Positions 1 through 64,000 of a DNA stretch of 64,000 bases are shown here, one piece after another. The stretch is taken from positions 20,276,001 through 20,340,000 of the forward strand of contig CM075989.1 of the NCBI GenBank assembly GCA_038087875.1, in the 5' to 3' direction. A model generated the notes under the pieces. The model was not told where the DNA came from. It saw only the letters and a list, made by a program, of their open reading frames with translations, and did no database searches. The DNA is from Malacoraja senta (Eukaryota). Position 1 is the stretch's first letter; each line of letters starts with the position of its first letter. Position numbers and translations under genes: made by a program.

Positions 1-243
1 GGAGTTGGAGTTGAGCAACTCCCTGACTTAAAAGATGGGTATGCCACCGCTGAGCCACAATGATATCTTAGCTACTATCCGTCCTTCCTCTACAAGGTGT
101 CTATTTTATACAACTATGATCAAAAGTGGACATATCTGCTTTCACAAACATTTGGATAAATGCCAAGGTAGACTTACTACATTCCAAAATTGGAATTAAA
201 AAAAAAAAAGATAGACTCTGGAAAAATAATTGCTTTGCCTTAC

Positions 244-334
244 CTGAATTCCTTTAAATCCGCAAAGAAAGTAGTATTGCCAAAGAGGTTTAGTTGTGTC
301 AATGTGGATCTTGTTTATATGAACACTATAATCC
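244..334 (-). CDS. GALK2: N-acetylgalactosamine kinase, coding exon 4 ([30 protein letters not shown]); gene continues beyond the left edge
   Basis: 91-nt exon bounded on the minus strand by ctgcag acceptor and gtaag donor. Translation matches GALK2 (IDxTKPLWxxYFLCGxKGIQ) and the phase fits exon 3. Confidence 0.95.
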
Positions 335-3300
335 CTGCAGAAATAAAGATCATTGTTGAAGTGTATTCTAAAGAATAGCTAACTGCTGCCACCTGTTGGC
401 TGGAAGCAAAGGTCACTAACAAACATGTCATTGTTCAAATCACAAATGCAGTAAAACTGTTAAGCCAGCACACTTGGGGCTTTGCTGGTGCTAGACTGGC
501 AGATTTTCCAGTGTTTGGGATATAATTCCAATCAATATTGCAGCACACATTTAATGAAAAAATGTTTTAAGATAGTATCATAGCTATTCCAGTGAACCAC
601 GTACATTTCAAGGGCAAAGGACACAAAGTGCTGGAGTAACTCAGCAGGTCAGGCAGCATCTCTGGCAAACATGGATAGGTGTCGAGATGCATTGTCTCCA
701 GAGATGCCACCTGACCGGCTGAGTTACTCCAGCACTTCATGTCTTTTTATGTATTAACCAGCATCTGCAGTTTCTAAATTTCAAGGAAACATGAGAACCA
801 GGATTTCACTGATTTGAGAGGAACGACTGGAACCAGGGTCCCATTAATTCACAGGAAAGGTAGGCATCAGCACTTGACAAGATAGATGCTAAACAATTGA
901 GATCTCTAAATTGTGTAGTATATTAACAGTGTTGCACTATAAATCCATTTAGTGGATCACTAGCCCAATAATCTAAAACAGTTAACAATTTAAAAGTTAT
1001 TGCACATTTTAAAATTAAAATAAAATTAAAACTATAGTCATATTATCAGGCAGCCATACGAGCCTTAAATTATCAACTTGATAGAAATATTTTAAGTAAT
1101 GGCTGTTTACTATAATTTATTATACTAAGTAATGAGTAACAGTTTTTTTTTAAAATAATTTCAATAAATGTTGAAATGGGGGTTTAACAATTAGAATTCC
1201 CCTATAGCCAAAAGGTCCTAAATATTTTCCAGATTCTTCAAGAGAAGAGAAAACATGCATCCAGTCTATTCTCCCTATATATACTCGGACAGGTCTGGAG
1301 GGTCAGAATCAAAACATTTCTAATCATCACACTGAGATTCAACTCTTCCTCACAAGAGGACTAATATGAAAGGGGAATCTGCAAGGTGCAGGTCATTATT
1401 TTCAATAATGCTAGATTTATTGCCCTTTTTTATCTATCTACAAACAAAAGCCTACCATACAATGAGCATATCATCTACTTCTTTAGAGGAATCACATCTC
1501 CAAATGATCAAACCAAGAACTAATAATGTTGACTTCTTCAAGCTGCTAACACCTCACATTACATCAAATAGCCACTTCACTAAATGCGAATGGGTCAAAA
1601 AGGATGAAAACAAAGCACAAAATCTTTGATCTTGAAAGCATTTTCTCCCAGAGAGTCATGACTATTTGGAAGACAGTGTGAAAACACTGTTTCTAAATAT
1701 TCCTATGGTAGACACAAAATGCTGGAGTAACTCAGTAGGTCAGGTAGCATTTCTGGAGAAAAGGCGTAGGTGACGTTTCAGACAGAAGAAGAGTTCCGAC
1801 CTGAAACGTCACTTATTCCTTTTATCCAGAGATGCTGCCTGACCCGCTGAATTACAGGTATTCCAGCATTTTGTGTCTATCCTTGATGTAAACCAGTTCC
1901 TTCCTACACATTTTCCTATGGTAGAGATGGATAGATATGGTAAATTATGGGAGAGGGAAGTAAATGGTAGAGATGGAAGCAAAAGGAAAATTCACGTCAG
2001 TTTAGACATCATCTTATAACAGAACAGACATGAGTGGCCAACTGGCATACTCCTGCTTCGTTAGTGTATTTGTTTATACAACAAATTGAAATTATTGACC
2101 TGAATGATCAGAGAAAGCAGCCAGATCCCCGATTTATCAGCATTCCCAAAGGACAGCACCTCAGTGAATATATAATTCCTCTCAATATTGTACAAATTAC
2201 AGTTCTGCAAGTATTACAATGGGACGACATGACAGACAAACAATATTGACCAGAAAATTATGTTTCTAGAACAGAAATATCTCCATTCACAAGTTACCAC
2301 TACACAGTGGCTTTTCTAATATCTGCATTGATTTTTTGGTAATTCTTTTAATGTTAAATCAAAACATTTATGATATTAAAAAAAAACTAATTTTAGTAAA
2401 CATAGCCCTGATAATTTTGCCCATGTAAATGGTTGTTTAATGTTATAAAAAGTCTCCTCCCTCTTCTGTATAGGATTTCATTTAAAAATGTCATCTAAAC
2501 TTGATGTTGGTCCATAACTTGTTAAACTTGAAACTGAAAGTCAGTGTCAAAGTTTCAATGCGATCACTTAGCTCTGCAGGAATTACTATAACTCAAGTGA
2601 AATCAGACACCATTGTTACTAATGAAATGAGTCATGAGTGTGGAGTGTAGAAATAAATTATTTTTTTTAGTGTACAATCTGAACCTCAATCAAAATCTGG
2701 AGCATATGGTGGTGGTGGTTGAAATAATGTTTGTATTAGCTTGTGATGGTTTTGCAAGGGTCAGAATGACATTTGTGAGAACATTTGTTGTTGACAGCTG
2801 CAGTGAGGCAGTACAATAAGGTCCATAATTCGGTAATCCAGCAGCTGGGAAAATTGCACTTCAGAAGATTTAATTTTAAATCACTTGACCTGTTCCTTGA
2901 AGCAGTCGTATATATATTTAGAAAGTTGAAGGGCCCACTTAGAAAGTTGACGTTCTCCCACAGTCAACATTAAACGTACTGCTTGCTGGTGCCTCATAAA
3001 TGGCAACAAGTCCATAAACTTGATACACGAGTTGGGTTGAGAGCCCCGTCACGCAAAAGCTGGAGTAGGGAAGAAACAACTATGAAGATGTTCAGAAAAG
3101 GTTTAGATGATTTCTACACCCTACCTCATTTGAATGTCCTCCTAATTTCTGCTTAAAGCTCACTGGGATGATGGTGGTGGGGGGGGGGGGGGGGGGGGGG
3201 AGAGGAGACTGGTCGCTGCGGGTTTCTAGTAAGTACCTAAGCGAATAACACTCATTGAGGTAAATGTGGCCTCCTCCTGACAGTTGTGCTTGAAGAAGTG

Positions 3301-5756
3301 GGGCGAGGACGGGAGAGAGGAAAAAAAAAATCCAAATTAGTCCTGTAAACTAGTCTGTCCCCCCAAGCCTACAATAAAACTTGCCACTAACTTTAGTTGA
3401 CAGCTCAGGACTTGGACATTTATGCATTTTACAATTACAAGACTTTTGGGATCTGAATTATATTATTGAACCATGATATTTAAATATTTGGGGATGCCTT
3501 GCATATAGCAGGCGTCTTGACACTTCTGAAAATAAAGTGAAAATAGTGAACACAACAGGTGACTAAATGTCACACAGGTCCAGTTAAAGTTAGTGCTGTC
3601 AGGTGGCATCCTTAATCACTTACACACATTGATTTAATTTTACTTTAAAATATGCATAAAAGCAGATATCAATATCACTGTCATCATCTTTGTCAATGCC
3701 CATTGCAATAATTTTGTATTTAGGAACTACTTTAGTAAAAAATTATTCCAGAAGAAATGGACATGTTACTTCCCTTTGATTAACATAGAACAGTACAGCA
3801 CAGGAATAGGCCCTTCGATCCACAATGTCTATGCGGAACATGATGTCAAAACCAACACTTATCTGTCTGCACATAATCCAGATCCCTCCATTCCCTGCAT
3901 TGGGAATTGCCTATTCAGAAGTCTGTCATATGTTATTTTCATAGCTGCCTGCACCACCATCCCCAGCAGTGTGTTCCAGGCCCTTATCACTCTCTGTGTA
4001 AAAACTTGCCCTGAACATCTCCTTTAAACTTTCCTCCTCACATCTTAAAGCTATGCCCTCTAGTATTTGATTGTTCCATCCTGGGAATGAAAGACTTGGA
4101 AGTTCGATACTTAGGTTAAGATACCAGTATTTTATCTATTTTCAATCTGAATCCAAACAAAAGTTTTCAAACAAAGTCAAAAGGTTTTCGACTGCTCCTA
4201 CTCTAATTTGCTTCTAGTAGACAAGATATGAGCAACTTCCTCTTACGGGCAATAATAAAAGTAGGAGATGGGCACTTAGACCCAGCACAGTAAGTCATAA
4301 GGTCAAGTAATAGGAGTAAAATTAGGCCATTTGGCCCATCAAGTCTACTCTGCCTTTCAAACTAGGCTGATCTATCTCTCCCTCCTAACCCATTTCTCCT
4401 GCCTTCTCCCCATAACCTCTGACACCTGTACTTTCGAAAGTATTTTCTAAATAACCTTAAGTGCCCCAAACATAATCACCAACTGCAACCATTACCTCAT
4501 TCAGTGATCAAATTGGAATTCCCATCTATATTTCTTAATTCTTGATCTATTCCCCCCCTACTGCCCAGTATCCCCATATTAATACAATTGATATACTGCT
4601 GTTACTTTTCATGCATTTTATAGCTTGGCCTGTATCTCAAGCTTGCCAAATCTGAAATGCACAATTAGGAAATTCATTAGTTCGCAATTTTTCAATTGTG
4701 CAATTTAGCATATGTTCTGAATCTAATTTAGCAGAAATACATCCAATGTGCAAAATATAATTTAAGTTGAAATTAAGCAAGTTGCAAATCAGAGAAAACT
4801 GGTGTATCTGTACTTCTAGAAAGAATACACCATATATTGTTATCTATGCTACTTTGGCTGGTAAACTGTAATATGAAATGGCTAAGCCCGAGTACCTATT
4901 ACAAACAACAAACGTAGGAGATGGGAACTTAGACCAAGCACAGCAAGTAGCTTGAACAATACATATGTTTTAAATAGCTTCAATAATATAAACTCGTTCC
5001 CACTTAAAATTTGAAATATAAATAATCCCCAAATAATTGCGTACTCGTAGCTAAAATGTATAAAAATTCAGGTTTCATCAACGTTTGCAGATAAGAGTTT
5101 GTCTTGGCATTATGTTCGGCACAGGCATTGTGGGGCCTGTTCCTTTGCAGTATTGTATTATTCTACGTTCTATTTTAATAAATCTTACTCTTTCTGAATC
5201 GGTCCTTAACATACCTTTCACCTCATCCCTCATCTTTATGAAGTATCATCGCTAATTTGCTTTTATTTTCCTCATGCCATGAAGAGTTTCCCACCAATTT
5301 CTTGGTCAGATGACTCATTCCTGGATACCTGTCAACTGATTTCTGTTACCCGACTTCTCAGCAATCTACAACAGCAACACAAAGTAGAAACAAGCAATTG
5401 CAGATGCTGGTTTACACCTGACCCACACTTTATGTCCTTTAGATCAACCCAAAGTAATCTGTCTCCAATTTTTCTTCCTCTTTATTTTTGGCATTTATTA
5501 GAAAAGCACAGCTTAGATCAGCAATACACCTCATTAAAAACGTACAGATTCAAACCAAGATCTTTATAACCCCATGGTGCACTCTGCTATAATTAAAATA
5601 CTTTAAATAAAATTAAATATTAACTTTAAACATAAGAATACAGAATTCAAATTTAACGCTGTCAAGACTTTTCAGTAAACACAAAGCCCCATTAAAAAAC
5701 TGGAATAAAAACTGCAAGAGTTCTTTCTTATTCCTGTTTCAAATTAAATTGCTCAC

Positions 5757-5880
5757 AGGTATACAGGATTAGTGTTTGCCAGCTGGATGATACTTGTTTG
5801 TGTTGGTGTGACAGCTGCCAAGATATCTTGTTCTAAAGCCATTGGAAGTACAGCGTAGCCACTGTAATCAATGTGTTCCC
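5757..5880 (-). CDS. GALK2: GALK2 coding exon 3 ([42 protein letters not shown])
   Basis: 124-nt exon with ttttgcag acceptor and gtgag donor. Contains the galactokinase-family GEHIDY motif. Confidence 0.97.
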
Positions 5881-8618
5881 CTGCAAAATATTTAAATGAC
5901 TAAAATTATACAAGCATTTCATAACAAAAAGATTACATAAATTAGGCTAATTAAATAATTTTAAGAACGCTTGTCAGATTTCAAGTAATATAGAAAGTGG
6001 GTATTTTCTATCCCACTTCCTGATAACAGACAACCAAGGTATAATATTCCACATTTATAGATCCTCCTATTCAAGTAGCCATTCTTTGGCATATTAGCTG
6101 ATCAGAGCCATTAGATTAATAAAATGTAGCTAGATCCTGTCCTCATGCATGTTTTTCAGCAACATCATGAGATAGCGATCAGATGGCTGTTTTGTGTCCT
6201 TCCCCCAAAGGATTGTGCATGTCAATTGGCAATTTACAATGTAGATTGAGATAATCTTTTTCACCACAAGGCAAGGATCTGGGTGCTTTGTAAAATTAAG
6301 CCATGATTACTGTTGCCCACTATGTAATTGTAGTAAAAAGGAAAGCTTTAACAACTTTAATTAACAACATTTGGGCCACAATCAAAGCACTGCATCTAAA
6401 GATCTAGTTTTCTAGTTCAAAGTGTTATCCTCACATGCTAACGATACTAGTTTTTAAATCATCCTCACTTAATTGCCTTTGCGGATTAGTTGTGTAACCA
6501 TCTGATTTTCATCTTTTCCAAGAAACAGAACACAATGCATATTTTATGCTGTTCCCAAAATCTGCCTTTAGTTCACAAGTTGGCCCTTAAAGAATCGATA
6601 GAATGCTGGAAGAACTCAGCAGGTCAAGCAGCATATGTGGAAACAAAAAGGTGTAATACTATTGATGCTGCTTGACACACCATGTTCTTCAAGCATTTTG
6701 TTTTTGTTCTCGACTCCAGCACCTGTAGTCTATTTTATTTAAAAGAATCCAAAGTACATTAATGTAAAACTAACATCTATCCAACTTTGGTTAATTCACA
6801 TATGAAATTTATCATCGCCAGTTTAAAGCTTAGCATAATTGACAAATTTAGGGAGTTCAATGCTTATTCCAGTTCCTGACCATGTATTCCAGGCTGATAT
6901 CTCCATGAGGTATTGAGTAAGAACTGCATAAAATGAGTTCATGCCTTTCAGATGAGATATTAAATTGAGGTCCCATCTACATGATATCCAAACCAGCATT
7001 TATCCCTGAACAAATATAACCAAATCATTCACCTTACTGCCATTTTCAAATGTATGTACAGTTATATTTCCCTGACATTATAACATTGAGCAACTACACT
7101 TCAAAGGCAATTAATTAGCTACACTAAGTTGTGGGATAATTAACAGTTACAGACAGATTCATGAATGATATTAATAACAATTTAAATCACACAATAACAT
7201 TGTCCATGTTTGTGGGCGCAACATTTAAATAAATGCACACCATGCATCAATAATAACTTTGCTGAGTACTAACTTTTTTTTTAAGCTACCGACAGCAACT
7301 ATTCCGATCAATTGCCATTAACTTTTGTTTAGTTTGGCTCACTGAGGTCTTTCCAAATAGTTCCTTTTCAGCAACACGTGTTGAGGATTAGATGAATTAC
7401 TGAATCTGACAAGTGACACAAAGAGTACAGTCCTGCCAATTGAAGCTAGTAGCAGGGGAAGTGACCACTATCCTTCTTGTGGCACTTTTCCACACAACTG
7501 CAGGAGGTACAGCAGCTGCCCTCCCATCTCATCCCTTCCCACCATCCAGGGACCCAACTGTCCTTCGGGGTGAAGCAGAAATTTGCTTGCACTACTTCCA
7601 ACTTGGGTTGTAGCGTTTAGCGCTCACAACCCGGTCTTTTCAGAACAGTCAAGCTGCATGTCATTTTAATTCTACATCCCACTCCCTCTCTGATCTCTCC
7701 ATATTTGACCTCTCACATTGTTATATTGAAGCCCAAGCCACACTCGAGGCACAAGTTCTCATCTTCCATCTAGGCACAGAACTCAGGACTCCATAATGAA
7801 TTCAATTATTTCTGATAATAAGACTTTATTGTTTATGCTTGAATTTCTACTCACCATAACCTTAACTCTGTTTCTCTCACTGCATAGTTGCTGCCTGACC
7901 TACTTAATATTTCCATTATTCTCTTCTATTTCATGTTTGAGGTAGCTAATGTGTTCCACATCTCAAGTCCAATCTTCCTTCATTGTTTTTCCTCTATCTT
8001 TTGTCCTCAATCATCTCCCTCATTTTACACTACTATCATATTTGGTATAATTGACAAGCCGTCACCACCCTCACTCTGACAGCACCAACAGTACAGTATT
8101 TGTATAACCTGGATTCTCCTGGTCTCTACTCATCACGGGCATTCCCTTTGTTCTCATCATCCCTCCCTCTCTCCTATCTTTTAGTTTGGTCCAGTAATAT
8201 CATACCACATGCAATATTTGCACGCCAATGCTTTTGCGTAACAAGCAAATCACAAGCATATTGAAAGAAATTAGTAACGTAGCCAATAAATTTTACTTAG
8301 TCATTCTCCTGCTTCAGAATAAATTTAAACATGATGCTATTGAATGCACAGGCGTCACTGAGGCAAATCTTGAAAATGACATTTTAAACTAATTTAAATT
8401 TGAAATACTTTTAATATTTATAAAACAGAATACAATGCTACTAATGGCTGTGGCAAAATTGTTACTCAAGGTTTATCAAGAGGTTGCACACATAGTACCA
8501 AAATGATGTTGAAGCTGATGGATACTTTTAACATGTGGCAAAATTGCAATTAAATATGAGATAATACATTTATTTATTTTTAAGTTGTTGATAGTTTATT
8601 CAATATTTATTCACATAC

Positions 8619-8707
8619 CAATTAAATTGACTCGACCAGGAGCCCGTGCATAAAATGCAGGTGGCATGCCATATTTAGATATAAAGGCATCTTTCAATTT
8701 TCTGAAC
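8619..8707 (-). CDS. GALK2: GALK2 coding exon 2 ([31 protein letters not shown])
   Basis: 89-nt exon with ttttttgcag acceptor and gtatgt donor. Carries the [10 protein letters not shown] signature and joins exon 3 in frame. Confidence 0.97.
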
Positions 8708-9164
8708 CTGCAAAAAAAGTAATAACAGAACATAAATTATTTTTGCAATGCTTAGGAGGCAGTAAAACACCCATCTTTATTTGATTTTCATGATGTTTTC
8801 AAACATATTAATATTAAATTATGAACTCAAAATAGGGGAAAAAGAAATCATAATAAGTCCATGCAGCGAAGCTCTAAGTAAAGAAACAAAATGGAATTTT
8901 CCAACAACACAGAAAAAGCTGGAATAATGTCAGCGGGTCAGGCACCATCTGTGGAAAGAGAGATAGTTCATGTTTCATGTTTGGGACTTTCACCAGAACT
9001 GAGGAAAAAGATAGACATGTTATTCTAGATCAGTGGTTCTTAACCTGGGAGTCGTGACCCCCCCCCCCATGGGGGTCATTTGGGTTTTTTCCGGGGGTCC
9101 TGAAAGGGTCATAAATAACATATCAATTTGTTGAGCCCATTTTTAGGAGCCTAGCAAAGGTAGG

Positions 9165-9377
9165 CCACGGATTTTGAACAATGCTTGTGAAGCCAAACTT
9201 GAGAAATGCTTCACTATGCGTGCGCTTCTTGGCAGACATGGTTCACAACACACACAGTATTTTGTTTACGTATGTGATTACGAACTGTGTGTGTTGTGAA
9301 CCATGTCTGCCAAGAAGCGCACGCATAGTGAAGCATTTCTCAAGTTTGGCTTCACAAGCATTGTTCAAAATCCGTGG
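9165..9377. repeat. Perfect 94-bp inverted repeat (arms 9165-9258 and 9284-9377, 25-bp spacer) inside the Buster element
   Basis: The left arm is the exact reverse complement of the right arm, which contains the transposase ATG. Confidence 0.95.
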
Positions 9378-11070
9378 TCAAGCCGCAATGTGTTTTAACA
9401 ATCTGTGCCAAAGTTTTGAGCCACGAGAACATGAAGCCCAGCAAACTGAAGATCCATTTGGAGTTTTGTCACAGCGACCTGGCGGGGAAGGGCGTGGACT
9501 ATTTAAAACGAAAAGAAGCTGCACTCAAGAGTTCCCGCATCGATTCGACGGGTCACTGCGCTCGTCAAAATGAAGCAGCGCTGGAGGCTTCATACCGGTT
9601 TGCTTATCAAATCGCACAGACCAAGAAACCTCACACCATCGGTGAAGAGCTTATCAAGCCATGCCTTCTGGAAGCAGCGAAGTTGGTGCTGGGGGAACAG
9701 CAGTCAAACAAATTTAGACAGATTTCCCTTTCGATTGACAGTCAAAAGTCGAATCTCAGATATGAGTAATGCTGCAAGTAGTGAGCACTGTGAAGAGCAG
9801 TCCAGTGTATTCACTGCAACTGGACGAGTCAACAGATGTTGCTTCATGTTCCCGACTGCTAGTCTACATTCGTTACCTCGACAGAGAAGCCATAAAGGAG
9901 TAGTACCTTTTCTCGAAGTCATTGGCCACTACCACTCGGGAAGATGTGTTCAGAATGCTGGAAGCCTTCCTCATCAAACATGAGCTTGACTGGGAACAAC
10001 CTGTCGGGGTGTGTACAGATGGGGCACCTTCCATGGTCTGATGCAGATCTAGCTTCAAAGCCTTCATGAAGGATGTCGCTCCCCATGTCTCCTTCACCCA
10101 CTGCATGATACATCGCCATGCTTTAGCAATGAAGACTCTCACTCTTGGTCTTCGTGAAGTGCTTTCAGATGTGGTGAAGATTGTGAACCACATCCGAGGG
10201 AGCGCAACAAACTCAAGAATCTTCAAAGCGATGTGTGAAGAAATGGGCCCCGATTTCACTGTTCTGATATTCCACACAGAGGTGTGCTGGCTTTCGCCTA
10301 GTAAAGTTCTCAATCGTGTGATTCAACTTCGAGAGGAAATAGCGCTGTTCTTGGAGAGAGGGTGTACCGAGAAGGAGAATCAGCTTCATGAACTGTTCGT
10401 GATGAAGGTTGCTTACTTGGCTGACTTCTTTGCCGAGGTGAATTCCTTGAACCTGTCACTTCAAGGAAACCTCCCAATGCTACACACAGCCCGTGACAAA
10501 GTGGCAGCGTTCAGGAGAAAGATTCACCTTTACCAGAGAAGAGTCCAGGACGGTGACACGACTATCTTCCCTGAGCAGACGACTCTCCTGGACGCTACGC
10601 CAGATGCTGAATGCCACTTCCACGAGGAGATCTCAACCCACCTTCTGGCAATTAGTGATGCCATCGAACGTTACTTCCCCGGACTGGACGAACCCTCGCG
10701 TGATGAGTGGATCGTCCGACCCTTTTCCGTTGAAGACGGTGCCATCAACAAAACTGACATGGCTGCGAAGGTTGAATTTTACCGAATTCGTGAAGATGCG
10801 CAGCTCAAGAGTGACTTCATGGAACAAGAGCTCGCCACGTTTTGGCTGAAAGTGAAGGACTGTCCTGTCCTTTCGAAGAGGGCCCTGACCCAATTGGTCC
10901 CGTCCCCTTCAACCTATCGCTGTGAGGCTGGATTCTCAACCATGTTAACTCTGAAAGCGAAGGCACGCAATAGGCTTGTGATCGGCGCTGACGTGAGGTG
11001 TGGCCTGTCAAGCATTCGTCCTCGTTTTGATCGCCTAATGGCTGCAAAGCAATTTCAGCCATCCCATTGA
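9303..11070 (+). pseudogene. Disrupted Buster-type hAT transposase
   Basis: Start MSAKKRTHSEAFLKFGF; BED-like PQC...C...MKPSKLKIHL...[53 protein letters not shown]. Frameshifts near 9370 and 9740 and in-frame stops near 9901 and 10040. The C-terminal 334 aa are open (10066-11070). Confidence 0.92.
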
Positions 11071-11751
11071 CTGAGTATTGGCAGACATGTTTTAATAAAT
11101 CGGGCTGTTTTTTTCAATTTTTGTTTCGGGGGTCACGGTACTGACCAAGAATGTCTGATGGGGTCATGGGGCCAAAAAGGTTAAGAATCACTGTTCTAGA
11201 TAGTGGCAAATATGGGAGAGGGCAATAGGTAGAATAAAGGGAATTGCCCTATAAGGTGTCTGACACTTTAATTTGCCATTCACTTTCACTCCAATCTCTG
11301 TCTGTGGTCTCCTCCACTGTTACAATGAGACCCAAATCAAGCTCAAAACACGATGCCTTAACTTTTACCTGCACATATTGCTATTTCTCTAATTTCTTCC
11401 ATTTTTCACTCATTCTTCTTATTTGCATCAGGATCAGACATTTTTACCTGTCATCTCTTTTCTCCTTTTTATAAATCAGACTATACAAACATGTTGCTCA
11501 GACAAAGAAGCTTATCCATCCCCTATTTGCCATTGTTTCCACCATAATCAGAGATATTCCCTTTGTTCCACTGATTGGCCTCCCTTACCTTCTCTACTAC
11601 CTGGGATAATTTATTTCACCATGTCTGAGTCCCGATGAAAGAACCCAGAACTGAAACATTAACTGTTTCTCTTTTCACTGGTGCTGCCTGACCTGCTGAG
11701 TATTTACAGTTTGACAATATTTCTATTTACAGCATTTATTTTCTGTTTCTT

Positions 11752-12050
11752 AGGGTGGCAAAGTGGCGCTGCTGCCTCACATCGCCAGAGACCTAGTTTG
11801 ATCCTGACCACAAAGGCTGTCTGTAATGAGTTTGCGTGTTTTCCCTGTGAGTTTTCTCCCGCTGTTCCTGTTTCCTCCCACATCCCCAAAATGTGCAGGT
11901 TTGTAGGTTAATTGACCTCAGTAAATCCCTCACTAAGTGCGCGAGAAGGTAATAAGAAATTGCGATAACATAGAATTAGTGTAAATGGGCGATCAATGGT
12001 TAGTGTGGACTCTGTGTGCCAAAGGGCCTGTTTTTACGCTGTTTCGGTTA
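11752..12050 (+). mobile_element. tRNA-derived V-SINE (HE1-like), diverged copy
   Basis: B-box-like gtttgatcc, V-domain core ggtttcctcccacatcccaaa and LINE-like tail gggcctgttt. Confidence 0.75.
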
Positions 12051-12547
12051 ACAAAACTAACTTTCAGATATGCAGCATTTGTTTTTATTTGATTTCAAGG
12101 AATTTACCACTTTAATTGTCAGGATTTCTTTTGTAGATTTATACCTACAAAGTAGTGTGCAATATTTACTTTGCTTTAAGTCATTGCAGTTATTGTTGCT
12201 ATTACAATATATTTGGTGGAACATCAGGCAGCACGACAAAATTGCTCAAAGTTGTGACTTTCTAGAAGTGTATAAATTGAAAAGAGTTTTGATCATCCTT
12301 GAAAAGACAACCTTTCAGAACGTTTGACTGGGGGGGCGTGAGAAAATTCTCATGAAAAATGGCAATGGTAACATTTCAACTAAATGGCATCTTTTTAAGG
12401 AAGAACACAAAGTGCTGGAGTAACTCAGTGGGTCATGCAGAACATATATAGGTGACGTTTCAGCTCAAGACCCTTCTTCCTTGCAGATGCAAAATGCAGA
12501 ATTAAATACAGCACAGCAACTGGCCTTTCAGTCCAAATGCTGTAAGC

Positions 12548-12781
12548 CAGGGGTTCCCAACCTTTTTCGGCCTGTTTACCCCTGGCAACTTTAATAGCCC
12601 ATAACAATGTTCTTCCACTTATTTATGAACAACTAATGATGAACAGATACCGGTATATCAGAACCAAACACATTCAGTCAATGAGAAAAAATATGTACAA
12701 ATCCAGAATCAACAAATTTACCCCCTTGGTAGGCAAAATTTACTTCCTGGGGGTAAATTTACCCCAGGTTGGGAACCCTTG
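12548..12781. mobile_element. Non-autonomous hAT (Charlie/Buster-type) MITE, 234 bp
   Basis: TIRs CAGGGGTTCCCAACC and GGTTGGGAACCCTTG. 8-bp TSD CTGTAAGC / CTATAAGC (1 mismatch). Subterminal tttacccc repeats. Confidence 0.88.
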
Positions 12782-12999
12782 CTATAAGCCATTGTTTATT
12801 TTCTGCATTATGCTTCTTGCACGCCTGATAACCGTGCCCTTTCTAGACATTCTTAACTTTTACTCACTCTCGCTTTGACTAGTTTCCTTTTAAATTGTTT
12901 CTGTTTCCTGGCTCTAACATTCTCCCTTCTCTTGGACTCCCCCTGCTGGCCTTCAAATCTCTTTGGGCCTTTTTTATTTCCAACTGCCAGTGTGACATC

Positions 13000-13620
13000 A
13001 ACTGTCTTGACTTCCCTACTCCGTTACCCACTCTAATTTCACCCCCTCTGAACGCGCAGCCCATCATTCACTGAGCAACAGTTGTTAAACCCGCTAATAA
13101 GCGAGGTGCCGCTGTGGTCTGGTAGGCTGCCCTGTACAGTGCTGAGGCCAGGCACCAGCTCTCAGACACCTGATCATACTGACCCCTTGACCAAGACTCC
13201 ACGGACAAACAGCAGGCTATCATCTCCCAGAATGTTTCGAATCTCATCACCTCTGGTGATCTGCTCTCCACAGCCTACAACCTTATCGTTCCGCAGCCCC
13301 ACACTACCGGCTTCTATCTCCTCCCCAAGTTCCACAAACAGGACTGCCCTGGCAGACTCATTCTTTCCGCCTGCTCCTGCCCCAGAGATCTCATGTCCAT
13401 GTACCTTGATTGGATCCTATACCCCCCTAGTTCAGTCCTTTCCCATCTACATCTGAGAAACCTCACACACCCTTCAACTGCTCAATATTTTATTATTTCC
13501 ATGCCTTCATTGCCTCATCGTTACCATGGATGTCCAGTCCTTTTACACCTCCATCCCCCTCCACCAGGAAGGTCTCAAGGCCGTCTGGTTCTTCCTTGAA
13601 CAGAGACCCAATCAACGCAT
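13000..13620 (+). mobile_element. Penelope-like element reverse transcriptase fragment (degenerate)
   Basis: Conceptual translation across frameshifts gives FYLLPKFHKQDCPGRLILSACSCP...YLDWIL.PLVQSFPIYI...TMDVQSFYTSIP.HQEGLKA, matching PLE RT motifs (YxLPKxHK...PGRPI; DVxSLYTSIP). Confidence 0.85.
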
Positions 13621-13696
13621 GTCCACACAAATAAATCATGCTGGGTGTCAGGGGTTATGGGAAAGGGCAGGAAAATGGGGTCAGGAGGTAGAGATA

Positions 13697-13831
13697 CAGT
13701 GCCTTCTATATTGTTTGGGACAAAGACCCATCGTTTATTTATTTGCCTCTATTACAAATCTCAAATTGTGGAGTACAGAGGCAAATAAATAAATGATGGG
13801 TCTTTGTCCCAAAACTTTATGGAAGGCACTG
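13697..13831. mobile_element. Tc1/mariner-type MITE (135 bp, near-palindromic) nested in a CR1 3' end
   Basis: TA|CAGTGCCTTC...GAAGGCACTG|TA with long inverted arms. The flanks rejoin into a CR1 tail. Confidence 0.85.
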
Positions 13832-14793
13832 TAGATCAGCCATGATTGAATGGTGGAGTGGACTTGATGGGTCGAATGGCCTAATTCTGCGCTTATCACT
13901 TATGACCTTATGAAATAGTGTGTGTGAGATGGCAAACAAAGAAATAATCCTTGAGGTTTTCTCTTGCGTATATTTTGACTATAAACAGAAAAGGATTGGA
14001 AGTGCTATTTCATTTTGTGTGTAAAAAAACAAATAGAACCTGGAACATTTTTTTTTTAATCCTTGAAACCTTTGATTTTACACTTGCTATTTTAATAACT
14101 ATACTTCCGAGTTTTACTGCATGTATTTTCCATTTTTTCCGCACATAACACTCAGAAACCAGACATCGGATTTGCTTCTAGACTTCTGCCACGACTTATC
14201 TGCAACCAAACATTAGCATCAGACTTTTTCCCTCACACAAGGGCAGAATATTTGGCCTCAGTTTAGTGCCAAGTAAACAATAACACAGTCAAGATAAGTC
14301 ACAGGATATGATGACAGCGATGTCAACATTTGGAACATGGAAGATGGACACGAAAGAGAAGACAGGATATGGCATTGAGGTCAGACTTCACATTCCATTC
14401 ATCATGTCACATACAGGGTTAGATTTAGCTCTTAGGGTTAAAGGAATCAAGGGATATGGGGGAAAAAGCAGGAACGGGGTACTGATTTTAGATGAACAGC
14501 CATGATCATATTGAATGGCGGTGCTGGCTTGAAGAGCCGAATGGCGTACTCCTGCACCTATTTTTCTATGTTTCTATGTTACTATATGTACTCATTTCAC
14601 ATCATGATTAACTCAACAGAGATTGGAACAGTGAACTTCACCGAGCTCATAGAGAACTACTATGTGTTGCATTGGTTACCCCCCAAAAATGTGGTGATTC
14701 CTAACCACAAGTTATTACTAGCTGCAATATATGCCAAGGACATTGTGTCAAAGAATGTTAATATCATACAAGGGTACATAACATCTGTGGCGG

Positions 14794-15008
14794 TTGGGTT
14801 CAGATCGGGTGATTGCCTTGGCCATTCAATTGGGTTCAGATCGGGTGATTGCCTTGGCCACTCAAGAATTGACCATTTTCTAGCTTAGAAAAACTCCTTT
14901 GTTGCTTTAGCAGTATGTTTGGGATCATTGTCTTGCTGTAGAATGAACTGCCAGCCAATGAGTTTTGAGGCATTTGTTTGAACTTGAGCAGATAGGATGT
15001 GGCTATAA
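14794..15008 (-). mobile_element. Tc1-family transposase fragment
   Basis: Minus-strand reading [40 protein letters not shown] (DD34E region), with a 36-bp tandem duplication of the [10 protein letters not shown] segment. Confidence 0.85.
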
Positions 15009-15643
15009 ATACAACAGTCAATAGAGTTTAATTGTCATATGCACCACGAACAGAACTACAAAATTCCTATGTAGCTTAGATATACGGCATGAAAACAAGC
15101 TCTTCGGACGACCAAGTCCACGCCAACAAATGATAACCTGCACAATAGTTCTATCCTAGAAACCAAGGTTAATTTACAGAAGTCAATTAGCCTACAAACC
15201 TTCCCATCTTCAGAACATGAGAGGAAACCGGAGCACTCGGAGAAAACTCACATAATCACAGGGAGAACATACAAACTCCATACATACTGACCAAGCATGG
15301 TCAGGATTGAACCCAAGTCTCTGGCAACTCTACCACTGCGCCACTGTTCCGCGACTATTTGCTACAGCTTTACAAGCACAGTAAAGGGGGGGGAGATAAA
15401 TAAAAAAATTTAAAGGGGCTTTGTATGTTAGTTCCCTAAAATGGGAGAACTGATCCTTGGAACGGACAGCATGTCTATGCTTTAAATACGTACGACAGAA
15501 AATAGGCAAATTCATTGGCTGCAACCTCCCTTTTTCAGCAGAAAAGTTTTTGTTTTTTTAATAGAAAATTAATTTCCACCAAGGCAGCACGATTGTATTT
15601 TGAATGACTTCTGACCGTATCCATGATAGTTTGAACACTACTT

Positions 15644-15790
15644 CAGGGCTGTCAACTCTCACGCATTGAGCGTGAGACTCACGCATTTCGACAAATTCTC
15701 ACGCTCTCACGCTGATCACAAATTTCTCACGCTCTGTCGTGAGAAATTCTGTGATCAACGAGAATATCAAAACTCATATCAACTGCATGG
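15644..15790 (+). mobile_element. Probable hAT-like DNA transposon end with TCTCACGC subterminal repeats
   Basis: Begins CAGGGCTGTCAAC followed by several (t)ctcacgc repeats. No matching right end found. Confidence 0.45.
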
Positions 15791-16647
15791 GCCGCGGGTG
15801 TTGGAGAGCCGGGGCGGAGGGAGGGATGGAAGCAGAAGCAGCGGCGGGGACAGATGCGGACGGGGAGCCGGGGCTGCCGAGTGTTTGCCGGGCTGGCGAG
15901 TGTTTGGAGGCTAGCGAGTCGCTCGCTGCAGCTCTGGCCATGGAGCAGCCTCAGTGCAAGAGTCCCGGGCCTTCGGAGGCGTCGGAAGCGTTGCACCGCT
16001 GCCTTTAGTCTCTTTGACAAATTCACCCTGGTGACCGGCATGGATCAGGCAGCGTCTCTGGAGAGAAGGATTGGGTGACGTTTCTGGTCGTGACCCTTCT
16101 AAGGGTCTCAACCCGAAACCTTTAGAAGGGTCTCGACCCGAAACGTCACCCATTCCTTCTACCAGCGATGCTGCCTGTCCCGCTGAGTTGCTCCAGCATT
16201 TTGTGTCTCTCTTCGGTTTAAACCAGCATCTGCAGTTCCTTCTCACACAATGAGACCCAACAAGACAACATTGAAGCTAGTACCACACGGGTGGGGGAGG
16301 GACGGAGAGAAAGGGGATGTTAAAGAAATCGATATTCATACTCAATCGGAGAAATTAGTTGTCTTTAAATTGATATTTTGTTCATCTTTAAATGTAAGTC
16401 TTGAATTCATGTATCGCGGGAACAAATAAGCAAAGGCAAGATGGTAAATATAAACTACAAATTAACTTCAGAAAATGAAACATGTAGAGATGAACTTTGC
16501 CCTTCCCTTTACAAAGAATAACCTCAGGGATTATGCAGTAAACGCCATTCAAATACTCTGCAATCTTGCGATAATATTGTTCATGTTCAAATCCGATAGG
16601 TAAGTCTTGATTTGTTCAATATTATAATTAGTTCAAAGATAGCAACT

Positions 16648-16905
16648 GGCCCTTCGGCCCCTCGAGTCCGTGCCGACCATCGATCACCCGTTCACACTGG
16701 TTCTATGTTATCCCACTTTCTCATCCACTCCCTACACACTAGGGGGCAATTTACAGAGGGCCATTAATCTACAAACCCGCACGTCTTTGGGATGTGGGAG
16801 GAAACCGGAGCACCCGGAGGAAACCCATGCGGTCACAGGGAGAACGTGCAAACTCCACACAGACAGCACCCGAGACCAGGATCGAACCCAGGTCTCCGGC
16901 GCTGT
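16648..16905 (-). mobile_element. V-SINE (HE1-like) copy
   Basis: Reverse complement of the SINE at 61094-61388 (ggatcgaacc B-box; gggaggaaaccggagcacccggaggaaacccatgcggtcacagggagaacg core). Confidence 0.85.
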
Positions 16906-17824
16906 GGGGCATTATTGTAATGCTAATACTTGGGCCCCCTCTGATATGCCGGGATGATTACCCAATATCACTGAATATTAATCCATTGTATTATTGATTA
17001 TATATGTTACGCCCGTTCTCCTTTATCTGTACATTGTGAGCGGCTTGCTTGCATTTACCGGATAGCACGCAATTAAAGCTTTTCCCTGTACCTCGCTACA
17101 GGTGGCAATAGTAAATTAAATCAATCTATTTACATGTATCTGTGTGTTGTTGCTTTAACCGGCCTGTTAAGGTGCAGCAACTGCGAATGTCATTGTTCTG
17201 ATGTCACTGCACGCGACAACTAAACACTCTTGTCTTCATTCTACACTTGAAATTACCACAATGACATTTAAACGGCATTTGGACAGGTACATGTGGAGGA
17301 AGGAACTGCAGATGCTGGTTTAAACCAATATACACAAAGTGCTGGAGTAATTCAGCGGGTTAGGCAGCATCTCTGGAGGGAAGCAATGGGAGATGTTTCA
17401 GGTCGAGACCCTTCTTCAGACTCAAGGTCTGGTTAATTGGCTTGGTATAAGTGTAAATTGTCCCTAGAGTGTGTAGGATAGTGTTAATGTGCGGGGATCG
17501 CTGGTCGGTGTGGACTCGGTGGGCCGGAGGGCCTGTTTCCGCGCTGTATCTCTAAACTGAACCCTGTCCGGCTAGCAGGGCTGTGTAGGGCCGAGTGCCG
17601 GGACATGGTGACATCTGGCTCTGATCTCCACAAAGCCAATCACGTATCGAACAGCGCCGCAGATCAATGGGCCTCTGGTGCTTGGAGTCGGTCCACAGAC
17701 CCAGAGAGGAAATTGGATGTTATTCCATCTTGTTGTGTCAATCGGCGATTGGGAGAGTGGGCTGGACAACAAGTGACGCAGCTGGTCGCAGCTCCCCTGA
17801 TCTACGCTATTCCCACGCACTTAT

Positions 17825-17987
17825 GGGCCTGTCCCACTGAGGCAACTCTTTAGGTGACTGTCAGGGATTAGTTTTACTAGCATTCACCTACGACACCTCG
17901 CTACATCCTACGACAACCTCCGACATCAAAAATTGTTGCCACTGTCGCTTGTAGTCGCCCAAAAGATCGACTAAGTGGGACAGGCCT
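17825..17987. mobile_element. MITE with GGCCTGTCCCACT terminal inverted repeats (possibly PIF/Harbinger-like)
   Basis: gggcctgtcccact at the left end and agtgggacaggcc at the right end. Superfamily assignment is inference. Confidence 0.6.
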
Positions 17988-18145
17988 TTCAGGCTGCGGT
18001 TCGGTGCCTCTTGGAGGACAACCAGTGGCTGCTGGAAGTAGGTACCAAGCACTGGGTAGAAAAGGTGGAAGATAGTGGCCTTCAAATGGGGGTGGTTGGA
18101 GAAAGCATCCTGCTTGCCTGCTAGAATTTCACTTACTGTAACTGC

Positions 18146-18480
18146 AGGAAAAATGTTCCCGATGTTGGGGGAGTTCCGAACCAGGGGTCACAGTTTAAGA
18201 ATAAAGGGTAGGCCAGTTAGGACTGAGATGATGACAAACTTTCTTCACCCAGAGAGTTGTGAATCTGTGGAATTCTCTGCCACAGAAGGCAGTGGAAGCC
18301 AATTCACTGGATGTTTTCAAGAGAGTTACATTTAGCTCTTGGGGCATGCGAAATCAAGGGATATGGGGAGAAAACAGGAAAGGTACTGATTTTAGATGAA
18401 TAGCCATGATCATATTGAATGGCAGTGCTGGCTCGTAGGGCCGAATGGCCTATTCCTGCACCTATTTTCTATGTTTCTAT
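18146..18480 (+). mobile_element. CR1-type LINE 3' end
   Basis: TRGHSLRIKG...FxxQRVVNLWNSLP ORF2 C-terminus, 3' UTR gggccgaatggcctattcctg and (tctatgtt)n tail. Similar copies near 14420, 26050, 27915, 36840, 51955, 62085 and 62835. Confidence 0.88.
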
Positions 18481-21381
18481 GCTTGAGTATATGGCAATAA
18501 AACTCGACCACTTGATTTTGAAGCATTCATGCATGGTGGAGGTAGAATGTAGTCATAGAGTGATACAGTGTGAAAACAGGCCCTTCGGCGCAACTTGTCC
18601 ACATCCGCCAACATGTCACAGCTACACTACCTGCTTTTGGTCCATATCCCTCCAAACCTGTCCTATCCATGTATCAGTCTAACTGTTTCTTAAATGTTGG
18701 GATAATCCCTGCCTCCACTACCCCCTCTAGCAGCTTGTTCCATACACCCACCACCCTTAAAAAGTTACCTCTTACAAATACTTCAAACAAAAAACATTGA
18801 AATCATAGTTCTACAAAGCACTAAAACATGAATTTAATACATCAAATTTCAAAAAGTCCCTACCGTGGAGGGGGAACACCCCCCTCCCACACCCTCCCCC
18901 CCACTTGGTTGCTCCACTCCCTCGCCGGGTTCCCCCAAGGCCAGTGATCAGTGATCGCTCAGCCCTCCCACTTTCAAAAACGCTCCGTGGCCTCTGGTTC
19001 AGACAGAAAGCACTGCCAGATGTGAGCGGGGAACTGAGGAAAGTTGTCCGTGATGTCTGGATCCCAATGCTCAGCATTTCGTGTTTCGGAGTTGGCTAAT
19101 GTTTTTGATTTGTAATTAGCCTGATTTGTAATTAATTGACAAAACCTAAATTTATTAATCCGGAATATCCAGGGGGATGGGATAAGTGTAATATTAAAAT
19201 GACATGCAAGGTGTCAGGCTGTCTGTCACAACATACAGCCCCGATAACCCATTATTTCCTTCAGTTAAATATTGGGAAGGTAGCACTATTGTCATTTGCC
19301 ACTCAACTATTATGTTTGTTTACCTCACTGACTATTTCTAAACCCCCTCCCCAAATTTCCTTGACAGGTTGAATAGAAATGTCCCCAATCTCATTGTTTT
19401 ATTAATTGAACACGTAGATCAACATCCTCAAAGAGTGTAACCAGATGGAAACTGATTCAGATGCGATATTTAAGAGCTTGTTCAAAGAACGGTCATATTT
19501 TAAAGGAGTGACAGAGATACTTGCAGGGGAATGTGTGAGGAGGTTATTATTTGTCTTTAGTTTTAGCTTGAACCAGGACATCTGAAGATTCAAAGTTTAA
19601 TATACTAATTGTACTGATACCGACACCAACCAACCACGTAATGAATATCATCCATTCCGGAGGTTTTATTTTTATGATGCCATTTAAAATTCACTTGGAT
19701 TTCAATCACTTCAATGTAAAAGAAATTGGGAATGGGGAGCATTGGAACAAAAATTTGCCCTCGGTACATATTAACTGTAATATAATAATGTATGCATGTT
19801 GGTAGGTGCAATCAAAACAAAGATCTTTTTATCATAGTTGTGTTATGAATACCACAGAAAATATTATGTACTCTCAGGATCACATTTAATAGAATAATAT
19901 TGCTTAAATATATAGTTATTGGATTTTGTGTTTCGAAAAAGTCCCAGCTGAGAGTCCCAGCAAAATACTGAAAATATTGGGGGTGAAAATGACTTCAGGA
20001 CAGTTTGTTAGGAAATAGAATACTTATACAGCTGAGTATAATTTTATGGATGAGAAATTTTGTTCAACCAATTGATGACTTCTTTGACAAAGTAACTAGC
20101 ATGTTAGATAACAAGGAAGCCAATGGATGTAGCAAATTTTGTTATACAAAATTTGGTCCGTGAAGTGCCCCATAAAAGATCACCCCATTAGATAAGCACC
20201 TGCGGACTTGAACGTAATAGGTTAAGTCCAGGGGGTCAGATATAGGGCTTTATGTGTGGGCCAGATATATTGTCAGTGCGGAGGAGCTAGGAGCAAGGCC
20301 ACGTGTGCATCCAGACTCTAGGTCTGGAATAGTACTAGGTGTGCAGTCAAAGCTGGGACAATGGGAGTGTTCAGCACTGGGAACCTAAGCAGGTAAGCAG
20401 CTAAGATCAGGGTAAAATAGGGGGCCAGGTGTAAGACTGGACTCAGGGTCAGGAATGAGAGAAGGTATGCAACTGGAGTCAGGGTTAGGAGTTAGGTGTG
20501 CAGTGAGACCTAGGTTGGTCAACATGGGCCAAGTGTGTTATAATCTGATTTCCATACATGAATATACTAAGATCATTCATGTGCTGCACCTGTTGATCAG
20601 AGCCTGGCTCTACAATGGAATGTAATTAGGAATGTAATTTAGCCTAATCTTATTCATAGCTAATCCAATATAAAACATAAATATTGCATTCAAGTGTAAA
20701 TTAAAAGACTAGCTACAGTATGCACCAGATTGCACAATTTCAAGCTGAAAAATGCAAAAGCTCGGTAGGGGGGTGGGGGGACACCCCTGTGTCCTTGGCA
20801 GCCCTGCTACTTTAAAACCCCTAGCCAAACACTGTCCACCAATATGTGCCAGATATTTTGTGTTACTTTGGTGTCATGCACACTTGGCCACTGTGCACAC
20901 ACGAGCCATGACGGAACTAAACAGTGTAACCGTGTTGCACTCGTGACAGTCCTTGCGCACCTCGTGACATAAACCCAATTAAAATATCTTTAAAACGTTT
21001 GAAAACTATGACGAACGTAAACGACTGGGTAAGAGTAGTCTGTCGATTAGGGGAATGTATGCAGTTCGTCAAATAAACCAAATCAATTGCGTTATATGTA
21101 AAATGAGTGATTGAATTGACGGAATTTTCGTGGACGGGTGTCGACTTACACCATGTTATGTTCGTGTCGAACATAACACAACTGATCGCGTCTTGTCAGA
21201 TGGATATTTCAGAAAAGCTGAACTCGACATTGTTTCATCATTAAGCATCCCAAACAGTAAAATAGAGACATAAGGAACTGCGGCTGATGGTTTAAAAACA
21301 CACACACCAAGTGCTGGAGTAACTCAGTGGATTACTCAGCCAAGTTGCTTAAACCGCGGTAAAGTTGCGAGGGCTCTCTAC

Positions 21382-21437
21382 CTTTCATTTTCTGACACCT
21401 GCAACAACTGCTGCGGCGGCGTGGCGCCGTCCTCCAT
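21382..21437 (-). CDS. GALK2: GALK2 coding exon 1 (MEDGATPPQQLLQVSENER)
   Basis: ATG in gggATGG context within a CpG-rich stretch. The 56 coding nt end AG|gtagag, and phase 2 joins exon 2 in frame. Resembles the GALK2 N-terminus. Confidence 0.85.
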
Positions 21438-22902
21438 CCCTCTTCCTCGTGGGAGGGGTTCTGTCCTGCCTTGAAATCACCCCCGGCGCTGGTTTCCCTG
21501 GTCTGGGGGCGAGGAGGCGTCCTACCCTGTTCTGGGATTCCTTCCCCCGGTATCTCCTTGCACAGGGTATGGAAGCACCTTGTCTTGACTCCTCGCACAG
21601 CCGAGAGCGAGGAGATGCCTTGGCTCGGGATTCCCCTGGAGGCTCCTTGTCCTGTCGTGGGATCCTTGCACAGCTGAGGGCGAAGAGGTGCCCTGTCCTG
21701 ATCTGGGATCCCTCCCCCCCTAGCTCCTTGTGCAGACGCTCTATCGTGGCTTGGAACTCCTCCGGCGGCTCCTTGCTCTGCCCTGGACCACCCCTACGCC
21801 AGTCTCCTGGCACGGCCGAGGGTGGGAAGGTGGGTGCCCTGTCCTGGCTTGCGATTCACCTGGCGGCTCCTTGCCCTGTCCCTACTCCAGGCTACCTGCA
21901 CAGCCGAGGGTGAGGAGGTGCCCTGTCCTGGTCCGGGATTCCTCCCCCGTAACTCCTTGCACAGCCGAGGGTGTGCAGACGGCCTGTCCTGCCTTTAGGA
22001 TTGCCCCTGGCGCCTCCAGTCCTTGCCCTGTCCCTACGCCAGTCTCCTTGCACAGCTGAGGGTGAGGAGGTGCCCGGGCCGACGTCCCCACGACTCCTGG
22101 CACAGCCGAAGGTTTTTGTTCTGTAGACGTGGGGAGGGGTTCTCTCCTGCCTTGAAATCACCTCCTTGTCTTATCCCTACTCCCCCTTCCCCACTCCTCC
22201 TTGCCCTGTCCCCACTCTCCCCTTGCCCTGTCCCCACTCCCCCTTGCCCTGTCCCCACTCCCCCTTGCCCTGTCCCTGTCCCCACTCCAGGCTACTTGCA
22301 CAGCCACAGTACAGGGTGTGCAGACGCTCTGTCCTGCCTTGGGCTCTCCCCCTGCGGCTCCTTGCCCTGTCCCTGTCCCTGTCCCCACTCCAGGCTACTT
22401 GTGGAGCTGAGGTTTTCGAGCCGCACTCCTTCCTTGGGCCAGGCTCCCAGATCCGCTCACCACGGATATCCTGCCAACCGATGCCGGAATTACCCCGGAG
22501 GGTGTGTGTGTGAAGGAACTGCACATGGCAGCTGCTTTACACCCAAGATATGGACACAAAGTGCTGCAGTAACTCAGCGGGACAGGCAGCATCTCTGGAG
22601 AGTAAAAAATGGGCATCATTTCGGGTCGGGACCCTTCTTCAGACTGAGTATTCAGGAACGGGAACCGCAACCATAAACACGAACCCACTGCGCTAAACTC
22701 CAATATAACGTCCGCCCCCATCCCCATCCCCTCCCTTTGCAGATGTTTTGTTATTGTTTAACATTTCCCCTCAGAAGCCCAGCACAGGCCCCGCTTCCGC
22801 CGGGTTGCTAGGGCGGGTGTCACAGGCAGCAGCTTCCCCCGGTCGGCGCCGGGGGGGGATGGTGAAGGGGAGCGCACTCACACACGCCAAACTACTCCCA
22901 AG
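21438..22902. promoter_or_regulatory. Bidirectional GALK2/COPS2 promoter region, CpG-rich, with an internal GC-rich repeat array
   Basis: About 1.46 kb between divergent ATGs, with CpG enrichment at both ends. Near COPS2 there is an ETS-like cttccg, an RFX-like gttgctaggg and GC boxes. Confidence 0.8.
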
Positions 22903-22956
22903 ATGTCTGACATGGAGGATGACTTTATGTGCGATGATGAGGAGGACTACGACTTG
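22903..22956 (+). CDS. COPS2: COP9 signalosome subunit 2, exon 1 (MSDMEDDFMCDDEEDYDL)
   Basis: ATG at 22903, 54 nt, gtaggg donor. Matches the vertebrate CSN2 N-terminus. Confidence 0.98.
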
Positions 22957-25405
22957 GTAGGGCTCTCGTGTCCGCGGTTTACCGCGTAGAATTAGATCTC
23001 GTTTTCTTTTGGAGGTAGTTCCTGGCGGCTGAGGGTGGAGAGGCCGGTTTTATCCTTCCTCCTGCAGCAGGAGCTGTGGCTGCTGTGTGTGTGTGACCGA
23101 ACTCCAACATTTCAACCTTACTACCTGCAGGCGGAATCTCAGTACGAATTAAAACGCAGCTGGGGTTGTTCTGCCTTTCATTTCTTTCAAATCCATACTA
23201 TTCCGGGTGGTGTTTTAGTTGCTGATTCCCAGATATCTGGTAACCTTGTGAGACGGGCCTAGCCCGCTGGGTTAGGCCGAAATAGATTGGGCCTATTCTT
23301 GTTTCAAGAGACCCAATACTTCAAAATTATCTCACGGTGTCTCTTGTACGATTGCTATTAATTCTAATTATGTAGGTTCCAGTACGGAAATTGTGAGTTT
23401 CAACGTGTCAGTTGATCTAGGGCCTCAATCTCCCTGAACATAAATAATCTACTGTGTTTTATACAATTGTCATTAGTTCCATTCATATTGGTTCTAGTAT
23501 GAAAATTGTGAATCGCCAATGCCATCTCATTTAGGGCCTCCTAATTTGCCTGAACATAAACAATGTACTACAACAATCTCTGAATACTTATACTGAAATT
23601 GTAATAATAACTAAGCTATTGGTGTTAGTCTGTAATGTTTTGAAACTGCAGCTCTCTGTCATACATGCATTCGGTACATTTTGTCATATTTATCAAAATG
23701 TGTATTTGTCTGTTACTTATGTGTATTATCACAAATTCTTTTGAAATCAAAATTAAGCAGTTAATCAAAATTAAATCAAATGTGACTTTTATATAACCTC
23801 AATGTTTCTATAATTTCAATTTAAATCAAGTGTTTTTTGCCTTCATAGAATTGATCGTTTTGCAAAATAATAGTAGTCAGATTTATGAAAATGAATCGTA
23901 ATGAATTTGAACAGCGTTAATACGCTATCGACATTGTCATTGAATTTTAGGGAAATGTACTCAAACTAGGATTGTGCAAGCTTTATTGACAGAAAAGCAA
24001 TTTAGTAGTTAATCCATTGATGGAGATTATTGTTTATGACATAATCTGTTGAAATCACCACTGTCACAATTCACCTTATGTATATATAGATAAGTTTTGA
24101 AAGTCCTAATTCAGGATACACTTTCCATGATATTGAGGGTGTAAAATTTAGTAAACATGCAATAGTGTCACAGTTTGGTCGAATCAAATGATTAATCCAA
24201 AACCGGTACAATCTATGAAATTTGCTGCAGATACAATTTTCATAAGATACTCTTAGAATGTGGTTATTTTAGACATCCCAGTCTCTGTGCCCCTCATTTC
24301 AAAAGATTAATTGTTTGTTTGAAGGATATTTTTAAAATGTGAATATCTGGGGCGAAAATAATTGTATTCTAGGTTTAGTTGTGTAATAATGCAAATTTTT
24401 CAAGGAACTGCCAGTATTTCATTTTATGCATTTCACCAGGGGTTCTTTTACAAAGGATTATCACTAATGTTCTTTCATCCATTCTTTATTTGAACGGAAT
24501 ACCTTTCACTCATTAGTTAGCAAATTTATTTTAATTATGAATCAATGTGCAGTTTCAGGAAGCTAAATCAGTAAAGGTACTATGTAGTTGCTATTCATTG
24601 GCGGTTCTGTTATCTTTCTATTTTCACTTTCTAGTGTCATCAGATGAATATACTTTCTTGCAAAATCCATTTCCACGTTATTATGCATACACTGAGGAAA
24701 ATTGTAAGGAACTGCAGATGCTGGTTTACACCTAAAATAGACACAAAATGAATTGAAGGTAGACAAAAATGCTGGAGAAACTCAGCGGGTGCGGCAGCAT
24801 CTATGGAGCGAAGTAAATAGGCAACGTTTCGGCCCGAAACGTTGCCTATTTCCTTTGCTCCATAGATGCTGCCGCACCCGCTAAGTTTCTCCAGCATTTT
24901 TGTCTACCTTCGATTTTCCAGCATCTGCAGTTCCTTCTTGAACGAAATGAATTGAATTTAATACTTTATTGTCACATGTGACAAAGTCACTGTGAAATTC
25001 TTTGCTTACATACCCAAAGTATGCAAATAGTCGCCTATCGGTGCTTATAAAATGCTGGAGTAACTCAGCGGGTCAGGCAGCATCTCTAGAGAAAAGGAAT
25101 AGGTGACGTTTTGGGTTAAGTCTGATGATAACATTAAGATACTCTTTAAGAGTAGTAACTTTTGACGTCCAAGTCTCTTCGGCCCTTCGGGTCTGATGAA
25201 GGGTCTCGACCGCAAAAACGTCATCTATCCCTTTTCTCCAGAACCTGCTAATTTACTCCAGCATTTGGAGTCTAAAATTGTAATCCTAACTTGTTTGAAT
25301 GTTGAAGCAGAGAGCTGTTAGTTATAACACTTCCGCATAATACAGTTAGTTATTTCACATCCTCTAATCTCAAAATGGTTTTCCAAATATTTTGGTTGGA
25401 CATGA

Positions 25406-25558
<153 letters not shown>

Positions 25559-26451
25559 TAGGAATATACATTCTAATTCAAGCAAGCATTTCGACACTAT
25601 ATTATCAAATGCTAAGGGTGATAATATTATGTACCTGTTGAGAAAAGATAGTTCTATCATTCTGAAATTGTAGAATGTCACCTATTTGAGTGATCAGATC
25701 TGCACTGATCTATTTTGTATGAGACATTTTAGCAAAATCTAGTGATTTCATTTCATTGTTTTATGGGAAACAAAGGAATAATCCTTTGTTAAATTATTTT
25801 GGAGAGAATTAGAAGTATCTGGAAAAAGGGCAGTTGAACAAATTTGTTCAAACAGTTTATGATTAGTATTTCTATATTTTATTTTCATTGTCATTTTTAT
25901 TATCTTGAATTTATACATTAATTTCGTGACCCTTTCACCAACCAGTTTCCACAATCTATCATTATTTGGTTTATTGCCACTGTCATCTTAAAATCCATTG
26001 GGTCTCTACGTTATTTGCTTCAATGGAAAAAATAACATTGGATTCAAACAAGGGGACATGACTTGAGAATTAAGGGACAGAAGTTTAGGGGTAACATTAG
26101 GGGGAACTTCTTTACTCAGAGAGTGGTAGCTGTGTGGAATGAGCTTCCAGTGGAAGTGGTGGAGGCTGGTTCGATTTTATCCTTTAAAAATAGATTGGAT
26201 GGGTATATGGACGGGAAAGGAATGGAGGGTTATGGTCTGAGTGCAGGTAGATGGGACTAGGGGGAAGTATTTATTTAATTTATAAAAAAGTTCGGCACGG
26301 TCTTGAAGGGTCGAGATGGCCTGTTTCCGTGCTGTTATGGTTATATGGTTATTTGCAAATCCGTCATGTTGATAAGAATCAAGCTTGAATATTTGTGTTT
26401 GTTTTTATGTCCCTAGAATAATGAGATGTCCAAAATTTGCAATATGCTTGT

Positions 26452-26752
26452 AGACTTTAGAGAGATAGTGTGGAAACAGGCCCTGCGGCCCACCGTCCGC
26501 ACCGACCAGCGATCACCGTGTATACCAGCACTGTTCCACATGTTAGGGACAATTTACAGAAGCCAGTTAACCTACAAAACTGTACATCTCTGGAATGTGG
26601 GAGGAAACGGGAGCACCCGGAGAAAACCCACACAGTCATAGGGAGAACGTACAAATTCCGTACAGACAGCACCCGAAGTCAGGATCGAACCCGGGTCTCT
26701 GTTGCCATTGCTGTCGCTGTAAGGCAGCAACTTTACCGCTGTACCACTGTGC
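26452..26752 (-). mobile_element. V-SINE (HE1-like), near full length
   Basis: tRNA head with A and B boxes on the minus strand, V-domain and LINE-like tail. Further copies near 15075, 39545, 43385, 53020, 61905 and 62430. Confidence 0.88.
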
Positions 26753-27654
26753 CATCCTTCAACTAACTCTTAGCACCCAGATCGTGTAATTTATTTTATA
26801 TTCTATACCACCAGACATAAATCAAATTGTATTTCTCTTTATTGAACAGACTCTATATCTGATGCTATTAAAATGAGTTGTAAATTTGCAAATCTAAATC
26901 CCTCTTGTCCCTATTAAATAATAGCATTGCTTTGTTTTCCCTATTATTGTATTTTTTTAAATAAGTTATTTTTCTATATTAAGCTGCATCGGTCAACTAT
27001 CAGCCCATCCTCTTGCAGTCTTTTACCAATCTTTCTCATGACTGCCATTCCCCTCCTCTGATTTGTGTTATTTAGTATATCTTTTCATGTACATCCCACT
27101 GGACATTTATCTCTGTGAGTCATAGTTAAATACATGGCAGCTGGAATTTAAATTTACTTTGCCCAGTTGGGAAATCAGTAGTGAGTACACATTCAAAATG
27201 AATTGATCTGAAGTAAATGTTACTCTTAATTTATACATTTAGTAAAGAACAGTACACACTCCATAATTGATAATTCAAAATATAATCTAGTAAATAGGAT
27301 TTTATCTCATTTAGGTAATTTCCCTACATCTGTAATTTATGATCATTGCCATATTAGATTTGTTTTCGAGGAACCTGTTGTGTGAAATGTTAATATCGTT
27401 CCAGTTTCTGCTCATTAGTTTTTTTTTGCAGGTTACAAAATTATGATTCTTATTTAATGAATATATGAAAGTGCAGTTTCTGGTGACAATTTTGTAAATG
27501 ATTCCCCCATGCTCCATGAAATTCATGAGACTTACTGGTCATGAATATTTATGTATCACCAGTCAAAAGACCATTCCTCCACCACTACACTCTGTCTTCT
27601 TTGACTGTGCCAATTTTGTATCCAACTCGCCACAGATCCCATGTGACTTAATAG

Positions 27655-27801
<147 letters not shown>

Positions 27802-29278
27802 TAGAACAGTACAGCACAAGAACAGGTCCTTCAGCCCACAATGTCTGTGGTGAACATGATGCCAAGACCATCACTTATCTACCTGCATATACCCCACATC
27901 CCTCCATTCACTACATAGAAAAACAGTTGCAGGAGTAAGCCATTCGGCCCTTCGAGCCAGCACCGCCATTCAATATGATCATGGCTGATCATCTAAAATC
28001 AGTACCTTGTTCCTGCTTTCTCCCCACATCCCCACATATCCATATGCCCATCCAAAAGTCTTTCAAATGCCACTAACGTGTCTGCTTCAACCACCACCCC
28101 GTTCCAGGCACCTACTACCCTCTGGGGAAAAAAATCTTGCCCCACACATCTCCTTTATCTCATTTTTGTTCCCTTCACTTTAAAGGTATGCCCTCCAGTA
28201 TTTAACTTTTTTTCCCCATCGTGGGGAAAAAGATGCATGTTCAAGTGCTTATGCATTGTAAAGAAGAATATTTTTGAATTTCAAAGAGAAGTAAATGAAA
28301 GATGCATTTGCTAAATATTATTATTTTGTCAATACAGGGGGTAACTATTGTCCAGAAACGCAACTGGGTCTTCCAATTAAATACTGTAACTACAGGAGCA
28401 TTTCACGAGTTGCTTGTCCTGCAGTGAATGACTCGCTTCCTAACACCTCAAAACAATTCCACCCATTCAGTTCCACTGCTTAAGAAACTTTAAGCCCTCA
28501 TGATTGGCATCCCATCCACCATCCTAAACATTCATTCCTTTTCAGTTTAGTTTATTATTGTCATGTATACCGAGGCACAGTGAAAAGCTTTTTGTTGCGT
28601 GCTGTCCAGTCAGAGAAAAGACTATACATAATTACAATCAAGCCGTCCACAGTGTACAGATACATGATAGAGGATATAACATTTAGTACAAGATAAAGTC
28701 CTATTAATGATAGTACCAAGTTCTCCAATGAGGTTGATGGAAGTCTGGACTGTTCTCTAGCAGGTGAGAGGACAGATCAGTTAGCTTTTCTCATTGTGGT
28801 TGTAATATGTACTGTCTACAGAATGCACTACTTACCAAGATTCCTTCAACAGCATCTCCCAAACCTGCACATTAAGTAGGGCAATGGGGCTTGTTCTTGT
28901 GCTGTACTGTTCTAATAGCAGTGTGTCCAGGTTAACACCACCATTCCAGGTCCTTTCTATGTCTCACGCCTTTTTGACTGGGAAATGCATACATTTATAT
29001 CACTGGGCCTAAATCCCAGATCTTGCTTTTCAACAGCACCCATGGGAATACCCTCACCGGAAAGATTGCAGTGGTTCAAGAAGGCAGCTTACTGTCACTT
29101 TTAAAGGGCAGTTAGGGATAAGCGTGAAACACAGGCCGTGCCATTGGTGCCCAGATCCCAGATTTTGACTCTAATGGAGTGCTTTTGATGACACGTTTCT
29201 TCGTACATGTTCAACTCTTTATTAATTCTTAATGTTTAATTATAAATATGGTCAATTAAAGACACAAATGGAAGATAA

Positions 29279-29431
<153 letters not shown>

Positions 29432-32400
29432 TAAAATTCATCTGAAAAGAACTTTGTTATTAACTTATCATTTTATAATGGGGTAATATTCCAGTGAAAT
29501 CAAGGTGGACCTCTTGGCAGATTAACCTATGAATGGTATAACTGGGAAGTGTACCCTTCTGTTCAATTGAGTGCTAGTGGAACTCAAGAACACTAAACTG
29601 GTGACTACATTATAATAGGTCAGCACCAACCTGTGAACGTCTCCCATGCTGGGAAATGTGATTGATGAATCCACACCAAGTTTTTCTGGCACAACCAAAG
29701 CTGGCCCATCAAGCAGATGAAATGTGTAGGAAGGAACTGCAGATTCAGGTTACACCAAAGATAAACACAAAGTACTGGAGTAACTCAGTGGGACAGGCAG
29801 CATCTCTATAGAAAAGGAATAGGTGATGCTTCGGTGAATAGGTGAAGATGGGTCTCGACCCGAAATGTCACCCATTCCTTCTCTCCGGAGATGCTGCCTG
29901 TCCCACTGAGTTACTCTGGCATTTTGTGCCTACCTTCTGGCCCATTGAAGTGCATGGGAGAAATTGACAGCAGGAGAAAGGTTTAGATTTTATTTACTTT
30001 TAAACGTATGTACATGATTTTACTTCTTACATTTAAGAAGTGATTTTGAATGTTTGTGATTGTCAATTGGGCTCTCTAGTCAATGCCTTCTGACAGCACA
30101 GCTGATCACTTGCCCAAGGCCACATCAGTGTACTGGAAGCCAGCTTCCCTGGAGAAGACTGTGCCCAGGAATGTGCTGGAAGAAACAGCCTGGTTCAGTG
30201 TTCAAACAGCGGGTGGCAGTGAAAGAACTCTATCAATAGTTAATTGAATCCACAGCTGTAACAATGTTGTGGAGAGAGGAAAAAAAATTGCAGAATGTAA
30301 ATATGCTGTTTGTCAAACCCAAACCCATACTTCAAGAAGTGTGAAAGTGTAAATATTCATAAATACATTTTTATGTTGGATCTGTAAGGCTGGCAGGCAA
30401 GCGGTGGATGACTGTAACGCTAGATTGTGAGAAACAGATGCCACAATTTAAAGTTGACAAGAAAAAAAGCTTCTGGTCCTTACTGTTTATGACTTGCAGG
30501 ATGTACATGAATTGTCAAATAAAGAAATTAAACCTTGTATTCAATAACTTGGAGTGAAAAAACATGCTGGATATGAGGCACTGCACAGAAGAATAACCTG
30601 AGAAACATCAGTACCAAGGCCAGATACTAATAGACTGAAAAACAAATGGGTATTGGATTAGAAAGGATGAATAAAGAGACATGAATTTGGTACCTACATT
30701 TTTGAATGCAGTGGAATACAGACCTGCTGAAGTTATACCTACTCATGGTGGGTTCGAAGGAGTCACGAATCGACAAGAGGCAAGAATGCAGCGTTCCGGG
30801 GGAAGGATGAGGCCATGTGCAACAAAATAATGGTGATGCTAGTTATAACCTGGACTCGAGTAGTTAATGTAGATCGGGCCATTAAGCTTAAAATTTTACA
30901 TGTGGTTAAATTCACGGGTTAGGTTGATTAGCCAGGTGAACACTGGAATAGTTCATAGAGGAGTCAGCAAAAGTATGGATAAGGATCCATGTTGCAAGTA
31001 TGAGAGAGATGGTGATGAAGAGAAAATTTGGCTTTAGAAAGGGCATTCAGATGCTAACAGTGTAGCTTAACCTGAGTGTGCTGGGAGAAGGTGGATGAAT
31101 CTGTACCAGGCTTTGGAGCGATGCAGCCACTGAAGATGAGGTTTATGTGACGTGAGCATTTAGTGTCAGGATTTTGAGTCTCATCGAAAGCCAAGAATGT
31201 AATAGTGTGATTAAATTTCACATGACGTTTGTATGCTGCGGGATCCAACGTGAATGTGCTAACAGTTGTTTCTTTTTGCTGCTTGGGATTATTCTCTTTG
31301 ACATTTGATGCAAGTAAATTTGTACTTTCCAAGTCACCTTTCTTAAAATCAGAAAACTGAGTTCAATCATCAAATAACACTTGCACCTGTCACTGAAATA
31401 TATCATCAGTTGACTTTTTTTTCTTTTGCACCTTGTTGTTTTATTCAGCCATCAGTAAATCATGCAAACAATTGAACATGATCTCTAAGCTAATGTTGCT
31501 TATCAAAAAGGTTGAGGTGATGTCCCATGTCTCAAGATGGAGAGTAGTTGCTCTGACCATTTAAAATTTGTCTCTTTAATCGGAACACTTTCTCTTAATG
31601 TATTTAACAGATTAAACCTTGTTTAAGATTGTTTGAAAATGGGCAGAAAGTTTAAGGGGCTGAACTTATTTTTTGTTAGAATACCCCAATGCCTTTCTTC
31701 TGTCAGGATATTATTGTACGATTGCTGTTCCGTGATGACTTGCTGGAACACATGCACACATAGGTATGGTCATCAGTGATGTATGGCAGCATTTAATCCA
31801 TTGACTCAGAAAGAGTAGCGATTTGGGTGAAGGTCTGGAGGATGCTGCATCAAGAGCATGAATCAGAAAATTTACACTGTGAAAGCCACTTAGCCCATCG
31901 TGTCTATGCCAGTCAAAGAAGAGCTATAATCCCACCTTCCAGCAGGAGACCCTCTGGCAGGGTTATCATTCAATTATATGTTTAATTTCCTCAAATATTA
32001 AAAGCAGATTGACAGCTTAATTTATCTAATTTAACCAAATCCTACGTATCCTTGAATTTTGGTATGCCTTCTGTTTAGCATAGTAAATGCATGTCCCATT
32101 GTGTTTATTTTGATCTTCTGCAATGTGTCACCGATAAAGGCAAAAATGAGAATTTAGTATTAATTGAGCACTTCAGTTTGCCACTGGAATGCCAACTCTT
32201 CTGTGTTATGCCTCTTAGAATCTGCTATATTGTATATTCCAGAGGTTCACAAACTTGATCTTTCTGTAATACTTTTTGCATGAAGGTTTCAAAAGATAAC
32301 TAATTTCTTTGTCTTTAGTGATCCTTGAGTTCAAGTTCCAACTTTGCAGTCCTTCTCTTCTGACTAACAGGCAAAGTTTATGTAATGAAAGGAAAAGATT

Positions 32401-35202
32401 ATTTTGCATAGTTTATAGCCAAAGCCACACTTTTAATACAGCCACATGTAATAGAGGAAGATGTGGAGCTGCTTATATTTTAGAGCAAGTTGTGCAAACA
32501 TCAGTTATATGTGAAATAGAGGGAGAAATATCCAAGGAACACCAGGAGATCTCCTCTGTACTTTGGTGCTGTTACATTATTTGTATCCATGTAGGTCGGG
32601 CACCGTCCACTTTAAATATCTCCTCCTGAAAACGTGACTGCCCACAACACCCCCCCCCCCCCCAAAATATCATGCTTGAATAACTGTTCAAGTTCCTGAA
32701 TAGGTTATAAAATGTAAATCAGCTGAATCTGGTGAGAATCCTATGATGGAGTCTTGACAGGTAGAATTTGGATCTTTGAAGCAAGCACCCTCCCACCCCA
32801 GTTGTTAGTTTCCATGACATTTCTTGTGTTTCTGTACATTGCAACACTAATCATAGTGATTGAGGTTGGATTTGCACAAAGGTTGAATCTGACGTGTTCA
32901 TGGGCATTTATTAAACTTATTGCAAAATCATGATGTACAGAACAGGCCACCACCAATGATCTGTAACGGGAAATGTAAAAAAAAAGTTGCCAGTTAATTC
33001 CTGACCACTGCACCAACTGAAAATAATGTAATGTGAACAGCTTTAATCATGAACTGTGAAAGACGGTGAGATTTCAGTTCTCTGCAAATGTGGTGGTACT
33101 GTAGAGAAATGTTGCTCTTGGTGGCTTTTTTTTCTATAGCCACCAGAGGAAAAATCATAGCTTCCAATCCAAATGTTCTAAATCTCTGCATCTACTGTAG
33201 AATTTCCCCCACTGCAATCGATACTCCTGCTTAATACATGCACTATTTGACAGCATGAAGTGTATTAGATCGAGGTAGAATGAGTGTCCACTGTATTTTT
33301 ATTTTTTGCCTTGTTTATTTGACACAGACCCATAAAAATTCCCATCAGCCCTTTTCCTCCACAAAACTCCAAGTTTCATAACTTGCCATGATGAGGAAGT
33401 TGGAAACATCCATTTGGTATTCCCAAGTAAGAATAGTAGAGAAAATTATGATGGGGAAGCAGTCTAGGAATCTTTAATATATTTTATTCCAGTCTTATTT
33501 CTTTCAATTTTGTTTTGCCTGCTTTTATGTTTTATTTGCTTTTTCATTTTTGTTTCTGATCTTGTGTTTATTTTAATGTGATGTCTTCCCCCTCTGAACC
33601 CGTTTTCTTGAATTATTTTTCTTTTTTTTGCCACATTACTTTTTCTTCCCATTTTAACATCTTTCTGTCCTTTTCATATTTTTATTTCTATCTCCTCCTT
33701 ACCCATCCCTTTTTTCCCCCACCTTACCTGCCCTCTCTGGAACCTGTTGCAACTACCTTGGTCAAGCAGCAGAAATCGATGAAGAGGCAGGGTAGCAGCG
33801 GGGGAATCGCAGAAACGGACCTGAAAGCTTGCTTTGGCGGGGAAGCTGAATCAAAGGTCAGAAAAAGATTTGCATAATGTCAGGAGGGATAGATGTGACG
33901 AAACTGTAACATCAGTGCTTGCTGTTTGTTTTTGCTGGTGCGGGTGGTGAAGTGGTTAAGTAAATCAGTTACTTCAATCTGGTATCAGTCATCTAATTAA
34001 CCTGGCAGTAAGTTCAGGTATAGACTTATGGAAATGGCAGGATTGTAAGCACATTTGAACTTTCTACCATTTCAAAGTAATGTAAATCATGTTTAATTTC
34101 CAAGATTTGTGTTGTTGAGGAAGCCTCTGGTCCCATTGTTATCTACTTATAAAAATGTTGGTAATACAGAAGACTAAATGATGGAAACAAATTAACTAAA
34201 GTAATATTCTGGAGGCTTTAATTTCTGCTTTTGAGACCCATTGTACTTCATAGTGTATTATATTTTGCAGGAAACACTGGCTCTTCAAACAATGTCTTTG
34301 GTTCAGTGTCAAATTATTCAGATCTAAACTGAATAAAAATAATGTTCTACTGTTGAGGAAGCTGGTTAATATTAAAGTCGGAAGTAAATTGTTCATAACT
34401 TAAAACAAATGAAATTTAGTGCTCCTTCAACCTCACGACCATACTTCTATGATCATGGAAAGCAAACTGTCTGTGGCTGCTGAATGGGATTAATTTTGCA
34501 AAACTTTGGAATGGCAGTGAATAACACTGAATAATGTCAATACAGGCCTTCCCCAGGTTACAAACACCTGACTTATGGACACCCTGAATATATATTAGAT
34601 GTGACGAAATATATATATACACAAGAAATATATATATATTCTCTCTCTCTCTCTCTCTTTTTAGTAATGGTTCTTTCTTATCATTCTTGCGTGCTTTTAA
34701 TGCCATACATTACAATAGTGACGGTATCGTGTGATTGTTGTGTCTTTTCTGACTGAAATTGTCTTGTGTATGTCTGTAAATACGGAACCTTTTTATTACC
34801 TGGGGACGGCCTGTAGATGTAAAAATAAACTGTGCCCCAAAAAAATAACTATGTATGGTGGATAAAGGGGTAAGGGCACCAAATAGAAGATAGCTTGAGG
34901 TCCAGTATAACACCTTGAATTGGGTTGAGGAAGGAATGGCCCTTTTCTTTTTATTCCTTAATATTAATAACGACCAGTTTTATAGACCCAATGTAAACAT
35001 CTGATCCATTCATAATAATAATAATAGACAATAGATGCAGGAGTAGGCCATTCGGCCCTTCGAGCCAGCACCATTCTTCTGGTTGCAAATATTCCAGATT
35101 TCTGCTTGTGGTCCAAATCGAATCACTCTCAATACTTTAAAGTGGATACTTCAAAAAGCCACACTGGGGGGAATTGCAACTCTTTGCATGTTTATTTTTC
35201 AG

Positions 35203-35292
35203 ATGGACTTATTGCAAGAATTTTATGAAACTACCCTTGAAGCTTTAAAAGATGCAAAAAATGACCGATTATGGTTTAAGACAAACACAAAG
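35203..35292 (+). CDS. COPS2: COPS2 exon 5 ([30 protein letters not shown])
   Basis: 90 nt, AG/GT bounded. Confidence 0.98.
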
Positions 35293-35395
35293 GTAATCCT
35301 TCTATTTGTTGAATTGGATTCTAACCAGCTTACGATCCAGCCCTTGATAACTATTGTGAATGATGCTCAATTGATCACTGCATATTTGTTTTCAG

Positions 35396-35473
35396 CTTGG
35401 CAAGCTATATTTGGAAAGAGAAGAGTTTGGGAAATTACAGAAAATATTACGCCAACTCCACCAGTCATGCCAG
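35396..35473 (+). CDS. COPS2: COPS2 exon 6 ([26 protein letters not shown])
   Basis: 78 nt, AG/GT bounded. Confidence 0.98.
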
Positions 35474-36250
35474 GTATTCTGATTTTACTTGGAAAAATAT
35501 TGTAGGGATTATATAACAGTGTTTTGTTGGGAATAACCTTGTGATGTTGTCCATGCAAGAAGCAAGTGACCTAATTTACCCAACAGTAAAACTCCGATGA
35601 TCTGGGACAATAGGGTCAGACGTATTGCCTCAAAAGTGTCACAAATGTTAGTGACGGTCTAAACAAGACATTGGTTATGATGACGGCAATGCCTGTAAGC
35701 ATTTAACAACTTTTAAAGGCTCGTGGAGTCAATATGCGTTTGGCAAGTTCTCTGAAACAGCAATGAGATAAACGACCAGGATGATTTAGAGTCATAGAGC
35801 TGAACAGCACAGAAACAGGCCCTTCATCCCAACTTGTCCATGCCAACTCAATTTGCATTGTGTACGTTGCCCACATTTGACCGTATCCCTCCAAAAGCTT
35901 CTTACTGGTGGAACACAACGAGATTTGTGCACAGATTTGCTGTCATGTCCAAAACAATATACTGTCATTGGATGAAGTTCTTAAAAATACCAAACTAATT
36001 TAAGTGATGAGAGAATTACCCTATCTAATTAGATCTCTGGAGGTTGAGGGGTGACCTGATAGTAGTACAGGAATCTGGATTTTATTAACTTCTCTGGAGA
36101 GTTGTGGAAGCTAGTACTGGAGATATTTCAAGAGGAAGCAGATATATTTTTGAAAGATCCACTACGATCATATTGCACCAGGGTCAAGGTGATCTACTCC
36201 TGCTTTCTTTTTATGTTCTTGTGTCCCAAATGTATTTTATTATTTCATAG

Positions 36251-36580
<330 letters not shown>

Positions 36581-36604
36581 TAGTAGTTAGATAATATGTC
36601 AACG

Positions 36605-37275
36605 AAGATAGACACAAAAAGCTGGAGTAACTCAGCGGGTCAAGCAGCATCTCTGGAGAAAAGGAATAGGTGACGTTTCAGGTCGAGACCCTTCATCAGA
36701 CTGAGAGTCGGGGGAGAGGGAAATGTGAGATATGAAAAGGTACATGGAACAAATGAATAAAAGGTATGCAAAAGGACAAGTCAAAGCCAGAAACGATGAT
36801 CAAGGAAGGATGGAGCCCACAATGATCCACTGCTGTCAATAGACAATTGGTGCAGGAGTAGGCCATTCGGCCGTTCGAGCCAGCACCGCCATTCAATGTG
36901 ATCATGGCTGATCATCCCCAATCAGTACCCCGTTCCTGCCTTCTCCCCATATCCCCTGACTCCGCTATTTTTAAGAGCCCTATCTAGCTCTCTCTTGAAA
37001 GTATCCAGAGAACCTGTCTGTGGAGAAGGTGATAACTAGTGATACAATCAGTGAAACTCAGCAGAACGACAGTGAAACTAGTACAGCAATTAGGGTGGGG
37101 GAGGGATGGAGAGAGAGGGAGGGGATACAAGGGTTACTTGAAGTTGGAGAAATCAAAATTCATACCGCTGGGGTGTAAGCTGTCCAAGCGAAATCTGAGG
37201 TGCTGTTCCTCCAATTTGCGTTTGACCTCACTCTGACAGTGGAGAAAGGTCAGTGTGGGAATGGGAAGAGGAGGC
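36605..37275 (-). mobile_element. Penelope-like element 3' part (GIY-YIG C-terminus, pyrimidine-rich UTR, hammerhead-bearing terminus) interrupted by a CR1 tail at about 36838-37015
   Basis: Minus-strand reading VKRKLEEQHLRFRLDSLHPSGMNFDFSNFK*, then a UTR, then CTGATGAagggtctcgacctGAAAcGTC and the common terminal motif gctgagttactccagc. Confidence 0.8.
36672..36699 (-). ncRNA. Minimal type I hammerhead ribozyme-like motif (CUGAUGA core)
   Basis: CUGAUGA-A-GGGUC-UC-GACCU-GAAA-CGUC with palindromic ACGU in place of stem III. Activity not demonstrated. Confidence 0.65.
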
Positions 37276-38115
37276 AAAGTGTCAATTTATTATTACTGGA
37301 ATATTAAACACATATGATCACTTGTTACATTTCGGTGCTGCAATGGAGGTATATTTAAACTGACCTATCATTCTCTTTGCTGTAAAATGCAGAAAATTGA
37401 GGATGCTTAAAGTTAAATACTGAATGAAATGTTCTCATTTCCAAACGTAAATTTCCGGTCAATTTGCAGATATATATATCGCTGAGAATTAAGTAATGGA
37501 ACATGATGATTGTCTTATGTTGTGAAAAGGGTTACTCGTTGATAATTTCTTTGTTAATGCTAACTAATAGGGACGGTTCCATAATATGTCTTTGTAATGA
37601 AAGGCTGATGTGCTAACCCATGACTGTTTAAAACAGGTTTATAATTCTTAGTTCTTAATCGAGTGGAGTGGGTTCACTATTTTGAATGGGAAATTGATAG
37701 GAATATTGAAATCTCTAGCTTCTGGTCAAGGAAAGAACAGCGTTGTCTTTCTTTGTCTTGTGGGCATCATCTGGTTTGTGATTTCTGAGGTATAACTAGA
37801 CCTTAATTATTTTTGAATATATATATATATATATGGATAGCCATTTTGGGGCTTCATTTGCGCACGCTTTCTGTCCTTAATCCATTCTTTGAACCAGTCT
37901 ACCACCATTCTTGGTTGGTGGTATATCAGTTTAAAAGAGTGGATTTTGCAAACCGGCCTTGGGTGTTGAAAATTGACCAATTCCAAAAGTCCTTGCAACC
38001 CATCTACTGCACTGCATACTACCGATTTTGTTATAACTATATATTTCTAGAACCTAAGTTTCAAATCCATGACTGGATGCCAATTTCCGCCTGTTTTTTG
38101 AAAGTGTGTCTATAA

Positions 38116-38310
<195 letters not shown>

Positions 38311-38390
38311 TGATAAATTAGATTTCAGTCAGAGTCTTGAACTTTGGTGCAGCATTTTATTACAGTACTTATTTATTCTATTTTCATCAG

Positions 38391-38443
38391 GCCAAACCCT
38401 ACAAAAATGACCCAGAGATACTTGCAATGACAAATTTAGTAAG
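38391..38443 (+). CDS. COPS2: COPS2 exon 9 (AKPYKNDPEILAMTNLVS)
   Basis: 53 nt, AG/GTAAGT bounded. Confidence 0.98.
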
Positions 38444-38482
38444 GTAAGTCAAACTGTGGATAAATGTGTCATTTTCCTGAGT

Positions 38483-38724
38483 GTTCAAGAAGGAACTGCA
38501 GATGCTGGAAAATCGAAGGTAGACAAAAGTGCTGGAGAAACTCAGTGGGTGCGGCAGCATCAATGGAGCGAAGGAAATAGTCAACGTTTCGGGCCGAAAC
38601 CCTTCTTCAGACTGTTCAAACTGGTTCAAACCCAGTCTGAAGAAGGGATTTGGCCCGAAACGTTTCCTTCGCTCCATAGATGCTGCCGCGCCTGTTGAGT
38701 TTCTCCAGCACTTTAGTCTACCTT
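38483..38724. mobile_element. Palindromic Penelope-derived short element with two oppositely oriented hammerhead-like motifs
   Basis: Inverted arms; cores at 38583-38610 (-) and 38637-38664 (+). Flanking direct repeat cattttcctgagt / cattttcctcagt. Confidence 0.8.
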
Positions 38725-41296
38725 CATTTTCCTCAGTACTGTGTTCGATTTGCAAGCCAAAATCATTGAACTTAGAGACTTCATGTAAAAGACAATTTAG
38801 AACAGGTCCACCACCGATTTTCCAGCCTCCTTGGTTCCAGAGCTTTGCTAGATCACCCATTTTGCCAGACCAACAGAGGTCACGACCTCTGACAGAACTC
38901 GAATGGTACCAGAATGATCCACCTAGGCTGCTGGGTGGCAGAGATACCGGCCCCCATTATCAGCTTGGTTGGCAATGGGAACAAATCCGCTAGCTCCAGC
39001 CAGAGTTCCAGTTTCCTGACTCCTGGGGATGAATTCAACCTGCCGATCGGAAGTCCAGCTGCGGAAGTCCCAATGAGGTCAAGATTGGCCACCTCATCTG
39101 GCACAGGTGCCACTTCTGGGGGGGATTTAAAGTATGCTCTCATAATTTTGTCCAGATTAAAGGACGTGCCAGACCATCAGTTGCCTGAAAATCAGTGGTG
39201 GACCTGCATATTTTTTTTCTAGTTTAAAAAGTGAGTATGATGTAGTTTGAAAAATATATTTTTTCAAACGTTAACATCAGAGCCTGGATTGGTGAGATGA
39301 TTGAGGATGCCTTTGGGCATCATGAACTTGGTGCCAAGTGAGGAAGGACCACTCGCTGGATGTTTCTAAGCCCAAGATATTGGTATAAACTCAACCAATT
39401 ACACAGGAACAGTGTGCAATATTGTTCTGAATGAAACCATCAATTTTAAGGCAGTGCAGTTGTTTAATATCAACAAGTTTATTTTGTTAACGTACAACTT
39501 GGCTGTAATGACGACTGTTGGGGATACTCTCGTAAGGAGATTGATTGAAAGATACAGCATGGAAGCAGGCCCATTGAATCCACATCAACATTCGTTCACA
39601 CGTTCATACTAGCGTTATGTTATCCCACTTTCACATCCACTCCCTACACACCAGGGGCCGTTTAACCTACAAACTCGCACGGTGGGAGAAAATCAAATCA
39701 CCAGAAGGAAATCCACATGGTTACATGGAGAATGTGCAAACTCCACACAGACAGCACCCAAAGTCATGTTTGAACCCTGAATCCCTGGTGCTGTGAGACA
39801 TCAGCTCTACCAGCTGCACCACCGTGCTACATTTATTAAACTCAACAAAAAAAAAACCTGGTTGTAGTAGACTAGAAAGATGTCTCAATGATTGGAAGTA
39901 ATACAGTGGGACACAAATATGCTGGAGAAACTCCGGGTGCAGCAGCATCTATGGAGCGAAGGAGATAGGCAACGTTCGGGGCCGAAACCCTTCTTCAGAC
40001 ATACAGTGGGACTGGTAATAATACACATGACGGCTAATGAAGAATGCTTTAACAACAGATGGAAATGTTGATGATGTTGACCGAACAGGGAAGTGAACAG
40101 TGCAAAGGGGTGAAGCAAGGCGATTAGAGACAGCCAAATGACTGATGCAGCGATGCCAGAGACTTGTAGCACCCTCAATTAGCCAACATCAGATGTGGTG
40201 GAACATACTAATGAATCAATAAACCCCACGTCCCCCATCATAAGAGGAGGCGATGGAATAGGGCATCCCATATTGCTGTCACTACGACTACTTAAGAGGC
40301 TTACTTGAGGGAAGCAAGAGATGATACCAAAGGGTGCATCACAAACCGTGCAGGATAAGAACAGGACAGCTCAATCTCAGACTCCAGGAGAACTGCAGTC
40401 AGTTTAATCCCAAACAATGGTTCATCAACCCAAATATCTGAAGGATTTTGTGCTAACATAGAGACAGCTGGATAGTTACTTTGAGTGTTTTTTTGTCCTT
40501 TGTATTTCATGCTGTTAATGATAGATCTAATACGTGGTTTATATAATATTGGGTTTGTTTCCCTTTAAAAATTGCCGCATATGACCATGTGCTCTTTCAC
40601 TGTAGCTTGGTACATGTGACAATAAAGTACCATTGAAGTGTAACAATATTCAACCATGCAGAGCTAGTTTTCCTCTGGGAACTGCTATAGTCCCTCTACA
40701 TTTTTTAGTTTTAAAGCACTTTTTTTTTTTTTGAATTACCAGATATTCGCCATTATCTCAAATGGGACTAGCTGTGATGGGGCATCGTGGTTGGCATGAA
40801 TGAGTTGGGCCGAAGGGCCTGTTTCCATGCTGTATGACTGACTCAGTGAATGAAGAAAGCATGCTGAGAGGTGTTGTAACCCAGAGTGTGCATTACCACA
40901 CCTTTAGGGCCTGATGTGAATGGCTTCATTAAAGTCCATCATAACAACAAAAGACAACACAATGACTGTTATACTCACACCTTTAAATTGTTACAATACC
41001 GACAGACAAGATTTTTTTTTGTTTTAAGTAATTTATATCAGGGAGGATCTGATATCTACTCAAACTCTGGTATTTACAAATTATATTTTGCCTGCAATAT
41101 AAAACAGATTTATTCCAGATACTGTTAATTTCCTGATATTCTCAATTTTAACAGGCAAAGGTAATTTAAATAAGCAAATTGTGCTTTTTACTATAATAGA
41201 ATCATAGATTATTTTTATTACTTTTGATTTTGGAAAAATAGAGTTCAGAAAACCCATGTTTGAAGAGAATTGAAATCGATGTATATTTTTCCTCAG

Positions 41297-41394
41297 TGCC
41301 TATCAAAATAATGACATCACTGAATTTGAGAAGATTCTGAAAACCAATCACAGTAACATCATGGATGATCCCTTTATAAGAGAGCACATAGAAG
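41297..41394 (+). CDS. COPS2: COPS2 exon 10 ([32 protein letters not shown])
   Basis: 98 nt, AG/GT bounded. Confidence 0.98.
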
Positions 41395-42820
41395 GTATGG
41401 GTCGCCTATTACAACTTATTATCTCGCGTGTTAGTGTGCATGCATTTCAAAAACATATACTCAAAGTCTAAACTGTCTTCCTTCACATTATGTTTTTGGA
41501 CATATTTCTACAGTTGTAATTGCAAAGGCACCTTGTTGCATGAATGTAAAGAATGAAATGTACTGATGATATTTCTGAAGGCATTAAAATATTTCATTGT
41601 TCCACCGTTTGATATTGCCTATATTTTAAAAAATCCCGTTATTTTCTTGGCTAATAAAATATCATATGTTTGCATACATCTGAACAAAACCATGTTAACT
41701 AATCAGTTGTATAAGGCCCTAAAAGCTTTACAATAGCACAATTCATTATGCTTTCTTATCCTGCAGTACAGTACAGGTGATGTGTGTATATAAAATAATT
41801 ATTAGCAAATTTATTCCACTAGACTGGAGAGAGCTAACATGGATATTATAGAGTTTCCTGCAGTTTTTAAATGTTAAAAACTCCAGTTTGTGGGGTTCTG
41901 CAGGTGCACAATTGTTGCACCAATTTGCAAAGTTCAAATTCAAGGAAGTGTGTTCTCTGCAAAACTATAATACTGGATCAGTTCATGATTATTCTGGAAA
42001 ACTAGTTGGTAGCAGTTAAACCAGTTTCTATTTCATATCCAAATGATTAGTGTTTAAAATCATGTTGAAGAAGGGCCTTGACCCGAAACGTCACAGATCC
42101 ATGTCCTCCAGAGATGCTGCCTGATCCGCAGAGATACTCCAGCACTTTTTCTTCCTTTAAAAATGTTACTTCCATAATTCCAGTGTTTGAAATGAAATTA
42201 AATACCGAGATGAAGGATTTGTGTTTTGGATTTTAAATTATAGATTCACTATGAACAAACATTTAAAATCCAAAACACTCTAAAATGTAAGAACACAGAT
42301 GAAGATCATCAGTGTATATTCTATATTTTTATTTAAACAGGTCATCAAATATTACTACAACAGTAAATGTTGGGAACAGAACCAACAGCGGGTAAACAAG
42401 CTGAATGATTGAGTTCCCAAAGATGCTGCCTATCCTTCGTGTTGCTACAAAAAAAGTAGCCAACATTTCAGATTACCAGTGTTTGCGAATTGTTCCGTTA
42501 TTGATAAATGTCCCACAATTAATTAGTAGTATTTGTTTCCTATGAAGTAGTCATAAAATGATTAGATTTAATATTTTCACACAACTTCTCTAGTTTTATT
42601 CACTTTTAATACATTCTCCCATTATTTATTCAGTTGCCTTTACAATAAAATCTCCACTCAACAATGATGAAGAATATTATCTTGCATGTTTATTATGGAG
42701 GGGAAAAATATTGCCATTTTGTGTGTGTTTTGGTTAAACCTTATACTATATAACGTGCAGCTCAAATGCCAGTATCCTGCACTATATTTGGTGAGACTGT
42801 ATTACCCAGGTATTATTTAA

Positions 42821-43015
<195 letters not shown>

Positions 43016-44161
43016 TGAGTGGGGGGGGGAGAGAGGAGTCGAGTGGAGCCGAGATCACCGAGCACACTCACTTGCTGACTGATTGACTCAGTCATGAGGC
43101 TGGTTGGTGGCAGCTCTTCCCTTCACGGCTGTTTCTGTGATCTTCTTCGACGCACTGTTTTTCTTCATTTGTGACTTTGGAAAAGTTTGGGTTGTGAATG
43201 CTTTTAGTTTAGTTTAGGGATACAGCATGGAAACAGGCCATTTGGCCCACCGGGTCTGCAGTGTGTCAAACAATGTTAACATCAGAGAAGGGTACATAAT
43301 ATCCCTGGCTCTAAGTACCACAGACAAGAGTGTTTAATTGTTATGTGCAGCAGGAACAGAACAATGAAATTCTTATTTCGTTTAGAGTTCAGATACACGG
43401 CGTGGAAACAAACCCTTCGGCCCACCGAGTCTATGCTGACCATCGATCACCCGTACACTAATTCATTCCCATACACAAGGGACAATTTATAGAAGCCAAA
43501 TAACCGACAAACCCGCACATTTTTGGAATGTGGAAGAAAACTGGAGCACCCGGGGAAAACCCATAGGGTCACGGGGAGAACGTACAAACTCTGTACAGCT
43601 AGCACCTGTAGTTAGGATCGAACCCGGGTCTCTGGCACTGTAAGGCAGCAACTCGACCACTGCGCCAGTGTGTCGCCTCTTATAAGTTTAGAAAAGATAA
43701 TTTTAAGATTTAGATAAGTTTAAGAAATAAATTATTTTGCAACACAGAGACTGCCTCTAGACATATAATCTTTAACATTTTCATGCTTAATATTCAGTTA
43801 ACCAAATTTCAATACTGTCTATTCCCAAACTGTTGTTATAATCATCATTGATGTTTTGGTCATGTGTTCTGAATAAATTGGCCACAATGAATTATAAACC
43901 ACCCCCTTATTTTAAATGGGAATTTGAATTGCTAATTTTATGGCCCATTGTGATGGATGTTGGTAAAACAGCGAACTGAATCATTGAGTAATTGAGAACA
44001 TTCCCAAAATCAGCCTCCCCATTTAGAACTGATGGCTGTCCACAGTGACTGTGTGTCTGAATCACCTCATACCCTTGAGACATTGGATAGTTTGGGAGAT
44101 GGGATTGTAAATGGTTACATGAAATTCAACCAATAATTTGTCAATCGTGTTTTTGCCATAG

Positions 44162-44220
44162 GAGTTGAACATAGACGTAGGAGATGTAGAGAGCTTGTTG
44201 GTGCAGTGCATACTGGACAA
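44162..44220 (+). CDS. COPS2: COPS2 exon 12 (ELNIDVGDVESLLVQCILDN)
   Basis: 59 nt, AG/GTAAGT bounded. Confidence 0.98.
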
Positions 44221-45019
44221 GTAAGTACCCTTACAATCCAATGCAATGAACATTGAATTCACCAACCAAGCAATCCAACACCCCGATACGCCCCCCCCCC
44301 GCCCAAACATAGCCCCTACGTCACCCATTTCCTTTCCCCTCTTTCATACACTCATCTATCATCCCCAAGTCTATCCTATCTCCTTCCACCCACATTCCTC
44401 CATCTGGCATTACATTTTACATGTCTTCTCCTCTCCTTTTCACCTCTAACATTTGTCACTCACTCCACTCATCTGCCGATCAACACCCTTCCCTACCTGA
44501 ATCCACCTATCACTTTGCTCCATCCCCACTTTTCTTTTCCAACTTTCCCTCGACGTACTCCTATGAACTTTATAAGGGTCCTAGCCCAAAATACCTTCTT
44601 TCCATTTCTCCCAAATATGCTACCTGACCTGTTGGATCTCCAGCACTTTGTGTTTTGACCCTTCTTGAAGTAGATGTATTTCAATTGAATGTCTTGAGTT
44701 GGTGCAATATTGCCAGATTCATCAGTTGCAGCAAAGGAACAAAGATATATTTCATAAATTAGTTACATTTTATTATCACCTTCATTGCTTAAAAATAGAA
44801 CAGTACAACACAAGAACAGACCCTTCGGCCCACAATTTCTGTGCTGCACCTGCACATGATGCCAAGACCAACTCTTATCTGCCTCCCTATCCCTTCATTT
44901 CCTGCATATCCATATGCCTAGGCAAAACATCCACTGCCTATCCTTATTTATCACCTTCGTCACATCCTCAAAGAAAACTTGATCAAGTTAGTAAGACACA
45001 ACCCAACGTGTACAAAGCC

Positions 45020-45900
45020 ATGTTGATTGTCCCTAATTATCCCATTCTCTTCCAAATGGGAGTAAATGTTGTCCCGGAGAATCTTCTCCTATGGGTTGCC
45101 TACCACTGATTTGAGGGCCTCCGGCATATAATTCCCTGGATTCTCTCTACTTCCCTTTGGAAGTAGAAACAACTTTAGCTACTCCCTGGTCCCCAGGGAC
45201 CTCACCTGTAACTAGAGAAGCTGGTAAAATATACATCAAGGCTCTCACAATCTCCTCTCTTGCCATTTTCAATAACCTGGGATAAAGCTCATCAGGTTTT
45301 TGGGATTTATCCATCTTAACACTCTTCAAAAGCCCCAACTCTCTTAATTTCAAACTTTCGTTGCATATGAGTATTCTCCACACTGATCTCACTGTCCTCC
45401 TTGTTGAAAACAGATGCAAAGTTCTCATTTAGTACCTCACATACATTCCCAGACTCCAAACACAAATTCCCTTCTTGATCTTTGAGCACTCCTACCTCCT
45501 CCCCAGATACACTCGTTTTTTAAGTCTGAAAAAGGGTCTTGACCCAAAACGTCACCCATTCCCTCTCTCCAGAGATGCTGCCTGTCCCGCTGAGTTACTC
45601 CAGCATTTTGTGTCTACCCTCGGTTTAAACCAGCATCTGCAGTTCTTTTCTACACTCTTGTTTTTAATGTATGTATAAAAATCTAAAGCCTTATTATGGC
45701 CCCTTTTGGCCATTGAAATTGTCCGATAGATTTCATTCCTCCTTTCTTTATATTCCTCAAAGGCCCTGTCTGATTTCATCCTCTTAAATCTTTTGTGAGA
45801 TTTTTTTCATTTGAAAGAAATGAAGAAATTCCCCTTTTCCCTTTTTTCTTGTTGACCAACTTTACAACCTTTGATCATCTGTGGTTCCCTTCCATTACCA
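45020..45900 (-). mobile_element. Degenerate CR1-type LINE ORF2 internal fragment with a nested Penelope-derived unit (about 45522-45655)
   Basis: KMDKSQKPDELYPRLLKMAREEIVRAL...SLVTGEVPGD and YKEYRR-like CR1 ORF2 motifs in the ORF track. Confidence 0.8.
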
Positions 45901-46048
45901 TCCTTGTCCCTCCTCCATGCCGGTTCTGAACTTCGATTAACTATTGGCATGAGATTTACCTAATTTAAAATGAATTAAATGGCGCATAGTTACTTCAATA
46001 TATTAACGTTAATGGAACATTCTGCATTCTGTGTTGAACAATAAATGA

Positions 46049-46252
<204 letters not shown>

Positions 46253-46821
46253 TGCAAGTTAAGCTTCTACATTAATGCGATATGGAAAAGATGCAGTGAT
46301 GTAAACCTGTAAAAACTGAGAATGGCTGAACTGCTGCTGTTGGTTGGCCCTGAAAACCACCAGAGCATAGGCAGAAGTGCTTTTTGATCAACTGGTTTGT
46401 GTTTTGTTGCTGCATTTGTCCCAAGACCACAGCTTTAATGTGAAGAAAGCCAAACTGCTGCAGGATTTATGATGTCTCGACATTGTGCCCTCCATCGTAA
46501 GGGAATTGACGATCACAGAGCTGTTTGTGTCATAATTTCAAAACGGACTCTTCACTTTGACATCTAAGTATTTTATCAGTTTAAACAAAAAAAAAACTCA
46601 CTGAAATGTTAAAACAAAACTTGCAATAATTTGATATGCGTACTAGTTTTTGAAGATGCATTCTTTCATGTACGATTTGGCATGTTTGCGTCTTTCTGCA
46701 AAATGTCATGTCAACTTTTAAGTTATGTGGCCCATGAGTTTTCTGTACCTGCAGTGTAGTAAAAAAAATAGACAGGAACCTCCTTCTGTGGCATACTGTC
46801 ACATCAGGTTTAAAGCAGCAA

Positions 46822-46827
46822 AATAAA
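46822..46827 (+). terminator. Candidate COPS2 polyadenylation signal AATAAA (a second candidate lies at 47291-47296)
   Basis: Canonical hexamer about 570 nt after the stop codon, followed by a T-rich stretch. Usage is unverified. Confidence 0.5.
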
Positions 46828-49800
46828 ATACAGCTCAGAAATGGGAAATGCTGTAATTTTGGAGTGCTTCCATTTGTTTTTTTTTCTCTCAACAATTCAT
46901 ATGAAAACCATGTGCATATTCCATCTCTTTGGCCCCGGTAGATCTGCATATATTGTGAACTCGAGCATTCATTCAGACAAGACAGGTTTGTCAACAGAAC
47001 AATAACTTAAGTTTACAATTTTGGTCTCGTTTCGAAGTAGTCTGTTAACTAACTCGAGTACATATAATTGAAAGCACATCATTTAGTAGTTTACCTTCTG
47101 ACATATACAAGACTTGGTGGTTTTGTGTGCCATAGTTCGTTCAACCTGTGCAAAGCTTTAATTGGCTGAGGCTGTTTGACTGCAATTATTCTTGAGGGTG
47201 CTGCCTGTGTGATTAGTCAAAATACAGCACTTTAATTTTGGATATTAAGAATGGCTTTGTTTTTAATGTCTTATACCGTTAAATCAGAAAAATAAACAAA
47301 TTATCTCAATTGTTCAGTACTCAACATGTTGTTACCCCAGATGTGGTGAACACATTTTCAGTTCTTCCATGTTTTCTAGTTAACATTGTTGCCTGAGTTA
47401 TTAGGTTAAATATCTCAACATGGCCATTTATTTCTTGGTTGTTTGTCTCAGCTGAAGAATTATCTTTTTTTTTTTTTTTCTCATTTGAGACTTCCATTTT
47501 TAATTTCTTTCCTAAACATTTCATTATTTCCATTGCATGCTTTGACCCATTTAAAACCAGGAGTCCTTTTCTACAGCAAAGTTTTACCTTTTACGTTGAA
47601 CTGTGCTAAGCATGATGTATGCTACTGTTAATTTTGGTTATGCAATTGGCATTCCTGTTTTAATTAATTTAACAGAAGATAAATGTACATGATTACAAAT
47701 TCAGATAGTTTATATATGATGTGGTAAATTTGCAAATGGATTTATTATACGTGATGTATTTCATAACGTGCTTGGGAGAACTTTCTATAAAGACAGCAGA
47801 CTACTGACCTAGAATGATCTGTGCATTCCAGATCTTGGGCTCAACATTTATATTTTGTATTTAAAAGGTTTAATTTATCATTTACAACCAAAAAGAAAAC
47901 GCCCAAGCTGAAAGCTTATTTTCTAGTATTTTCAGCAACATTAAAATTTATAATTTTATATTGAATGTTTAGCTTTGCATTAATAGTTTTCCAGCTAATT
48001 ATATAATGAGGATGTCGTGGGCTGAACATGAGAAACTCAACTTAATTTCCAATGATTTGCTTTTCATTAAAGAGAATGCCTTTCATTAAATCAAAACCGT
48101 GCAAATGGTTTTGGGATCATTTGCCGGCTTGCAGCCTTTGGTTCATCTAAGTGAGAATTTCCACAAAAAAATGAAATGGAACCTTGCAGAAGGAATGGGG
48201 AAAAACAACAGCTTCAGGTAACTTTTAAAGTAGGAGAGATGGAGATTAAATCAACAGCCTCCAAATGTCCTTTCCCGAAGAAAGACTGAATGCATGATTC
48301 TGCCGTCAGACTCCGTCCCAGTCTCTTGGCATGAGCGCTATGAGAGTGAAGGAACGAGTTGGGGTTTTAATATAACCTCAGGATTATCAAGATTATCCTA
48401 AACTGCACATAGGCAGATTGGAAGATATGATTAATCCAAAACGGACATTAATCCAGTCACCCGATTAATACAAATTATAAATGTAACAATAATCTTATTT
48501 CTATATTATTAATTGCTTGAGGAAATGAATGGAAAAATAAATAGATTTCAGGTAGATCTATTTGGGAAGTATACAATTCATGATTTTGATAACAGCAAGT
48601 TACCCTTTTGCCTTTTCACTGGTATTTTTAAAATTACTATTGAAAATAGCATGGTTTTAATGCAGCAAATAGCTTCCCTGTCCAGCTATTTACTATTAAC
48701 ATTTTAAAGTATCATATAAGCAAGATGAATTAAGTGAAGGGTTGAGTTTATAATTATGTATATTTATTTATCTATGCCTCTCCCCCATTCCCACCCCATA
48801 TTTCCTTGTATTCCCTCTACCCTCTCCCTGTCCCCATCTAATATCCCTCCCTCCAGTTTCACAATTCACTCATTTGACAACCTTCAATCCCCTTTCCACC
48901 TCTTATTCCACACACCTGCCAACAATCACATGCTCACTTATCCATCTTTATCTATCACTTACCAGGTTTTGCTGCACCCCCACCTCTTTTCCATATACCC
49001 CCCACCCCAACTGCAGCAGTCTGAAGGGCACTTAAAATGTCACCTGTCCATTCCCTCCGCAGATAATGCCCTCCTTGCTGAGTTACTCAATACTTTGTGT
49101 TTTCACTAATGTTTTTTTTAATTCGTGATTCAATGTTGTGTCTGTCCCTCTGTAGTTATGTTTTTTAATTACTAAGATCATTCAGGTTTGTTAGTATGCA
49201 CTTGATAGCACTAAGAAGCTAATTAAAAGTGGCTACACAATTTCATACCTGAAGTATTCAAATGTCCATTGTAAATTGCTATTTTCCACTCATCTGACCA
49301 TGTACAATTAAGTGGTTTTCCATTGCAGTTATTTCAAACACTGTTTTTGATGTGTATCGTTCAACAGTGATTTTTATTTATTTATATGAAACCTATTTTC
49401 ACCTACGGTGATGTTGCAATGGCATTTTGCAATGAATAGACCAAGAGAGCAGAAGTCAGAAGATGGATCATGGATTCTGGAGGTGAGGATCCAGGAAATT
49501 GGATGGAAAAAAAAGAAAATTAGGTTGTCACAAGAAACTGAAGATGATGGAGTGTGAAGCAAAATCAAACTGAGGATCAGGCAGCATCTGTGGTGGGAAA
49601 TGAACTGAACTTCATCTGAACTGAAACGAGTGGAGGGGAGATGGCCAGTATAAAGAGGTGAGGGATGGGGTAAGAGTTGGCAAGTGATAGGCGAGGAGGG
49701 GTGAATTGGTGGATGGAGTCAGGAGAGGGGTGGAGATAAAGACTAGCTGGAACATGATTGGTGGAGCTGCAGATGATGGGGAAACAAAGATATGGAGTAT

Positions 49801-51064
49801 GGGACCAAATAAGAGGTCGGTTGGGCAGATAGAATCGGTGCAGGGAGGAGTGGGTAGGTGATGGACGGATAGGGTGGGTGGGAGGTTTGTGGGGCAGAAG
49901 TGTATGTGGGAGAATTTAGGTAAAAAAGGAACCAAGAGGAAGGTTACCTGAAAATGGAGAATTCATTGTTCATGTTTAGAATATAAAGTGCTGGAGTAAC
50001 TCAGAGGGTCAGGCAACATCTCTGGAGGATATTGATAGGCGGCCTTTTGGGTCAGGTCCCTTCTTCGCCTACCCATGTCCTCCAGAGATGCTGCCTGACC
50101 CGCTGAGTTACTCTGGCACTTTGTGTTCTATGCACAATTCCAGCATCTACAGTTCCGTGTGCCTATGCTAATGGATTGTAGAGCACCCATGCAGAATACA
50201 AGGTGATGTTCCTGTAGTTTGCATTTGGCCTCATTCTGAATGGAGGAGACAGAGAACAGACAGGTTGATGTGGAAATTGGGAGGGGACTTGAAATGGCAA
50301 GCAACCGAGAGCTCCAGTTTCCTTGATGGGCAAAGTGCAGGTGCTCGGCAGTGGTTGTATCATCTGCATTTGGTCTCACGGTTTGTGTATCCTGAAAGTG
50401 GTGCTACAGCGTGCTCTTCTGGTGAGCCAGTACATTGCAGGGAGGAAACAGAGTTACTCTGAGCTATCTGCTATTTACATTCTACTATTTTTTAAATTTG
50501 CATCTTCTATTAACGGTGTGTGAATATCAGTTTGCACCTCGGTTTTGATTAAACTTTAAAGATTAATTTAGCAAAAAAAAAAGACAATGGAGAACTAGAA
50601 GAGTTATCTCCGAGATCAGAACTAGCATCAGTACCATTGGTCAGGCATAAGAGGGCATGATTTGGTAAGGAGTTATCTAAGTCAAGCAGTACTGCCTCAA
50701 GAACCACAGTATGGTTCATGACAGAAAATGCCTAAATAGTAGAGAACATTATTAATCATATTATTCTGCTCAGGACTTCAATACCTGCTGCAACAAATTA
50801 GAGAACATTATTAATCAGATTATTCTGCTCAGGACTTCCATACCTGCTGCAACAAATTGTTCCAACAGCTAAGAATTTCATTGTTCCATTGCCAGTGCAT
50901 ATGGCTGTTAAACGATCTTAACTCTTATAGTTTAGTCATGGGTGAAAGGTGCGGCAAGATAAAGAAATTGGGTAAACTGACCTAAATTATGCTGGTCCTG
51001 TTGGAAAATAATCGGCAAATTGCAAAACTCCTCAATCATATCACCTGCATGTTTAGTGAAATAC

Positions 51065-51264
51065 NNNNNNNNNNNNNNNNNNNNNNNNNNNNNNNNNNNN
51101 NNNNNNNNNNNNNNNNNNNNNNNNNNNNNNNNNNNNNNNNNNNNNNNNNNNNNNNNNNNNNNNNNNNNNNNNNNNNNNNNNNNNNNNNNNNNNNNNNNNN
51201 NNNNNNNNNNNNNNNNNNNNNNNNNNNNNNNNNNNNNNNNNNNNNNNNNNNNNNNNNNNNNNNN
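51065..51264. other. Assembly gap (200 N)
   Basis: Run of N of round length, suggesting a placeholder gap of unknown true size. Confidence 1.
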
Positions 51265-52599
51265 ACTGACCTCCCCACCTTCAAAGGGATCTACAGGAAG
51301 CACTCCTACCATCAGGGACAAGATGCAGCAGCCTAAAAATCATGACCAGCAGGTTCAACAGCTGTGGCAATGAATTCCACTCTCTTGAATCTCTCATTCT
51401 TGCTAACTTGCTAACATTTTATAGATCATGACCCAGAAATTGCTCTGCCACTTTTTTGTGCTGGAAACAGGCCCTTCGGCCCAATTTGCCCATACAGGCC
51501 AAAATGTCCCATCTACACTGGTCCCAACCAACCTGCATTTTGCCCATATCCCTCTAAACCTGTCCTATCCATATACTTGTCCAAATGTCTCTTAAACATT
51601 GCGATAATACCTGCCTCACCTACCTCCTCCGGCAGCTCGTTCGTTACACCCACCACCCTTTGTGCGAAAGTTACCCCTCGCAGGGTTCGATTAAATCTTT
51701 CCCCCTTTGCCTTAAACCTATGTCCTCCGGTCCTTTCACATTGTTACTTTGTATGAAGATGATAAAACCTTCTGTACAGAATCACATTTTGCACAGAAGT
51801 TCCCAGGGCACCTCCAATACAAGCTGTGCACTATTTAAATCCTCCCAACATATACCTCGAAAAAGCACACACAGAGTGCTGGGAGTAACTCAAACGGTCT
51901 TGCAGCCTCCCTGGAGATCATCTAAAGGGTCACGACCCAAAACATCGCCCTGAGACTCTATTGCTTGGAATGCAGGAGGATGAGGGTGATCTTATGGAAG
52001 TGTATAAAATGATGAGAGGAATAGATCGTGTAGATGCACAGAGTCTCTTGCCCAGAGTAGGTGAATCGAGGACATATGTTTATGGTGAAGTGGAAAAGAT
52101 TTTATAGGTATCTGTGTGATCACTTTATCACACATAGGGTGGTGGGTGTACGGAACAAGCTGCCAGAGGAGGTAGCTGAGGCAGGGACAATCCCAACGTT
52201 TAAGAAACAATTAGACAGGTACATGGATAGAACAGGTTTGGAGGGATATGGACCAAACACAGGCAGATCGGACTAATGTAGCTGGGACATATGCAGATGT
52301 TGGGCCGAAGGGCCCATTTCCACAGTTTCCCCATCACCCTATCTGCAGTTTCTTGTGATGCCTAAATATAATTAACTAACCCACCATGCTTTGTTCTACC
52401 CATCCAATCTTCTAACCTTCTTTCCCCCCACCCCTGCAATCAGTCTGAAGAAGGGCTCTGACCTGAAACGTCAAGTACCTGTCTAAATGCCTCTTAAAAA
52501 GTTCATTGTTTATGAACTTCTGAAAAAGAACAAAACATTTTTTTTTTACCAACTTTGACCATTCAACCACTTTGACCATTGAGTCTCTGCATCCAATTC

Positions 52600-52870
52600 A
52601 AGCCACGAGCCAATGAGAGTCGGCCACCGACTCCCCGGCAACCAATCCGGAGCAGCCACGAGCAGCGACGGCGTCACTTCCGCTGTCTCTGCGGCGGCGG
52701 GTGGCCCGCGGGGCAGGCTGGGAGTTGTAGTCCGGCAGCCGCGGGTCAGCGCGGAGGAGGCGGGGCAGAGGGACTACAGTTCCCGGGGTGCGCCGCGCGC
52801 TGCGGGGCCGCAGCCCTCCATCACACCCGGGGCTCTCGCCCGCACAGGAACGTGTGGGGAAGCAACGGCC
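52600..52870. promoter_or_regulatory. CpG-rich promoter/enhancer-like element with tandem ERSEs, an ETS site and two ZNF143-like sites
   Basis: CCAAT-N9-CCACC (52610-52628), perfect CCAAT-N9-CCACG (52642-52660), cgtcacttccg, gggagttgtagtc, gactacagttccc and a GC box. Confidence 0.75.
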
Positions 52871-53409
52871 GTTTCTTGTGAACCCGTAATAAACTAATTT
52901 AAAAAAAAACACACACATCTTCTAACTCTCTTCCCTCCACCCCACCCCTGTTGCAAAACATACTTGGCTAATAAATGACTATTATGATAATAATCTGAAG
53001 AAGGGTTCTGACCTGAACCGTTTAGACACAACGCGGAAACAGACCCTTCCGTCCCCGCACATTGACATAAATGAACTAACTAGCTAACTAACACACACAC
53101 ACACCACAATTTTACAGATAAAAACCCCAACAATTAACCAACAAACCTGCATGTCTTTGGAGTGTGGGAGGAAATCGAAGCCCCGGGAGAAAACCCCGCC
53201 ACAGGTCAAGGGAAAAACGTGCAAACTCCACACAGACAGCAGCACCCGCTGTGAGGCGGCAACTCTACCGTTGCACCACCTGGTTGTGCAGATGCTGGGC
53301 TGGTAAAGGTGAGGCCCGGCACAAATTGGAGGATAAACACCTCATACTTCGTTTGGGCAACTTACACCCCGGCGGTGTGAATATTGACCCCTCTCACACC
53401 AACCCTTGC

Positions 53410-54065
53410 TTCCCTCCATCCCTCTCCCTTCCTCCATCCCCCCCTCTCCCTTCCCTCCATCCCCCCCTCTCTTCCCTCCATCCCCCCCCCTCTCTCCCTC
53501 CATCCCCCCCTCTCTTCCCTCCATCACCCCCCTTCCCTCCATCACCCCTCTCTCTTCCCTCCATCCCCCTCTCTCTTTCCCTCCATCCCCCTCTCTCTCT
53601 CTCCCTCCATCCCCCCTCTCTTCCCTCCCTCCCCTCCTCTCTCCCTCCCCCCTCTCTCTTCCCTCCATCCCCCTCCCTCTTCCCTCCATCCCCTCCTCTC
53701 TTCCCTCCATCCCCCCTCTCTTCCCTCCATCCCCCTCTCTCTTCCCTCCATCCCCCTCTCTCTTCCTCCATCCCCCTCTCCTTCCGTCCATCCCCCTCTC
53801 TTCCCTCCATCCCCCCCTCTCTTCCCTCCATCCCCCCTCTCTTCCCTCCATCCCCCCCTCTCTTCCCCTCCATCCCCCCCTCTCTTCCCTCCATCCCCCC
53901 CTCTCTTCCTCCATCCCCCCCTCTCTTCCCTCCATCCCCCCCCTCTCTTCCCTCCATCCCCCTCTCTCTTCCGTCCATCCCCCTCTATCTTCCCTCCATC
54001 CCCCCTCTCTTCCCTCCATCCACCCCCCTCTCTTCCCTCCATCCACCCCCCTCTCTTCCCTCCAC
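53410..54065. repeat. Polypyrimidine minisatellite, unit about (CTTCCCTCCATCCCCCCTCT)n
   Basis: Directly visible; roughly 30 imperfect ~20-nt units. Explains the P/S/L-rich and G/E/R-rich ORFs in the track. Confidence 0.97.
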
Positions 54066-54224
54066 CCCCCGCCCCCCCAAACTTAGTGGTTGTACTAGGA
54101 TTGAAATTCCCTCTCTTTACATCACAATGGGGCTTCATTATTGTCGAGCTTCTTGCCAGATTCCTATGTAGACATTATTTTCTTTCAGGCTAGGTTAGTA
54201 CTTTGTGCTAAATGAACTGTAGGA

Positions 54225-54578
54225 GATGGGCAGCTTACGACCCAGCTGTATCTGTATGAATATTGATTTCTCTAACTTCAAGTAACTCTTGTTTTCCTTT
54301 CTCTCTGTCCCTCCCCCACCCTAGATCCCCAACCAGTTTCACTTTCCTCCTGATTTTCTGCCTCCTCGTCACCCTCCCTTCAACTAACAATTCTACATTT
54401 CCTTGAGCAACGTCTGCTTTGATCTGTCCTTTTCACACATTGCCCTTCCACATCTGTAGGCTCTCTCCCCCTGGCCCTCGGTCTAAAGAAGGGTCTCGAC
54501 CTGAAATGTCGCCCATTCCTTCTCTCCAGAGACGCTGCCTGTCCCGCTGAGTTACTCCAGCATTTTGCGTCTATCTTG
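54225..54578 (+). mobile_element. Penelope-like element 3' end (GIY-YIG tail, UTR, decayed hammerhead terminus)
   Basis: gggcagcttac...atgaatattgatttctctaacttcaagtaa, then gtctaaagaagggtctcgacctgaaatgtc and the terminal motif. Confidence 0.8.
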
Positions 54579-54709
54579 CCTGCAAGAGGCCGGCCTCACG
54601 CATCTTTTATTCCTCTCGGAATCAGTCGTTGGGGATATGGGGAAAGGGGGGTCACAGAGCCACCTCATACCCTCCCCTCCCTCCATCATTTCCCCTCCAC
54701 ACGACTCAC

Positions 54710-54846
54710 CAGGGAGCGAAGAACTCGACCAGCGCCAGGTCGTGGTCGTCGATCTGATCCTCGAAGTCGTCGTCCGTCAGTTCGACCACGTCGGTGGCCA
54801 GCGCGGCGCCAGCGATGGAGCAGACGAGGAGCAAGAGGCGGATCAT
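54710..54846 (-). CDS. PDIA3: Protein disulfide-isomerase A3 (ERp57) exon 1 (MIRLLLLVCSIAGAALATDVVELTDDDFEDQIDDHDLALVEFFAPW)
   Basis: Kozak-like cgccATG, hydrophobic signal peptide and thioredoxin-fold start LVEFFAPW ending TG|gtgagt just before the expected CGHC. Sits in a CpG island. Not present in the ORF track. Confidence 0.9.
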
Positions 54847-55005
54847 GGCGGGCTGAGCCCGGGGAGGGTGGCGGCGGCGGTAGTAGTAGTAGTGGTGGTG
54901 GTGGCGGTGACAACGACAGCGCTCCCTTCTCCCTCCTCACGGCCGCCCGCCTCCGGCCCAAGTGACGGCGCCCGGCCCGCCCCGCCAGCCAGCCCAGCCC
55001 CGCAG

Positions 55006-55024
55006 TGTGGCGCCTCGCCATTGG
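55006..55024 (-). promoter_or_regulatory. ER stress response element (CCAAT-N9-CCACA variant) in the PDIA3 promoter
   Basis: Minus strand CCAAT GGCGAGGCG CCACA, with an adjacent CACGTG at 55037-55042 and GC boxes. Confidence 0.7.
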
Positions 55025-55169
55025 CCCGCCAACGCTCACGTGGACTCCCGTCAGCCAACCCTAGGCGCCGTACCATTTCCTCACATCCGCTGATCTGGAC
55101 CAATGGTATCGGAGGGCGCGATTCTGCGCACTTGGATCTGCTCTGTCATTTCCCCCTTCATGTTCAACT

Positions 55170-55865
55170 GCCCCATTAACTAACATTACTAACTGCAAAC
55201 TGCCCCATTAACTAATATTAATATAGCGAACGTAAGTAATTTTCGGCTGTAATCTGCTCCATTAACTAACATTAACATAGCTATCTAACATAACTGATGT
55301 TCTGCTGCAAACTATCCATTAGCTAACATTAATATAACTAACTAATATAACTAATGTTCTGCTGCAAACTGCCTCAGGATTAACATAACTAACTAACATA
55401 ACTAAACTCAGGACTAGCATTAACACAACTGACTCGCATAACTAAACTGACATTAGGACTAACATTAACATAGCTAACTAACATAACTAATGTTTTGCTG
55501 CAAACTGCCTCAGGACTAACATTTACATAACTAACTAATATAATTAACGTTCTGTTTCTAACAGCCTCAGGACTAACATTAACATAACTAGCCAACACAT
55601 AACTAAACTCAGGACTAACATTAACACGACTAACATAACTAAACTCAGGACTAATATTAACATAACTAACATGAATTCTGCAAATTCAACAACCTCTGAC
55701 TAAAGAAATTCTTCCTCATCTCCTTAAAGGAACGTCTTTTTATTCTATGGCCTCTGGTCCTAGACTCTCCCACCAATGGATACATCCTCTCCACATCCAC
55801 TCTATCCATGCCTCAGGACTAACATTAACATAACTAACTAACATAACTAAACTCAGGACTAACAT
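55170..55865. repeat. AT-rich TAAC/ACTAAC minisatellite upstream of PDIA3, interrupted by a CR1 fragment at about 55690-55810
   Basis: Repeated ctcaggactaacattaacataactaactaacataactaa units. Confidence 0.93.
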
Positions 55866-56573
55866 TGCATCAGTAAAAATATTGAATTTGTTTCTTAAAC
55901 AGCAGCAGAAAACAAGCCATCTGCCTTTCAAAAAATTACATCAGACCTCTTTAAATGGGATCCTATCATATGAATTCCATGTGTAGGAAGGAACTGCAGA
56001 TGCTGGTTTCCACCGAAGATAGACACAAAATGCTGGAGTAACTCCGCGAGACAGGCAGCATCTCTGGAGAGAAGGAATGGGTGACGATTCGGGTCAAGAA
56101 CTTTCTTCAGACAGTCAGGGGAGGGAAACTTGAGGTATGGAAGGGTAAGGTGTGAAAATGACAGATCAAAGCAGACAACAGCCAAGGAAATGTAGAATGG
56201 TTCATTGCTGGCTGATGGGATGTAATTTTGTACCTCATTGCTAATTTCTAGCACTATCCCCATATCCCTTTATTCTCCCAAAGTCTGGAAATATAACACT
56301 GCTTTAACAAACATGACAGGTTCTACAGGGAAGAAAATTCCATCTAAATGGTGAAACCACCCTGCTCACATCTAGTCTGTCAACCCCTATGAGTCTTCAA
56401 ATAACCCCTGCATTCCCTCTCTCTCCATCCCTCCTTCACCCAAGTCATACCAGCTTTTTGTTCTCCTGTTTCCTTTGCCATTATTACTTTTTTGCATATC
56501 TTTCATTCATTTGTTCTATATCTCCCTACATCATCGTCCATATCTCTCGTTTCCCTCTCCCGTGACTTTCAAT

Positions 56574-56601
56574 CTGAAGAAGGGTCTCGACCCGAAACGT
56601 C
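56574..56601 (+). ncRNA. Minimal type I hammerhead ribozyme-like motif (intact consensus copy)
   Basis: CUGAAGA-A-GGGUC-UC-GACCC-GAAA-CGUC at the 3' terminus of a Penelope-like fragment (about 56395-56665). Confidence 0.65.
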
Positions 56602-59162
56602 ACCCATTCCTTCTCTCCAGAGCTGCTGCCTGCCCCGCTGAGTTACTCCAGCATTTTGTGTCAACCCTATGAGAGGTTTGTATGTTTTGGTGCAATCTCC
56701 TATCATTCTACTTTTGAGAATACAATTCCTAGCTGCTATATCCCTCCTCCCTACCATTTCTGAAACCAGTCCCGTGAATATTTCTACATGATAGCAATGT
56801 CAAGTATATATTTTCTTAGGTAAGGACACTAATCCCTGTGATGCCCCACTTGTCAAAGCAAAACAACCTGAGAATGATCCATTTATCCCCACTCTTTGCT
56901 TTATTTCTGATAACCACTTCTCAATCCATATCAGTAGTTTATCTCTAATTCTGTGCACGCAAACATTGTTGACCGATCTCCTATCTTGGACTACATTGAA
57001 CTTGTGTAAATCCGAATCAGGCAACAGTATTTGCGTTGGTGAACACTTTTTTTGCAGATTTAGGTGGAGACCCATTTATAGTTTTTGTTTGAATTAAAGT
57101 GTGCAATGGGCACGTCTCCTATTCAAAGCTGCTGGAAACTGATATTCTCAAACATAAACGCACACAGGCCATAAACCCAAAGTTAAAATAGAAACAAAAG
57201 AAACTTATCAATTCATAACACTATTCCTTGTATCTATAATTAACGTGTTTTTTCAGGTGTCCGGATTATTACGCTAATCCGTAACATTTTCACTTCACGG
57301 ATGGTTTCCTGTGCACAGTGAGATTTCCTGTGCACCATGCATTCTCTCTCCTAACTGTTGGTGTAAGCATATAAAGAAGCCAGGCAGCCAAAAGTGATAA
57401 CCCCTTGACTGAGTACGACAAACTGGAATGCTTAGATTCCACTATCACTCTTTACCTCCATTCTATCTCCTTTATCTAACATCAAGACTGGATGAGTAAA
57501 AACATGATCGAACTAACTTCTGGGAAATTTAAGGGCAATGTCCTTGGACCCAGGCACAAACTCAGTCACTCTTGGCAACTGCCATAGGCTGGCAACTTTG
57601 CCATTGTATTTAACCCTGAGACCTGCTTCTGATCACATATCTGTGCTTTCACTACTTTCACTTCTTTAAGTTGTGGTGCTTCCTCCTTGCTTACTTCCTG
57701 GTGCTGAAACTCTCATTTATTTCATTATTAATCAAGAATTGACTGTTCAAATACTCCCTAAGGGAATTTTTCAATTTCCACCCAACATAAATCCAATTTT
57801 ATCTAAGACTTTCATTTGTACCATGCCATTTACTCATTACATCTGGGTTCACTGATATGCATTTTTTTCCCCAACTAAGAATACCCCCATTTGAAGTTTC
57901 TTATCCTTGTTTACATATCTTTCACTTTCTTTATCACATCCTCCAGCCCGACAAGCCTTGAGTTCTCTTTCTATTTCTAATTAGAGTCATCGAGCCATAC
58001 AGCACAGAAACAGGCCCTTCAGCCCAACTTGTCCGTGCCGATATCCCGTCAAGACTATCAAGACTAATCCCCCTAGCCCTCATTTGGCCCATATACCGCA
58101 AAACCATTCCTATCCATGTACCTGTCCAAATGTCTTTTTAGATTCTTTTAATTCTGATCTCTTCTATTCCCACTAGCCCCCCCCCCCCCCAGTTTTAATC
58201 ACTCCCTCTCTAATGGGCATTTCTTTAGCTGCTTCTACTGTGCAACTTCAAATTCTCTCCACTAATTTCTTTGTTTCAATTAGAATATAGAAAAGTACAG
58301 CACAGGAACAGGCCCTTCACCCCACGATGATTGTGTCGAACATTTGTACCATTTTTAAAGGAACTAACTTCTAAACGGTTTTGACGGTTGAAAAATGGGT
58401 TTCTAGATATTGTCTAATAAGGTCTGGACGACTTAAGACATTTTAAAACATTACACGTGGAAAATAAATGATAGCTAATATTATTCTGGTTTAGATTGAC
58501 GTTAGTCTGGGTAACCTAATTGCATTAATCGTGAGCCAAACTTGATCAAAATGAAAAAGTTAGTTCGTTAAGTTTAATGATTATAGATCCTAAAGACCTT
58601 GATTTCCAACCATTAGAAAAGGAAGATAAGAATGCCAGTGCAGGTGTGCCAGTCTTGTTATCTGCATGTTACTGTTTATAAGAAAATAATTTCACGTTGC
58701 ATTTGGGACAATAAAGCAAATTTGAACCACTTCTCAGATACTTATGCCTCAATGTGTACAACTCCTTTCCTTGGACCATGCAAACAGTTCCATAGTGACA
58801 CAAAAAATGGTAGATGCTGGAATCTTGAGCAAAATATAAAGTGCTGAAGGAACTCCATGGGTCAGGCAACATTTATGGAGAGCATGGACTGAGGACAATT
58901 TGGGTCGGGGCTCTTCTTCAGTCCCGACCCAAAACGTCACGTATCAATTCCCTCCCCAGATGCTTCCTGATCTGCTGAGTTCCTCGAACACTTTGTGTCT
59001 CAATCATTTGCATGGTTGACTAAGGTTCTTGAAGCTGACCAAGCTATGCTATGCAAACTTTGATAGGCAAATTTGCAAGTCAGTCATAAAACATAGGCAG
59101 GTACACAAAAATGCTGGAGAAACTCAGCGGGTGCAGCAGCATCTATGGCGCGAAGGAAATAG

Positions 59163-59989
59163 TCAAGTCAAGTGAGTTTATTGTCATGTGTCCCTGGTAG
59201 GACAATGAAATTCTTGCTTTGCTTGAGCACAACAGAACATAGTAGGCATTTACTACAAGGAATTCTATAAATATATACACAATGGTCAATATACTGATAA
59301 AGTGCAAATAACAGTATTGGCTAATAAAGTTCAGTGTTATGTCCGAGCCAGGTTTAATAGCCTGATGGCTGTGGGGAAGTAGCTGTTCCTGAACCTGGTC
59401 GTTGCAGTCTTCAGGCTCCTGTACCTTCTACCTGAAGGTAGTAGGGAGATGAGTGTGTGGCCAGGATGGTGTGGGTCCTTGATGATGCTGCCAGCCTTTT
59501 TGAGGCAGCGACTGTGGTAGATCCCCTCGATGGAAGGGAGGTCAGAGCCGATGATGGACTGGGCAGTGTTTACTACTTTTGTAGTCTTTTCCTCTCCAGG
59601 GCACTCAAGTTGCCGAACCAAGCCACGATGCAACCGGTCAGCATGCTCTCTACTGTGCACCTGTAGAAGTTAGAGAGAGTTCTCCTTGACAAACCGACTC
59701 TCCGTAATCTTCTCAGGAAGTAGAGGCGCTGATGTGCTTTCTTAATAATGGCATCATTGTTCTCGGACCAGGAAAGATCTTCAGAGATGTGCATGCCCAG
59801 GAATTTGAAGCTCTTGACCCTTTCAACCATCGACCCGTTGATATAAACGGGACTGTGGGTCCCCATCCTACTCCTTCCAAAGTCCACAATCAGTTCCTTG
59901 GTTTTGCAGGTGTTGAGGGCCAGGTTGTTGTGCTGGCACCATATGGACAGTTGCTTGATCTCTCTTCTATACTCTTCTATCTCTCTTCT
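59163..59989 (-). mobile_element. 5'-truncated Rex1/Babar-type non-LTR retrotransposon
   Basis: WCQHNNLALNTCKTKELIVDF...FKFLGMHISEDLSW...KKAHQRLYFLRRL...FYRCTVES...DPHHPGH...LPSGRRYRS...RFRNSYFPTAIRLLN, with a (cttga)n-type tail. Probable TSD AAATAG at 59157-59162 and 59990-59995. Confidence 0.88.
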
Positions 59990-61093
59990 AAATAGGCAAC
60001 GTTTCGGGCCGAAACCCTTCTTCAGACATAAAACATAGGCAGTTGTGTTTAGTGGCTGCAAAGGCACAGCTTATTAAACTTTAATTCCAAGAAACCGTAG
60101 CAGATTTACATAAAATTTCATCTCAATGCACCATTGTATCATGTGGGTCACTGCTGCGTCATTTGCTAGATTCAGTAATTTCATCAATTCCTCTTCAAAC
60201 AGAAATGTTCGTCATGTTGTGGATTCATTCTGAGTGCAGTGCACAACTGACCAAATGTGGGAACAAACCCTTAGACTGAAGAAACCCTTAGACCCAACCT
60301 GAAATATCGTCTAAACATTCCCTCCACAGATGCTGCCTGACCCATTGAGCTCCTCCAACAAATAGTTTTATGCCCAAAATTCCATCTGCAGTCTCTTGTG
60401 TCTCCATACTTAATGGATCTTATTTATACCTGTTTTAATGTTGAAAATTAGAGGTCACTCATGTCTTCGATGTTGTGGATGATCAGCCATGATCCAAATG
60501 AATGGCGATGCTGGCTCAAAGGGCCGAATGGCCTACTCCTGCACCTATTGTCTATTGTCTTAAAATTCAACTGATCAGCAAATTATTCAATTAACTGCTT
60601 CCCTGCTATCTCCAAAAGATAGAAATTTCCAAACCAGTCATCAACATGATGTGGCTTTGGTTCGGACAAAGTGACTTTGGGGCTGTAGTCCAGGAGTTCA
60701 GGAAGAGTGGAGCCCATAATGGCCCAATGTTAGCTGGGGAAGGGGTGATAAGTATAACGAGTATTACACAAACTCGAAAAAAAACAGCGCCTCATATTCC
60801 ACCTGGGTAGTCTACAACCCGATGGCATGAGTATTGAGTTCTCCAATTTCAAGTCACATTCTTCCCCACTATCTCTCTCTCGCTCTCCCTCTGTTTCTCT
60901 CCTTCTGATCTGCCCTGGTCCTCTCACACATTCATACTTCTTCCCAAACCCTCCTCCACCACCGCCTATCATCCAGTTTATTTTCCTTGTCCCACCCTCT
61001 CTATCTGCCCATCACCCACAAAATCCAGAAATAGATCCCCTCCCCTAAAGATTCCCATCTGATCACCCTCTCTCCCTTATTTATTTCCATGCT

Positions 61094-61388
61094 GGGCGGC
61101 ACGGTGGTGCAGCGGTAGAGTTGCTGCCTTACAGCGAATGCAGCGCCGGAGACCCGGGTTCGATCCCGACTACGGGTGCTGTGTGTACGGAGTTAGTACG
61201 TTCTCCCCGTGACCAGCGTGGGTTTTCTCCGAGATCTTCGGTTTCCTCCCACACTCCAAAGACGTACAGGCATGTAGATTAATTGGCTTGGTAAATGTAA
61301 AAATTGTCCCTAGTGGGTATAGGATAGATGTTAGTGTGCGGCGATCGCCTGTTTCTGCGCTGTATCTCTAAACTAAACTAAACTAAAA
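61094..61388 (+). mobile_element. Well-preserved tRNA-derived V-SINE (HE1-like)
   Basis: A-box tggtgcagcgg, B-box gttcgatcc, V-domain ggttttctcc...ggtttcctcccacactccaaagacgt and (ctaaa)n tail. Confidence 0.9.
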
Positions 61389-62074
61389 CCTTCCTTTCCA
61401 TTATCTGCAGCCCTTTGTTGCTGCACATATCACCTCCCATTGTCACCATCCCATTTCCACCCATCCCTCTCCCATCTGATCCATTTGCCAATCAACCCTT
61501 CCTCACCTGGACTCACCTAATGTTTGCCAGCTCTTACCCCTCCCCCTCACTTCTTTCTGACCAGTTGGAGTGTTCTGACCTGAACGACGACTGTCTAGTT
61601 ACCTCCACAGATGCTGCCTGACCATTGACCTCCTCCAGACAATCTGTTCTCTGCTCTGTATACTGGTTAGTAGATTGGTGTACGTGCTGTCGCATAACGT
61701 AGCCAAGATCAACAAAATGATCGCTTCCTGCTTGCATCCTGTACAGTTTTTCTAGTTTATTTTTGTGATAACCAGAGTGAAGAGAAAGATGGTAAAAAAA
61801 AATGTTCACAAAATGATTAAATAATTGTCTCAGGTGGTGTAAGTGAGGACAGAAACCCAACCATTAAATTAAATACATTGCATTTCCAAAACAAATCTGT
61901 TATAAGATACAACATGGAAATAGGTGCTTCAACCCACTGAATCCAAGCCAACCATCAATCACGCATTCACACTAGTTCCATGTTATCCCACTTTTCCAGT
62001 CACTGCCTACACATTAGGGGCCAATTCACAACAGAGGCCAATTCACTTACAAATTCACACGTTTTTACAAAATT

Positions 62075-62438
62075 CTTAAGGGGTTGGACAGGCTAGATGC
62101 AGAAAGATTGTTCCCGATGTTGGGGAAGTCCAGAACAAGGGGTCACAGTTTAAGGATAAGGGGGAAGTCGTTTAGGACCGAGAAGAGAAAAACATTTTTC
62201 ACACAGAGAGTGGTGAATCTGTGGAATTCTCTGCCACAGAAGGTAGTTGAGGCCAGTTCATGGCTATATTTAAGAGGGAGTTAGATGTGGCCCTTGTGGC
62301 TAAAGGGATCAGGGGGTATGGAGAGAAGGCAGGTACAGGATACTGAGTTGGATGATCAGCCATGATCATATTGAATGGCGGTGCAGGCTCGAAGGGCCGA
62401 ATGGCCTACTCCTGCACCTATTTTCTATGTTTCTATGT
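62075..62438 (+). mobile_element. CR1-type LINE 3' end
   Basis: GLDRLDAERLFPMLGKSRTRGHSLRIRGKSFRTEKRKTFFTQRVVNLWNSLPQKVVEA followed by the 3' UTR and tail. Confidence 0.9.
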
Positions 62439-64000
62439 TTTGGGATGTGGGAGGAAACTGGAGCACCCGGAAGAAACCCCCACGTGGTCACGGAGAACAT
62501 GCAACCTCCACTCAGAAAGCACCCTTGGCCAGGGTCCCTGGCGTTGAGAGGCAGCAGCTCTACCAGCTGTGCCACTGTGCTGCTCCGATGGAGCTACAGG
62601 GGTTATTTCCACAAACGCCTTAAACCCTTGGCATGTGTCCTTGATCCTATTGCGTCCTCATCAAAAATATCTGCATCATTTCTTCCCATACAATAGGCTA
62701 GTTTGGAGCTTAAATTAATATGAATCATATTGAGCAGTGCAACGCAAGGGACAGGTATATACAGTGTCTACTAGCCTAATCGAAGAGGATTCTCCTACAG
62801 GTGCACGGTAGAGAACACGCTGACTGGTTGCATCAATAGACAATAGACAATAGGTGCAGGAGTAGGCCATTCTGCCCTTCGAGCCAGCACCGCCATTCAA
62901 TGTGATCATGGCTGACCATCCCCAATCAGTACCCCGTTCCTGCCTTCTCCCCATATCCCCTGACTCCGCTATCTTTAAGAGCCCTGTCTAGCTCTCTCTT
63001 GAAAGCATCCAGAGAACCTGCCTCCACCGCCCCCTGAGGCAGAGAATTCCACATCGTGGCCTAGTTCGACAACTTGAACTTCCAGGAGTAAAAAAGATTA
63101 CAAAAAGTTGTGACCACTGCCCAGTCCATCACCGGCTTTGACCTCCCCATTGTCGAAGGGATCTACCATAGTCGCTGCCTCAAAAAGGCAGCCAAAATCC
63201 ACAGAAGGTCTGGCAACATCTGTGGAGGACGAATCAATCAACAATTTAGGATGGTGAAATATCATTAATCTGAAGCATTATCCCTTACTTCTTGTCTGCA
63301 ACTATTCCCTCCACACATGATGAGCACAGAATTTCTTGCTTCTATTTCCCCTGAAGCTTAGTGCCTTTTGAAATGTGATCTTACGCTCGCAAGTGTTTGA
63401 CTAGTGGGTGGAGGATTTGTGTGGGATGTCAGTGAGCGTTTATAAGGATGGTGGTTGCTCAGTGTGTCAAAAAAGATCAGAAAATGATTTAAAGTTACAC
63501 TGAATAACAGGGTTTTCTTGTTGAGATTACATCTACAGTGATTTGAATCACGACGCCTGGTAGCTTGATTTTCCTGGGGGGAAATCTGATTCAGCTTGTG
63601 CCAATTATCTGTTGCTGAAATTAATTCCTGTGTAATTGCGGGGACAATGTGCATATCCAAGTTTGGCCAGGTAAGCTTCAATAGATTGCATGTGATGGAC
63701 GATAGGCCCCAGTAATTGCATTTATCAAAGCAGAATGACCCTCGGGCCGTGGCTATCCCCCCCCCCCCCCCCCACAACCGAACCTGAAGGGGGAAGCCGC
63801 CGAGCCCGGCCCCTGCTCGTGCACGAGGACTGGAGAGTGGTGGGAGTCGTCGACAGCAGACCCAAGGACAAAGGGCCAGGAAATGGATCCGGGGTCTTAC
63901 CTTACATGCCCTTAAGCTAGGCCGCGGGAAGCGCCCCCAGGGTACAAAGGCAGAAGGTGGACGGGGGGGGGGAAGGGGAAGACGGTTCACAGGATGATCC

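What the first reader, a model, noticed from the sequence alone, without database searches (positions are those of the whole stretch)
600..61640. Window-wide family of hammerhead-ribozyme-bearing, Penelope-derived short retroelements (retrozyme-like system)
Seen: more than 15 copies of one repeat family whose terminus reads GT-CTGA[A/T]GA-A-[stem II]-GAAA-CGT[C/T]. Examples lie near 1785, 16125, 17395, 22620, 25193, 29843, 36672, 38583, 38637, 39972, 42066, 45526, 52445, 54483, 56574 and 59998, and many are decayed. Two subfamilies keep the fold with different sequences: GGGUC-UC-GACCC with a GUC site, and GGGU-UUCG-GCCC with a GUU site. Stem III is reduced to palindromic ACGU, which could form only in a dimer. 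In longer copies the motif follows a GIY-YIG C-terminus in sense orientation, and a PLE RT fragment is also in the window. Established: Penelope-like elements carry minimal type I hammerheads thought to cleave as dimers, and retrozymes are non-autonomous hammerhead retroelements. Inference: this lineage has amplified very short hammerhead-containing units that land in introns and promoters of housekeeping genes. Caveat: stem I is only about 2 bp.
Basis: partly seen in the sequence, partly recalled or inferred. Interest (0 to 1): 0.85.

Follow-up and report, generated by a model that had tools for sequence, protein, structure and literature searches.

The report
Penelope retrotransposon ends carrying hammerhead motifs
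The repeats are the short end-pieces of a Penelope-like retrotransposon, each beginning with the minimal hammerhead ribozyme motif normal for these elements and scattered about once every 2 kb through this genome, likely made when the element's reverse transcriptase copies only the first 100-135 bases of its RNA, so they are a very abundant case of a known thing rather than a new ribozyme-driven mobile element.

Summary
Observation confirmed: 45 copies in the window, all 16 named places among them; 272 in a 600-kb genome sample (about 0.9 million genome-wide); 43,832 exact motifs. Only 4 of 45 keep an intact core. The unit is the pLTR end of a Neptune-like Penelope element: it lies about 116 nt behind the GIY-YIG stop, has two 3' ends 35 nt apart (the PLE 'tail'), and forms head-to-head pairs with one tailed arm (31 of 41). 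Both subfamilies are tied to the ORF. Retrozyme reading not supported: no arrays in the window, units of 95-140 nt, short and long copies share lineages, no gene preference, stem I 2 bp, no compensatory stem II change. Not found in print: two thirds of whole-motif copies start within about 6 nt of the core, at an initiator-like TCAGT and not at the cleavage site, suggesting run-off at the RNA 5' end. Outside the window, a young 66-nt half-hammerhead unit forms arrays inside older copies, mostly near scaffold ends (14,759 junctions). The scan noted the same element class before in shark and ray genomes. Cleavage and transcription are untested.

The parts
619..775 (.). head-to-head pair of truncated pLTR ends (model 29-94 / 42-126), no core
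1700..1913 (.). head-to-head pair (21-104 / 2-138 with tail); core decayed
5389..5419 (-). tail fragment only
6600..6730 (.). old head-to-head pair, no core
7472..7910 (+). old PLE 3' end: Cys linker and GIY-YIG remnant (7472-7778) followed by body remnant (7873-7910)
8907..8996 (-). old solo unit
11640..11709 (+). old solo unit
12399..12479 (-). solo unit with internal deletion
12924..13626 (+). PLE reverse transcriptase fragment, broken, about 70% DNA identity to young copies
16042..16253 (.). head-to-head pair (8-67 / 5-139 with tail), short re-start between the arms
17289..17422 (-). solo unit with tail, starts at the motif edge
21270..21340 (-). truncated unit with tail
22504..22645 (-). 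solo unit with tail, about 260 nt upstream of the COPS2 ATG (22903)
24704..24944 (.). UUCG-type head-to-head pair 24751-24944 with overlapping centre on stem II, plus adjacent tail fragment
25047..25120 (-). truncated unit, divergent partner of 25191
25191..25275 (+). unit with CUGAUGA core, GAAA disrupted
29721..29937 (.). head-to-head pair (23-137 with tail / 6-100)
36600..37282 (-). long copy: GIY-YIG C-terminus (37282-37097), 3' UTR split by another repeat (36837-37019), intact CUCG-type motif at 36699-36672
38478..38730 (.). UUCG-type head-to-head pair (2-139 with tail, intact motif / 2-105), unique 20-nt spacer
39908..40000 (-). UUCG-type solo unit
42066..42156 (+). solo unit
44571..44655 (+). 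old unit
45523..45658 (+). solo unit with tail, starts at the motif edge
49019..49102 (+). old unit with short UTR
49570..49599 (-). body fragment
49983..50314 (.). head-to-head pair 49983-50157 next to a GIY-YIG remnant (50314-50177, minus)
51864..51950 (.). decayed unit (minus) with a short opposite-strand piece
52442..52475 (+). motif part with 33 nt of UTR, body lost
52993..53022 (+). motif fragment
53302..53450 (+). GIY-YIG C-terminus and UTR start, followed by a C-rich tandem expansion to about 54080
54226..54578 (+). long copy: ORF end, 3' UTR, unit at 54481-54578
55976..56213 (-). unit with tail and about 93 nt of UTR
56395..56669 (+). unit with UTR; intact CUCG-type motif at 56574-56601
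58797..59000 (.). old head-to-head pair (3-132 with tail / 15-94)
59099..59163 (-). UUCG-type body, starts just after the predicted cleavage site
59991..60027 (-). intact UUCG-type motif, body lost
60273..60398 (+). old unit with tail
60767..61638 (+). old long copy: GIY-YIG C-terminus (60767-60890), UTR split by a SINE-like repeat (about 61090-61391), decayed unit 61567-61638

Best explanation
The repeats are the hammerhead-bearing terminal repeat (pLTR) ends of an endonuclease-containing, Neptune-like Penelope retrotransposon, inserted singly or as head-to-head pairs, and are likely by-products of the element's own copying, with the hammerhead motif predicted to be a passenger rather than the tool that cuts them out. 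Shown: the unit lies about 116 nt behind the GIY-YIG stop of long copies; it has two 3' ends about 35 nt apart; about half of all copies start at the 5' edge of the motif; insertions have short target duplications; short and long copies share lineages; CpG sites in the core decay after insertion. Inferred, by analogy with the anole element PAc: the protein nicks DNA and starts reverse transcription inside its RNA at one of two sites (body end, tail end); use of both sites on the two strands, or fold-back, gives the pairs with one tailed arm. Inferred (about 55%): the transcript starts at the initiator-like TCAGT just before the core, so priming at the 5'-proximal copy of those sites runs off the RNA end after 95-135 nt and gives the short unit. 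The core is kept in source elements, so it may cleave with protein help or as a dimer, but cleavage does not set the ends of the copies.
For: Long copies: in 18 of 20 fetched loci the alignment shows GIY-YIG coding DNA directly upstream of the unit, in sense (17 UUCG type, 1 CUCG type); the other 2 fit by position. 5 of 29 best CUCG-type loci also have it. DKG 19/20, YIDD 19/20, Cys linker 18/20; Pfam RVT_1 and GIY-YIG below the curated cut-offs; Atlas 0.97 to an RT/GIY-YIG cluster. L061 shows inverted truncated copy, pLTR, tail, ORF, pLTR. 3' ends cluster at model 86-110 and 126-140. One tailed arm in 31 of 41 pairs, 20 expected (p=5e-4). 5'-end rate per nt: 0.006-0.007 at model 21-40 (predicted cleavage site 32/33), 0.036-0.058 at -15..12, 0.004-0.006 further up the UTR; the same in solo copies. 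52 of 78 whole-motif copies lose homology within about 6 nt of CUGA. Re-started copies begin again at the same edge (L080; L187). Empty sites: 10 of 76 could be rebuilt; by eye 4-5 show 7-12 nt duplications and none shows a captured exon. TCA(+1)GTC matches the Inr consensus, with an MTE-like CGACC at +18 and 4/5 DPE at +28 (PMC5580651 passages; chance per site 0.0005, 0.003, 0.17). Penelope has an internal Inr/DPE promoter in its pLTR (PMC2377424 passages). In PAc, hammerhead mutants insert normally (PMC11167929).
Against: No RNA start was mapped. In D. virilis Penelope the start lies about 120 nt upstream and the intron ends at helix I; here too the CAG follows a pyrimidine tract and could be a splice acceptor. 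The MTE/DPE matches overlap the hammerhead and are not independent of it. The purine-rich core can pair with the upstream pyrimidine tract, which could also stop the enzyme. The upstream library (57 segments) may miss old subfamilies, and a few of the 52 copies are misclassed by the pyrimidine cut-off. 14 of 37 long copies and 45 of 122 edge-starting copies carry the tail, so the tail does not separate the two routes. No tree was built for the Neptune call.
Confidence: 0.85

Rival explanations
1. Retrozyme-like system: the short units are a non-autonomous family that is transcribed, self-cleaves as tandem dimers, circularises and is reinserted by the PLE protein.
For: Core better kept than flanks (16/361 against 158/1912 mismatches in long copies, p=0.013; 0/11 against 23/75 variable positions among four subfamily consensuses, p=0.03). 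Two same-strand exact-motif pairs among the first 100 listed (L186, L187). Retrozymes were reported in one chondrichthyan and derive from pLTRs (bioRxiv 10.64898/2026.07.22.740005).
Against: No array in the window; 3 of 84 arrays of period >=35 in the roughly 1 Mb then held overlap the family, none above 2 copies. No excess of 5' ends at the cleavage site. No separate lineage. The hammerhead fold lies 5-10 kcal/mol above the minimum, and stem II pairing is <=0.11 in the four monomers tested. L186 is a partial PLE tandem and L187 a 38-nt re-start. The two-copy query found no second full-length locus among 40 scored of 3258 candidates.
Confidence: 0.05
2. SINE-like variant: each short unit carries its own promoter and priming sites, so some short copies are re-transcribed and re-copied in trans, without any cleavage.
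For: The unit holds the Inr-like start and both 3' priming sites. pLTR sequences alone can support trans mobilisation in rotifers (PMC3846280 passages).
Against: No diagnostic variant is confined to short copies at 8 sites checked, and the nearest-neighbour test is null. The spacer of the 38478-38730 pair was not found elsewhere among 40 scored of 106 candidates. The test has limited power (138 copies).
Confidence: 0.15
3. The sharp 5' edge comes from RNA structure or splicing, not from the transcription start: the enzyme stalls or switches template at the core/pyrimidine-tract helix, or copies a spliced RNA with a very short first exon. Inverted pairs may come from self-priming on an antisense template.
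For: Predicted 8-bp helix between the UTR pyrimidines and the core purines; pyrimidine tract plus CAG at the edge; intron ending at helix I in D. virilis; antisense self-priming proposed in PMC3846280.
Against: A stall would be expected on the 3' side of the helix (model 14-24), while ends pile up at -2..4. No shared upstream sequence; direct joints at rebuilt sites; no GT..AG joint ending at the edge among those listed (14 joints not shown).
Confidence: 0.35

Closest known systems
EN+ Penelope-like elements, Neptune type (PMC8557442; PMC3846280)
   Same: RT, Cys linker, C-terminal GIY-YIG, pLTR, inverted truncated copy, optional 30-40 nt tail at one end, strong 5' truncation, short target duplications
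   Different: Copy number near 0.9 million ends; a sharp 5' edge at the hammerhead that I did not find described (searches; Fig. S2 of PMC11167929 not seen)
Minimal hammerheads (min-HHR) of metazoan PLEs (Cervera and de la Pena 2014, PMC4209133)
   Same: Core boxes, unpaired base before stem II, G10.1-C11.1, palindromic 15.2-16.2, mostly solo copies, opposite-strand pairs
   Different: Stem II 4 bp with YNCG loop (7-8 bp in Schistosoma); stem I 2 bp (4-5 bp there, 2 bp in D. virilis); low motif variability; 43,832 exact motifs against about 9,000 in Xenopus and 4,000 in coelacanth (descriptors differ)
PAc, Poseidon element of the green anole (Frangieh et al. 2024, PMC11167929)
   Same: Two internal priming sites that define the tail; hammerhead upstream of them; cleavage not visible in copy ends
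   Different: Other clade; there the ORF starts inside the hammerhead, here the first ATG-led frame lies behind the tail (my reading)
Animal non-LTR retrozymes (PMC7229834; bioRxiv 10.64898/2026.07.22.740005)
   Same: Type I hammerhead, pLTR kinship, dependence on a PLE protein
   Different: Those are tandem arrays with a full hammerhead in each unit (about 170-400 nt) that give circular RNA; these are solo or inverted 95-140 nt ends

Membership tests
EN+ PLE, Neptune type | PLE-type RT (DKG, YIDD) with C-terminal GIY-YIG in one ORF | tested here: met
   972-aa frame in L056; DKG 19/20, YIDD 19/20, GIY-YIG pattern 14/20; Pfam below cut-off; Atlas 0.97
EN+ PLE, Neptune type | CX2-5CxxC linker between RT and EN | tested here: met
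   18 of 20 loci; definition from PMC8557442; the linker is shared with Nematis
EN+ PLE, Neptune type | pLTR from partial tandem, inverted truncated copy, optional tail at one end | tested here: met
   L061, L063, L070; 31 of 41 pairs with one tail
EN+ PLE, Neptune type | Placement in the Neptune clade on an RT tree | not tested
   no named reference PLE proteins were held
min-HHR type I | CUGANGA, stem II, GAAA, palindromic ACGU, UH site, unpaired base before stem II, G10.1-C11.1 | tested here: met
   all main subfamily consensuses; intact in 4/45 window and 28/272 sample copies
min-HHR type I | Compensatory changes in stem II | tested here: not met
   only U-A/U.G between subfamilies; no double-sided change among the commonest pair types in 187 copies
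min-HHR type I | Core conserved beyond flanks | tested here: inconclusive
   16/361 against 158/1912, p=0.013, but against invariant flank sites 99/1363 the gap narrows; the CpG positions of the core are changed in 24-26% of cells
min-HHR type I | Self-cleavage | not testable with these tools
   predicted fold not favoured
non-LTR retrozyme | Tandem units each with a complete hammerhead | tested here: not met
   none in the window; rare two-motif loci are a partial PLE tandem and a 38-nt re-start; no genome-wide array census was made
non-LTR retrozyme | Unit of about 170-400 nt with canonical helix I | tested here: not met
   95-140 nt, helix I 2 bp; sizes from PMC7229834; the preprint lists families from 51 nt
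non-LTR retrozyme | Non-autonomous lineage apart from the PLE | tested here: not met
   nearest-neighbour p=0.61 on 138 copies
non-LTR retrozyme | Circular RNA product | not testable with these tools
   only assembled contigs were offered

The most novel reading that the evidence does not exclude
A split-ribozyme hyperparasite has grown out of this family. A 66-nt unit holding only the 3' half of the hammerhead (it begins exactly at the G of GAAA) is cut to unit length with the help of the 5' half supplied by the array head or by any of about 44,000 intact copies, circularises, and is copied round by the Penelope reverse transcriptase into older pLTR copies by homology, giving young arrays of 1-27 junctions near chromosome ends. 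The plainer reading is a minisatellite spread among homologous repeats by gene conversion.
Probability: 0.12. Interest if true: 0.75.

Novelty: new member of a known kind. Interest (0 to 1): 0.4.

Why it matters
As a class this is known, and the scan met it before. Its value is as a very large fossil record of Penelope transposition, a mechanism still poorly understood: about 0.9 million ends fix two priming sites and one sharp 5' edge, and show that hammerhead cleavage does not shape the copies. That makes two open questions directly testable: where the PLE transcript starts, and what the hammerhead is for. Hundreds of thousands of inverted pairs would also be a large source of long RNA hairpins in introns. 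The 66-nt arrays may show an early stage of a pLTR piece turning into a satellite or a retrozyme-like element.

Tried and rejected
Rfam scan: no hammerhead family, only generic hairpin hits below gathering score. Pfam on 17 window frames: no PLE domain. PDB sequence search with the PLE ORF: nothing. RNA: no RNA holder listed; only contigs from other coded organisms with small shares. Laid contigs of 4 runs show the same ends (loose ends at L061 2375-2378, 2465-2474, 2509) but cannot show a start or expression. Laying runs on a 66-nt array did not complete, so its presence in other organisms is open. Search for other hammerhead families in 1.03 Mb: 2 weak hits, both rejected. Two-strand cofold gave no ACGU/ACGU pairing. 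For the 66-nt duplication, intramolecular stem III had probability 0.0 and the hammerhead fold lay 10.5 kcal/mol above the minimum; only 7 of 40 array heads keep the whole core string. Cleavage-defined 5' ends rejected. Host-exon capture not seen in 10 rebuilt sites of 76. Mobilisation of a whole inverted pair not seen. Gene preference rejected. Supplements of PMC11167929: 3 files searched, no hit, Fig. S2 not seen; it may bear on the claim that the 5' edge is undescribed. Supplements of the bioRxiv preprint were not opened and may list this family for its one chondrichthyan. No look-up in this genome's earlier notes gave anything.

Full report
Scope. The window is G000:C13:20276001-20340000 of a 1.94-Gb genome. 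It holds COPS2 on the plus strand (ATG 22903, last exon to about 46250) and a PDIA3-like first exon on the minus strand (about 54850-54709). That the host is a cartilaginous fish is my inference from recalled repeat types and from two earlier scan notes; no call names it. 'Model' positions count from the C of CAGT, four bases before CUGA; the predicted cleavage site is 32/33.

1. Observation. The family is real. A window-seeded profile found 46 hits, a tail-including profile 45, covering all 16 named places. In 60 evenly spaced 10-kb stretches of 15 large scaffolds it found 272 hits in 599,600 bases and none in the reversed sequence, which scales to 0.68-1.08 million copies (unplaced contigs not sampled). 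The strict motif occurs 43,832 times, control 0. The window (0.70/kb) is close to the 0.57/kb of scaffolds other than C1. Only 4 of 45 window copies and 28 of 272 sampled copies keep the full descriptor. Rfam reports no hammerhead.

2. What it is. The RT fragment at 13183-13596 has 151 listed matches from 10,640 candidates, 150 scored. I fetched 20 of those with long open frames. In 18 the alignment shows the unit in sense behind GIY-YIG coding DNA, 116-117 nt after the stop in L056 and L070; L062 and L071 fit by position. The proteins carry DKG (19/20), YIDD (19/20) and a Cys linker (18/20), the linker marking Neptune/Nematis elements (PMC8557442, passages). L061 is a textbook insertion: inverted truncated copy 1860-2125, pLTR 2127-2474 (98% to 6130-6474), a tail of about 35 nt, then the ORF. 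The CUCG subfamily is tied to GIY-YIG in L073 and in 5 of 29 best-matching loci. In the window, GIY-YIG remnants lie upstream in sense of the units at 36702, 54481, 61567 and 7873.

Ends. 3' ends cluster at model 86-110 and 126-140, as expected from two priming sites and an optional tail (PMC11167929, parts 1-2 of 4 read). 52 head-to-head pairs lie within 60 nt, against 12 direct and 11 tail-to-tail; 9 such pairs are in the window. In 41 pairs with both 3' ends, one arm is tailed in 31, none in 8, both in 2 (20 expected for one; p=5e-4). The 8 window pairs folded give hairpins of 53-102 bp. For 5' ends I extended each of 182 copies reaching model <=12 against 57 upstream segments, with a cut-off above the best of 150 random sites: 42 extend, 140 do not. 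The rate of ending per base is 0.006-0.007 around the cleavage site, 0.036-0.058 at the motif's 5' edge and 0.004-0.006 beyond 60 nt upstream (2 of 272 left out at locus edges); solo copies give the same picture. Of 78 copies holding the whole motif, 52 have no pyrimidine-rich UTR, and their match falls from 46/52 at position 4 to background by -3. Re-started copies begin again at this edge. Empty sites could be rebuilt for 10 of 76 solo copies; by eye 4-5 have 7-12 nt duplications, with direct or microhomologous 5' joints.

The hammerhead. It has the min-HHR anatomy of Cervera and de la Pena (PMC4209133, parts 1-2 of 4 read), who also describe solo copies and opposite-strand pairs and found little cleavage in vitro. 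Stem II is 4 bp with a YNCG loop; stem I is 2 bp. Among four subfamily consensuses 0 of 11 core and 23 of 75 other positions vary (p=0.03); in long copies core mismatches are 16/361 against 158/1912 (p=0.013), but 99/1363 against invariant flank sites. The core's CpG positions are changed in 24-26% of cells, which fits neutral decay after insertion. No compensatory stem II change was seen. Folding does not favour the active form.

Lineage and targets. Long and short copies are mixed in all main subfamilies, and neighbours in sequence do not share length class (0.594 observed, 0.605 permuted, p=0.61). Density in the COPS2 span is no higher than outside it.

3. Mechanism. Best reading: by-products of Penelope retrotransposition. 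Shown: linkage to the ORF, two 3' ends, tail asymmetry, the 5' edge, target duplications, shared lineages. Inferred: internal priming at two sites as in PAc, and run-off at the RNA 5' end. The edge coincides with TCA(+1)GTC, the Inr consensus; CGACC sits at +18 to +22 (MTE CGANC, in the CUCG and CCCG types only) and 4 of 5 DPE letters at +28 to +32 (PMC5580651, passages; chance values). D. virilis Penelope has an internal Inr/DPE promoter in its pLTR (PMC2377424, passages), though its start lies upstream of an intron that ends at helix I. A splice- or structure-based cause, and antisense self-priming (PMC3846280, passages), remain open. I put the PLE reading at 0.85-0.9 and the run-off step at about 0.55.

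4. Comparison. It works like, and passes the tested features of, an EN+ Neptune-type PLE; the tree was not built. It fails the retrozyme features that could be tested (PMC7229834, passages; bioRxiv 10.64898/2026.07.22.740005, parts 1-3 of 5 read). Two same-strand exact-motif pairs among the first 100 listed turned out to be a partial PLE tandem and a 38-nt re-start. Retrozyme-like arrays elsewhere in the genome are not excluded, since no genome-wide census was made.

Side finding, outside the window (0 junctions there). A 66-nt unit spanning model 25-90 forms arrays whose junction occurs 14,759 times exactly (control 0). In 40 arrays read (35 from one dense region of C1 chosen for its hits, 5 from elsewhere) there are 1-27 junctions; 89 internal units differ by 1.1% on average from the commonest unit, while the heads are older, mixed copies: 27 of the unit's own body type, 5 of another subfamily, 8 other. 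A rare variant has 39 hits; 13 of the 17 on scaffolds of known length lie within 3.1 Mb of an end (5.5% expected; the cut-off was chosen after seeing the list). Units within an array are only slightly more alike than between arrays (1.14 against 1.52 differences), the 27-mer has higher-order periodicity, and two arrays with different heads share an identical 74-nt 3' flank. These points favour DNA-level spread. The unit lacks CUGANGA and stem II, so it fails the retrozyme criterion, and the cis fold is not predicted. I found no description of it in the listings.

5. Novelty. A new, very abundant member of a known kind; earlier scan notes reached the same class in a shark and a ray genome. The sharp 5' edge and the 66-nt arrays were not found in the searches (listings only, apart from the papers named above); Repbase and Dfam could not be checked.

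6. Verdict. Observation confirmed; Penelope origin right; retrozyme interpretation not supported; catalytic activity untested. Interest 0.4.

Noticed in passing
L166-L185 (G000:C1:2.70-3.40 Mb), L020:2391-2571, L100:6073-6230, L142-L145: Young 66-nt unit (3' half of the hammerhead plus body) in arrays of 1-27 junctions inside older pLTR copies; 14,759 exact junctions; mostly near scaffold ends, with one internal cluster at C2:88-89 Mb.
   Followed up: partly
L061:2377-2511: Body bases 52-59 can pair with either of two CAGCAU-containing stretches (model 80-87 and 110-117); each 3' end lies about 12-20 nt behind one of them, a possible signal for the two priming sites (z=-2.1 for the tailed unit).
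   Followed up: partly
window 9165-11070: Transposase-like remnant (9332-11070; hAT-like by recall, no Pfam hit) whose left end is a perfect 94-nt inverted repeat, 9165-9258 / 9284-9377.
   Followed up: no
window 54709-54850 (-): PDIA3-like first exon; no later PDI exon motif was found in the window, so the gene may be broken by the assembly gap near 51063-51263 or be a fragment.
   Followed up: partly
window 22903-46250 (+): COPS2 gene; 14 family copies lie in its span.
   Followed up: yes
window 53400-54080: C-rich tandem repeat of about 21 nt that starts in the 3' UTR of a PLE end at 53302-53450.
   Followed up: no
window 59573-60070 (-): LINE RT C-terminal fragment (Pfam PF09004 hit) ending at the motif copy 60027-59991.
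   Followed up: no
window 15171-15306, 16743-16911, 26546-26714, 39674-39771, 43479-43647, 53133-53241, 61090-61391, 62439-62536: SINE-like repeat (HE1-like by recall); three PLE ends elsewhere (L012, L027, L030) run into the same site of this repeat through a shared 5-nt word.
   Followed up: no
window 21350-22430: Degenerate GC-rich tandem repeat upstream of COPS2 (family D18).
   Followed up: no
window 13699-13829: Near-perfect hairpin directly after the RT fragment.
   Followed up: no
window 15630-16008 (+) and 52598-52921: GC-rich open frames that could be first exons of further genes; no Pfam hit above cut-off for the one tested.
   Followed up: no
L187 (G000:C1:3997405-3997470): Two exact motifs 38 nt apart on one strand, a natural tandem that could serve as a cis-dimer test substrate.
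   Followed up: partly
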